Shown: positions 1 through 64,000, numbered from the stretch's first letter. The stretch: DNA of 64,000 bases from Deltaproteobacteria bacterium (GCA_029261835.1 JAJDAO010000031.1:18-64017), one strand, 5' to 3'. Made by a program: numbers and translations. The notes: generated by a model from the sequence alone, not told the origin.

Positions 1-1
1 C

Positions 2-361
2 TTCGAGAAGCGCGCCGTCGAAGAGACGGCGCACTTCACCGGCGAAGTCTCTGACCGCGCAGCGCTGATCAAGGCTGTCGACGGGATCGAAGACGCGGAA
101 GTCAGCAAGCGCGTTCACGAGATGTTGAAGGCGGCCGACAGCGCGTGCTCGAATCTCTTCAAGCGCAACGGGTCTTCGAAGGGCGGCCCGACTGAGTCGG
201 GAGGCAGCGCGAACGAAGAGCTTCAGTCCAAGGCCGACGACATCGCCAAGGCCGAAGGCTTCAAGGGCACGGCGGCGGACGCCTACGCGAAGGCGTGCGA
301 CGTCCATCCCGAGCTTGCCAAGCGCGCGCTGAACGAAGGTAACAAGACCGCCGCAGCCTGA
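2..361 (+). CDS. C-terminal part of capsid scaffold-like protein (5' partial)
   Basis: Frame open from base 2 (FEKRAVEETAHF...) to TGA at 361; helical and charged; directly upstream of capsid genes. Confidence 0.7.
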   Translation, partial: FEKRAVEETAHFTGEVSDRAALIKAVDGIEDAEVSKRVHEMLKAADSACSNLFKRNGSSKGGPTESGGSANEELQSKADDIAKAEGFKGTAADAYAKACDVHPELAKRALNEGNKTAAA

Positions 362-427
362 CGACAAGAGCACGCCGTCACGGCGCAGCAACGAACCCCG
401 AACTGAACTACGACAAGAGGTAAGAAC

Positions 428-799
428 ATGACCACGGAGAGCCTAAGCAGCATCTCCCTGAACCCTGTCGGCACCATCGCCGCAGGTTCTTTCGTCAAGC
501 AGAACGCGACTGGCGTGATCGTCGCGGCCGACCCGAATGACCTCGTCATCGGTGTCGCGCTCACGGCGGCCGTCGCCGCAGACGCCGCGCTCGCCGTCGC
601 CAAGATGGACGGCGGTCGCGTGCCGATGCTCGCCGGCGCAGCAATCACGCAGGGAGCGGCCGTCACTTCCGACGCGTCGGGTCGAGCCGTGACTGCAACG
701 ACCGGAGATTCGATCTTCGGGCATGCGGCGCAGGCTGCCGGTGCGGCGGATGTCTTCGTCGACGTGATCCTTCTCTACTCGGGTCTGCTCCCCGCCTGA
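428..799 (+). CDS. Capsid cement/decoration protein (DUF2190-like)
   Basis: 123 aa Ala/Gly-rich, AGAAITQGAAVTSDASGRAV motif, immediately before capsid gene. Confidence 0.7.
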   Translation: MTTESLSSISLNPVGTIAAGSFVKQNATGVIVAADPNDLVIGVALTAAVAADAALAVAKMDGGRVPMLAGAAITQGAAVTSDASGRAVTATTGDSIFGHAAQAAGAADVFVDVILLYSGLLPA

Positions 800-862
800 C
801 CTGTCAACTCGCCAACGAAAACCGTCTCACTTTCCCGAGACACAAGACCGAAGGGTGCAACG

Positions 863-1864
863 ATGACGACCACGATGCAGAAGTCTGTCGCCACCAGCCC
901 GCAGGCGGGTGACGTCCACGTCAACACGCCGCTTTCCAACTTCGCCACCAAGTTCCTGCAAGATACGGATGCGTTCGTCGCGCTCCGTGCAATGCCGGGC
1001 CTTCCCGTGGCGAAGCAGTCCGACCTCTACTGGGAGTTCAACCCCGACGACTTCCGTCGCGATCAGGCCAAGCGCCGCGCCGACGGCACCGAGTCGGCGG
1101 GCGCTGACTTCCGCCTGTCAACTTCGCCCTACTTCGCCGATGTCGACGCTCTGCACAAGGACGTGAGCGATCGCCAGCGCGCGAACCAGGACGAGGGCAT
1201 CCAGCTCGACCGCACGTCGACCGAGTTCCTGATGCAGCTCATGCTGATTCGTCGCGAGAAGCTCTGGCGCGACGCGTTCTTCGGTACGGGCCTCTGGGAC
1301 ACAGACGTTGTCGGTACGACCGACTTCGTGAAGTGGGACGCCGCGAGTTCTGATCCGATCCTGAACATCCGCGTCGGTAAGCGCGTCGTTCAGGGCAAGA
1401 CTGGCTTCCGGCCGAACAAGCTCGTCATCGGGCGCGCGCCTTACGACGCGATCCTCGACAACGACGCAGTGCTCGACCGCATCAGCGGCGGAGCCACGAC
1501 CGCGCTTCCGGCGATGGTCATGCGTCAGCGTCTCGCAGAGCTTCTCGAACTCGACGTGATTCACGTCATGGACGCGATCGAGACGACCACTGCGAAGGGC
1601 GCCGCGACCGAGGCTCAGGCGTTCATCGGTGGCGACAACGCGCTGCTGTACTACGCGCCGGATGCACTCGCGTTCGGCTCGCCGACCGCCGGCGCTACGT
1701 TCAACTGGACCGGCTTCGTCGGCGCGGATGCCAACGGATCGCGCGTGAAGCGCTTCCGCATGGAAGCTCTCGCAAGCGACCGGATCGAAGCCGAGATGGC
1801 CTTCGATCACAAGCTCGTCGGCAGCTCCCTCGGGTACTTCTTCAGCGATTGCACTGCTGCCTGA
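863..1864 (+). CDS. Major capsid protein
   Basis: 333 aa; HVNTPLSNFA, PVAKQSDLY, DPILNI...GFRPNKLVIG motifs typical of gpE-like HK97-fold capsids; position. Confidence 0.85.
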   Translation: MTTTMQKSVATSPQAGDVHVNTPLSNFATKFLQDTDAFVALRAMPGLPVAKQSDLYWEFNPDDFRRDQAKRRADGTESAGADFRLSTSPYFADVDALHKDVSDRQRANQDEGIQLDRTSTEFLMQLMLIRREKLWRDAFFGTGLWDTDVVGTTDFVKWDAASSDPILNIRVGKRVVQGKTGFRPNKLVIGRAPYDAILDNDAVLDRISGGATTALPAMVMRQRLAELLELDVIHVMDAIETTTAKGAATEAQAFIGGDNALLYYAPDALAFGSPTAGATFNWTGFVGADANGSRVKRFRMEALASDRIEAEMAFDHKLVGSSLGYFFSDCTAA

Positions 1865-1882
1865 TCGCTGAACTGCGGTAGG

Positions 1883-1918
1883 CCGCTCCGGGGCCATAGG
1901 TGGAAGGCCCCGGAGCGG
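1883..1918 (+). terminator. 13-bp GC-rich hairpin after capsid gene (terminator or mRNA stabiliser)
   Basis: CCGCTCCGGGGCC...GGCCCCGGAGCGG inverted repeat; weak U-tract. Confidence 0.5.
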
Positions 1919-1956
1919 TTCACTCGACGTCCACCACTTCAAAGCGAGCTTCGACG

Positions 1957-2469
1957 ATGGCGACCACTGCCCCCAACTCACGAGCCGCGCGGCCAACTCG
2001 CGCGGCGCGACCAGGTTTTCGAGCAGGGCTGACCTACGTCGTTGTGCGCCCGATCCGAATCTCTGCGCGCGAGACCTTGCAGCCGGGCCACGTCATCGAG
2101 CCGGGCGCGCTCCGCAGGCACCACATGCGCGCGCTCAACCGGCGTCGCCGCATCGGGCCGCAGGGCCATCCCTACACCGAGTACATGCTCAGCACATGGG
2201 AGAGCCCGGAAGAACGCGACGCGCGCATCGAAGCCGATCGAGTCGCTGCTGAAGAGGCGGCCGAAGAGGCTGCTGAGCGGCGCGCTGCGGTCGCAGCGAA
2301 GATCGAAGAGACGCTCGCCATGCGAGCCGAAGAGCCCGAAGAGCTTCAGGTTCAACTTCTCGCCGAGGCGCTTGGCGTCGACGTCGAGGAACTCGAGATC
2401 CGTCTCGGCGATCGTGAAGACTGGCAAGCGGTCATCGAGAGCATCATCGAAGAGCGCTCGGAAGACTGA
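1957..2469 (+). CDS. Hypothetical protein in head-neck region
   Basis: ORF between capsid and neck genes; ATG at 1957 chosen downstream of hairpin. Confidence 0.6.
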   Translation: MATTAPNSRAARPTRAARPGFRAGLTYVVVRPIRISARETLQPGHVIEPGALRRHHMRALNRRRRIGPQGHPYTEYMLSTWESPEERDARIEADRVAAEEAAEEAAERRAAVAAKIEETLAMRAEEPEELQVQLLAEALGVDVEELEIRLGDREDWQAVIESIIEERSED

Positions 2470-2472
2470 GTC

Positions 2473-2883
2473 ATGCCGCCAAGCCGTCAGGTTCGTCTCG
2501 TGCTGAAAGGCGGCACAGAGCACGTCGAGCGTCAGATGGTAGCGCTCGCGTTCGAAGTGCATGCGAACCTAGGCGAAGACACGCCTCGCGACACGAGCTT
2601 CGCGCGCTCGAACTGGATCCCTGAGATCGGCAAGTCGTTCGAAGGGCTCGCCGGATCGCGCGCGGCTGCCGAGGCGGGTTCGGTCGACTCTGGGCCTTCG
2701 ACGCGCGGGCTTGCGGCGCTGATCTCTGAGTACCGACTGCTTCGCGGGCCGATCTTCCTGACAAATAACGTGACGTACATCGGCGCTTTGAACGACGGGC
2801 ATTCGCCGCAGCAGCCGGCCGGATTTGTTCAGCGCGCGATCGCGCGCGGTGTGCGCACGATCGCGTTGCGGAGAATCGCGTAA
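2473..2883 (+). CDS. Neck/tail completion protein (HK97 gp10-like)
   Basis: TPRDTSFARSNW, NNVTYIGALNDGHSPQQPAGFV motifs. Confidence 0.75.
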   Translation: MPPSRQVRLVLKGGTEHVERQMVALAFEVHANLGEDTPRDTSFARSNWIPEIGKSFEGLAGSRAAAEAGSVDSGPSTRGLAALISEYRLLRGPIFLTNNVTYIGALNDGHSPQQPAGFVQRAIARGVRTIALRRIA

Positions 2884-3308
2884 TGACGAGCCTCGTCGTG
2901 GCTGCCGCGCGCGAGCTGATCTATCAGCGCTTCGTCGACAGATGGCTCGACCTGACACCCTACGTCTTCAACGGCGAGCCAGAAAGCGCGCTCGAAAAGG
3001 GCGTCGCTTCCTACGCCGTTCTCGGAGTCGAGCACGAGCCGAGGAAACTCGACGGTCAGCAGACCATGGGGCCTGCGGGCTCGCGCAGGTTCCTGCGCGA
3101 AGGCCGAGTGTGGATCAGATTCAGCGTCATAGAGAAGGCCGGCTACGCTGCGCTTGATGCGCTAGCCAAGCCCGCGCAGGATGTCTTCGAAGCGAGCACG
3201 TTCTCGGGCGTTCGCATGTTTGATTCGCACTACCGAGAGATCACTCCCGACGGCAAATGGAAGCGCGGGATCGTCGAAACCGAGTTCAACTACCAAGAAA
3301 TCAAGTAA
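2883..3308 (+). CDS. Tail terminator protein
   Basis: 141 aa immediately before tail tube; overlapping stop/start with upstream gene. Confidence 0.65.
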   Translation: MTSLVVAAARELIYQRFVDRWLDLTPYVFNGEPESALEKGVASYAVLGVEHEPRKLDGQQTMGPAGSRRFLREGRVWIRFSVIEKAGYAALDALAKPAQDVFEASTFSGVRMFDSHYREITPDGKWKRGIVETEFNYQEIK

Positions 3309-3320
3309 GGAGAGCCGCAA

Positions 3321-4937
3321 ATGGGACGCGTGCTGACTAACAACATGGGCCTTGCCCGCGCGCGACAGACGTCGCTCGGCGTGCTCGGCGGTTCCCCGAC
3401 CTGGAAGCTCACGGAGCCCAACAGCTTCGGCGAGGCTGGCGCGACGATCGTCAACACTCCGCGCGATCCGATCTCGAAGAATCGGCAACGCCGGAAGGGA
3501 ACCACGACCGACCTCGACAGCAGCATTGAGTACGAAGCCGACCTGACGCTCGACGCGATGCTCGACGCCGTTGAAGAGTATCTCTTCTCTACGGCGGCGA
3601 ACGGCGACCTGACCTTCAGGGGCGGCGATCCAACCGGGACCGGCTTCACTGTTGCCGCCCTGACCGCCACGCAGGCGTCGCGCCTTCAGTGGGTCTCCGG
3701 CGGCATGGCGTCGCTTCTTTACTCGGCTGGCTACCTGCTCGCCGCAAACAACGGTTTGCACGTCCTGACCGCAGACCCCGTCACGACCGACACTGAGCTG
3801 GTGGTCTCGGGACTTTCTGCCGAGACCTCGCCGGCGAACGCCGAAGTCTCGGTCGCTGGCATCCGCGCCGAAGCCGGCGACCTCGCGATGACGATCACGT
3901 CGGGAGTCGGCACGATCACGTCGGGAAACAACTCGGCGACGAACAACATCGACTTCACGACGCTCGGGCTGACGCTTGGTCAGTACATCCACGTCGGCGG
4001 CACGACGTCGGCAAACCAGCCGGCGAGCGCTGCGGCAACGCCGACTTACGGCTACGGGCGAGTCATCGCGATCGCGGCCGGATCGCTCATGATCGACAAG
4101 CTCGAACAGGCGAACGCGATCACGTCGCACCCCGCGCTACTCGCATTCGACGGCACGGATGACAACGCCGCAGGGACGAACGTACCGATCGACCTTCTCT
4201 TCGGTCGATTCGTGCGGAACGTCTCGGTCGATCACGCCGACTACGCCGAGCTGTACACGCAGTTCGAACTCGAATCTCCGAACCTGTTCGAGACCACGCC
4301 GCCGACGCCTGTCGCAAGCCCGGACGGCTTCGAGTACATGCTCGACAACATCGCGAACACTCTCGCGCTGAACTTGCCGCTGACTGACAAGGCGACCATG
4401 TCGCTGAGCTACATCGGGACCGACACCGAGAACCCCGTCGACAACGCGTCGCGCAAGGCGAATGCAACGACTCCGCTCCTGCCTCTCTTCAACGAGGCGT
4501 TCAACACGAGCGCTGACTACGCACGCCTTCGCATCACGGACATCGACGAGGCCGGACTGACGACCGACTTCAAGACGATCTCGCTCACGATCAACGACAA
4601 CGCGAGCGCCGAGAAGGTTCAGGGCCAGCTCGGGGCGAAGTTCCTGAATACCGGAAACTTCCTGATCGATCTCGAAACGAACGTGCTCTTCACGAACCCG
4701 CTCATCCCGGCTCGCATCCGAGATAACGTGACCGTGACGATGGACTTCATCTTGGAGAACGGCGACGGCGCGATCGCCTTCGACATCCCAAGCGGCACGC
4801 TCAGCAGCGGCGGGCGCGAGTACCCCGTGAACGAGTCGGTTCAGGCGTCGCTCACGCTGCAGGCGTTCGAAGACCCGACGCTCGGAACGTCGCTCGGGGT
4901 GAGCTTCTTCCCGATCGTTCCCGCGAGCGCCGCGTAA
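3321..4937 (+). CDS. Major tail tube protein
   Basis: 538 aa; RDPISKNRQRRKGTTTDLD N-terminal motif; RBS AAGGAG; followed by chaperones and tape measure. Confidence 0.8.
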   Translation: MGRVLTNNMGLARARQTSLGVLGGSPTWKLTEPNSFGEAGATIVNTPRDPISKNRQRRKGTTTDLDSSIEYEADLTLDAMLDAVEEYLFSTAANGDLTFRGGDPTGTGFTVAALTATQASRLQWVSGGMASLLYSAGYLLAANNGLHVLTADPVTTDTELVVSGLSAETSPANAEVSVAGIRAEAGDLAMTITSGVGTITSGNNSATNNIDFTTLGLTLGQYIHVGGTTSANQPASAAATPTYGYGRVIAIAAGSLMIDKLEQANAITSHPALLAFDGTDDNAAGTNVPIDLLFGRFVRNVSVDHADYAELYTQFELESPNLFETTPPTPVASPDGFEYMLDNIANTLALNLPLTDKATMSLSYIGTDTENPVDNASRKANATTPLLPLFNEAFNTSADYARLRITDIDEAGLTTDFKTISLTINDNASAEKVQGQLGAKFLNTGNFLIDLETNVLFTNPLIPARIRDNVTVTMDFILENGDGAIAFDIPSGTLSSGGREYPVNESVQASLTLQAFEDPTLGTSLGVSFFPIVPASAA

Positions 4938-4980
4938 TCTAGGGCCAAGCTGGCGCGAACAGAATCAAACTTGGCATAGT

Positions 4981-5016
4981 GACGAGCCGTCCGGGGCGAA
5001 CCTCGGGCGGCTCGTC
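4981..5016 (+). terminator. Hairpin after tail tube gene
   Basis: GACGAGCCGTCCG...CGGGCGGCTCGTC inverted repeat. Confidence 0.45.
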
Positions 5017-5023
5017 TACTTAC

Positions 5024-5488
5024 ATGGCAAGGGCTTACAAAATGGGATCCTTCAATAAGATCAAGTCGCAAGAAGCGAACTCGGATGTCGTGCGCGAATA
5101 CGACATCTACGAACTCGAAGACCCGACGCCGGTTCTTCTCATCCGCTACGCGGGTCGATCGAACAGGGCGCTGACGAAGCGCATGCAGCGCAGGAACAGC
5201 GCGCGACGCGGCTTGACGATTACGGGCGAGCAGGCCGACGCGATCAACCTGAAGAACGCGATCGAGCTTTACCCCGGACCCGAGGGCTGCATCGACGGAT
5301 TCAAGGTCGCGCCGCAGTACGACAACGGCAGCGAGGTTCCGTTCTCCGACTGTCAGAAGTTTCTCGAAGCGATCCCCGACTACGCGATGCGCCGCATCAT
5401 GCTCTTCGCCATGAGCCCCGAGAACTTCGTCGAGCGGCCGGAAGAGATGGTCATCGAAGAAGATCGCGAAGAAGTGGGAAAAGACTAA
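5024..5488 (+). CDS. Tail assembly chaperone (gpG-like)
   Basis: Between tube and tape measure; ends in slippery G GGA AAA. Confidence 0.75.
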   Translation: MARAYKMGSFNKIKSQEANSDVVREYDIYELEDPTPVLLIRYAGRSNRALTKRMQRRNSARRGLTITGEQADAINLKNAIELYPGPEGCIDGFKVAPQYDNGSEVPFSDCQKFLEAIPDYAMRRIMLFAMSPENFVERPEEMVIEEDREEVGKD

Positions 5489-5919
5489 GGGCTCGCCTGC
5501 TCTGGGAGCTTCGCTACACGCGCGACGGCCATTCGATTCAGTCGGCTCTCGCGAAGGGACGTCAGCTCCCTGACTGGTATCTCGAAGAGCCCGCTCTCTC
5601 CGAAGAAGACCGCCTGTTCTACGAAGAGTTCTGGAAGGCGTCGACTGAGCGCATCGTGACGGGACAGGCCATTGGCCCGATTCCATACAGTGCGCTTGAA
5701 GACAGGGCGCGGAGGTCGCCTATCGGCGGCGACGAAGAGCTTGAAGAACTCTTCTGCGCCGTGCTTGGGAACATGGATCGCGGATACCTACAATGGAGCC
5801 GCGAGCAGTTCGATCGTAAGGTGCGCATGAACGCCTCGAAGGCCGGTAAGCCGGGGCAGGCTACGCGCACTCCGAAGCGCTCGTCTTCCATGAAGCCAAG
5901 GGGCCGAGGCCCTCGATAG
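5476..5919 (+). CDS. Tail assembly chaperone -1 frameshift extension (gpT-like)
   Basis: -1 frame open from GGGAAAA (5476-5482): RLRARLLWELRY...FWKASTERIVTGQAIGPIPYSAL. Confidence 0.75.
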   Translation, partial: GKRLRARLLWELRYTRDGHSIQSALAKGRQLPDWYLEEPALSEEDRLFYEEFWKASTERIVTGQAIGPIPYSALEDRARRSPIGGDEELEELFCAVLGNMDRGYLQWSREQFDRKVRMNASKAGKPGQATRTPKRSSSMKPRGRGPR

Positions 5920-5928
5920 AGAGCGCGC

Positions 5929-8928
5929 GTGACTGACTTCCGCATCAATGTCGTTGTCGACCCGCGCTCAGCGCAGACCGGCTTGCGGCAAGTGGAAGGC
6001 CAACTCGGAAAGACAGAAGGCGCGGCGAAGCGCGTAGGCGGCGCACTACGCCGCGCCTTCGCTGTTGCCGGCCTTGGCGTCGGCATCGCATCGGGAATCA
6101 CGCTGCTCGCAGGCTTCTCTCAGGAGATGTCGACGGTCGGCGCGATCACGCGCTCGACGAACTCCGAGTTTGCTGCGCTCGAAGCGCAGGCGCAGCAGCT
6201 AGGAATCACAACCAGGTTCAGCGCTCTCGAAGCCGCGCAGGGAATGTCGTTCCTCGCGCGCGCCGGCTTCGAGGCGAACGAAGTTCTCGCAACGATCGAT
6301 GACACGCTTCGCCTCGCGCAAGCGGGCGCGCTCGGTCTCGGCGAAGCCGCAGACATCGCGTCGAATGTGCTGACGGGTTTCAGGCTCGGGACAGATCAGG
6401 CGGGCCGCGTCGTCGACGTGCTCGCGCTCGCCGCCAACAGCGCGAATACAAACGTAAGCCAGCTCGGTCAGGCGATGAAGTTCGTCGCTCCCGTGGCGGC
6501 CGGACTCGGCGTGTCCCTGGAAGAGTCCGCTGCTGCGGCAGGCGCGCTGTCGAACGCCGGCTTGCAAGCAAGTCTCGCGGGCACGGGCCTGCGCCGCGTG
6601 CTCTCGGAACTCGAATCGCCGAGCGCGAACACGGTCAACATTCTAACCGACATGGGGCTTACGCAGGACCAAGTCGCTGTCAGCAGCGTCGGTCTCGCAC
6701 AAGCGCTGATCAACCTCCGCGACGCTGGCGTCGACACGGGACTCGCGCTCGAACTCTTCGGCGATCGCGGCGGCCCGGCGTTTGAAGTTCTCAGCACATC
6801 GATTCCCGATGTGGTCCGCATGACGCGCGAGCTGCAGAACGCCGACGGCACGGCGCGCAGGATCGCCGACGCCATGGACGACAACCTGAACGGCGCGCTT
6901 CTCAGCGTGCGCTCGGCGTTCCAAGGCTTCTTCTTGTCGCTCGGTCAGGCTGGCGTGACGGACGACCTCGAAGTCTCGCTGCGCGCGCTGGCCGGCGGGC
7001 TGCGATTCCTCGCCTCGAACGCCGACGTCATCGTGTCTTCGATCAAGGCCGCCGGCGCGAGCTTCCTCGTGCTGCGTGCGAGCGCGGCGCTGCTCGCAGC
7101 CGACACGACCAAGCTCGCCGCGTCTCAGGCTGCTCTGGCGACCTCTGCGGCGGCCGCAAGCGCGTCAGAGGTCACGCTGACGCTGAGCACCGGCGGACTG
7201 ATCACGGTCCAAGGCGGGCTCGCTGCGACGACGACAGCCGCATCAGCAGCGGCAGCAGGCATGGTCACGACTCAGGCGGCTCTCTCGGGCGCCACGCTCG
7301 CCACTGCAGGCGCCATGACGACGGGCTCGATCGCGACGAGTGCCTTCGCTGCGGCCTTCACGCGCCTGAAGATCGCCATCTCAACGAACCCGCTCGGCTT
7401 TGCGGCTGTCGCGATCGGAACCGTCGTCGCCGGAATCGTCGCCCTGATCCCCGAAGCAGAGAGCGCGACCGACAAGATGAAGCGCTTCAGGGGTTCCGTG
7501 ATCGACCTCGATCAAGCTGTCAGCGGACTCGAAGGGCTGCGCGCCGATCGCTCGGTTCTTCTCGACATCGGAGCAGATCCGCAAGACATTCGCGCAAATG
7601 CCGAAGCGCAAGTTCAGGCGCTTCAGAACGCGACTTCGAGCATCGTCGCGCAAGCGCGCGACGGCGCCGCTTCGATCGACTTCTCGGACTTGATCAAGAT
7701 CGCGCCCGACCTTCCGCAAGAAACGGTCGACACGCTGATCGCTCAGGGCATGAAGGCTCGCGACGAAGCACTTGCCGGACTCGAAGGCAACGTCGAGCAG
7801 GGCTTCTTCGACAGGCTCTTCGGGCTCGACACGGTCGAGATCGAGCAGACCGCAGCGACGGCTGTTCAGGGGAACGTGAACATCGCGCAAGCCGTCGGCA
7901 TCCTGACTGAGCAACTCAAGGCGCAGAAGGCCGCGCTCGACGATCTCGAGTCTCCCGAAGACGTCGACGCGAAGCGCATCGCCGCACTGACCAAGGTCAG
8001 CGCGGCGCTCGACCAGGAAGCGCACTTGCTCGGCCTGACGGAGACTGCTCGGGATCGGGCGAACCGTCAGATCGCCATCGAGAACGCACTGCTCGAAGAG
8101 GGCGTGAAGCTAGATCCGCAAGAGCGCTTGCTGCTGAAGACGCGCCTTGAAAACCTTCAGGCGCTCGAAGATCAGGCGGCCGTGACTGCGCAGATCAACG
8201 GACCCGCTGAAGACCTTGCGCGCACTCAGGTTGCTCTCGCAGCCGCGTTCGATGCAGGCTCGATCAGCGCGAACCAGTACGCCGACGCGATGGCGAACGC
8301 GCGCGCGAACGCGGGCGCGTTGCAGAACACGTTCTCGGGCGGATTCGAAGCGGGTCTTGCTCAAGTGCGCGCGGGCTTGATGGATATCTCCGGGACCGTG
8401 TCAGGGAGCGTGGTCAACGCTTTCAACAACGCCGAAAACGCTCTCGTCGACTTCGTGACGACGGGCGAGCTGAGCTTCTCGAAGTTCGCTGATGGGCTCG
8501 TCGCCGATGCGGCTCGGATCCTCGCGCAGCAAGGCATCCTCGCGCTGCTGAACTTGGCAACAGGCGGCGCGGGCGGGCTCGCTACGACGGCCCTCGGCGC
8601 AGCCGGCGTGAGCGGCTTCGGCGGCGCGAAAGCAGGTGGCGGCGACGTCTCACCGAACAATGCCTTCCTCGTCGGAGAGCAAGGCCCGGAGCTGTTCACG
8701 CCAGAAGACGGCGGCTCGATCACGCCTGCGGGCGAGACCGCCGCCGCGATTCAAGAGGCGTCTGCGCCGAAGGCGCCCGAAGTGAACGTGAACGTCGAAG
8801 CGACTCCGCAGGTCGTCGTCGTCGACAACCCGGATCGGGTTACAGATATGTTCAACTCTGGCAAGCTCGATCAGCCTGTGATCGAGGTTCTCGGAAGAAA
8901 TCCTGGGTCGGTCGGGGCTCTTACATGA
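5929..8928 (+). CDS. Tape measure protein (TP901-type core, lambda-like C-terminus)
   Basis: 999 aa Ala-rich helical; TTRFSALEAAQGMSFLARAG, FLVGEQGPELFTP motifs. Confidence 0.92.
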   Translation: MTDFRINVVVDPRSAQTGLRQVEGQLGKTEGAAKRVGGALRRAFAVAGLGVGIASGITLLAGFSQEMSTVGAITRSTNSEFAALEAQAQQLGITTRFSALEAAQGMSFLARAGFEANEVLATIDDTLRLAQAGALGLGEAADIASNVLTGFRLGTDQAGRVVDVLALAANSANTNVSQLGQAMKFVAPVAAGLGVSLEESAAAAGALSNAGLQASLAGTGLRRVLSELESPSANTVNILTDMGLTQDQVAVSSVGLAQALINLRDAGVDTGLALELFGDRGGPAFEVLSTSIPDVVRMTRELQNADGTARRIADAMDDNLNGALLSVRSAFQGFFLSLGQAGVTDDLEVSLRALAGGLRFLASNADVIVSSIKAAGASFLVLRASAALLAADTTKLAASQAALATSAAAASASEVTLTLSTGGLITVQGGLAATTTAASAAAAGMVTTQAALSGATLATAGAMTTGSIATSAFAAAFTRLKIAISTNPLGFAAVAIGTVVAGIVALIPEAESATDKMKRFRGSVIDLDQAVSGLEGLRADRSVLLDIGADPQDIRANAEAQVQALQNATSSIVAQARDGAASIDFSDLIKIAPDLPQETVDTLIAQGMKARDEALAGLEGNVEQGFFDRLFGLDTVEIEQTAATAVQGNVNIAQAVGILTEQLKAQKAALDDLESPEDVDAKRIAALTKVSAALDQEAHLLGLTETARDRANRQIAIENALLEEGVKLDPQERLLLKTRLENLQALEDQAAVTAQINGPAEDLARTQVALAAAFDAGSISANQYADAMANARANAGALQNTFSGGFEAGLAQVRAGLMDISGTVSGSVVNAFNNAENALVDFVTTGELSFSKFADGLVADAARILAQQGILALLNLATGGAGGLATTALGAAGVSGFGGAKAGGGDVSPNNAFLVGEQGPELFTPEDGGSITPAGETAAAIQEASAPKAPEVNVNVEATPQVVVVDNPDRVTDMFNSGKLDQPVIEVLGRNPGSVGALT

Positions 8929-10469
8929 CGCTTTTTCAAGGCTCAAGCACAGATCACGAAGCGCTCTTGGCTGACCTCGAAGCGCTCGTTACTGCGAACA
9001 GCCTGACGCTCGCCATCAATGCAGCCGGCACGGGCTACGTCGCCGGCGAGCTGATCACTGTCACGGGCGGGACGTTCACGTCTGCGGCGATCGCTGAGGT
9101 CACTACCGTCGGAGGCGGCGGCGAGGTCACTGGCATCCGCGCGCACCACGCAGGCGCGTACAGCGCGAACCCTGCGGCTACGGGCGCGGCGACGACAGCG
9201 TCGGCCTCGGGCACCGGATGCACGCTCGACACGACGCCAGCGGCGACGGGATGGGAGAGGCAGCGATTCTTGCGCAACCTCGGGCCGACTGTGATCGCGC
9301 TCGTCGTCGCCGGAACTGGCTACGCCGACGACGACATCTTGACAGTCGTCGGGGGCACGTTCACCACGGCTGCGACGATCAGGGTGACAGGCCAGACGGC
9401 CGGCGTGATCGATACGATCGCGATCGAAGATGAAGGCGACTACAGCGTGGCTCCGACCGGAACCCTGACGACAACTGGAGGCACGGGCTCAGGCGCAACG
9501 ATCACGGCGACGTTCAACGGAGTGGTGGGGCTGCGTGAACTGATCTTGAAAGGCGTCGGCAGCGGCGCCGAAGAAATCTTCGTCGGAGCGCGCAGCTACG
9601 TCGACGGAGGCGGCGCGCGAAACTGGGAACTGGCGGGATTCACGGGCTACCTTCCAGCCGAGCAGTGGGAGAATCAGACGGGCATCAGCCCCGGACGCTA
9701 CGACGACGATTTTTCCGCGCAGCGCGGCGGCGCGCATATCTTGCTCAGCAATACGACGATGCCATTCTGGCTCTTCGTCACGTCACGTCGAATCGTTTGC
9801 TGGGCCAAGGTCGGATCGACTTACTCGTCGATGCACGTCGGCCTGCTGAACCCGTTTGCGACCGTCGCCGAATACCCTTACCCGATGTACATCGCGGGCC
9901 AGACCAACGACCCGAACTTGATCTTCTCGTCGTCGGGCATCGCAAACAGCAGCATCGCCGATCCGATCACTTCGAACTCTCGCGGGCCAGGTCTGCTGCG
10001 CCTTGCAAGTGGTTCATGGGTTGACGCGCAGAACAGAACGTCGGCATCTTCGAGCGCTGATCTTCATACGCTTGTCGTGTATCCGACGGGAACGCCAGTC
10101 GCGTCGGGCGGCCCGGCTGCTGATCCGATCGCAGCCGACGACAGAGTCGTCGTGTACGGCTCTTTCGGATGGAACAGCGTCATCCCTAACACGGGCAACC
10201 CTGGATCGCAGTCGCGCCGTTTAGTGCCTACGCCTGACTCCGTGAACGGCGACGTTACCGTTCCGATCCCATGCTCGCTCGCGCTCACCGATGGGACGCT
10301 CGGCGTCGGAATGATGGGCGAGATCGACGGGCTTTTCTGGATCAGCGGCGAGCAGGATTCCGTGATCATCTCCGAAGACACGATCACGGTCGGGGCCGAC
10401 CGATACCTCGTATTCCAGAGCGGCACGCGAACCGAGCTGTTTAGTTTCTGCGCAATGAAGGAAGAGTAA
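8925..10469 (+). CDS. Virion structural (tail) protein with two inserted Gly/Thr-rich domains
   Basis: Follows tape measure; EYPYPMYIAG motif; two GTGY...TVxGGT repeats. Confidence 0.7.
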   Translation: MTLFQGSSTDHEALLADLEALVTANSLTLAINAAGTGYVAGELITVTGGTFTSAAIAEVTTVGGGGEVTGIRAHHAGAYSANPAATGAATTASASGTGCTLDTTPAATGWERQRFLRNLGPTVIALVVAGTGYADDDILTVVGGTFTTAATIRVTGQTAGVIDTIAIEDEGDYSVAPTGTLTTTGGTGSGATITATFNGVVGLRELILKGVGSGAEEIFVGARSYVDGGGARNWELAGFTGYLPAEQWENQTGISPGRYDDDFSAQRGGAHILLSNTTMPFWLFVTSRRIVCWAKVGSTYSSMHVGLLNPFATVAEYPYPMYIAGQTNDPNLIFSSSGIANSSIADPITSNSRGPGLLRLASGSWVDAQNRTSASSSADLHTLVVYPTGTPVASGGPAADPIAADDRVVVYGSFGWNSVIPNTGNPGSQSRRLVPTPDSVNGDVTVPIPCSLALTDGTLGVGMMGEIDGLFWISGEQDSVIISEDTITVGADRYLVFQSGTRTELFSFCAMKEE

Positions 10470-10472
10470 GCG

Positions 10473-11738
10473 ATGACCGCAACGGCATACGCAACTGGCG
10501 CTTCGAGCACGATGAGCGATTTTGTAACAGCTCTCTTTTCGTTCGCGACGACAAACGGATGGACGCAGCTCGATCTCGACACGGCGAACGGCGAAGCGTC
10601 GATGCACATCGGAACGACGCTCTTCGCGCAGTTCCGATGGGCGACGTCGAGCCCGACAAGCCTCGCGCTCTATCAGGCGCTCGGCTTCGGGCACGGGCTG
10701 GCAGTCGTTGACAGCGTTGCTGCTGGCGGCACGGGCTACGCGGTCGACGACGTGCTGACGCTGTCGGGCGGATCGCCCACCACGGCGGCGACTGTTCGCG
10801 TGCTTACTGCGCCGGGAGGCGTTGTGGCAACGGTCGAAGTTCTCTCGGCCGGAATCGACTATGGCTCGACGCCTTCCGATCCCGTGAGCACGACCGGCGG
10901 CGCCGGAACTGGATGCACGCTTAACTGCACATTCAGAGGGACGATCGGTTCGACCCTTCCGGGCGAGTCGTGCGACGACAGCGGCAGCGGCATCGTGACG
11001 GGAACTGACGCGACACTCTCGGATCTCCGAGGCCTCGCCGACATCGGAAGCGGGCCGTACTCAAGTCACCATTTCTTCGCGGGAACGAACGCAGCCGGCG
11101 ACCCCTACCTTCACGTCGTGATCGAGTTCTCTTCCGGCGTCGCGCGCCACATGGGCATCGGACACATCGAGAAGATCGGAAACTGGAAGGGCGGCGAATA
11201 CTGCTACGGAAGCTCGAACAGCGGGGCCTCTCTTTCGACTCCGAGCACAAGCCTCTGCATGCTCGACGGGCTCTTCGCGTCGACGGGCGGAAACACGGAG
11301 CATCGAACCCCGACCATTCGGATGGAAGGCTTCCTCGACCAAGACGCGGCGGGCAAGTGGGGCGCGCTTTGGGTTCAGACGTCATCCAGCGGCTTTCTCG
11401 ACGACTCCGCCGGCAACGATCGTCAGAGAGTTCAGGGAGGATACCGAGCCGGCCCGATTGCAGCCGGGCTCGGATGGAACGCCTCGAACGTCGGCACGGC
11501 CTTTGTGCCGATGTACGACATCGTTTGCATGTACTGGGACAACGTGTCGTCGCCGAACAAGGTTGCCTTCATGGGCGCGCAGCCTGACGTAAAGGGCGTG
11601 AACGTGAAGGCGTTTACATTCGGCGAGGTCGTTACCATCGGCAGCGAAGACTGGATGCTTTTCCCGATGTCGCGCAAGGGCAACACTGGCGATTCAAACG
11701 ACTCGCTGAATGCAGGCGTTGCCTACCTCCGACCCTGA
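10473..11738 (+). CDS. Virion structural (tail) protein
   Basis: 421 aa; one GTGY...LSGG insert; C-terminal GEVVTIGSEDWMLFP. Confidence 0.7.
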   Translation: MTATAYATGASSTMSDFVTALFSFATTNGWTQLDLDTANGEASMHIGTTLFAQFRWATSSPTSLALYQALGFGHGLAVVDSVAAGGTGYAVDDVLTLSGGSPTTAATVRVLTAPGGVVATVEVLSAGIDYGSTPSDPVSTTGGAGTGCTLNCTFRGTIGSTLPGESCDDSGSGIVTGTDATLSDLRGLADIGSGPYSSHHFFAGTNAAGDPYLHVVIEFSSGVARHMGIGHIEKIGNWKGGEYCYGSSNSGASLSTPSTSLCMLDGLFASTGGNTEHRTPTIRMEGFLDQDAAGKWGALWVQTSSSGFLDDSAGNDRQRVQGGYRAGPIAAGLGWNASNVGTAFVPMYDIVCMYWDNVSSPNKVAFMGAQPDVKGVNVKAFTFGEVVTIGSEDWMLFPMSRKGNTGDSNDSLNAGVAYLRP

Positions 11739-11744
11739 CCGAGC

Positions 11745-13496
11745 ATGGCTGACTATCCAGGATTTGCGACGAACGCGGTTGCGCTGACGGACTTCGTAGG
11801 CGCGACCGCAGCCAGGTTGAAGCCGACGGGATCGCTGTCGGCTCAGGCGCTAACAGGCATCGGCCAGCCGGTGCCTGAGCTGATCACGTCGAGCAACCTT
11901 CCTGCGCTCGGCGTGCCTGCAGGCGGTTCGCGGCAAGCGCTCACGCAGTCGAATCAGCCGCGCAACACCTACCCCGGAGACACGCGTCAAGGCCTTGGAG
12001 CCGGCGACCCGTGGTTCGAGAAGATCATCGTTCTGCCAAAGTCGCTTGAGCTTGGCCTGCTGCTCTCGACGAGGCAGGACGTTCTCGAGTTTTACAACAG
12101 CGACCGCCGCCTAGACCATGAGCTTCAAGCGATCGTGAACAACACCGGCGGAGGCGCGAGCGTCTTATCGCCGCCGGCGCTGCCCGAGACGATCGGATCG
12201 CAGAGCAGCCTGACGCTGACGGTCGAGTCGACAGTCGACGGTCCGTCTTCCGTTGACGGCGACTTCGACTTCAGCTTCGACTTGCACCTTGTAGAAGTCC
12301 CGCTGTCGTTCACGACAATCGTCTTGTGGGCGCTGCGCCCCGAACAGGGATACGACGAGACGCTAGAGTCGCTGACAGACGTCATTCCGAAAGTCAGCGG
12401 ATCCGAACAGCGCGTAGCATTGAGAGATAACCCGCGTCAGTTCTTCGACTTCCTGCATCGGTGGCAGAGCGGCGAAGAGCGCGGGTTCTACGAAAGCCTT
12501 CTGTTCGACGCACAAGAGAGAACCTTCGGTCTTCCGGTCTGGCATGACGAGACGGAAGCGTCGTCGTCGATTGCATCGCTCGACACAGTGATCAACGTCG
12601 CGTCGACGGACTACGCCGACTTCAGAGTCGGCGGGCTCGCAGTCATCCTCGAAAGCCAAGATGCATTCGACGTGTTGACGATCGACTCGCTGACCTCGAC
12701 GACGATCACATTCTCAAGCCCCGTGATCGGAAGCTACGCGCAAGGCGCTTCAGTTCTTCCACTGCGCCAAGTGATCATGCCCGGCGCGCTGTCTGGATCG
12801 AGGTTCCCCGTAAATCTTGCCGACATTCGCATTCGGTTCATGGTGCTAGACAACGACGTCGGATCGCTTGCGAGCAGCGCCGCTTTCGATTCATTCGACG
12901 GCAAGGTTCTGCTGACGGACTTCCTTTCTATCTCGGGCACGAACAGCGAGACGTTCGAGAGAGAGCTAACGCTCATCGACGGAGCTACAGGCACGGTCCT
13001 GCAGCTCTCGGATTGGAGTCGCGGAAAGCACGGAAGGCCGATGGAGCTGTTCACGCGATCACGGCAGAGATCGTGGGAGTTCCGTCAGCTCTTTCATTTC
13101 CTTCACGGGCGACAGGTGTCTTTCTACTTGCCTACTCACGATGACGACCTCGTCCCGGTGCTGCCGCTCACGACCAGTTCGTTTGTTCTTGAAATCGCGA
13201 ACATCGGATACACGGATTCGGTTCAGTCGAGGTCGCCTAAGAATCTGATCAGGGTGACTTTCGCGAACGGAGATGCGCAGCTCGTCAGAACTGTCGTTAG
13301 CTCGGCGGTCGTCGACGCTGACCGCGAGACGCTGACTCTCGACGTGGCTTGGCCCTCGACCTACGCGGTTGAAGACGTCTCGCGCATTGAGTTCATCGAA
13401 CTCGTTCGTCAAGATTCTGACGTCATTACCATCTCGCACGAGCCGGGCTTTATGTCCAAGCGGTTTGCGACCTCAGTGAAGAGCCTTATCGCATGA
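11745..13496 (+). CDS. Tail tip/distal tail protein
   Basis: GSEQRVALRDNPRQ and LHGRQVSFYLP motifs; upstream of hub gene. Confidence 0.65.
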   Translation: MADYPGFATNAVALTDFVGATAARLKPTGSLSAQALTGIGQPVPELITSSNLPALGVPAGGSRQALTQSNQPRNTYPGDTRQGLGAGDPWFEKIIVLPKSLELGLLLSTRQDVLEFYNSDRRLDHELQAIVNNTGGGASVLSPPALPETIGSQSSLTLTVESTVDGPSSVDGDFDFSFDLHLVEVPLSFTTIVLWALRPEQGYDETLESLTDVIPKVSGSEQRVALRDNPRQFFDFLHRWQSGEERGFYESLLFDAQERTFGLPVWHDETEASSSIASLDTVINVASTDYADFRVGGLAVILESQDAFDVLTIDSLTSTTITFSSPVIGSYAQGASVLPLRQVIMPGALSGSRFPVNLADIRIRFMVLDNDVGSLASSAAFDSFDGKVLLTDFLSISGTNSETFERELTLIDGATGTVLQLSDWSRGKHGRPMELFTRSRQRSWEFRQLFHFLHGRQVSFYLPTHDDDLVPVLPLTTSSFVLEIANIGYTDSVQSRSPKNLIRVTFANGDAQLVRTVVSSAVVDADRETLTLDVAWPSTYAVEDVSRIEFIELVRQDSDVITISHEPGFMSKRFATSVKSLIA

Positions 13497-14326
13497 CTTT
13501 TGTTTCATTCGAAGGAAGCTCTGAGTCCGGTCGGCCGATCGAGGTCTATAAGTTCTCGATCGCTGGTACAGAGTACCGATACACGTCGTCTTCGGTGGCA
13601 GTGACCGTTGACTCTCAGGTCTATGAGCCTCTCGCGATGAAGCGGAATCAGATGCTTCAGAGCAGCGACAGGCGAAGCGGTACGGTCGACATACAGGTTC
13701 CCGGCGGGAACGAGTTCGCACGCCTCTTCATCTCGGTCGTCCCGGCCAAGCAAGTCGTCATGACGGTCCGCAGGTTCCATCCTGACGACCTTCCGAACCC
13801 CGAAGTCGTCGGTCTTTTCTCGGGCAAGGTCAAGCTGGTGAAGTTCTCTGCGAACGGGATGCTTGCGACGATCAGCGCGCGACCAGACATCGCAGCGGCG
13901 GCGCGCGAGTGGCCGTTCTACAAGCACACTGGCGGATGCAATAACGACCTGTACGACCACGAGTGTCAGGTCAGCGAGACAGATCCGGCGTTTCGCGCGT
14001 TCGACTTCACGGTCACGGCTGTCTCTGCCGACGGTCGCGACATAACTGTTCCGGGGCTCGCGTCCGGGTACGCGTCCGAGTGGTTTACCGGCGGCTTCGT
14101 CGAACTTGTCACGCCGAACGACCTGCGCCTTGTGCTCTCTCAGGCGGGCGACGTGCTTACGATGCTGCTTCCATTCGGCGAGTCGATCGTCGGCCGCAAG
14201 GTCAACGTCTTCGCTGGATGCGCGCACGACGTGACCGACTGCTCAGTGAAGTTCTTGAACTACGCCAACTATGGCGGAGACCCATACGGCCCGAAACTGA
14301 ATCCGTTCCTGACTGGCATTACATAA
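13493..14326 (+). CDS. Baseplate hub protein (DUF2163/BR0599-like)
   Basis: GCNNDLYDHEC and AGCAHDVTDCSVKFLNYANYGGDPY Cys motifs. Confidence 0.85.
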   Translation: MTFVSFEGSSESGRPIEVYKFSIAGTEYRYTSSSVAVTVDSQVYEPLAMKRNQMLQSSDRRSGTVDIQVPGGNEFARLFISVVPAKQVVMTVRRFHPDDLPNPEVVGLFSGKVKLVKFSANGMLATISARPDIAAAAREWPFYKHTGGCNNDLYDHECQVSETDPAFRAFDFTVTAVSADGRDITVPGLASGYASEWFTGGFVELVTPNDLRLVLSQAGDVLTMLLPFGESIVGRKVNVFAGCAHDVTDCSVKFLNYANYGGDPYGPKLNPFLTGIT

Positions 14327-17214
14327 TGGCTATCTGGGCATTCGCATACCTGATCGGATCGCTTCTTCTGCAGGCTGCTGTCACTCCGAAGTCGGCCGTA
14401 GAAAGCGCTAAGCCAGCCGGCGACGGAGACTTCGATTTTCCCACGATCGAAGAAGGCCGCGAGTGGGCGCATCTCTGGGGCACTGTGCTCGTCGGCGGTC
14501 CCGCCCTTCTGTGGTGGGGCGATCGAAAAGAGAAGGCGATCAAGCAAGATTCGGGCGGACTGTTTTCGAGCAGCAGCACGACGACAGGCTTCAAGTATTT
14601 CATCGGCATGCAGTTTGGTTTTTGCAGAGGCGGAGACTACCCCGTCGACGAGATGCGCCGCGTCTTCATCGACGACAAGGTCGTCTATGATGGCGGCGGA
14701 GACGACCCCGTCGTCACGAACGGAGACACGTTCACGATCGACAAGCCGGGCCTCTTCGGCGGCGACAAAGTCGGCGGAGCTGGTGGCGTAAAGCTAACGA
14801 TGGAGTTCTTCGACGGGCGCCGGACTCAGGCGCCATCGACTTACCTCGCGCCGTTCCAAACCGAGGCCGGGCAACAGATCACCTACACGTCGCGATGCTT
14901 CATTGCGAACGCGGAAAAGCGCGGCTACGTCGGCAACTCCCCGAATATCGCGGCATGGAAAGTCGAACTTCGCAGGACTCCTAACCCGCTTTCGATTTCA
15001 TCGGCCGTGGTGAACACGCTCGACGCAAACCCGATGAACGTCATCTATGAAGTCTTGACTAGCAAGGACTTCCCGCTGCGTCGCCCGGTCTCCGAAATCG
15101 ACATCGCGAATCTAAAGGCCGTCGGAGAGACCTTGCTCACGGAGGGTAATGGGTTTTCGATGATCGTCGACCGCAAGGAAACTGCGGATGACATGATCAC
15201 TCGCATTCAAGACCAGGTCGACGGCGTTCTTTACCGAGACGCGATTGACGGCGTCTACCGCTTCCAGCTCGCGCGCGCCGACTATGACCTGATGACAGTG
15301 CCCGAGATCAACGACGACAACATGGTGGAGCTTGTCGAGTTCGGGCGCTCGACATTGGAAGAGACGTCGAACGACGTGCGCGTCGGATTCATTGACAGGG
15401 ATGACGAATACAAGAACACGTTCACGCCGTCTGCGATCGACCCTGCAAACATTCGGCGTCGCGCCGGCGAGCGGTCGGCGATTGCGCCGAAAATGCCGGG
15501 CGTCAAAGACAAGGGCCTTGCCGCCAAGATTGCTTGGCGCAAGCTGCGCGCTCTTTCGGTTCCTCTGGCTAGCGGGTCGGTACTCGTCGACCGCAGCTTC
15601 TATGCGACGAATCCGGGAGACGTGCTCGCCTTCACGAACGCGCGTCTAGGGATCACTCGACTTCCGATAAGAATCACGCGCATCGATCTCGGCGACTTGG
15701 TCAGCGGTACGATCCGACTCGACTTCATGCAGGACGTGTTCTACAGCGCCGAGGCATCCGGCAGCGGCGCTCAGATCTCGCTCTGGGATCCGCCTGTTGA
15801 TGTGCTTGTCGGCTTCCCTGTTGCGCAGCAAGTCGCCTTCGAGGCGCCGCGCGCCCTTCTCGCGCTTGATCCGGCGACGCCGGATCCCCACGTCGCAAAG
15901 ATCTGCGCCGCAGCACGCGACGTGGGAGCGGAGTCGTTCGTCAAGATCTTCGCGCGCACGAATCCGTCGACGGCTTCCTTCTCGGGCACTCCTGTTGAGA
16001 TCGGCGAAGTGCTTGGCTTCGCCCTAATCGGGCAGCTCGTTGCAGCGCTGCCAGCAGGCTCCGCCTATCCGATCAACTCGCTAGGCGTTGTCGCAACGCC
16101 TAGCGAGGAAGAAGACATCTTAGAAGCCTTCCCTGCAGCCGTAGGCGAGGCCGAGGCCGGCCAGGGCCTCTCGACGCTGCTGCTGATCGACGACGAGTTC
16201 ATGCTCGTGAGCGGCTCCGTTACAGCGCCCTCTGACATCAGCATTGACGGAGTGTGGCGAGGCGCGCTCGATTCAGTGCAAGCCGACCACTTGCTCGGAG
16301 CGAACGTGTTTGCGCTCTTCGTCGGGATGAACATTAGCAGCAGCTCTCTCGCGAGCGGCGACCACGTTGAGATCCGCCTGACGCCGAACTCGCAGCTCAC
16401 TGAACTCGATCCTCTCGATGCCGGTGTGACAGCGATCGTTCTTCAGATGAGCGATCGCGCGAAGCGACCTTACGCGCCAAGCGAGCTTTCTCTGAACGGC
16501 GCGCGCTTCGGCAGCACGGTAGCGCTCGAAGGCGGCGGCGGCGCCGGCGAGGCCGAGGGAATCGACGTTTCTTTCTTGCGGCGCGACTTCAGGTCTCCCG
16601 ATGAAGTCGCGCAGCTCGGCGCAGATGCAGGGACGCTGTTCGCGGACTTCCCGGCTGCGAACAACACGACGCACGAGGTCGAGCTGATCAACGACCCCGA
16701 CGGCTCGCCGGCGAGCCTGATGACTGTCGACTTCGGATCGCTGATCACGAACGCGATCACGGCGCTCTCAATCCTGAAGGCGACTGACGGCGCCTTGCCG
16801 ACACGCATGGAAGTTCGCATTCGTGCCGTGCATGATTTCGAATCACTCGCCGGGCTCGAGTCTCGCGTCGACCTTGCATGGCCCTTCGACGTGACAAGCG
16901 GCCTGACAGGTCAGTTTGAGTTCGGCGCCCTCGATAACGGCGACATCTCCGCGCTCTACACTGCCACCGACGCCGGATCGCATGCGTTCACGCTGTCGAC
17001 GGCGTTCTCTGTCGGCGACGTCGAGTTCAGGCTCAACGCAGGGTCGTGGACGACGCTCATCGCTGCCGGTGGCACTTCCGGCAGCGTCGCTGGCGTGGTC
17101 GCGACCGATACGATCGAGATCAGGCACTTGAGCACAGACTCGGCAACTGAGAAACTGCTCAGCATGAACGCTCCCGCTTCTGCGCAAGACGGCTTCGCCG
17201 TCGTATTCACATGA
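14326..17214 (+). CDS. Large tail tip/central fibre protein (GTA megatron-like)
   Basis: Start reassigned to ATG 14326 overlapping upstream TAA; DFDFPTIEEGR, DANPMNVIYE motifs; ~960 aa. Confidence 0.8.
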   Translation: MAIWAFAYLIGSLLLQAAVTPKSAVESAKPAGDGDFDFPTIEEGREWAHLWGTVLVGGPALLWWGDRKEKAIKQDSGGLFSSSSTTTGFKYFIGMQFGFCRGGDYPVDEMRRVFIDDKVVYDGGGDDPVVTNGDTFTIDKPGLFGGDKVGGAGGVKLTMEFFDGRRTQAPSTYLAPFQTEAGQQITYTSRCFIANAEKRGYVGNSPNIAAWKVELRRTPNPLSISSAVVNTLDANPMNVIYEVLTSKDFPLRRPVSEIDIANLKAVGETLLTEGNGFSMIVDRKETADDMITRIQDQVDGVLYRDAIDGVYRFQLARADYDLMTVPEINDDNMVELVEFGRSTLEETSNDVRVGFIDRDDEYKNTFTPSAIDPANIRRRAGERSAIAPKMPGVKDKGLAAKIAWRKLRALSVPLASGSVLVDRSFYATNPGDVLAFTNARLGITRLPIRITRIDLGDLVSGTIRLDFMQDVFYSAEASGSGAQISLWDPPVDVLVGFPVAQQVAFEAPRALLALDPATPDPHVAKICAAARDVGAESFVKIFARTNPSTASFSGTPVEIGEVLGFALIGQLVAALPAGSAYPINSLGVVATPSEEEDILEAFPAAVGEAEAGQGLSTLLLIDDEFMLVSGSVTAPSDISIDGVWRGALDSVQADHLLGANVFALFVGMNISSSSLASGDHVEIRLTPNSQLTELDPLDAGVTAIVLQMSDRAKRPYAPSELSLNGARFGSTVALEGGGGAGEAEGIDVSFLRRDFRSPDEVAQLGADAGTLFADFPAANNTTHEVELINDPDGSPASLMTVDFGSLITNAITALSILKATDGALPTRMEVRIRAVHDFESLAGLESRVDLAWPFDVTSGLTGQFEFGALDNGDISALYTATDAGSHAFTLSTAFSVGDVEFRLNAGSWTTLIAAGGTSGSVAGVVATDTIEIRHLSTDSATEKLLSMNAPASAQDGFAVVFT

Positions 17215-17567
17215 GCCAAGGCCAAGACGGCGAGGGCGTGACTGTGCTTCCATCGTGGCTCGTGAAGTCGATTGTCGGAACGGTCATCGTTGCGGTTCTC
17301 GGCGCGAGCGGATGGCTTGTCGAGCGCTTGATGGACAGCGTCGACGAGCTTACTCGCGGAGTTTCAACGCTGAACACGTCGGTCAACGTGCTGACCGAGA
17401 AGCACGGCAGCATCGCCGACGCAGCGAAGAGCCGCTCGGACGGCGTCGACAACAGGTTCAGCGGCCTAGAGTCGCGCATTGATGCGAACGACTCGCTTCT
17501 AAGGTCTCTCGAAAACCGCGTCACGGTCAATGAGACCGTCTTGAAGGAAGAGCGGGAGCGCAGATAG
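17211..17567 (+). CDS. Membrane-anchored coiled-coil protein (possible lysis component)
   Basis: One N-terminal hydrophobic helix followed by heptad-like region. Confidence 0.55.
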   Translation: MSQGQDGEGVTVLPSWLVKSIVGTVIVAVLGASGWLVERLMDSVDELTRGVSTLNTSVNVLTEKHGSIADAAKSRSDGVDNRFSGLESRIDANDSLLRSLENRVTVNETVLKEERERR

Positions 17568-17573
17568 TTTTTT

Positions 17574-17915
17574 TTGGTGTCCGAGAGATGGGGAAAAGTG
17601 CTCTTTACCAGCATGCGGCAAGTGATTCTCGTGCTGGTATCGTTCGCGCTTCTCGGAGGCGCGATTATTTACGCCTCGGCTGTCGCGAGCAGCACGCATG
17701 CGTCGTCGGCGACGCTCGCGGCAGATCTCATGCAGATGGTCATGGAAGACGAAGCTATGCGCGAACCTGATTACAGCACCACGTTTGTTCACGATGGCGA
17801 TACGCATGTCGTCGCGACGTATTGCAACGACGCGCTAAAGCCAGCCGAGACCGAGTGCGCGCGCTGGCATCTCTCGCGCGTAGAGGCACTGAAAGACGCG
17901 CTCGCTGAGGGATGA
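17574..17915 (+). CDS. Membrane/secreted hypothetical protein
   Basis: Hydrophobic segment VILVLVSFALLGGAIIYASA; start uncertain (may be 17612). Confidence 0.55.
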   Translation: MVSERWGKVLFTSMRQVILVLVSFALLGGAIIYASAVASSTHASSATLAADLMQMVMEDEAMREPDYSTTFVHDGDTHVVATYCNDALKPAETECARWHLSRVEALKDALAEG

Positions 17916-18328
17916 ACGGATTCCTTTCGCGACTCGTCGTCACCGAGACGGATAATCCGCGCGAGTGGGAACTTGTCGAGCCGCTCGCCTACTCTTCCGA
18001 CTCGCTTGGCGAACTTGAAGTTCACGTCGGGTTTGTAACGGACTTCGCTTCCATCCCGCAGCCGATGTGGTGGCTGATCGCGCCATCGGGCCGGCACACG
18101 CGCGCGGCAGTGCTTCATGATTGGCTGTATGCACATCGGCCGATCGTTACGCGCCGGCGGGCGGGCGGGACATCGCGTGTCACTCGCTCGGAGTCTGACC
18201 GCGAGTTTCATCGGGCGATGTACGCGACCGGAGTCCCGCGCTGGCGCTGCCTCGTCATGCACGTCGCAGTGCGGCTGGCGGGCTGGCTTGTGTGGCGTCG
18301 GAGGTCTATCAAGCGAATAGAAACTTGA
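17912..18328 (+). CDS. DUF1353-like protein
   Basis: GFVTDFASIP...AAVLHDWLY...SDREF signature. Confidence 0.85.
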   Translation: MNGFLSRLVVTETDNPREWELVEPLAYSSDSLGELEVHVGFVTDFASIPQPMWWLIAPSGRHTRAAVLHDWLYAHRPIVTRRRAGGTSRVTRSESDREFHRAMYATGVPRWRCLVMHVAVRLAGWLVWRRRSIKRIET

Positions 18329-18368
18329 TACTCGCCTCGGCGACTTTCGTTCGATACGATTCGCCGCC

Positions 18369-18722
18369 GTGAAGAAGACCATCAAACTGAAGCTCTCAGC
18401 AGGTGAGAAACTCCTGCTCGACCGTCGCCGCCGAGGCGAGACTCAGCGCGACGCGGCTGAGGCCTACGCCGTCACGCTCTACCAGTTTCGGCGCTGGGAG
18501 CTTGGCGAGGGAGAGGGCGTCCCGGATGTCTCTCTCGGCGATCTTGAACCGCACGAAATCTGCTTCATCTATCGCCAGCGCGACGGCATGTCGCTCGAAG
18601 ACCTCGGCGCGATGATCAACCGCACTCCGTGTTGGATCTCGCAGATCGAGAAGGGCGACCAGCCTGTCGACGTTGTCGAGCACTACTGGCGCACGCGCAG
18701 GCGCAAGAAGATCTTCGCCTAG
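18369..18722 (+). CDS. Tandem XRE-type HTH regulator
   Basis: Two HTH-like units: TQRDAAEAYAVTLYQFRRWELG and SLEDLGAMINRTPCWISQIEKG. Confidence 0.75.
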   Translation: MKKTIKLKLSAGEKLLLDRRRRGETQRDAAEAYAVTLYQFRRWELGEGEGVPDVSLGDLEPHEICFIYRQRDGMSLEDLGAMINRTPCWISQIEKGDQPVDVVEHYWRTRRRKKIFA

Positions 18723-18783
18723 ACCGCAGCGCCGGCGTCGGCTAGCCTTGCCTCTCGGACATTTTCAAACCGAGAGAGATTCA

Positions 18784-19137
18784 ATGGCAAAGCAAAACCT
18801 ATCGCTCGGCGGACTGCGCACCATCGACGGCGGCCTCGTGAACGCGGCCATCAACGACAAGGTTCGCGCCGCTGTAGCAGACTGCAAAGACCGTCCCGGC
18901 GAAGCGAAGCCGCGTAAAGTCGTCCTGACTCTCGAGATTTGCCCCGTCGCTGATCAGCGCGGCAAGTTCGACAGGCTCTCGACGGCCTGCGTCGTCAGCT
19001 CGAAGTTCCCCGACATGCGCTCGATCGATTACGACATGCGCGTAACTGCAGAGGGCGACGCAGAGTTCGAAGAGCTTTCGCCTGAAGACGCCGGGCAAGG
19101 CTCGCTCCCGCTGCCCCACGACAAAGGAAAGGCATGA
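18784..19137 (+). CDS. Conserved phage hypothetical protein
   Basis: KPRKVVLTLEI motif; coupled to the next gene. Confidence 0.65.
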   Translation: MAKQNLSLGGLRTIDGGLVNAAINDKVRAAVADCKDRPGEAKPRKVVLTLEICPVADQRGKFDRLSTACVVSSKFPDMRSIDYDMRVTAEGDAEFEELSPEDAGQGSLPLPHDKGKA

Positions 19138-20012
19138 ACATGAACGAAGACGGAATCGAAGGCGCCTTGCGCCACGTCACGGAACTCGCTCAAAGCGCGC
19201 ACGAGCCGAGCGTGACCGTTTGCCCGCAGCTCGAACGCGTGTTCGTTGCGCATAACGGCGAGATGACGTCGCACGAGATCGCGCCACCGAGGAAGCTCAT
19301 CGAGCTTCACGGGTTGCGCGACATCATCGCGATCGCTGTTCAGCACAAAGGTAGTTCGCCGGAGGTCTACCACGAAGGAGTCGACGACCACTTCGCGCCT
19401 GAGTCCGGCGCCGTTTTTGATGGTGGCGCAGTGCGCGTGATCATGAACAGCGAAACGCGCCTCGACCGAGCGAAGATGCAGCTCCGCCCGAGCCAACTGT
19501 TCATGCGCGTTCTGCACATGCACTACAGCCCGAAGACCATGAATGTCGACGAGGCGGTTCGATTGCTGCGCTTCGAGCTTCCTGTCGCCGGCGTTGACGC
19601 GCTCGCGACCTCGCTGCGCAAGATCACGTTCAAGACGACGGCCGAGGTCGAGCAGGGCGCATCGCACGGCTCTTCGACATTCGGCGAGCGCCTTGAGCGT
19701 CTGGTATCGAACGCTGCCGAGGTTCCCGAGTCGATGGAGATCAGCATCCCGGTCTACGCGAACGATCACGAGATCCGCGAACTCTCGACGGTCAAGCTGA
19801 AGCTAGGCGTCTTCCTCGACATGGAGCGCAAGGGCATTCAGATCATGCCGCTTGCCGACGAGATCGACCTCGCGAACGCTGAAGTTCAAGCTCGGATCGG
19901 AGAACACCTTGTCTCCGAGATCGTCAAGTCTGGCGCAGCGGATTCGGTCTCTGTGTTCCATGGCAGCCCGTCGGGTGCTAACTTCATGAACCCCGACGCG
20001 AGGCTTCGCTGA
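19134..20012 (+). CDS. Phage protein (DUF2303/YfdQ-like, tentative)
   Basis: 292 aa; VPESMEISIPVY motif; paired with upstream small gene. Confidence 0.55.
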   Translation: MNMNEDGIEGALRHVTELAQSAHEPSVTVCPQLERVFVAHNGEMTSHEIAPPRKLIELHGLRDIIAIAVQHKGSSPEVYHEGVDDHFAPESGAVFDGGAVRVIMNSETRLDRAKMQLRPSQLFMRVLHMHYSPKTMNVDEAVRLLRFELPVAGVDALATSLRKITFKTTAEVEQGASHGSSTFGERLERLVSNAAEVPESMEISIPVYANDHEIRELSTVKLKLGVFLDMERKGIQIMPLADEIDLANAEVQARIGEHLVSEIVKSGAADSVSVFHGSPSGANFMNPDARLR

Positions 20013-20050
20013 GCGCCGGATCTCCTGTACCGCCAGACAGCACCGCCACC

Positions 20051-20086
20051 GACGAGCCGCGCAGCGATGCGCGGCTCGTCTTTTTT
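20051..20086 (+). terminator. Rho-independent terminator
   Basis: GACGAGCCGCGCA-GCGA-TGCGCGGCTCGTC followed by T6. Confidence 0.85.
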
Positions 20087-20092
20087 GACTGC

Positions 20093-20641
20093 ATGCCGAA
20101 GACCTGTAAGCTCATCGACATGGAACGATCGACTCAGACTTTCTTCGTGCTCTCGACGGTTCGCTCGCGCTCGGCGTGGGTTTCGAACTTCCTGACGACG
20201 CCGACAACGTGGTGCGGTCACGACTGCCTCGCGGAGACCGGCGGATCGTTTCGGCCGCCCGAGGCCTTCTTCCATGCTGGTGCTGTTGGAAGCGATGTCA
20301 CGGCCTACGCGGAGCAGCTCGAAGCCAAGCATCCACGAGCCAGGTTCGCCGCTCTCGTTCGAGAGCCCGCTTCGATCGCCCGCTCGCTGACGCTACTCGG
20401 ACTTTCCATCGACGAAGAGCGCGTCGCCGAGCAGCACGCCAAGATTCTCCGCTTCGCTGATGACCGGGATTGCCCGGTCTTTCGCTTCGAAGACACGACG
20501 TTCGAGAGCATGCAGCGCCTTTGGTGGCATTGCGTGCCCGGCATGCCGCTCTCAGAGGCGCGCTTGCGCCTGCTGATCGACTTCAACGTTCAAGCCGATG
20601 CATCGGCCTACGCAGGGCGCGTGCGGATGCGCGACGTCTGA
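20093..20641 (+). CDS. P-loop sulfotransferase-like protein
   Basis: FFVLSTVRSRSAWVSNFL resembles 5'-PSB loop; LVREP resembles 3'-PB motif; start may be 20120. Confidence 0.55.
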   Translation: MPKTCKLIDMERSTQTFFVLSTVRSRSAWVSNFLTTPTTWCGHDCLAETGGSFRPPEAFFHAGAVGSDVTAYAEQLEAKHPRARFAALVREPASIARSLTLLGLSIDEERVAEQHAKILRFADDRDCPVFRFEDTTFESMQRLWWHCVPGMPLSEARLRLLIDFNVQADASAYAGRVRMRDV

Positions 20642-21048
20642 TGGCTGCCCAAGACAGACGGCTTCCGGCCGCTCGCCTGAGAGCCGACCTGTCGTCCTGT
20701 GACGCGGCTCCCGGCTTCATGGCGTTCTGCTCCCTCGTGAACTCCAGGATCGCCGCAGGCGACAGCCTGAGCGCCTACCGCATGCTCTGCTCGATCGGAG
20801 CCGAGCCCGGCGTCGCTCACGCCATCCTCGAAGGATGGCCGACGAGGTCGAGTCGGCGCCTCGGCCCGGACGTGATCCGGCGCTGCGATCCGCTGCTCGG
20901 CTCGATCACGCTTGTTCAGGAAGCGGCGCTGCTCCTGTCGCACCACGCTCCGAGGTTCAGGCAGCAAGACTGGCCTGCGTCGATCGCTGTCGCGACACGG
21001 GCCGCCGCAGGCGAAGAGGGCAAGATCCCGAAGAGATCGTCGAAGTAG
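20641..21048 (+). CDS. Hypothetical protein
   Basis: ATG overlapping upstream TGA; fills the gap to the next promoter. Confidence 0.45.
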   Translation: MAAQDRRLPAARLRADLSSCDAAPGFMAFCSLVNSRIAAGDSLSAYRMLCSIGAEPGVAHAILEGWPTRSSRRLGPDVIRRCDPLLGSITLVQEAALLLSHHAPRFRQQDWPASIAVATRAAAGEEGKIPKRSSK

Positions 21049-21069
21049 CTGGAAAAAAATCAAAGTCTG

Positions 21070-21120
21070 CTCATGTTGGCTTGCCGAGCTTCCGAAGAGG
21101 TAGTTACCTCAGAACGGAGA
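21070..21120 (+). promoter_or_regulatory. Repeated promoter+RBS unit, copy 1 (CTCATG-N15-TCCGAAGAGG...AACGGAGA)
   Basis: Matches 12 other intergenic copies; upstream A-tract. Confidence 0.8.
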
Positions 21121-21128
21121 ACCAAGCC

Positions 21129-21323
21129 ATGAACGACACGATCACAAGCTACGCACTCGACGCAAGCCAGCTCCCCGGCGCGATCGACTCACTCGGGACG
21201 ATCTTCGGCGTTGCCGCCGTTTCGCTCTTCCTCGTCGGAGACTTGATCTTCAACGGCGGTCAGCTCACGGCCGGTCCGCTGCTTCGCCTTTCGAGAAGCA
21301 TCAAGGCGAGGGCGGCGCGATGA
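21129..21323 (+). CDS. Small membrane protein
   Basis: ATG 8 nt after AACGGAGA; hydrophobic segment. Confidence 0.55.
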   Translation: MNDTITSYALDASQLPGAIDSLGTIFGVAAVSLFLVGDLIFNGGQLTAGPLLRLSRSIKARAAR

Positions 21324-21577
21324 CTATCTATTCAAGATTCGGATGCGAGATCGAGATCGTCCGAACTGCGTGCATTGCCGATGTCCGACATCTCGACGGC
21401 CGGGCGCCAGACACGTTCGACAGGGAGTCAGTTTCGCGAGGCGCATACGTCGTTGCCAAGCGCGTCGAAGATGACGAAGAGTCCCTGCAGAACATTTGCT
21501 ATCTCAGGGCCGACGACGGCATGCGCGAGATCGCCGATGCGATCGAGATCGCTGACGGCAAGGCGGCGCAGTCATGA
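21320..21577 (+). CDS. Hypothetical protein
   Basis: ATGA overlaps at both ends; LRADDGMREI motif. Confidence 0.6.
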   Translation: MTIYSRFGCEIEIVRTACIADVRHLDGRAPDTFDRESVSRGAYVVAKRVEDDEESLQNICYLRADDGMREIADAIEIADGKAAQS

Positions 21578-22488
21578 TGCGCGCCGTCGATCTCTTCGCA
21601 GGCGCCGGCGGCTTCACGAGCGGCGCGAAGGCCGCAGGCATCGACGTGGTCTTCGCCGCGAACCATTGGATGGACGCGGTCGAAGCACACGAGCGCGCGC
21701 ACCCCGACGTCGAGCACGACTGCCAAGACCTGCGGCAGTTCGACTGGTCGACCTTGCCAGACTTCGAAGTGCTGCTCGCGTCGCCTGAATGCAAGGGCCA
21801 CACAAAAGCGAAGGGTAAGGAGCGCAAGCACCACGACGCGAGCCGTGCGACATCGTGGGCAGTGATCGACTGCGCCGAGACGTGCCGGCCGCCGCTCGTC
21901 GTCGTCGAGAACGTGCCCGAGTTCCTCGACTGGGAACTCTTCCCGAGCTGGGCCGACGCGATGCGCCGGCTTGGCTACACGCTGTCGCCGCACATCTTCG
22001 ACAGCGCCGATGTCGGAGTTCCTCAGAACCGCGTGCGCATGTTCCTGATCGGATCACTCGACGGCGAAGTCGAGATCGAGGCGCCGCACGTCGAGCACGT
22101 CAGCGTGCGCAGCGTGCTCGACCTCGACAACGTCGGCGGGCCTGTCTACACCGAACGTCGGGCCGCGAACACGATCAGCCGTCACGAAGCCGGCAGGCGC
22201 AATGTGGGCGACATCTTCCTCGCGCCCTTCTACGGAGCGGGCTCGGGCAAGACCGGCCGCAGCATCGACCGTCCATGCGGGACGCTCACGACGAAGGCGC
22301 GATGGTCGCTCCATAACGGCGATTCGATGCGAATGCTGACGACCGAAGAGACGCTCGCGATCGGCGGATTCCCGGCGAGCTACCTCGACGGCCTAGATAA
22401 CTGGACGAAGGCGAACACGATGATCGGAAACGCCGTGACTCCCGCCATGGGCGAACACGTCTGTTCGAATCTTCCTGAAGTTAGGTAG
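21574..22488 (+). CDS. DNA (cytosine-5) methyltransferase 1
   Basis: DLFAGAGG, LLASPEC, VENV, PQNRVR, GNAV motifs. Confidence 0.93.
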   Translation: MMRAVDLFAGAGGFTSGAKAAGIDVVFAANHWMDAVEAHERAHPDVEHDCQDLRQFDWSTLPDFEVLLASPECKGHTKAKGKERKHHDASRATSWAVIDCAETCRPPLVVVENVPEFLDWELFPSWADAMRRLGYTLSPHIFDSADVGVPQNRVRMFLIGSLDGEVEIEAPHVEHVSVRSVLDLDNVGGPVYTERRAANTISRHEAGRRNVGDIFLAPFYGAGSGKTGRSIDRPCGTLTTKARWSLHNGDSMRMLTTEETLAIGGFPASYLDGLDNWTKANTMIGNAVTPAMGEHVCSNLPEVR

Positions 22489-22562
22489 GCCCAAACGTCG
22501 AGCAAGGGGACACATAAGAAGCAAGGCCAGCAGCCCGAAGCCTCTCTCCCAAGGAAAGAACG

Positions 22563-22772
22563 ATGAGCACTGAAAAGAATCACGACCTATCGCCCGCAGA
22601 AGAGCGCGCGATCAATGACCTGCGTACTGCGACACGAAAGGTCTACGCGGCGTTCAGCCGCAACGATCTGCATCTCAGCGCTGAAGAGCTTCTTCGGAAA
22701 GTGAACGAGACGACAGCCATGTTCGACCTTCTCGCCGGCACGTCGCATAAGCCGCTCTCGGAGAACTTCTGA
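22563..22772 (+). CDS. Hypothetical protein
   Basis: RBS AAGGAAAG; short helical ORF. Confidence 0.55.
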   Translation: MSTEKNHDLSPAEERAINDLRTATRKVYAAFSRNDLHLSAEELLRKVNETTAMFDLLAGTSHKPLSENF

Positions 22773-22773
22773 C

Positions 22774-23676
22774 ATGCCACGCATTTGCTACGTCGGAAAG
22801 AGCTTCCGCCCCGACTCTCTGAGGATCATCGAACAGGCGAACGTGATTGTCGATGAATATGACGCGCAAGGGTTCACGCTCACGCTTCGCCAGCTCTACT
22901 ATCAGTTCGTCTCGCGCGACCTGATCCCCAACACGCAGCGCAGCTACAAGCGACTCGGAAGCATCATCTCCGACGCGCGGCTCGCCGGAATGATCGACTG
23001 GGAGCAGATCACAGACAGAACGCGTAACGTTCAGGCTCAGTCGCACTGGGACGACCCGTCGAGCATCATCGCAAGCGCGGCGCGCAGCTACGGCATCGAC
23101 CTTTGGCAGAGCCAAGATCGGCGCGTCGAAGTCTGGATCGAAAAGGATGCGCTCGCCGGCGTGATCGAAAACGTCTGCGCGGAGTGGGACGTCTCCTACC
23201 TGTCTTGTCGCGGCTACGTTTCGCAGTCCGAAATGTGGGTAGGCGCGCAGCGTTTCAAGGTCTACGACGACGCCGGTCAGCGGCCCGTCGTGATCCACCT
23301 TGGCGACCACGATCCGAGCGGGATCGACATGACGCGCGACATCCAAGACCGGCTGCGCATGCTCAGCGGAACCGACGTCGAAGTGCGTCGCATCGCGCTG
23401 AGCCGCGCGCAAGTCGATCAGTATGGATGCCCTCCGAACCCTGCGAAGCTGACCGACTCGCGCGCCGGAGACTACGTCGAAGAGCACGGCTTCAGCTCTT
23501 GGGAGCTTGACGCGCTCAGCCCACCGACCCTCGTCGAGCTGATCGACACCGAGATCGATTCGATCGTCGATCACGGGCTGTTCGAAGAGATTCGAACTCA
23601 GCAAGAATCCGAGCGTGAAACGCTGAAGGCGATCTCGGATCAATATGAGCGCGTCGTCGAAAACCTCGAGTCTTGA
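22774..23676 (+). CDS. Toprim-domain protein (Topo VI-A/Spo11/JetD-like)
   Basis: TLRQLYY, VWIEKDAL, CRGY, LGDHDPSGIDM motifs. Confidence 0.8.
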   Translation: MPRICYVGKSFRPDSLRIIEQANVIVDEYDAQGFTLTLRQLYYQFVSRDLIPNTQRSYKRLGSIISDARLAGMIDWEQITDRTRNVQAQSHWDDPSSIIASAARSYGIDLWQSQDRRVEVWIEKDALAGVIENVCAEWDVSYLSCRGYVSQSEMWVGAQRFKVYDDAGQRPVVIHLGDHDPSGIDMTRDIQDRLRMLSGTDVEVRRIALSRAQVDQYGCPPNPAKLTDSRAGDYVEEHGFSSWELDALSPPTLVELIDTEIDSIVDHGLFEEIRTQQESERETLKAISDQYERVVENLES

Positions 23677-23700
23677 GACTTTTTATTTCTCCGTGAAATC

Positions 23701-23760
23701 GGCAGGCCGGCTCAAGTCCAACGGGCCGGTCTGCCGAAGAGGCTGGTAACCCAACGGAGA
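23701..23760 (+). promoter_or_regulatory. Repeated promoter+RBS unit, copy 2 (hairpin type)
   Basis: CTCAAG-N16-GCCGAAGAGG...AACGGAGA; 11-bp IR at 23701-23711/23725-23735. Confidence 0.8.
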
Positions 23761-23768
23761 ATAGAACC

Positions 23769-24071
23769 ATGAAGACGAAGCCGAACACGATCAGCGAACG
23801 CGACTACAAATGGAAGATAGAGCCAAGCGCTCAGTGGACGATCTTCTCGCCGGAAGGCGATCGCATCGGCCAGATCGATGCAGTTTATGAGCAGAGCTAT
23901 GTCTCCGGCTCGTCGCGCAGCACGACTTACAAGATTGATTCCTACGAGGTCTCTGTTCGCGGCTTCGACGGTGACGCGATTTTCGCCGTCGTCGAGCACG
24001 GAGACAGCGCGCGCAAGGCATTGGCTGCCGCGAAGAGATTTGCGCGCGACCTTCACGGTCGCGACCAATGA
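23769..24071 (+). CDS. Hypothetical protein
   Basis: Follows promoter/RBS repeat. Confidence 0.7.
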   Translation: MKTKPNTISERDYKWKIEPSAQWTIFSPEGDRIGQIDAVYEQSYVSGSSRSTTYKIDSYEVSVRGFDGDAIFAVVEHGDSARKALAAAKRFARDLHGRDQ

Positions 24072-24979
24072 ATATCAAAGCGGTTGACCTCTTCGCCGGA
24101 GCAGGCGGCTTCACCGAAGGCGCGCAGCGCGCGGGCGTCGACGTGATCTTCGCTGCGAATCACTGGCCCGTGTCAGTGGATGCGCACGAAGCGAACCATC
24201 CCGGCGTCGAGCATGAATGCCAGGACTTGCGTCAGTTCGACTTCGAGTCACTGCCCGACTTCGACATGCTTCTCGCGTCGCCGGCGTGTCAGGGACACAG
24301 TACGGCCGGCCAGGGCAGCGACAGCGCGAGGGCCGCGAAGAAGCACGAGGCCGACCGCAACACGGCGCTTGCCGTGATCGAGTGCGCAGACAAGAAGCGC
24401 CCCGAGACAATCCTCGTCGAGAACGTCCCGCGCTTCGCCAAGTGGGAGCTGTTCGACTGGTGGTGCGACGGACTGCGCGTGCTTGGCTACCACGTCACGA
24501 GCACGCTTGTCGATGCCGCTGACCTCGGCGTTCCGCAGAACCGCAAGCGCATCGTCGTAGCGGCGTCGCTGAAGGCGCCGGTCGAGTTCGAGGCGCCGAA
24601 GAGCGAGCGCAAGCCATTCTCTTCGGTGCTGCTCGACATTGACGAAGGATGGACGTCGATCAAAGCCAAGAGCGCGAACATCCGCAAGCGCATCGACACG
24701 GGCCGCGAGAAGCACGGCGATCGCTTCCTGACTCAGTATGTGACGAAGCATCCGGGGCGCAGTCTCGATCGCCCGATCGGAACGATCACGACTGCGCCGT
24801 CTCACTGGCATCTCGTCGACGGCCAGCAGATGCGCTCGATCACGACGGCCGAGCTGCTCGCTGCGCAGGACTTCCGACCCGACTACATCATTCCCGACAA
24901 CGTCGCCCTTGCGACGCGCCTGATCGGAAACGCGATCCCTCCGGCGCTCGCTAAGTGGGCCATCGAACAGGCTGCCTGA
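24068..24979 (+). CDS. DNA (cytosine-5) methyltransferase 2
   Basis: DLFAGAGG, LLASPACQG, VENV, PQNRKR, GNAI motifs; paralog of 21574-22488. Confidence 0.93.
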   Translation: MNIKAVDLFAGAGGFTEGAQRAGVDVIFAANHWPVSVDAHEANHPGVEHECQDLRQFDFESLPDFDMLLASPACQGHSTAGQGSDSARAAKKHEADRNTALAVIECADKKRPETILVENVPRFAKWELFDWWCDGLRVLGYHVTSTLVDAADLGVPQNRKRIVVAASLKAPVEFEAPKSERKPFSSVLLDIDEGWTSIKAKSANIRKRIDTGREKHGDRFLTQYVTKHPGRSLDRPIGTITTAPSHWHLVDGQQMRSITTAELLAAQDFRPDYIIPDNVALATRLIGNAIPPALAKWAIEQAA

Positions 24980-24995
24980 TTTTTTTCAAAGTCGC

Positions 24996-25046
24996 CTCAT
25001 GTCGCGGGCTCAGGCTTCCGAAGAGGTATGTAACCCCGAACGGAGA
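24996..25046 (+). promoter_or_regulatory. Repeated promoter+RBS unit, copy 3
   Basis: CTCATG-N15-TCCGAAGAGG...AACGGAGA. Confidence 0.8.
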
Positions 25047-25053
25047 CTGAACC

Positions 25054-25551
25054 ATGAACGACCGCACCAAGACCGCCGCCCAAGCCATCCGCGCCGCGCT
25101 GAAGAGCGAGCTTTCCGCAAACTCGAAGAAGGTCAGCGTTCGCATCGATCGCTACTCGATGGGAAGCGCAATCCATGTCGAGATCAAAGATGCGAGCATG
25201 AAGTTCGCCGAGGTTCATGCGATTGCCTCTGCGTACGAAGAGGTCCGTCGCTGCGAGATCAGCGGCGACATCCTGAGCGGCGGCAACATGTACGTTTCTG
25301 TCGGCTGGAGCCATGGCGCACGCGGCGAGAGGGCGGCGCGTCACGTCGACGCCGTAAAGGAAGCGATGCAGGGAGCCGGCGCGCACGGCGGCTTCTACGA
25401 CGTCAGTAGCGCGCGCGGCGTATCGGTCGTGACCGACGGCGTCGGCGGCTTCCAGCTCTTCAAGGGCGGCGCCGCCGGCATGCATGTGAACACGGCCGAG
25501 ACGGCCGCCGCGATCGTTGCCGACTACGTCGACGAACTCGCCGCAGCTTGA
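25054..25551 (+). CDS. LPD29-like domain protein
   Basis: AQAIRAALK...KVSVRIDRYSMGSAIHV pattern. Confidence 0.6.
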   Translation: MNDRTKTAAQAIRAALKSELSANSKKVSVRIDRYSMGSAIHVEIKDASMKFAEVHAIASAYEEVRRCEISGDILSGGNMYVSVGWSHGARGERAARHVDAVKEAMQGAGAHGGFYDVSSARGVSVVTDGVGGFQLFKGGAAGMHVNTAETAAAIVADYVDELAAA

Positions 25552-25907
25552 ACGCCAGCGCGCGACCGCCGAGCCTCGCAAGAGTGCTCGGCGGTCGCGC
25601 AGCCATAGAGAGACGGCATACAATGATCGCGCAACCCTACACAGAGCCAAAGACGCCAGTCGACGAAGCCTTCGAGGCCGCCCGCAACGGAAGCGCGGCA
25701 TCGATGATCGAGTGGCGTGAGCACTTCATCCGCGAAGCGCGCGACAGAGGCCTTTCGAAAGAAACGCGAGCGTTTGCCGCGACCTTTGTGCGCAACCTGA
25801 CTCCGTGGGGCAGGACTCGCGGGTTCTGGCGCTGAAAGGCTTTTCGCTTGGATTTTATTCGCGATCGCCGTTAGCATCTTCCGTCCCAACCCAACGGAGA
25901 TGAACAC

Positions 25908-26159
25908 ATGGCGGAAGCCACGAAGACCGGCGGCAAGCCGGCAGAAGGAGAGGCCAAGGGCGGCAAGCCTGCGGCCAGCAAGCCACGCAAGGAAAATCGA
26001 CCCGCGCACGTCATCGTCGCCGAGAAGATCAGCAGCATGGGCCTCGACGCGCTCGACGGCCTCGCCGCTGAGCTGGTGAAGAACTCGCCGCGCGGCGCGA
26101 AGTTCCTGCATGACTCGATCGCGGAGGCTGCGCAGGCCGCCGAGCGACCGAGCGCCTGA
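25908..26159 (+). CDS. Hypothetical protein
   Basis: RBS AACGGAGA upstream. Confidence 0.7.
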   Translation: MAEATKTGGKPAEGEAKGGKPAASKPRKENRPAHVIVAEKISSMGLDALDGLAAELVKNSPRGAKFLHDSIAEAAQAAERPSA

Positions 26160-26163
26160 CGGC

Positions 26164-26436
26164 ATGGGCATTCTCGACAGCGGCGTGACCGTGGGCTTGC
26201 TGGCTTGCGTGATCGTCGCTGTCGTTTTCTGCCTAGCGCGCTGGCTCGGGTGCCTGAAGGGCCGCCATCGCTGGCGATCGTTTGCGCAAGAGCATGGCGC
26301 CGACATCCCGGAGCGGTTCATTCCAGAGGAAGACTCGGACGACCTGCGGCGCGAAGAGCTTCTTCGCGAGTACACGCGCCTTCGCTGCCGGCGCTGCCGC
26401 GCCACCATGGACTACGATCAGGAGAGAGCAAGGTGA
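26164..26436 (+). CDS. Membrane-anchored Cys/His protein
   Basis: TM helix, CLKGRHRW and CRRC motifs. Confidence 0.5.
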   Translation: MGILDSGVTVGLLACVIVAVVFCLARWLGCLKGRHRWRSFAQEHGADIPERFIPEEDSDDLRREELLREYTRLRCRRCRATMDYDQERAR

Positions 26437-26642
26437 GCAACTTCCACAAGCGCGAGGTTCTTCGCGAACTCGTGAGCGCCCTCCGTGATTACGAACGCGA
26501 TACCGGCGAAAAGGTGACGTCGGTCAAGGCCGAGCGCGTAAGCGACGGCGCGCAGTGGTCGATCAAGATTGAAATCGAAACCTGAAGCTAGGCGACATGC
26601 CGCGCACGCGGCGGCGCCTGCAGCCCCCAGAGAGATAACGTC

Positions 26643-27089
26643 ATGAAGATTCACATCGCAGCGCTTCTCATCCCTCTCGCCCTGCTCGTCGGCTGCGTCG
26701 GCTGCTCGGGCAGCACGGCGCGCGACGAAGTGCTTGCGCCTGTCGTCATGGACGCGGCACAAGACGTCTTCGACCTCGCCTATGTCGGCGTCGAAGGCTG
26801 GGATCACGAGCCCGGATCGGGCGGCGCGACAGAGGCCTACAACCGAATCGAGACCTTTCGCGCAAAACTCGAGACTCGCACCTACACTGAAGCTGAGATG
26901 GCGGCGGACGCCGGCTACCTTCGCGAGTGGGCGCGTCGCGGCGTCGAGGTGCGCATCGCTGCCGGCGAGATAGGCCCCGGCGTCGCGAAGTCACTGAACG
27001 AACGAACAGACCGGCTTTACGATGCGCTGCTCGTGTTGGTCGGCGCGCAGCCGGTCCCCTTGAAGGAGATCCAAAACGATGAAGACTGA
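26643..27089 (+). CDS. Putative lipoprotein
   Basis: MKIH + hydrophobic core + LVGC lipobox. Confidence 0.7.
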   Translation: MKIHIAALLIPLALLVGCVGCSGSTARDEVLAPVVMDAAQDVFDLAYVGVEGWDHEPGSGGATEAYNRIETFRAKLETRTYTEAEMAADAGYLREWARRGVEVRIAAGEIGPGVAKSLNERTDRLYDALLVLVGAQPVPLKEIQNDED

Positions 27090-27456
27090 GTTCCTGAACC
27101 TGCTCGCGCGAACTGTCTCGGAGATCGGTGCGCAGGCTGACGTCGAGAAGCTCGAAGGCGTCGCGGCCTACGCGGCCGAGCGCGCAGCGCACCTTGCGAC
27201 CATCGTACACGAGCCAGGTTTCGAAGACGCCGTCGACGCGGAGCGCGATGCAGTCGCCCTGAAGGCGGCGCAGGCGATCACCGAAGCCGCCGACGGCGCA
27301 GACGCAGCGATCCGCGCGCGGATCGTCGGGCTCGTTCATGGCGCCCTGTCGCTCGGCGCGCGCGCGCTGGTGCTCGGTCTGCCGGCCGGCGCTGACAGCT
27401 CCGACGCCGATGGCAGCGCCGGCGACAACGACGGAGGCCAAACGAAGGGCGGGTAA
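27079..27456 (+). CDS. Ala-rich helical hypothetical protein
   Basis: RBS AAGGAG; overlaps lipoprotein gene end. Confidence 0.7.
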   Translation: MKTEFLNLLARTVSEIGAQADVEKLEGVAAYAAERAAHLATIVHEPGFEDAVDAERDAVALKAAQAITEAADGADAAIRARIVGLVHGALSLGARALVLGLPAGADSSDADGSAGDNDGGQTKGG

Positions 27457-27514
27457 TCGTCCGGTGAGGAACGTCGCGCTCGACCGGGAGAGACGGCGCG
27501 ACGTGATCAAACTG

Positions 27515-27552
27515 CCGACTCCGAGGGCATCGCCTTCGGAGTCGGCTTTTTT
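27515..27552 (+). terminator. Rho-independent terminator
   Basis: GCCGACTCCGAGGGC-ATC-GCCTTCGGAGTCGGC then T6. Confidence 0.85.
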
Positions 27553-27584
27553 GGGTTTGCATTTATTCGAGACCGAGATACTGT

Positions 27585-27757
27585 TCGTTCGTTCGCGGCG
27601 AGCGTCCGCTCGCTGCCTTGAGACTCCCCGTCTACCGCGTGTCCCCGCGAATCGGCGCTTTCGGGGCTCGTCGCGAACACTTCAAACGCATGCGCCCTCG
27701 CGGGAGGGCGGAGAGCTTCAAGGGTCAGCGCGTCGCCTTCGGGCGGCGCGCTGTTTT
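27585..27757 (+). ncRNA. Candidate structured small RNA
   Basis: Non-coding gap with TTGCAT-N16-TACTGT upstream, nested stems, and a terminal UUCG hairpin followed by TGTTTT. Confidence 0.45.
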
Positions 27758-27833
27758 CGTTTGAATGGTTTCATTTTGTTCGCGCCTCGATTACGATGCT
27801 CGGTCCAATCTGGCAATCAGGAGATGCGAGAAA

Positions 27834-28280
27834 ATGACCGACACGATTCAAGCAGAAGATGCGGCGCTAACGCTCGTCGACATCGCGAGGCTTTACACCG
27901 AGGCTGACCGCAGGAGGAAGCTCGCCGCGAAAGACATGGAAGACCTCGAAGTCGCAGCGATCGCGCTGACGAACTTCGACAAAGGCGAAGGCTCGGCGAC
28001 CTACGCTGAGGAAACGGATCACGGCCGCTGCAAGGTCGTGTTGAACCAGCGCGTCAATACGTCTGTCGATATGGACGAGTGGGGCAACGTGAAGAAGGGC
28101 ATCGGAGGCGCCCTCGCGCGCAAGCTCATGAAGCCGAAGTACAGCCTTGTTCTAGCAGAGATGCGCCTGCTCGAAGAGCAAGATCCCGCGACCTACGCGA
28201 AGGTCGCGAAGTGCATCTCGCGAAAGCCCGGTAAGGTTTCGTTCGAGGTCAAGGAACTCGTGATTCGGGGCGACGACTGA
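27834..28280 (+). CDS. Hypothetical protein (first gene of recombination module)
   Basis: ATG 27834; coupled to AAA ATPase. Confidence 0.7.
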   Translation: MTDTIQAEDAALTLVDIARLYTEADRRRKLAAKDMEDLEVAAIALTNFDKGEGSATYAEETDHGRCKVVLNQRVNTSVDMDEWGNVKKGIGGALARKLMKPKYSLVLAEMRLLEEQDPATYAKVAKCISRKPGKVSFEVKELVIRGDD

Positions 28281-29095
28281 TGGCTATCAACCTCGCTTCG
28301 CACACGAAGACAGGCGTTCGCATCAAGCCGCCGAAGGTCGCGCTCATGGGCGTGGGCGGCATCGGAAAGACGACGTTCGCGGCCGGCGCGACGAAGCCTT
28401 ACTTCCTGTTCACGGAAGAGGGTCAGGGCAAGCTCGATCTGCCGCGCCTTGAGCTGCGCGAAGACGATCCGGTTATCCGAACGTGGGATGAAATCATGGG
28501 CGCCGTCGGCGCGCTCTATGAGCAGGAGCACGAACACAAGACGCTTGTGATCGACACGCTCGACGGACTCGAGCCGCTGCTCTGGGCAAAGGTCTGCGAG
28601 GATCACAACGCGTCATCGATCGAAGATGTCATGGGCGGATATGGGAAAGGCTACGTCGTCGCAGCGGATTACGGTCGCCGTCTGCTTCAGGGCCTTGACG
28701 CACTCCGCAACGACCGAAAGATGGCGATCGTTCTTCTCGCGCACATCGAGCGCAAGCGGTTCGAGCCGCCGGACTCGCCGGCCTATGATCGCTACAAGCT
28801 GCGTCTTCAGAACCGCTTCGCAGACCTTGTGCAAGAGTGGGTTGACGTTCTGATGTTCGCGAACTGGAAGGTCCACGTCGTCACGGAGACAGACAAGCGA
28901 ACCAAGTCAGAGCGCAAGCGCGGCGCCGGATCTGGAGAACGCGTCATGTACACCGAAGAGCGTCCGGCGCACTGGGGAAAGAACCGTTACGGCCTTCCGT
29001 TCGAAATGCCTCTTAGCTGGGCGGCGTTCGCGGGCGCGATGGCCGCTTCAATCAACCCGCAGGCGACGCAGTCGTCTGCATCGACACAGGAGTAA
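28280..29095 (+). CDS. Sak4-like AAA_24 ATPase (ssDNA annealing)
   Basis: Walker A GVGGIGKTT, LVIDTLD, GYGKGY, GKNRYGLP. Confidence 0.88.
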   Translation: MAINLASHTKTGVRIKPPKVALMGVGGIGKTTFAAGATKPYFLFTEEGQGKLDLPRLELREDDPVIRTWDEIMGAVGALYEQEHEHKTLVIDTLDGLEPLLWAKVCEDHNASSIEDVMGGYGKGYVVAADYGRRLLQGLDALRNDRKMAIVLLAHIERKRFEPPDSPAYDRYKLRLQNRFADLVQEWVDVLMFANWKVHVVTETDKRTKSERKRGAGSGERVMYTEERPAHWGKNRYGLPFEMPLSWAAFAGAMAASINPQATQSSASTQE

Positions 29096-29101
29096 GGAAA
29101 C

Positions 29102-29650
29102 ATGGCGAAGCTGAACAAGCCCTTCAACTCGGGAGATGTCGAGCCGAACAAAGCGTTCGAACTCATCCCGAACGGCTGGTACGCGATGCTGATCAGCGAG
29201 AGCGAGATCAAGCCCGTGAACGACAAGCCGCAGTGCTGGTACGTCAAGCTCCGGCACGAAGTCGCCGAGGGCTACCATCCCGAACACGCGAACCGAGTGG
29301 TCTTCAGCAATCTGAACCTTGGCAACGACAACCCCGACGCCGTTCAGATTGCAGAGCGCGACTTCTCTGCGATCTGCCGCGCGGTCGGCAAGCCGATCGT
29401 CGAAGACACCGACGAGGTTCACGGCATTCTGATGTCGGTCAAGATCGGAACCAAGGCCGCGCGCGCTGGCTACGACGCACAGAACGTCGTGAAGGGCTAC
29501 GCGCCGCTCTCCGAACACTTCAAGCCGACAACGGCCCCCGTCGCTGCAACTGCAGCCGACAAGCCGGCCGCAGCGCCAGCGAGCGGCGCTGCGGGAGAGC
29601 CGGCGCCGTGGGAAAGAGGCGACAAGCCCTCGACTCCGACCGGCGGCTGA
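29102..29650 (+). CDS. ssDNA-binding protein (DUF669-like)
   Basis: FELIPNGWY, NLNLGNDNPDAVQIA, C-terminal APW; follows Sak4. Confidence 0.82.
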   Translation: MAKLNKPFNSGDVEPNKAFELIPNGWYAMLISESEIKPVNDKPQCWYVKLRHEVAEGYHPEHANRVVFSNLNLGNDNPDAVQIAERDFSAICRAVGKPIVEDTDEVHGILMSVKIGTKAARAGYDAQNVVKGYAPLSEHFKPTTAPVAATAADKPAAAPASGAAGEPAPWERGDKPSTPTGG

Positions 29651-29771
29651 TCGCGCAACCGGGGCGCTCGGGCTCCCGATGCCGCTACGGCATTGAAGAT
29701 CGATGCGCACGTCTCCCTGCGTGCGCATCGATCGCCGGGCAACTCACGCACTCGAAGCCAGGTCCGAACGC

Positions 29772-30725
29772 ATGGTCAAGATCCCTGAGCGCAAGCTGTC
29801 GACGTCAGACGCGCTTCATCAGCACTACGAAGAGAGCGGCTCCGACTGGCGCCGCGATCATCTCGGCGCCTCGTTGATCGGGCGTGAATGCACGCGCCAG
29901 CTCTGGTACGGGTTCCGATGGTCTGCCGCTCCGAAGTTCCCCGGACGCGTGCTCAGGCTGTTCGAGCGCGGTCAACGCGAAGAAGAGTGGCTCGCGCGCG
30001 ACCTGCGTGCGATCGGCGTCGATCTCAGGACAACGCAGGAAGACAGCGAGGATCAGATTCGCGTTCTGCTTTTCCCGCACTTCGGCGGATCGTGCGACGG
30101 CGTCGGACTCGGATTTCTCGAAGCTCCGAAGACGTGGCATGTCTGGGAGTGCAAGACGTCGAACGCAAAGCAGTTCGCGATCCTGAAGAAGCAGGGCGTC
30201 GAGAAGGCGAAGCCTGAGCACTACGCGCAGATGCAGCTCTACATGCACGGCCTGAAGCTAAAGCGCGCGTTCTACCAGTGCGTTTGCAAAGACAACGACG
30301 AGATCCATCAAGAGCGCATTCACTACGACCGTGCGTTCGCCGAGTCGCTCATCGCCAAGGCCGATCACGTCGTCTTCGCAAGCGAGCCGCTCTCGAAGAT
30401 CTCAGAAAACCCGACGTTCTATAAGTGCAAGTGGTGCGACTTCGCGGGCATCTGCCAGTATCGCGAGGTCGAGTCGCTCGAACGCAACTGCCGAACATGC
30501 GCGAGCGTCACTTGCATGAAGGACGGGACTTGGCGATGCGATCATTTCCAAAAGACGCTGACGCCTCAAGAGCAGCGCGATGGATGCGGCCAGCATCTTT
30601 TCATCCCTAAGATGCTCCCGTGGGAGCCTCGAGATTTCGACGAGATCGCTCGCGCAATGACCTACATCGATGAGCAGGGCGCGCGCGTCATCGACCAGGG
30701 CGGCGAGCTGACGGTTCGTCCCTGA
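29772..30725 (+). CDS. PD-(D/E)xK exonuclease (Cas4/YqaJ-like)
   Basis: HLGASLIGREC, GSCDG, WECKT, HYAQMQLYM, CKWC motifs. Confidence 0.85.
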   Translation: MVKIPERKLSTSDALHQHYEESGSDWRRDHLGASLIGRECTRQLWYGFRWSAAPKFPGRVLRLFERGQREEEWLARDLRAIGVDLRTTQEDSEDQIRVLLFPHFGGSCDGVGLGFLEAPKTWHVWECKTSNAKQFAILKKQGVEKAKPEHYAQMQLYMHGLKLKRAFYQCVCKDNDEIHQERIHYDRAFAESLIAKADHVVFASEPLSKISENPTFYKCKWCDFAGICQYREVESLERNCRTCASVTCMKDGTWRCDHFQKTLTPQEQRDGCGQHLFIPKMLPWEPRDFDEIARAMTYIDEQGARVIDQGGELTVRP

Positions 30726-32386
30726 TGTCCGTTCTCGTTCCGCGCGACTATCAAGAGGCGTGCATCGCTGCGCATTACAGCTACTTCGATCACGCCACTG
30801 GGAACCCGTTGTTCGTGGTGCCTACGGGCGGCGGCAAGTCGCTGATCATCGCTGAGTTCATCAAGCGCACGCTGTCGCGATGGAAGCACACTCGAATCCT
30901 CGTGCTGACGCACGTCAAAGAGCTGATCGAGCAGAACCACGATGAGCTGCTTTCGCAGTGGGGCGGCACGTTCTGCCCGGTCGGTATCTATTCGGCCGGC
31001 GCAGGGCGGCGCGACGTCCATGATCAGATCATCTTCGCGGGCATTCAGTCGATCTGGGACAAGGCCGAACTGCTCGGTCACTTCGATCTTGTGCTCATCG
31101 ACGAAGCACACTTGGTTCCGAAGAAAGGCCAAGGCCGATACCTGAGCTACCTCGAAGATCTTCGAGCAATCAATCCGCGAGCGCGTGTGTGCGGCTACAC
31201 GGCGACGCACTATCGCTTGGATGGCGGCTACCTTCACTCCGGCGAAGGCCGCATGTTCACCGAAGTCGCCTACGACGTTCCTGTCGAGCTGCTGATCGAG
31301 CAGGGGTATCTAGCGCCGCTCGTTGCGAAGAGGCCCGAGCATGTCATCAACACTGAAGGCCTCGGCATGTCGGCCGGCGACTTCAAGAGCGGCGAGCTTG
31401 AAGCCGCTGCCATGGCTGGCGAGTGCGTCGAGCTTGCCGTCGCCGAGACCGTTCAAATCGCGCGCGCAGAGAATAGAAAATCACTGCTCTTCTTCGCGTC
31501 AGGCATCAGCCACGCCGAGAAGATTATCGACGAGCTTGCAAGCCATGATGTCGAAGCGCTCGGGGTGTTCGGTGGAACCCCGAAGGAATCTCGGGCCGAC
31601 ACTGTCTCGCGATTCAAAAACGGAGAACTCGAAGCGCTCGTGAATGTTGGCGTTCTAACGACGGGATTCAACGCGCCTCGATGCGACTTGATGGCAGTCA
31701 TGCGCGCGACGCATTCGGCTTCGCTTTATGTTCAGATCATGGGACGCGGGATGCGCATCTTCCCCGGCAAGAAAGACTGTCTCGTTCTCGACTACGGGCT
31801 GAACGTCGAGCGCCACGGGCCGATCAATCGCGTGAAGCCGACGAAGCCAGGTTCTGGAAACGGAAAAAGCGAAACCCCCGTGAAAGAGTGCCCGGAGTGT
31901 CACGCGTATTCGATGCTCGCGGTAGGCGCCTGCTCGCACTGCGGATACGCATGGCCCGAAAGAAAGGCCGGCGTTAGCCATGAGAACGAAGCGAGCTTCG
32001 CCTCGCCGATCGACATGCAGCCCGAGAGACCGAACATCAAAAGGGTGACCGACATGTTCTTTCGGCGGCACACGAAGCCGGGCTCCCCCGACTCGATGCG
32101 CGTCGACTACGTTCTCGGCGTCACAGTCGTCAGCGAGTGGGTTTGCATCGAACACAAGGGATATGCGCAGCATCGCGCGGCGGAGTGGTGGCTGCGGTTT
32201 GCCAAACCCCCGTTCCCTTCGAGCGTCGATCAGGCGATCGAGCGATCCGACGAGATCAGAAGACCTGTCGCGATCTCGGTCAAGTTCGACCGGAAGTTCA
32301 ATCGCCCCGGAGCCGCATACTTCACCGAAGACGACCTTCCTAGCGCGATGCCGGCAGACGAGGCCGTCGAAGACATACCGTTCTAG
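30725..32386 (+). CDS. SF2 DEAH helicase (RadD/YejH-like) with Zn finger
   Basis: PTGGGKS, DEAH, TAT, QIMGRGMR, CPEC..CSHC. Confidence 0.92.
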   Translation: MSVLVPRDYQEACIAAHYSYFDHATGNPLFVVPTGGGKSLIIAEFIKRTLSRWKHTRILVLTHVKELIEQNHDELLSQWGGTFCPVGIYSAGAGRRDVHDQIIFAGIQSIWDKAELLGHFDLVLIDEAHLVPKKGQGRYLSYLEDLRAINPRARVCGYTATHYRLDGGYLHSGEGRMFTEVAYDVPVELLIEQGYLAPLVAKRPEHVINTEGLGMSAGDFKSGELEAAAMAGECVELAVAETVQIARAENRKSLLFFASGISHAEKIIDELASHDVEALGVFGGTPKESRADTVSRFKNGELEALVNVGVLTTGFNAPRCDLMAVMRATHSASLYVQIMGRGMRIFPGKKDCLVLDYGLNVERHGPINRVKPTKPGSGNGKSETPVKECPECHAYSMLAVGACSHCGYAWPERKAGVSHENEASFASPIDMQPERPNIKRVTDMFFRRHTKPGSPDSMRVDYVLGVTVVSEWVCIEHKGYAQHRAAEWWLRFAKPPFPSSVDQAIERSDEIRRPVAISVKFDRKFNRPGAAYFTEDDLPSAMPADEAVEDIPF

Positions 32387-32537
32387 ATGACCGGGCGTTC
32401 CGGTATTTGCCGACTTTGCATTTGTGCGAATCGGAGTTAGGGTGCTTCTGCGACCGATCAGGAAAGGCCGGCCGCTTTCAGGTCGCGGGCTTTTGAAGAG
32501 CGCGCGACGTTCCTCTCTAGGAGAACGAACCTTGAAG

Positions 32538-33050
32538 ATGTTCAGCACCTTCCTCGCTGCGATGCTGCTCGCGGCCTCTCTCTTCGGCGGCATGGTCAAC
32601 GCTACGCCGGTTGCAGGAGAACTCTCGTCGCCTGCAGCGTTCGCGTTCGACAACGAAGACGACTGGGGCCTTCCCGCTCTGACCGCCGTCGACATCGTCA
32701 CCGGACTCGAAACGCGCGTGTTCGAAAGCGGGCTTGTGCTCACGCTCGATCAGGACTTGTGGAGCGATCTTGAGCGTCGCGCTTCGCCCGCATTCGCCGC
32801 AGCGCTTGACGGCAGCGGCGGTACTGGCGACGAGTCGATCACTCTCGAATGGTGGTCTGGAAACATCAAGATCACGCTTCGCTTGACTCCGAAGGGAAGC
32901 GAGAAGCCGGGCGAGTTCGCTAAGCGGCTAGGCGACACGCTCGACACACTGCAGAAGTTCTTGCCCGACACCGGGCCGCCTAGCGGCGGCGGGCAAGGCA
33001 GCGGAGGCGGCGGCAGCGGCGGCGGCGCTGCCGGCAGCCTCGGCGGCTGA
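32538..33050 (+). CDS. Secreted hypothetical protein with Gly-rich tail
   Basis: Signal-peptide-like N-terminus; C-terminal GGGQGSGGGGSGGG. Confidence 0.65.
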   Translation: MFSTFLAAMLLAASLFGGMVNATPVAGELSSPAAFAFDNEDDWGLPALTAVDIVTGLETRVFESGLVLTLDQDLWSDLERRASPAFAAALDGSGGTGDESITLEWWSGNIKITLRLTPKGSEKPGEFAKRLGDTLDTLQKFLPDTGPPSGGGQGSGGGGSGGGAAGSLGG

Positions 33051-33073
33051 ACCGGAACAACAGCATCACCCTC

Positions 33074-33113
33074 GCGGCGGCTCGGCACTGAAGCCGGGCC
33101 GCCGCTTTTCTTT
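33074..33113 (+). terminator. Rho-independent terminator
   Basis: GCGGCGGCTCGGC...GCCGGGCCGCCGC then TTTTCTTT. Confidence 0.8.
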
Positions 33114-33127
33114 GGAGCGCGAGCACG

Positions 33128-33328
33128 ATGACCGATGAAGAGATGACGCAAGATGTGCGCGCGGCGCGAACCGCGATCGCGAACATTCTTCAAGACAAAA
33201 CACGCAGCAACCGTCAGGTTGTTTCCGACCTGTCGATGCTGAAGTCCGAGATCGACACTGCGATCCTCGCGGTTGTCATCGGTGGCATTGACGGCGCCGA
33301 CTCTTCCCGAAAGGAGCGATCGCCTTGA
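33128..33328 (+). CDS. Hypothetical protein
   Basis: GGAG RBS; short ORF. Confidence 0.5.
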   Translation: MTDEEMTQDVRAARTAIANILQDKTRSNRQVVSDLSMLKSEIDTAILAVVIGGIDGADSSRKERSP

Positions 33329-33633
33329 CCTCTTTGAAAGGCCTGCTCGAACCGTCGCCGTCTGGCGCACGTCTCACGAAGCCTCAAGCCGGCATGATCT
33401 GCGCCGTCGTCGCCGAGGCGCTGCGCACGAGATCCACGGAGTCGCCAGACGTGCGCGACCTCGCTCAGCGCGTGATCATGGAGGCTGTCGCCGCATGGCC
33501 CACTGATCGGAGCTGCGTGACGTGCGGCTTCGAAAGCGAAGGCCACCACTGCGAGAGATGGGACAAGTCCGTTCCTGACCACATCGTCGACGTGGGCTGC
33601 GACGAGTGGGAAGAGCACGGAGTTCCGTTTTGA
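33325..33633 (+). CDS. Cys-rich hypothetical protein
   Basis: SCVTC...HC...GCDEW; ends in VPF. Confidence 0.6.
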   Translation: MTSLKGLLEPSPSGARLTKPQAGMICAVVAEALRTRSTESPDVRDLAQRVIMEAVAAWPTDRSCVTCGFESEGHHCERWDKSVPDHIVDVGCDEWEEHGVPF

Positions 33634-33842
33634 ACGCCAGCGCCACGATCAAGGAAGCGCTTCTGCCGGCATGCCGCCCGTCGCTCTCTGGAAAGATGAT
33701 CTCTTTCAACGATGCGAGCGGGAGGCGTGTCGCGTTCTGGGGAGACGGTACAGGGCGCTGGCTTCGCTATCCGAGTTTTGATGAAGTAAGCGGCCCTGAC
33801 TCCCGGATCCTTCAGCGGCTCGCATTCGCTGAAGACTGACCA

Positions 33843-34082
33843 ATGACAGACGACATGATCGCGCGACCTCCGCACTACAACGCGACTTCGATCGAGCCGA
33901 TCTCCGTGATTCAAGATTGGTCGCTGAACTTCTGCCTTGGAAACGTCGTGAAGTACATCGCTCGCGCGCCACACAAGGGCAGCGAACTTCAAGACCTTCG
34001 TAAAGCCGCGCAGTACCTACAGTTTGAAATCGAACAGGCGGAGCGACGCGAGCCGAGCCAGGTTCAGGAAGGCTTCGGTTGA
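33843..34082 (+). CDS. DUF3310 (T7 gp1.7-like) protein
   Basis: PPHYN...FCLGNVVKYIARAPHKG...DLRKAAQYL. Confidence 0.88.
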   Translation: MTDDMIARPPHYNATSIEPISVIQDWSLNFCLGNVVKYIARAPHKGSELQDLRKAAQYLQFEIEQAERREPSQVQEGFG

Positions 34083-34263
34083 AATACGAAACGCGCATGA
34101 AGCTCGCGCGGTTCTTCAGGCTTTGCGCGATCGCTTCGGCTGCTTGGCTTTCGTGGGAGCTGGCGCACTACATCTAGTGCCCGGTCGAGCAGCGCGGCGG
34201 ATTCGTCAATAATGCAACTTGGCATTTGCTCGAAGCGCGCGCGCGCCGTTAGTATCCGCTGCC

Positions 34264-36906
34264 ATGGGAGCCCGTCACTTACAGCTCGCGCTTTCATACG
34301 CCGAGCTTGGATGGCAGGTCTTCCCGGTCCACTCGGTCGACGCGGACGGCAAGTGCTCATGCCATGACCCCGGCGGTCCAAACTGCTCGCCGGGCAAGCA
34401 TCCGCGCACGCGTCACGGACTGAAAGACGCAACCGATCTCGAAGAGACTGTCGTCGAGTGGTGGTCGCGATGGCCTGACGCGAACATCGGCATCGCGACG
34501 GGAGAGGCGTCGGGCCTTTGGGTTCTCGACGTCGACATTCGTTTCGATCGATCGACCGGCGAGATCAAGACCGACGGCGAGGCGTCACTCGCAAAACTCG
34601 AGGCCGACAACGAAGCTCTTCCGAGCACGATGACGGCCAAGACCGGCGGCGGCGGTCGGCACATCTATTTCGCGTGGGACTCCGACGTTCCTGTCGGATG
34701 CCCCGGCGGCATGCCGAAGGGAATCGACATCAAGGGCGAGGGCGGCTACGTCTTGGCCCCGCCGTCGCTACATGCCTCTGGCATCCGCTACGCGTGGCTC
34801 TCCGACCCCGAGACCTCTCCGCTCGCGCCGGCGCCGCCGTGGCTCGTCAGGCGCGTCCTGAGCGGCCCTGAGCGCGGCCACGGCTCTCCGCCGGCCGGAG
34901 ACAGCCGCGACCCGCCGCAGGCCGGCACGCCGGCGCCCTGCGGCCCTCTGGCAGCCGTCGACGGCGTCGACGAAGAGATGCTTCAGGCCTTGGCGACGAT
35001 CCCGCCGAACGTCGGGTACGAAGATTGGCTCGCCGTGGCGATGGGCCTTCACGAAGAGACCGGCGGAAGCGAAGCCGGATTCGGCGTCTTCCTCTCGTGG
35101 TCGGCGCGAGCCGAGGGCTTGCTGACGCCGAGCGGGAAGCCAGCCTTCGCCGGCGAAGGCGGGTGTCGCGCCAAGTGGAACAGCTTCTCGACATCCATCG
35201 GGAAGAACTCGCGCGGCCGGCGGACGGTCTTCGACATCGCGATCCGGCGCTTCGGCTTCAGGCCTCTGAAGCTGCCCGAGCAACAGAACGACGCTTCGCC
35301 GGCGCAAGCGATGCCGGCACTCTCGCTGAAGCCAGAGTGGATTTGGGATCGACACGCAGCGCCAGAGTTCCCGATCGATGAAGCCTTCCCGCCCGCGCTG
35401 ACATGGCTTCGCGAGTTCCTGAAGAAGCTCGCGTGGACCTATCAAGTCCCGGTCGACCTTCCGGTTCTACTCGCGGCCCCGATCGCAATGTCGGCGCTCG
35501 CCGGCAAACTCGAAGTGAAGGTTCCCGGCGAGCGCTGGAAAGAGCCGGCCGTACTCTGGACGATCTGCGCGATGACATCGGGCTCGGGCAAATCTCCCGT
35601 TCACAGAGATCTGATTCGGCCTGTGCGCGAATGGGAAAAGGCGCTCGACAACAGCTCCGCCGAAGCCGAGCACGCAACGCGACTGATGCTCGCCGAGTCC
35701 GACATCAAGCGCGCGCTGCGCGAAGTAGAGAAGACCGCCAAGGGTCTGAACGAAGAGTCGAAGAAGCGCGCGGCTGACGAGCTGCTCGAAGCGAACAAGA
35801 AGCTCGCTTTCGCGAAGGCCTCGGTCGTCACGAGCGACGCGATTATCGCATCGGAGGCAACCTCCGAGCGACTCGTCGAACTGCTTCAGCGCAGCCAAGG
35901 TCGCGTGCTCGTCTCGGACTCGGAGGGCGACACGTTTGATGTCGCGATGGGGCGCTACAGCAGCGGCGCCCCGAACCTCGGCCCATGGCTAAAGGGGTAC
36001 GACGGAGATCAGATCAAGCAAGAGCGCATCGGTGGCGACCGCGTTGTTCACAGGCCGCTGATCAACGTCGGCGTTGCGACGCAGCCAGAGGCTCTGCAGT
36101 TTCTTTCGGACAAGGTCGCGCAGGGCCGAGGCTTTGTAGCCAGGTTCGCGGCCGCCATCGTGTCGCCGTCCGTAGGGCGCCGGTTCATGCCGGGCCGCGA
36201 CATGGAAGACGCTGAGTTCTCGCAGTGGGAGCGACGCATTACCGAACTGCTCAACGTGAAGCGCATCGAAGAGCCCGACGAGATCACGCTCAGTGAAGAG
36301 GCGCGGCGTGAGTTCGCGGAGTGGGGGCAAGACCTATTCAGCGAGATGGACAAGATCGAGATCGACGAGGGCGAAGATCCGCGCGATGCATGGCATCGCA
36401 AATACCCCGGCAAGGTGCTGCGCATCGCGCTTCTTCTTCACGGCATCCAGGAAGACGGCCTGCGCCGAGCCGTCATCGACCTTCACACGATGCGCGCTGC
36501 GATTGCATGGGGTCAGTACCTCGCAGGGCATAACAAGTCGATCTCTGCGACACTGCGAGACGACCCCGAGCTTCGCATCGCCGAGCGCGCGCTCGAATGG
36601 CTCGATCGAAAAGGCTACAGCGGAAAGACGTTCACGCGCCGCGACCTTCAGCGCGGCCTGCAGGGCGGACGCTCTTCAGTGAAGACCGTCCACGATCTCG
36701 CCGGGCCTCTCGCCGTACTCGTCGAAACGAACTGGATAACCGGCATCGGAAAGCCTGTCGCCGCAAGCGGGCCGAGGCCGCAGACATGGAAGACCTACCA
36801 AGTGAACGCCTCGCTCTCTGAGACGCTCGACGAGCACAGGGCCGCGCCGGCGAACCCGTCACGCGAGAAGCTAAAGGCCGAAGACGGCCGCCCGAAGCGA
36901 TGGTAG
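34264..36906 (+). CDS. Bifunctional primase-polymerase (Prim-Pol + PriCT + DUF3987 helicase-like)
   Basis: GWQVFP, ANIGIATG, VLDVD, GGGRHIYF, YEDWLAVAMGLH, SGSGKS, GFVARF motifs. Confidence 0.9.
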   Translation: MGARHLQLALSYAELGWQVFPVHSVDADGKCSCHDPGGPNCSPGKHPRTRHGLKDATDLEETVVEWWSRWPDANIGIATGEASGLWVLDVDIRFDRSTGEIKTDGEASLAKLEADNEALPSTMTAKTGGGGRHIYFAWDSDVPVGCPGGMPKGIDIKGEGGYVLAPPSLHASGIRYAWLSDPETSPLAPAPPWLVRRVLSGPERGHGSPPAGDSRDPPQAGTPAPCGPLAAVDGVDEEMLQALATIPPNVGYEDWLAVAMGLHEETGGSEAGFGVFLSWSARAEGLLTPSGKPAFAGEGGCRAKWNSFSTSIGKNSRGRRTVFDIAIRRFGFRPLKLPEQQNDASPAQAMPALSLKPEWIWDRHAAPEFPIDEAFPPALTWLREFLKKLAWTYQVPVDLPVLLAAPIAMSALAGKLEVKVPGERWKEPAVLWTICAMTSGSGKSPVHRDLIRPVREWEKALDNSSAEAEHATRLMLAESDIKRALREVEKTAKGLNEESKKRAADELLEANKKLAFAKASVVTSDAIIASEATSERLVELLQRSQGRVLVSDSEGDTFDVAMGRYSSGAPNLGPWLKGYDGDQIKQERIGGDRVVHRPLINVGVATQPEALQFLSDKVAQGRGFVARFAAAIVSPSVGRRFMPGRDMEDAEFSQWERRITELLNVKRIEEPDEITLSEEARREFAEWGQDLFSEMDKIEIDEGEDPRDAWHRKYPGKVLRIALLLHGIQEDGLRRAVIDLHTMRAAIAWGQYLAGHNKSISATLRDDPELRIAERALEWLDRKGYSGKTFTRRDLQRGLQGGRSSVKTVHDLAGPLAVLVETNWITGIGKPVAASGPRPQTWKTYQVNASLSETLDEHRAAPANPSREKLKAEDGRPKRW

Positions 36907-37144
36907 CGCAGCGATTTGCACGTTCTGCCGAACGGGTGTTTACTAGTGAACTTGCATTTTGTTCGCTAGGGGCGCTCGCTATGATCGAATCCTTTCTTTT
37001 TCAGTCGCAGGAGCACGTCGAGATCTGGTGCAAGCTGACCATCTTCTCGCTTCTGCTTGTCGCAGCGTTCCTGATGATCTCGGGGCGCCTGTTCGACTTC
37101 GTCGACAAGGTTGACGGGACGTCGGCGCGAGAGGATCGCAGGCC

Positions 37145-37426
37145 GTGAGCGATCAAGGCCATATGTTCGAGCATGGCTCGGCGCGAGAAGTCTCACGCAA
37201 AATCGAGCGACCGGCAATGGATGTCGTCGAGTCAGGCTTGACCGCGCTCGAAGCCAAGATGCCAAACCGAAAGACGCGCGTCAGGGTCGACGCGTTTCTT
37301 GTTCTCAAGGGCGGGCGGGCTTGGCCGATTCCGAGCGACGCAAAGATCAGGCTTGAGATCGTCGAGCGCGTTGTCGAGTTCGACAGCGATCGCAAGCCGA
37401 TCAGCGGCGGATCGCATGCCGACTAA
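37145..37426 (+). CDS. Hypothetical protein
   Basis: ORF in tightly packed + strand run. Confidence 0.45.
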   Translation: MSDQGHMFEHGSAREVSRKIERPAMDVVESGLTALEAKMPNRKTRVRVDAFLVLKGGRAWPIPSDAKIRLEIVERVVEFDSDRKPISGGSHAD

Positions 37427-37760
37427 TCGACCGCGACGGCAGTGCGCAAAATGCCCGTGGAAGGTTGCGGCAGATCCACATGACATTCCCGGAGGATACA
37501 GCGAAGAGAAGCACGCGAATCTGTCAGGAACCATCTCAGCAGGATTCGACGTTTTGAAAATGTTCGAGCCACTGCGCATCATGGCCTGCCACGAGACGCC
37601 GACGACGCACGAGCTGCCTTGCGTCGGATGGATCGCACATCAAGCCGGCGAAGGGAACAACGTTCGCTTGCGCATGGCGATCGCGCAGGGCTCGGTCGAC
37701 GCAAACGTCGAGACCGTCGGCGATCAGCATTCGAGTTTCGAAGACACTCTCCCGCGATAG
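37416..37760 (+). CDS. DUF6283-like Cys-rich protein
   Basis: CAKCPWK, MACHET, PCVGW, NVRLR. Confidence 0.7.
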   Translation: MPTNRPRRQCAKCPWKVAADPHDIPGGYSEEKHANLSGTISAGFDVLKMFEPLRIMACHETPTTHELPCVGWIAHQAGEGNNVRLRMAIAQGSVDANVETVGDQHSSFEDTLPR

Positions 37761-37769
37761 GGCTAGCTA

Positions 37770-38264
37770 ATGGGCTGGGCGAACTGCGGCTACAACCGCG
37801 AGCACGGCGTTTGGATGGGCTACGCGCACGACGGAATCTGCATGGAACCAGGTTGCGACGAGATCATAGATCACGGCGTCAGCTACGCATGCGGCGGCAT
37901 GCACGAAGGCGGCGAGCTTGGATGCGGTCGCTACTTCTGCGGTTCGCATCTCAGCTCGGCGTCGCATCCCGTCGACGAGACGGCCTTTATTTTGCGCGAG
38001 CCAGGGTCGCCGGCGATCGCGACCGATGTCGACACGTTCATCCTGACTCAGCTTTGCCGGATCTGCAGAGCTGCCATCGAAGCCGCGCTTCAGTGCGAAG
38101 TGCTGTCGCCGGCCGGATTCCTAGAAGCCGCCGCGACGCTGCGCAAGGCGACCGGATCATGGCCCGACGTGCTGATCATCGGTAGCGACGAGCTTCAGCC
38201 GTTCGCCGACCGACTCATGATGCTTCACTCGATTGCACGTTCTCAGCCAGGGTTTTCGCCATGA
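37770..38264 (+). CDS. Cys-rich (Zn-binding) phage protein
   Basis: MGWANCG...CMEPGC...YACGGMH..GCGRYFCGSH. Confidence 0.7.
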   Translation: MGWANCGYNREHGVWMGYAHDGICMEPGCDEIIDHGVSYACGGMHEGGELGCGRYFCGSHLSSASHPVDETAFILREPGSPAIATDVDTFILTQLCRICRAAIEAALQCEVLSPAGFLEAAATLRKATGSWPDVLIIGSDELQPFADRLMMLHSIARSQPGFSP

Positions 38265-38576
38265 CGGACGCGGCATTTGCCCCGGAGTTCTTTCGCTACG
38301 GCGTCTTCAGCCCCGAAGGACTTCTCTGCTCGGAGATCTCGGAGAGCGAGGCGCATGCATGGTGGTCGGCGTCGAGCATCTCGCGAATCAGCGCGAACAA
38401 TCTGCGCTCTCGCGGCTACACGCTGCATCGCGCAGTCTGCCGGTTCGACGGCGCTCCCGTGAAAGGAAACGCCTAGTCCGCTGTTGCCTTGCGCGTCGGC
38501 GCTTCGCGTACATTGTAGGTCGCGTCTTGCGCAAGGCGCGCAAGACCTCGCTTAGCACCTACGCGGAGATGCACCT

Positions 38577-40433
38577 ATGGGCCGGCCCGTTCCATCGCTC
38601 ACGCTCGAAAAACTCGAGAAAGAGTTCCGTCTCGAAGAAGACGGCAAGTATCCGATTCATGTCGACGGCGACCTCGTCGGCTGGGCCTACCGATTCGGCC
38701 GAGAGTACGGCATCGAGTACGGCGACCTAGCTCTCGCCGCTCAGGAAGGCGTCGACCTGTCACGCGACCTCGACATCGGGCCTGCGCTCGTTACGGTTCA
38801 TTCGCACGACGGCAGTCAGGTTCTCGACGTCTTCGAGACGGAGTCGAAGCCGGTTCCATTTTGCACGCGTCTGCCGTTCTTCCTTCCGGGCGACGCGCCG
38901 TTCAGGGTCGACAAGCGCGACGTCGCCTATCGCGACTTCCTGATCGGCGGCGGGCCGACGCTCGACGAAGTGCCCGTCGGCGACCTCGATCGCTTCTATC
39001 GCTGGGGTCCGAGCCCCGACCCCGAAGACACTGACGCGACCGGCAGCGGTCGCGTGCATGCACATCGCAGCCCGGTCGAGATGTCGATCCTCGTTCGCGA
39101 CATCGTGCTTGGTGAGCAGCCGACGCACGAACAAGCGGCCGACCTCGATCGATGGATCGTCGAGCAATGCGCGCGCGGCTACTGGGCTACGCTCTGGATG
39201 AAGCCGCGCACGCTCGAAGACAAGCCGACCTATACGGGCGCCGACGTCGTCAGGATCGACGAGTTCGAGGTCTACGACGCACACGCCATGCGCGACTACA
39301 TTGTGCCCGGCGATGACTTCGAAGGGCCGCCCGGACTCGTTCTCGGCAACGGATACCGCGTCATGCTCGGAGGCTTCTGGGCGGGATTCGGTCGGCGCCT
39401 TCCCGAAGGCGTCGACTGGGATGGTTCCGGCCTCGCCGCCGGCAGCTCGCTGCATATGACCGTCGACTCGCTCGTCTTCGGCGCCGTGTTCTTCCGCAGC
39501 CAGGTTGCGGCCGAAGGCGCGCTGTCGCACTTCCAAGCTGCAAGCTCGTTCTTGTGGGCCGGCGAGAAGTGGCCGAGTCGCGGGCACGGCTGGCAGCTCG
39601 ACTGCGGAGCGAAGCTCGCTCCGGTGCTCCGCTACCAGAAGCCGCACGTCACGCACTCGGTCATCCGTTCAATCGAAAAGTCGCTCAACGTGCTTGCTGC
39701 TCAGAACAAGGGCGGCATGCCTGCGCCCGACAACGGCCAGACGATCGAGGGCGGGCACCTGACCTACGACGAGGTCAAGGTCGCGTTCGAAGATGTGATT
39801 CGCGCCGTGCATCCCGAGTGGAGTGACAAGCAGGTTCACGACGCCATCGTTCTCGGCGCGGAAAGCGACGCAGCTTTCTACGTCGGGATCCTGATCACGG
39901 GCCTCGACCATCTCCTGTCGCTTTGGGATGCCTACGGAGTTTGGCAGAAGCACCCCGACGGAGCACCAGCCGGAGCCGACATGCGACGCCTCGCGATGGA
40001 ACAGCACAAGTACGCGACGAACTTCCTCGTCAACATCTGCGCCAAGCCGAAGCTCGATGTTCATCAAGGAATCACTGCCGGCAAGCGCGTTCCGTCGGGC
40101 GGAATCTGGAGCGACGCCGGTACGGCGTTCGGCCTTGGCGAAGGCGGCGACGACGGGAACACGATCAAGGGCACGAACATTCGCTTTGTCGTCGGCGCGC
40201 TCGCGCTCTCGGCCACGCGTCACGGAATGCCCGAGATTCTCGAGATTGGCCGCACGACGCTCGGCATCTGCAATCAGGCGAAGTGGTGGAACGGGAAAGA
40301 CAAGACCGCCGCGATGCTCGAATGCCTGTGGCCTGTCGCCGCGCACTACGGATGGAACGGCACCTTCAACGTGAAGTCGCCATCGATCGTCGATCAAGGC
40401 AAGGCCGCTTCGACTGAGGTCGCGATCGTCTGA
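38577..40433 (+). CDS. Large hypothetical protein (618 aa)
   Basis: Long ORF with GGAGA RBS and downstream hairpin; no recognised family. Confidence 0.85.
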   Translation: MGRPVPSLTLEKLEKEFRLEEDGKYPIHVDGDLVGWAYRFGREYGIEYGDLALAAQEGVDLSRDLDIGPALVTVHSHDGSQVLDVFETESKPVPFCTRLPFFLPGDAPFRVDKRDVAYRDFLIGGGPTLDEVPVGDLDRFYRWGPSPDPEDTDATGSGRVHAHRSPVEMSILVRDIVLGEQPTHEQAADLDRWIVEQCARGYWATLWMKPRTLEDKPTYTGADVVRIDEFEVYDAHAMRDYIVPGDDFEGPPGLVLGNGYRVMLGGFWAGFGRRLPEGVDWDGSGLAAGSSLHMTVDSLVFGAVFFRSQVAAEGALSHFQAASSFLWAGEKWPSRGHGWQLDCGAKLAPVLRYQKPHVTHSVIRSIEKSLNVLAAQNKGGMPAPDNGQTIEGGHLTYDEVKVAFEDVIRAVHPEWSDKQVHDAIVLGAESDAAFYVGILITGLDHLLSLWDAYGVWQKHPDGAPAGADMRRLAMEQHKYATNFLVNICAKPKLDVHQGITAGKRVPSGGIWSDAGTAFGLGEGGDDGNTIKGTNIRFVVGALALSATRHGMPEILEIGRTTLGICNQAKWWNGKDKTAAMLECLWPVAAHYGWNGTFNVKSPSIVDQGKAASTEVAIV

Positions 40434-40485
40434 TCCGTGCTAGGCTCTGGGCGCTGGCATGGGTTGAGAGTCCCGAAAAGTAACT

Positions 40486-40524
40486 GACGCCTGTCTCGTC
40501 GAGCAGCCGAGGCAGGCGTCTTTC
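40486..40524. terminator. Hairpin between convergent genes
   Basis: GACGCCTGTCTCG...CGAGGCAGGCGTC then TTTC. Confidence 0.6.
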
Positions 40525-40810
40525 ATTTGCGCTTGATCATGCCCGCGCGAACCATTTCATTGTGACGCTGCTCCGCGCGCGCATGCGTCCTGTCGACGCG
40601 CATTCCGCGATCCCACCACTGATGATCGCACGGGTAGCAGCGCGCCGCGAGCCGCACGATGCCGCCGGGGTTGCTGCGCTTCGACTTGATGCGCGCATCG
40701 TGGTAGGTGTTGAACGTCCCGCACTTCGGGCACTTCGCAGAGATCATCGAGGCGACGCGCGCGAACGGCGTCGCACTTGAGCCCGATGCGGTCGGCTGGC
40801 CTGACGTCAT
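40523..40810 (-). CDS. Zn-finger hypothetical protein
   Basis: CPKC...CYPC pairs; start uncertain. Confidence 0.5.
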   Translation of the reverse strand: MTSGQPTASGSSATPFARVASMISAKCPKCGTFNTYHDARIKSKRSNPGGIVRLAARCYPCDHQWWDRGMRVDRTHARAEQRHNEMVRAGMIKRK

Positions 40811-41252
40811 CGTGCGCCCGCTTTCGCTGCGCGCTGAATGAGAACGAGTCCGGCGGCGATGTCTTCGAGCGTCGGGCCTGTCGGCGAACGCTTCATGTGG
40901 TCGGCGAGGCAGCTCGCGGCTTCGAGTTCTTCAGGGCTCCAATCGAAAGCGGCGGAGGCCTCTTCGAGCGCGCCGAGCGCAACGGACATCAGCGCGACAG
41001 CGCGTGCCGTTACGACATCAGCGCAAGGTTCTGGTCTAGGTACAGGCATGCACGCTCTCCGAGTAGGAAGTGGAAGGGCCGAGACGCGCATTACCCCCGA
41101 CTCGCATGATCGGCCGTCGCCTAACGAGCCAGGACCGTCCCGCGCTATCACTCGGGCAAGAGATGCGCAGGGAGACACCGGCGCACTTCACGGCCCTTCC
41201 GACGAGAAGCCTACCTTGCGCATTTTCGTTTGTCGAATAATATCAAACCTCG

Positions 41253-41284
41253 CTCATGTCGCTGCGGCCATCCGCCGAAGATAG
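41253..41284 (+). promoter_or_regulatory. Repeated promoter unit, copy 4
   Basis: CTCATG-N15-GCCGAAGATA. Confidence 0.65.
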
Positions 41285-41317
41285 CTGCTCAAGCGGACCT
41301 CTCCCGGAAAACATCCA

Positions 41318-41635
41318 ATGAAGACCGTCACACGCAAGATCGGAAGCAACCGAGGCCGGCCGCGCCTCTGGCTCGAAGGCAAGCTGCTGAGCGACGCAGG
41401 GTTCAAGCCCGGCGATCGCTACGACAGGACTTTCGGTTCAGGGCTGACCATACTTCTTCAGAAGCGCTCAGATGGCGCCTACACGGTGAGCGGGAAAGGC
41501 GAGAAGCCGATCATCGACATCGCCGGCGCCGATCTGATCAGGGCCTTTAGCAAGCTCGGCGTCATGCCGAAGTCTGTCAGCGTCAAGGCTCTTGAACGAG
41601 GCTCAGGCATCGTCTGCGACGCGATCTTCGAATAG
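41318..41635 (+). CDS. SymE/AbrB-fold-like protein
   Basis: PRLWLEGKLLSDAGFKPGD resembles SymE-type LxGxWLxxAGFxxG. Confidence 0.55.
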   Translation: MKTVTRKIGSNRGRPRLWLEGKLLSDAGFKPGDRYDRTFGSGLTILLQKRSDGAYTVSGKGEKPIIDIAGADLIRAFSKLGVMPKSVSVKALERGSGIVCDAIFE

Positions 41636-41647
41636 AATGAAACTCAT

Positions 41648-41698
41648 CTCATGTTACTGGGCGCCTCTTCCGAATAGGTAGGTAACCCCGACAAGGAA
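41648..41698 (+). promoter_or_regulatory. Repeated promoter+RBS unit, copy 5
   Basis: CTCATG-N15-TCCGAATAGG...AAGGAA. Confidence 0.75.
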
Positions 41699-41704
41699 CA
41701 CGAG

Positions 41705-41887
41705 ATGAACAGCCCGCGCATCGACAGCAACCTGACCTTCTTCCCTCACCACATCGCCGAAGCCAAGGCCGCAGCGCTTCAGGAGAGCGACCCCGAATGG
41801 AGCTACTTCGCACTTCCCTGCATCGTCGGCCCTTACTCGATCATCTTGGCGATCGACGAAGAGGGCGCTCTGCTCGGGAACTTCTAG
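41705..41887 (+). CDS. Small hypothetical protein
   Basis: Follows promoter/RBS repeat. Confidence 0.65.
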   Translation: MNSPRIDSNLTFFPHHIAEAKAAALQESDPEWSYFALPCIVGPYSIILAIDEEGALLGNF

Positions 41888-41997
41888 ACGAGATGCCAAG
41901 CATGAAAACACGCAAGCACTACGGCAGCGCGCGACGTCGCGGGCTGCTTCGACAAGGCCTGTTGCACAGGACAAGGCAGGCCGCATCCGAGAGGCTT

Positions 41998-42384
41998 ATG
42001 AGCACACGCGAACAACAGGGCGCGCTCGCGCGCCAATGGATCGAAAGCAGGATCTCGCCGCACATCTCGATCGAGAAGTTCAAGCACTACACGCCGCATG
42101 AGATCAAGCAAGTCTCGCTCGGGCAGCTCAAGACGTCGATCGAGTGGTACGCAGCGCGGTTCAGCAACGGCAGCGCGTGCGTCTACACGAGCGCGTCTGG
42201 CAATGGCGCGCAGATCGTCTCCGAGACGACTCAGCTCGAATGGCATCGAAGCCTCGATCAGCTTGTCGCGACGATCGCTCTTGACATCGCGAACACGTTC
42301 GCTGAGCGCGACGAGGAAAAGGCGATCGAGTCGAGGCGCAAGGCAGACGCGCTGCTCGTGTTCACGAAACAGGAGACGGCATGA
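41998..42384 (+). CDS. Hypothetical protein
   Basis: GAGG RBS before ATG 41998; ATGA overlap with ArsR gene. Confidence 0.55.
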   Translation: MSTREQQGALARQWIESRISPHISIEKFKHYTPHEIKQVSLGQLKTSIEWYAARFSNGSACVYTSASGNGAQIVSETTQLEWHRSLDQLVATIALDIANTFAERDEEKAIESRRKADALLVFTKQETA

Positions 42385-42749
42385 TCACCAAAGGCAAGCT
42401 CGCGAGCGAAGGCATCCGAGACATCTGCGCGAAGCTGTCTGCTCTTTCAGACACGACGCGCATGCGGATCATCGAGGCCTTGGTCAACGACACCGATGAC
42501 GTCGGAGTCTGCGTCGGGGGGCTCGTCGAAGCACTCGGCATTGACCAGCCGAAGATCAGTCATCATCTTGCTGCGCTGCGCTCTGCCGGTCTCGTCACGA
42601 GCGAGCGCTGCGGCCGGCACATCTTCTATCGGCCAGCGTGGCAGTATTCATCGGGCGGGCACTTCCTCGCAGGCCAGCGGCCAGGGCGCGCGGCCTTCAA
42701 GATGGACGGCCTGTCGATCGTCTTAGACTTCGACGAGGCCGTGCGCTGA
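42381..42749 (+). CDS. ArsR/SmtB-family winged-HTH regulator
   Basis: LSALSDTTRMRII...CVGGLVEALGIDQPKISHHLAALRSAGLVTSERCGRHIFY. Confidence 0.9.
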   Translation: MITKGKLASEGIRDICAKLSALSDTTRMRIIEALVNDTDDVGVCVGGLVEALGIDQPKISHHLAALRSAGLVTSERCGRHIFYRPAWQYSSGGHFLAGQRPGRAAFKMDGLSIVLDFDEAVR

Positions 42750-42909
42750 ATCTCGAGTTTCGTCTCAAGTGCCGACTGCGCAGCAAGCTATCGGCCGCGC
42801 AGTCGGCGTCATCGATCTATCCCCGCGCCGGGAAAGACCGTCTCCCGCGAGCGACAAGCTCGAAGGCGATCGGGCATCCTCGGCCAGCCATCGAAGAAAG
42901 TCAAACCGC

Positions 42910-43347
42910 ATGAGCGATCTTGGAAAAGGAACGTCTCGACGTCGCGATGAGTTCATCGAAGCGGTTCGAGGCGTCTGCAGATCTCACGGCGTTTCGCTTT
43001 CCCATGAAGACGGTCACGGCCTGTTTGTCGTCACGGACTGGAACCGATCGGACGACGAGTGGATGGCAGACGCCGTCGACAAAATCGAAACGAGCGACGC
43101 GATGATATCTAAGGCGTCAGGCTGCAGCCTTCCGGTCGACTACTCGTGCAAGGTCGTCAAGAGGCGCTGCAAGGGCTCGACCGCATGGAACCCGACAGGC
43201 GAGTCGTGGACGTGGAAGGTCTCGACGACGTGCGGAACGGTTGCGTTCGGGCCTCGCCTTAGCTGGCCCGACAAGTCGGAGAAAGACCTGCGCATTTTTC
43301 TTGATGCGCTCGGGTTCACGGATCAGAAAATCGAGGTCGTTGAATGA
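42910..43347 (+). CDS. Hypothetical protein
   Basis: VCRSHGVSLSHEDGHGLFVV motif; ATG 42910. Confidence 0.55.
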   Translation: MSDLGKGTSRRRDEFIEAVRGVCRSHGVSLSHEDGHGLFVVTDWNRSDDEWMADAVDKIETSDAMISKASGCSLPVDYSCKVVKRRCKGSTAWNPTGESWTWKVSTTCGTVAFGPRLSWPDKSEKDLRIFLDALGFTDQKIEVVE

Positions 43348-43871
43348 GCAAGCGATACGGAAGAAACCAAAAGCGACGCGCGCGAGAGCGTATTCAAAGC
43401 CTTGAATCTCAGTGCTCTTCGCTGCGCCTATCTGCCGAAGCGCTACGCAGCAAAGAGAGCAAGTCGGCGAGGCTGATGCAGTTCGTGAGCGCGCGACTCA
43501 GGGAGGTCGGAGCGGACATGTCGCCCATGGAAGAAGCGCGATCGATCGAGCTGCGCCTTCCTGAAGACGCAAGGGAGTTCCGGCTTCCCGTTCATGGCCC
43601 CGCGCTGTCTATTCACGAGGCTGGCGCGCTGGCCGCTCTCGATTCGATCGCAGAGTCAGTGGCGATGCGTGTCATCGAAGCCGGCATCGAGAGGTCGGCG
43701 GGCGATCTTCGCGGAGAGGTTCATGCCTACGCGACATTCGGAAGCAGCCGAAGGGCCGTGTACACGATGAGCGATCAGGCTTTCTTTGAGGCTTCCTACA
43801 GCGGGCGCATTCACGAAGAGATCGCGCGCAGGCTGAATGAAGAGCTTCACCGCATACCTCCGTTCAGGTAA
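43344..43871 (+). CDS. Hypothetical protein
   Basis: MSKRYGRNQKRRARERI N-terminus; ATGA overlap. Confidence 0.7.
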   Translation: MSKRYGRNQKRRARERIQSLESQCSSLRLSAEALRSKESKSARLMQFVSARLREVGADMSPMEEARSIELRLPEDAREFRLPVHGPALSIHEAGALAALDSIAESVAMRVIEAGIERSAGDLRGEVHAYATFGSSRRAVYTMSDQAFFEASYSGRIHEEIARRLNEELHRIPPFR

Positions 43872-43940
43872 TCCGAAACCAGGTTCAAGTCGCCCTGCTT
43901 GTCTGCCGAAGAGGATGGCATCCCAAACGGAGACAGCTCG

Positions 43941-44222
43941 ATGATCAACGACTACGGAATCGAAACCGACGCGATCGCAGTCCGCGACGTGATCGCCTTC
44001 AAGCTCGACGTCGAGCACTACGCCGAGATCATCGAGGTACGTCGATCGCGCCTCGGCGGGCGCGAGTTCGTCGTCAGGATGCGCGAGGAAGATGGCGAGG
44101 CGCAGCTCGAAGCGGGCGACGAGCATGCAGTCTGGGAGCGCGACGCGTTCGATCACTTGCCATCCAAGCGCGGAGTCTCTGAGATTTCTTCGAAGTCGGC
44201 TCATGTTGAGCGGTTCGCTTGA
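43941..44222 (+). CDS. Cassette ORF, hypothetical
   Basis: ATG after AACGGAGA. Confidence 0.6.
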   Translation: MINDYGIETDAIAVRDVIAFKLDVEHYAEIIEVRRSRLGGREFVVRMREEDGEAQLEAGDEHAVWERDAFDHLPSKRGVSEISSKSAHVERFA

Positions 44223-44257
44223 CGAAGAGGTAGGTACCTCGCAACGGAGACTCAGCA

Positions 44258-44488
44258 ATGAGCAACGAAGCCAAAGCAAACGAAGCGCCCGCGCCCGACC
44301 AAAGCATCGACGCAGAGCTTCTGCGCGACTTGGTCGCCGAACTTTCTGACGCCGCGAAGCGCCGGATCGTGAAGAAGTACAAGAAGCGCGTCGACGGCAT
44401 GCGCAACAGCCAGACGCCAGGGCATGCGTTCTGGTTTCCCGAGCACTCCGCCGCATTGCAGCGCGTGAAGAGCGTCATCGGCGTTTGA
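44258..44488 (+). CDS. Cassette ORF, hypothetical
   Basis: ATG after AACGGAGA; TGA followed by GAAAAAA. Confidence 0.7.
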   Translation: MSNEAKANEAPAPDQSIDAELLRDLVAELSDAAKRRIVKKYKKRVDGMRNSQTPGHAFWFPEHSAALQRVKSVIGV

Positions 44489-44564
44489 GAAAAAAGGCAG
44501 CCGGCGCTCAAGTCAAAGGGCGCCGGCTGCCGAAGAGGCTGGTAACCCAACGGAGACTCTGACG

Positions 44565-44903
44565 ATGACCACCAAGATCAAGTTCGCTCGCGCCCTCGGG
44601 CGCTGCCGCGCTTGCAAGGCCGGCGTCTCTGCCCCTGTGATCAAGGTCATGACCGAGCGCGGAGAGCATCGCCCCGGCGTGCCGATCATCAAGACCGAGT
44701 TCGTTTGGGCGACCCGTCGCGCCGCGCGCCCCGTGCGCTTCAGCTCCGCGAGTGTTGAATGCGCGTGCGGCGCGGCAGTGAGCGTGTCCGTCGTCAAAGG
44801 CCGCGTGAACGCTGACGCCGCTTGCAACGCGAAGTGCGAGGCCTCGACCGGCCCGACCTGCGAGTGCGCCTGCGGCGGCGAGAACCACGGCTCTGCGCAC
44901 TGA
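44565..44903 (+). CDS. Cassette ORF, Cys-rich Zn-binding protein
   Basis: CRAC, CNAKC, CECACGGENHG. Confidence 0.75.
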   Translation: MTTKIKFARALGRCRACKAGVSAPVIKVMTERGEHRPGVPIIKTEFVWATRRAARPVRFSSASVECACGAAVSVSVVKGRVNADAACNAKCEASTGPTCECACGGENHGSAH

Positions 44904-45002
44904 GAAAAGATCGCCTGCAGGTATCAAGTCGCAGGCTCGACTTCGACGAAGAGGCTGCTACCGGCAGCAAGCCGCAGCCGGGCAAAACGAAAGGGAAGCG
45001 CC

Positions 45003-45323
45003 ATGAAGAACGACCACGATCAGCACGCCGGCGAGCATTGCGACTTCGAGCCTACGACTGGCGTTTGCGAGGTCTGCGGAGTTTCGAACGACATCTGCGA
45101 AGAGTGCGACGGCGTCGGCTATCACCGCGACGACTGCGCGCACGCCGACAGCGGAGATGCTCTCTTCGACGCGATTCAGGCGCCGCTCGCCGAGGCCTTC
45201 CGGTTGCTGCGCGGGCTCGACGAGGAACTCTGCGAGGCCTCGGCTCGCCTTGCCGAACTGAAGCCGGGCGACCTCGCTCGCGTGCGCAAGATCGTCGACA
45301 CCCTGAAGCAGATTCGGATCTGA
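45003..45323 (+). CDS. Cassette ORF, Cys/His-rich protein
   Basis: CEVC, CEECDGVGYH. Confidence 0.7.
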   Translation: MKNDHDQHAGEHCDFEPTTGVCEVCGVSNDICEECDGVGYHRDDCAHADSGDALFDAIQAPLAEAFRLLRGLDEELCEASARLAELKPGDLARVRKIVDTLKQIRI

Positions 45324-45399
45324 GAAAAATCTCGAGATCAGCTCAGGTTGCGAGCGCCGGCTTCCGAAGAGGTATGTACCTCGCGACGGAGATCGCACG

Positions 45400-45690
45400 A
45401 TGAGCTACACAAAGAAAAGCCCGGCCCGATTCGCCTGCTCGACCTGCGGCATCGCTCATGACGGCATGCGCGACGCCGTCGAATGCTGCCCCGAGATTCT
45501 TCTCAGCAAGCAGGTCGTCGCGTTTCTTCCGAGCCGCCCCGAGATCGGTTCGGTCGTCTGGTCTGCCTTCGTTGCCTTCGAGACCGGCGACGTCGAGCGC
45601 AGGTTCAACTACTGGCATCGCCGCGCGCTGCGCGCCCTCGCGCGCGGCATGAGCGAGGCTGAGCACAACCCCGCTTGCTACGGCGTCTGA
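45400..45690 (+). CDS. Cassette ORF, Zn-finger-like protein
   Basis: CSTCGIAH...AVECCP. Confidence 0.7.
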   Translation: MSYTKKSPARFACSTCGIAHDGMRDAVECCPEILLSKQVVAFLPSRPEIGSVVWSAFVAFETGDVERRFNYWHRRALRALARGMSEAEHNPACYGV

Positions 45691-45767
45691 GAAAAAGCCA
45701 GCGCGCCTCTCAAGTCCATGGGGCGCGCTGGCCGAAGAGATTGTTACCCACGAACGGAGACAACGCC

Positions 45768-46001
45768 ATGAAGGCCCCGAGCAACAGACCGACCGAGAGA
45801 GTCAGCATCGCCGGCTACCTCGCCGACCTTCTTCATCAAGGCCCGGTCAACGGACAAGAGCACTACGTCGTGTCGCGAGCGAACGGCATGTTTCAGATCT
45901 GGACCGACGACCCGCCCGGCGCTTCCGACGGATACCCGCGCTGCGTGGTTCAGTCCGAAGACCTGAACAAGCTGCGCGCGTGGTGGAAGGCCAACGCCTG
46001 A
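45768..46001 (+). CDS. Cassette ORF, hypothetical
   Basis: ATG 45768 after AACGGAGA. Confidence 0.65.
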   Translation: MKAPSNRPTERVSIAGYLADLLHQGPVNGQEHYVVSRANGMFQIWTDDPPGASDGYPRCVVQSEDLNKLRAWWKANA

Positions 46002-46079
46002 GAGAAAAAACCTTCGGGCGGACTCACGTCGAGCCGCCCGAAGGTCGAAGAGGTTGTTACCCCCAAGCGAGCGACAGCC

Positions 46080-46355
46080 ATGACCAACGAAGCGAAGATC
46101 ATCTCGACTACGACCGACAGCGGCACGACCTGCGTCGCCGCGACCTGCGGCAAGAAGGAAGCCTTCCTGACCTTCAACGCCAAGCGCGGCGATGTCTCCG
46201 TGCTCTGCATCAACGCCGCGCATAGGGCCTACCGCGCGAGCCTTGGCCGCGTCTTCCGCAACGTCGACGAGGCCCTCGCGGCCTACAAGTCCGAGACCAT
46301 GCGTACAATGATCCGCGCCGGATACGCTGAAGCCTGCGCAGTTTTGATGGGCTGA
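46080..46355 (+). CDS. Cassette ORF, hypothetical
   Basis: Follows repeat copy 12. Confidence 0.7.
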   Translation: MTNEAKIISTTTDSGTTCVAATCGKKEAFLTFNAKRGDVSVLCINAAHRAYRASLGRVFRNVDEALAAYKSETMRTMIRAGYAEACAVLMG

Positions 46356-46431
46356 GCTAGCGATCGAAGAATCCCTGCTTTCGAAAAGTTCGAGACGTGA
46401 TAGTCTTTCCGGGATTGGAGCGGGAAGGCAT

Positions 46432-46644
46432 ATGGCGAAGATCGAATCGAAACGCGTGGTCAAGGGAACCGACGTCGCCGGATGGGTTGCGATGTGCCTA
46501 TGCCTAGAAAGCATCCGTTTCGCCGTCACGCCTAAAGAAGACGGCGAGTTCGAGTTCACCGCGAGCTGCGGGCCTGCGACGCTGCGGCGCATGGTCGCCG
46601 AGTTCGTGACTGCGCGAGAGGAAGGCGAAGACTATGGCGGGTGA
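46432..46644 (+). CDS. Hypothetical protein
   Basis: GGAG/GGAAGG upstream. Confidence 0.55.
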   Translation: MAKIESKRVVKGTDVAGWVAMCLCLESIRFAVTPKEDGEFEFTASCGPATLRRMVAEFVTAREEGEDYGG

Positions 46645-47119
46645 CGAAAAATCAGGCGAGTACAAAGAGCGCGCGCTCATAGCGATAAAATCCTATTTCG
46701 ACTGCGCCTTTGAATGCGACCGAGAGGAAGTCTTGCTCGCTCTCGCGAGGGATGACCTCGCGGTAACTGAAGAGCTGCTCATCATGGCCGACGCGAACGC
46801 GAAGGCTCGCGCACGCAGTTCGTTCTCGATGTTCTTCGCCGGCCCTGTCGGCATCGACGCCTTGGCCGACGACGTGCGGCCTTCGAGTCGCGCCGCGTGG
46901 AGTGCCGCATGGAATGAAGCGTGGAAGATCGAGGGTGCTCCACTGCGCAGTGCGCTTTACAGCGCGCGCCTCGACTTCATGAAAGACGTTCTCGGCTGGC
47001 GCTGCCGGCGCATTCAATGCGTTGATGTCGGCGAACCCAAGCCGGACGCGACCGCTTGCAAGGCGTGCGGAAAGTCGGCGCCGCTCGTCGATGGCGAATG
47101 CCCTGACTGCCGACACTGA
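46634..47119 (+). CDS. Hypothetical protein with C-terminal Zn ribbon
   Basis: CKAC...CPDC. Confidence 0.55.
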   Translation: MAGDEKSGEYKERALIAIKSYFDCAFECDREEVLLALARDDLAVTEELLIMADANAKARARSSFSMFFAGPVGIDALADDVRPSSRAAWSAAWNEAWKIEGAPLRSALYSARLDFMKDVLGWRCRRIQCVDVGEPKPDATACKACGKSAPLVDGECPDCRH

Positions 47120-47136
47120 GCAACGGGAGAGCAGAG

Positions 47137-47532
47137 ATGCCTGACCGAGTGGAAGACGCGAAGCTCGATGAGCTGCTCAAGCTAGAGCGCGGCGTCGGCC
47201 CGTCGGTCTATTTCGGCGTCGAGTACCAGCGCCGACACGAGCTGCGGCAAGAGCTTGCCGGCGCGCTCGCGGCAGAGGTCTTCGCGCTGCGCGCCGAGGT
47301 CGCGAAGATGCGCTGCCTGCGGACGCCTGAAGAGATTGAATCCGATGAAGAGCCGGCGCTCTGGTACGAACTTCCTGTGCGCGAGGCGCCAACGCTTTGC
47401 ACGCTAGCCGAGCTGCGCGAAGATCACGGAATCGAAAACGGCTTCGCTTGGTTTCAAAGCGTCTTCGCGTGGCTTCCGATCCCGAACCCGACGACAGATG
47501 TACTCATTCAGGGAGAGAACGACAATGACTGA
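47137..47532 (+). CDS. Hypothetical protein
   Basis: GGAG RBS; packed + strand run. Confidence 0.6.
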   Translation: MPDRVEDAKLDELLKLERGVGPSVYFGVEYQRRHELRQELAGALAAEVFALRAEVAKMRCLRTPEEIESDEEPALWYELPVREAPTLCTLAELREDHGIENGFAWFQSVFAWLPIPNPTTDVLIQGENDND

Positions 47533-48139
47533 CGAAGCACAGAGCCAGGTTGCGCGCACGATCGCGCTGCGCGGCGGACCGCTCGACCGCAGTTCCTACG
47601 AAGTGGTCAGCGGGTTCGACCCGCCGAACATGATCATCGTTCACGATCCCGAAGACTCTTCGTCCGTGCTCTGCTACCGAGTCGACGCCGAGGGTAGCGC
47701 AGCGTGGTTCGTGAGCAAGGCGCCGGCGCCTATGGCGCCGGCAAAACTCGAGACCGGCTTCCCGGTCGAGCTTGCCGACGGATGGACCTACGAACCGCTT
47801 TGGTGGAAGCCGGCCGGCAAGCCGAAGGTCTACCACTGGTGCATCCGCGCGCCGAACGTGTCTGCGCGCGAGGCGCCCGGCGCCGTGCTCTACATGTCAG
47901 AGCTTGAGCATGCGACCGAGGCTGCCCGCGACACCGAGGCGCGCAACACGCTTGCGGCTTGCGGGCACGACCCGAGCTGCGTCGGTCCGGTTCGCCCGAC
48001 GTGCGAAGGCTGCGATCAAGAGATCGACCCTGACACATGTTGGTGCGGCATCGCGAAGACAGGCCACTCTCGCGAAGAGCACTACTTCACTCCCATGGGT
48101 TGCGACTGCGGCCGCAAGCGCGTGGTGAGTCATGCCTGA
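47525..48139 (+). CDS. Hypothetical protein with C-terminal Cys/His motif
   Basis: CEGCDQEIDPDTCWCG...H...HYFTPMGCDC. Confidence 0.6.
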   Translation: MTDEAQSQVARTIALRGGPLDRSSYEVVSGFDPPNMIIVHDPEDSSSVLCYRVDAEGSAAWFVSKAPAPMAPAKLETGFPVELADGWTYEPLWWKPAGKPKVYHWCIRAPNVSAREAPGAVLYMSELEHATEAARDTEARNTLAACGHDPSCVGPVRPTCEGCDQEIDPDTCWCGIAKTGHSREEHYFTPMGCDCGRKRVVSHA

Positions 48140-48443
48140 CAAGGTCGCTGACCAGCACTTCGAAGGAGAGGCGCCGCGCCTCGTGTTCTTCTGCCCCGGC
48201 TGCGAGTGCGCGCACTGGGTTCGCGTCGAAGGCAGCATCCCGCCTGTGTGGCTATGGAACGAAGATCGCGAGTTCCCCACGTTCTCGCCCTCCGTGAAGA
48301 CGTGGTGGCCGACTCCCGAGGGCATGCACGTTTGCCATTCGTATGTTCAGGGCGGGCGCATGCGCTTCCTCGGAGATTGCACACACAAACTCAAGGGGCA
48401 GACTGTCGAGATTCCAGAATGGGAAAAGGCCTATGAACTCTAA
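48132..48443 (+). CDS. DUF6527-like protein
   Basis: FFCPGC..H, W.WN...PTFSPSV, CHSYV..GRMRFLGDCTH. Confidence 0.8.
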   Translation: MPDKVADQHFEGEAPRLVFFCPGCECAHWVRVEGSIPPVWLWNEDREFPTFSPSVKTWWPTPEGMHVCHSYVQGGRMRFLGDCTHKLKGQTVEIPEWEKAYEL

Positions 48444-48856
48444 GCCGATGACGACCACGGTCGTTGCACAGTGGCGCGGTCGCACGGGCCGCGTCGTCGC
48501 CAAGCTCGAACGCGTGTCGATGGTCGACGCGTCGTTGCGCTTGCGCATGTACACGTCCGACGGCAAGCGCGAGCGCTTCACCGATGTCGAGATGTCGAAC
48601 GACGAGGCGTGCGCTTGGGCCGAGTCGCACCTTACGGCGCCGTCGCTCTTGAACGCGCGCATCGAGAGGCCATGAGCCCCGTCTGCGTCTGCCGATGGCC
48701 GCGCGTGAAGCTCAGCGAGCACGGCGTCGAGTTCTGCGAGAAGTGCCTGTGCTCATGGCTTCCGAGCCATGGATCGCGGCAGCCGAAGAGCGTCGCGCCG
48801 GCGACGAGGCCGGGGCCTATCCCGACGCGACAGCAGCGAAGAAAATAAAGCCAGGT

Positions 48857-48907
48857 CTCAAGTGCGGCGGCTCGCCTTCCGAAGAAGGTATTACCCCCGA
48901 ACGGAGA
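48857..48907 (+). promoter_or_regulatory. Repeated promoter+RBS unit, copy 13
   Basis: CTCAAG-N15-TCCGAAGAAGG...AACGGAGA. Confidence 0.8.
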
Positions 48908-48914
48908 CTGACCG

Positions 48915-49187
48915 ATGACCACAACGATTCGCATGAACATGGGCGCCACGAAGAAGGCGATCACGGCCTACGCGCAAGATTGGTCGCGCGAGGCTCGCGA
49001 ATACGGCAGCGGCCGCGCCGCGACTGCCTACATCAACGTTTCGGTCACGCTGCATCGGAACCCCGGAGTCTCGCCGCAAGAGCGCGCCGACGTGCGCTCT
49101 GAGCTTGCCGCGATCCTGAAGGGCCTCGACCGCCACGGTCGCCGCGACGCGCGCCGGCAGGCGCGGTTCCTCGCCGAGCAACGCTGA
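48915..49187 (+). CDS. Hypothetical protein
   Basis: Follows repeat copy 13. Confidence 0.7.
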   Translation: MTTTIRMNMGATKKAITAYAQDWSREAREYGSGRAATAYINVSVTLHRNPGVSPQERADVRSELAAILKGLDRHGRRDARRQARFLAEQR

Positions 49188-49328
49188 ACGAAAAGAGCCG
49201 CACGCGAGATGCGTGCGGCTCAGTGCCGGAGTGCTCGTGTAAGGCGCGATAGCGCCGCCCGATGTCTAAGCGTGTTCGGGCCGACACGACGAGGGGAGCC
49301 CGGCGCTCCCAGTTCGAAAACTCGAGAT

Positions 49329-49526
49329 TCAGACGGCTCTGCAGAAGAACGGAACGTGCTTCATGACCTCGCGCCGCACGTCGTCGGCAAAGACGAAGGC
49401 GCTCTCGCCGAGCGTGAAGAATGGCGTCGGCCACGACGCGCCTGCGTCGTACATCTCCTGAACGGTCTCGCGCGGCGACTTCATCCGGCGCCAGTCGCAG
49501 ACCGGACACGGCGTCGTGTCGATCAT
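49329..49526 (-). CDS. Small hypothetical protein downstream of tRNA-like RNAs
   Basis: GAGG RBS, ATG 49526; CPVC motif. Confidence 0.45.
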   Translation of the reverse strand: MIDTTPCPVCDWRRMKSPRETVQEMYDAGASWPTPFFTLGESAFVFADDVRREVMKHVPFFCRAV

Positions 49527-49546
49527 GGCGCGACCTCGCGTGAGAG

Positions 49547-64000: not shown

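Follow-up and report, generated by a model that had tools for sequence, protein, structure and literature searches.

Thirteen intergenic cassettes

The window analyzed here, a 64-kb stretch of DNA, is a phage sequence carrying 13 copies of the motif CTCAWGT-N15/16-CGAAGA, all on the + strand and every one intergenic. Three copies lie in a methyltransferase block (21.0–25.8 kb) and ten in an ORFan-rich region (41.2–49.6 kb) that includes six consecutive single-gene units. Most ORFs at 41–49 kb belong to no family, and a 618-aa ORF has no match. The cassettes are as follows (-35 box, spacer, -10 box, predicted transcription start, start codon and genes served):

P1, 21070..21131, + strand: CTCATGT, N16, TCCGAAGA, predicted +1 21106, RBS AACGGAGA, ATG 21129; 64-aa ORF, 85-aa ORF, DNA methyltransferase, 69-aa ORF and 300-aa ORF (PHROG 'DNA topoisomerase')
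P2, 23711..23771, + strand: CTCAAGT, N17, GCCGAAGA, predicted +1 23748, ATG 23769; 100-aa ORF and a second DNA methyltransferase
P3, 24996..25056, + strand: CTCATGT, N16, TCCGAAGA, predicted +1 25032, ATG 25054; 165-aa and 95-aa ORFs
P4, 41253..41320, + strand: GCCGAAGATAG, predicted +1 41289, ATG 41318; 105-aa ORF
P5, 41648..41707, + strand: CTCATGT, N16, TCCGAATA, predicted +1 41684, ATG 41705; 60-aa ORF, then genes including an ArsR-type HTH (42381-42749)
P6, 43884..43943, + strand: TTCAAGT, N16, GCCGAAGA, predicted +1 43920, ATG 43941; 93-aa ORF
P7, 44200..44260, + strand: CTCATGT, N16, GACGAAGA, predicted +1 44236, ATG 44258; 76-aa ORF
P8, 44507..44567, + strand: CTCAAGT, N17, GCCGAAGA, predicted +1 44544, ATG 44565; 112-aa ORF
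P9, 44923..45005, + strand: ATCAAGT, N17, GACGAAGA, predicted +1 44960, ATG 45003; 106-aa Cys-rich ORF
P10, 45342..45402, + strand: CTCAGGT, N16, TCCGAAGA, predicted +1 45378, ATG 45400; 96-aa ORF
P11, 45709..45770, + strand: CTCAAGT, N17, GCCGAAGA, predicted +1 45746, ATG 45768; 77-aa ORF
P12, 46023..46082, + strand: CTCACGT, N16, GTCGAAGA, predicted +1 46059, ATG 46080; 91-aa ORF
P13, 48857..48917, + strand: CTCAAGT, N16, TCCGAAGA, predicted +1 48893, ATG 48915; 90-aa ORF, then 130-aa ORF

Both strands were scanned with the expression TCANGT-N14-17-CGAA[GT]A. This returned 13 matches on the + strand and a single one on the - strand (14234, within a coding frame), against a chance expectation of 0.245 (maximum 2) in 200 first-order Markov simulations. 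The original prediction of a thirteen-copy sigma28/FliA-like element was thereby recovered in full, copy by copy. Allowing at most one mismatch, CCGAAGAGG was matched 60 times; the shuffle mean was 26.6 and 60 was reached in none of 100 shuffles. Aligning the 13 sites left T-C-A-n-G-T and C-G-A-A-n-A as invariant columns. The -35 box contains TCA in all sites and CTCA in 11, placing it in the T(A/C)AA/CTCA type. A central CGA is likewise universal in the -10 box (CGAA in 13/13, CCGA in 10/13 and [G/T]CCGA in 10/13), which reads CGAAGA in 12 sites and CGAATA in one. With the boxes taken as CTCAWG and CCGA, eight sites have N16 between them and five have N17. A position weight matrix (PWM) built from the sites scores them at 23.6–35.3 bits, P4 being the weakest copy (23.6).

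Flanking features are also shared. The 22 nt upstream contain 41–68% A+T compared with 37% for the genome, and the ribosome binding site is exactly AACGGAGA in 8/13 cassettes and ACGGAGA in 9/13, in agreement with the A/T tract and common RBS proposed earlier. P4 lacks this RBS. The distance from GAGG to ATG is 26–28 nt in 11 of the 13 cassettes, while P9 has a long leader of 43 nt. The -35 box of P7 overlaps the 3' end of the preceding ORF. When the sites are numbered as in the Pseudomonas aeruginosa fliC open complex, A is the predicted +1 base in 12 of them.

Strong stem-loops with compensatory stems (z -5 to -8) were found at four cassettes, with the -35 box sitting in the loop:

Hairpin at P2, 23699..23737, + strand: dG -30.6, z -5.1; encloses the -35 box, 3' arm extending into the -10 box
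Hairpin at P8, 44496..44531, + strand: dG -33.5, z -8.4; encloses the -35 box, preceded by an A-run
Hairpin at P11, 45697..45732, + strand: dG -29.4, z -6.6; encloses the -35 box, preceded by an A-run
Hairpin at P12, 46010..46045, + strand: dG -29.1, z -8.2; encloses the -35 box, preceded by an A-run

The other nine cassettes have no strong hairpin (z -1.4 to +1.7), the one at 44923 having a weak 6-bp stem. No U-run follows the cassette stem-loops on the + strand. Read on the - strand, the P8 hairpin is a stem-loop plus T-run.

The two boxes resemble those of the sigma28 family. The classical promoter is given as TAAA-N15-GCCGATAA (PMC12871210, PMC12784957), and related forms as T(A/C)AA-N16-GCCGATAA for WhiG2 and CTCA-N16-17-GCCGAACT for Actinoplanes WhiG1, in which CGA does not vary but the final three bases of the -10 box do (PMC12871210). 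The P. aeruginosa fliC open complex is described there with boxes (-36)TCTAAAG(-30) and (-15)GCCGATAA(-8), A-11 alone being read on the non-template strand (PMC12784957). These likenesses support assigning the 13 elements, as judged from their sequence, to the sigma28/FliA promoter type. Their spacer had been described as 1–2 nt longer than in sigma28 promoters. This holds against the classical enterobacterial or Bacillus form with N15, but it is no anomaly, since the same length is both the modal spacing in the presumed host (below) and that of the WhiG-type promoters (N16 to N16-17; PMC12871210).

Sigma factors and matching sites in the presumed host

No sigma factor could be recognized in the phage, as originally noted. 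A six-frame search of the phage contig with Sigma70_r2 gave no match at E ≤ 1, no sigma or RNA polymerase family was found among 94 phage ORFs compared with PHROGs or 74 compared with Pfam, and tblastn with the host FliA as query found nothing in the phage. The Pfam scan of the 74 ORFs returned one weak, below-cut-off Sigma70_r4 match (E = 0.0045) to a 117-aa HTH protein. Classical TTGAC-N17-19-TANNNT promoters are essentially absent from the phage.

The presumed host is an uncultured Myxococcota genome, 95% complete, assigned to the phage by binning and similar GC only (0.63 against 0.65 in the phage/host comparison); no CRISPR-spacer-like match linking the two was found. It encodes 21 proteins with a Sigma70_r2 match above cut-off, all outside the phage contig; roughly 16 are small and ECF-like, and four are large and RpoD-like. 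Exactly one FliA/WhiG-family sigma exceeds the curated cut-off (TIGR02479, 280 bits vs 189.6; G000:C56). It is also matched by WhiG/FliA models and is 82–96% identical in 80 Myxococcota MAG loci.

Host non-coding DNA contains its own set of sites with these boxes. CTCAAG-Nx-CCGA[AT] occurs 10, 15 and 6 times at x = 15, 16 and 17, against 0–5 times at the remaining 15 spacings between 8 and 25. Control cores are never accompanied by the -35 box there (CCGACGA 0/580, CCGAGGA 0/426, CCGTAGA 0/194). TTGAC-N17-19-TANNNT forms a separate enriched class (17, 33 and 24 vs 5–10). In fliA-adjacent DNA of the 80 related loci (478 kb), 57 occurrences of [CT]TCAAG-N16-CCGA[AT] are spread over 48 loci, compared with 0–3 for any other spacing between 10 and 23. 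The two genomes of the host's order in which FliA has no match above cut-off (G122 and G202) have 0 and 2 whole-genome motif matches compared with an average of ~21 in the 35 FliA-positive genomes of the class, a contrast that spans two small genomes, with 12 matches in a third genome lacking a FliA match (G157). Over the whole phylum, background from coding sequence confounds such whole-genome counts, with ~20 matches in some FliA-negative families.

The phage -10 variant CGAAGA is rare among host promoters. The host -10 preference is CCGAT(A/G)(A/G), with T in 22/31 and A in 9/31, and only 4 of 486 CCGAAGA words in host non-coding DNA are accompanied by the -35 box. The phage PWM scores the best host site at no more than 25.7 bits, the top host matches looking coding. 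Set against 23.6–35.3 bits in the phage, this indicates that the phage copies are far more alike mutually than they are to host promoters.

Among the genes that follow 20 scanned host sites are those for an N_methyl pilin, three PilZ proteins, an MCP, two CheY-like receivers, a bactofilin and an FHA protein; a PilT-like ATPase lies downstream of a TTCAAG-variant site. Flagellin, FliF and FlgM have no match in the binned host genome. The earlier proposal combined a sigma28/FliA-type promoter, read by an alternative host sigma, with a flagellated cell state. Its first part is supported, the host sigma being the best candidate reader, whereas the second is not supported by these host data. Any link to cell state would instead be to pili or chemosensory functions, because it is such genes that the host sites precede.

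The motif is also present in an unrelated phage, G001, which is complete at 77.8 kb (69% GC). It has five copies on one strand of its non-structural region, each preceding an RBS and ATG and each with CGAAGA as the -10 box. It has no detectable protein in common with the phage studied here, and no sigma domain. Five near-complete phages with 53–67% identical TerL have 0, 2, 0, 0 and 0 copies; as sampled by these five terminase relatives, the motif thus does not follow phage lineage.

Candidate readers of the cassettes

The phage signals match the promoter type that the host sigma appears to use, so the phage probably borrows that sigma. We favor host core RNA polymerase with the single FliA-family sigma as the reader of the cassettes, a reading we hold to be probable from the sequence comparisons. 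Each element would then be a full expression cassette, comprising an A/T-rich tract, a two-box promoter, a 21–23-nt leader and the shared Shine-Dalgarno sequence, and would drive the methyltransferase block and the ORFan-rich region, the latter presumably early to judge from gene content only. Sigma region 4 would recognize CTCAWG, at about -35 to -30, and region 2 the CCGA from -14 to -11, with A-11 flipped out. The predicted start of transcription is ~8 nt beyond CGAAGA, at the conserved A within GT-A-CC. In this non-flagellated Myxococcota lineage, the genes that the sigma appears to govern are those for type IV pilin, PilZ proteins, chemoreceptors and CheY-like proteins.

The cassettes might instead be read, or the polymerase re-targeted to them, by a phage-encoded factor, for example a sigma-like protein that escaped recognition, or else a specificity subunit or small RNA polymerase. 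The sigma28 likeness would in that case be partial or convergent. The greater uniformity of the phage copies fits this, as does conservation of the CGAAGA(GG) -10 box and the GT-A-CC start region beyond what sigma28 is known to read, and the family-less ORFs of 41–49 kb, with the unmatched 618-aa ORF, leave room for such a protein. We nevertheless regard it as unlikely: the Sigma70_r2 and FliA searches of the phage were empty, G001 has the motif with neither a shared protein nor a sigma domain, and the host and 80 relatives have these boxes, identically spaced, ahead of genes of their own. A different host sigma, one of the ECF-like or RpoD-like proteins, might also read both the host CTCAAG...CCGAW sites and the cassettes. 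With 21 sigma70-family genes in the host, the FliA assignment draws on consensus likeness, the fliA neighborhood and regulon content. ECF promoters show an AAC...CGT pattern, which these boxes lack. Conserved sites flank fliA itself in 48/80 relatives, and the motif is nearly absent from the two FliA-less relatives. The boxes also fit the consensus published for the sigma28 family, invariant CGA included (PMC12871210, PMC12784957), and pilin, PilZ, MCP and CheY genes are of the kind reported for sigma28-family regulons (PMC12871210). We judge another host sigma to be slightly less probable even than a phage-encoded factor.

Least probable, and in our view very unlikely, is that the repeats are not promoters at all and serve only as operators for an ArsR/XRE-type protein, as RNA processing or stability elements, or as recombination cassettes. 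The phage does encode an ArsR-type HTH, four cassettes have strong hairpins with compensatory stems, and the array resembles the PeSL gene-shuffling modules of T4-like phages (PMC4122927). Against this, 9/13 cassettes have no strong hairpin, and the two asymmetric boxes with their fixed-length, free-sequence spacer form neither a palindrome nor a direct repeat. They are strictly co-oriented with genes at a fixed distance from start codons, and the same boxes precede unrelated host genes in a genome without this phage's proteins. A role in shuffling could coexist with promoter function and would not take its place.

Use of the host FliA-family sigma may be part of a wider strategy. We suggest tentatively, as a possibility that we consider rather doubtful, that the whole non-structural programme runs on a host sigma28-family sigma re-purposed in flagellum-less Myxococcota for type IV pili and chemosensory genes, in a phage without classical sigma70-type promoters by the patterns tried, and that this arrangement has arisen too in one or more unrelated phages. 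Should type IV pili be where the phage adsorbs, the sigma required would be active in exactly the cells that are open to entry. The same strategy in at least one unrelated phage would mean that sigma28-dependent phage transcription may be general in little-studied phyla.

Comparison with known promoter systems

T7-type RNA polymerases, SPO1 gp28 and T4 gp55 are phage-encoded polymerases or sigma factors, each reading a phage-specific promoter set. The cassettes resemble such sets in being many near-identical copies on one strand, conserved through the start site. They differ in having two boxes with a variable spacer and in recurring in host non-coding DNA and an unrelated phage, and no gene for a polymerase or sigma could be detected here.

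T4 early promoters are of the sigma70 type, unlike the sigma28-type promoter of this phage. PeSLs are promoter/terminator modules that mediate gene shuffling in T4-like phages (PMC4122927). Both systems repeat short, conserved regulatory cassettes in a plastic part of the genome, between small and variable genes that are mostly unknown. PeSLs are composites of a stem-loop and an early promoter, and some of the cassettes here may be of similar build. The phage has a strong stem-loop in only 4/13 cassettes, and it encloses the -35 box instead of lying ahead of the promoter.

The closest likeness is to the sigma28/FliA/WhiG class, with which the cassettes share a TCAA/CTCA-type -35 box, an invariant CGA with C or GC before it, a free spacer of 16–17 nt, an A/T-rich upstream tract and a cognate FliA-family sigma in the presumed host. 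Differences from this class are a -10 box ending in AGA(GG) rather than TAA, a presumed host without flagellar matches, and a phage-borne location upstream of ORFans and DNA methyltransferases. The host sites, like those of the class, serve motility, chemosensory and c-di-GMP-type genes.

Two-box cassettes and their setting in the phage genome

All thirteen copies of the element put forward in the original prediction were recovered at their positions. A regular-expression search of the window with TCANGT-N14-17-CGAA[GT]A returned 13 plus-strand matches and a single minus-strand match, at 14234 within a coding frame, against a mean of 0.245 and a maximum of 2 when the window was simulated 200 times with a first-order Markov model. 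The aligned cassettes (P1–P13, in coordinate order) were invariant at T-C-A-n-G-T and C-G-A-A-n-A, with free intervening sequence; in CTCAWG-Nx-CCGA notation the spacer was 16 nt at eight sites and 17 nt at five. The second box read CGAAGA in 12/13 cassettes. GAGG preceded the ATG by 26–28 nt in 11 of the 13. AACGGAGA was found in eight cassettes, and its 12 copies in the window all lay on the plus strand. With up to one mismatch, CCGAAGAGG occurred 60 times, compared with 26.6 in dinucleotide shuffles. The 22 nt upstream of the cassettes were 41–68% A+T (37% genome-wide).

The contig is 64,045 bp long with 34 nt common to both ends, and the window covers nearly all of it. PHROG and Pfam scans indicated a siphovirus-like layout with nearly all genes on the plus strand. 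Its main features and some neighbouring ones are:

~50.9 kb, across the contig ends, to ~20.6 kb: terminase through tail genes (PHROG/Pfam)
21574–22488 (+) and 24068–24979 (+): two paralogous DNA methyltransferase genes (PHROG 116/363), each the final large gene of a unit opened by a sigma28-type cassette
25.9–40.4 kb: recombination/replication block with Sak4-like protein, SSB, Cas4-type exonuclease, helicase and primase-helicase (PHROG/Pfam)
38577–40433 (+): 618-aa ORF closing the replication block
41.2–49.6 kb: ORFan-rich block (PHROG/Pfam)
49675–49762 (−): tRNA-Pro (CGG), between the ORFan block and a minus-strand gene pair
50671–50686 (+) and 50848–50863 (−): perfect 16-nt inverted repeat pair (GTCGGAACGTCGGAAC), 161 bp between the copies (chance expectation 0.01)
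55627–56943 (+): sulfatase-family protein inside the head/portal module (Pfam PF00884, E 1e-38), with five host paralogues at 28–30% identity

The ORFan block holds ten cassettes, with P6 to P12 forming six consecutive single-gene units. The remaining three, at 21.0–25.1 kb, precede the methyltransferases and small ORFs; none of the 13 stands ahead of a structural gene. From this gene content, we infer that the cassette-served genes are early. The 40–50 kb region had no megablast match among 50,697 phage records. The 618-aa ORF was considered as a candidate polymerase and rejected, since it matched nothing in Pfam, PHROG or PDB and had weak Atlas leads only; no gene of the phage was recognisable as a DNA polymerase. 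The GTCGGAACGTCGGAAC repeats lie on either side of the A/T-rich region where the minus-strand gene pair (49886–50688) and the RusA/terminase operon diverge, and are a candidate operator pair at a likely late or regulatory promoter region.

Four of the 13 cassettes (23711, 44507, 45709 and 46023) carry hairpins whose 10–15-bp stems are unrelated in sequence (dG −29 to −33.5, z −5 to −8) and whose loop encloses the −35 box. An A-run lies ahead of the hairpin in three of the four (not 23711). No strong hairpin was found in the other nine cassettes, 44923 having a weak 6-bp stem. Read on the minus strand, the stems form a stem-loop with a T-run that would stop antisense transcription; on the plus strand, the hairpins might terminate the upstream message or stabilise it. 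This arrangement is reminiscent of the promoter/stem-loop PeSL cassettes of T4-like phages (PMC4122927).

Likely promoter class of the cassettes

The motif is asymmetric, with two boxes and a fixed-length, free-sequence spacer, and is always co-oriented with genes at a set distance from their start codons. Together these properties are the anatomy of a sigma-type promoter and not of an operator. In sequence, the boxes conform to the sigma28 family. Reported consensus sequences are T(A/C)AA-N16-GCCGATAA for WhiG2 and CTCA-N16-17-GCCGAACT for Actinoplanes WhiG1, the family −10 element being described as invariant in its central CGA and variable in its final three bases (PMC12871210). For the Pseudomonas aeruginosa fliC promoter, the boxes are given as (−36)TCTAAAG(−30) and (−15)GCCGATAA(−8), with A−11 alone read on the non-template strand; by the same account, neither sequence nor length of the spacer is conserved (PMC12784957). 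The canonical form TAAA/TCAA...GCCGA[TA]A had no match in the phage.

When fliC numbering (PMC12784957) was applied, the predicted +1 was an A in 12/13 cassettes, within a conserved GT-A-CC, and leaders counted from it were 21–23 nt in 11/13. From P1 to P13, the predicted +1 positions are 21106, 23748, 25032, 41289, 41684, 43920, 44236, 44544, 44960, 45378, 45746, 46059 and 48893. A start site within GT-A-CC may explain the conservation downstream of the −10 box. A simple sigma70 scan of the phage between 40,000 and 51,500 found no site, and a sigma70 regular expression gave one to two matches over the whole window, which is chance level.

A FliA-family sigma factor and its candidate regulon in the host

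The presumed host is an uncultured Myxococcota bin of 6.5 Mb (about 65% GC, 95% complete), with which the phage is paired solely on the grounds of binning and composition. No CRISPR-spacer-like or other short identity linked the phage to the remainder of the bin, apart from part of a topoisomerase-like gene on contig C97 (68% identity). C97 (58,049 bp) is a second phage-like contig in the bin, with distant homologues of the phage tail proteins and DUF6527 protein; its topoisomerase-like protein has 51% amino acid identity with that of the phage. No copy of the promoter motif was present in C97 non-coding DNA. Several contigs of the bin, including C17, C22, C23, C25, C27, C37 and C41, have 35–47% GC against ~65% for the rest, and are probably mis-binned DNA of another organism.

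The host encodes 21 sigma70-family genes above cut-off, none of which is found on the phage contig. One FliA/WhiG-family sigma factor scored above the curated cut-off (280 bits). Host non-coding DNA was scanned after masking likely coding DNA (76% of bases), with x from 8 to 25. CTCAAG-Nx-CCGA[AT] occurred 10, 15 and 6 times at x = 15, 16 and 17, and 0–5 times at other spacings. The 31 host sites gave the −10 consensus [G>T]CCGA[T>A][A/G]A, and control cores without CGA[AT] were paired with the −35 box in 0/580, 0/426 and 0/194 non-coding cases. Example candidate promoters lie on contigs C73 (about 57.8 kb, ahead of a pilin gene), C30 (69.7 kb), C43, C21 and C51. Classical TTGAC-N17-19-TANNNT sites are likewise enriched in the non-coding DNA of the host, where they make up a class of their own; the phage has practically none.

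Genes downstream of the 20 host sites scanned included a type IV pilin (N_methyl), three PilZ proteins, one methyl-accepting chemoreceptor, two CheY-like receivers, a bactofilin, an FHA protein, a porin and a multihaem cytochrome; a PilT-like ATPase gene follows a TTCAAG...GCCGATAA site. Non-flagellar regulons of the sigma28 family are reported to have content of this kind (PMC12871210). The original prediction had raised a possible tie of infection to a flagellated cell state. This link was not borne out: flagellin, FliF and FlgM had no match in the host bin, and the FliA-family sigma factor of this lineage appears to serve pili, chemosensing and c-di-GMP effectors. The orphan sigma factor and its ~30 candidate promoters (CTCAAG-N15-17-CCGAW) apparently constitute an undescribed regulon; a literature search, at the level of search results, found no paper on a FliA regulon in Myxococcota.

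FliA is 82–96% identical in related uncultured non-flagellated Myxococcota MAGs (80 fliA loci, 478 kb). In 48 of these loci, [CT]TCAAG-N16-CCGA[AT] occurred 57 times, with 0–3 occurrences at every other spacing from 10 to 23. Divergently upstream of fliA, the sites precede a histidine-kinase/response-regulator pair; downstream, they precede a PP2C phosphatase gene. Two genomes of the host's order lacking a FliA match above cut-off, both small (2.2 and 2.8 Mb, 91% complete), had 0 and 2 whole-genome matches to YTCAAG-N16-CCGAT, compared with ~21 on average in 35 FliA-positive genomes of the host's class and 10–34 in the relatives of the two. This contrast is no more than suggestive, and a third FliA-less assembly had 12 matches. 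Phylum-wide whole-genome counts are weakly informative, with a coding background of up to ~20 and a reversed-pattern control far below the real background.

Likely source of the factor reading the cassettes

An exact-pattern scan of IMG/VR returned 61 loci with one match apiece, most of them chance-like. L036 and L055/L065 each had one plausible intergenic copy, and the only multi-copy carrier was L038, from a complete 77.8-kb phage (G001; 69% GC, direct terminal repeats). Five copies of C-TCAAGT-N14-[G/T/A]CGAAGA lie on a single strand of its non-structural region, before small ORFs:

10465, 29121, 33825, 35865 and 36128 (one strand): G001 motif sites

Every G001 copy precedes an AGGAGG-type RBS and an ATG, the −10 box is CGAAGA in 5/5, and two sites have a hairpin upstream, one ending in a T-run. 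G001 and our phage have no detectable protein in common, and G001 lacks a sigma domain. Five near-complete phages with 53–67% identical terminases carried 0, 2, 0, 0 and 0 motif copies. The motif thus recurs in an unrelated phage and does not track phage lineage, which fits a host-supplied factor.

The phage copies nevertheless differ from host sites. Host −10 elements prefer CCGAT(A/G)(A/G), unlike the phage CGAAGA, and host non-coding CCGAAGA words had a −35 box in only 4/486 cases. Scored with their own PWM, the phage copies reached 23.6–35.3 bits, by construction, and the best host site ≤25.7; a scan of the host with this matrix yielded no phage-like site, the 43 matches of at least 17 bits looking mostly coding. 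The strict phage regular expression matched the host 29 times, about chance. This −10 preference and PWM gap make the cassettes a tight family of their own, whose likeness reflects selection of a strong variant, copying or recombination, or an unseen phage factor.

That distinctness favours a phage factor escaping recognition, a reading made unlikely by the motif's presence in G001 and near absence from the terminase relatives. The phage has no recognisable sigma factor, as originally predicted, nor any recognisable polymerase; this, with the recurrence in G001, supports the proposal that a host alternative sigma factor is the reader. On sequence evidence, host core polymerase with the host FliA-family sigma factor probably reads all thirteen cassettes. 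Reading by another host sigma factor is distinctly unlikely, and a non-promoter element, at odds with the sigma-type anatomy, is very improbable.

A search-result-level literature search turned up nothing published on sigma28-dependent phage promoters. The work also exposes an apparently undescribed, directly testable FliA-family regulon in uncultured non-flagellated Myxococcota. If recognition by the host FliA-family factor is true, the cassettes would be a source of strong natural promoters for it, and infection success would depend on the host's behavioural state (pilus, chemosensory or c-di-GMP signalling). Textbook phages begin infection on the host housekeeping sigma factor or carry a polymerase or sigma factor of their own.
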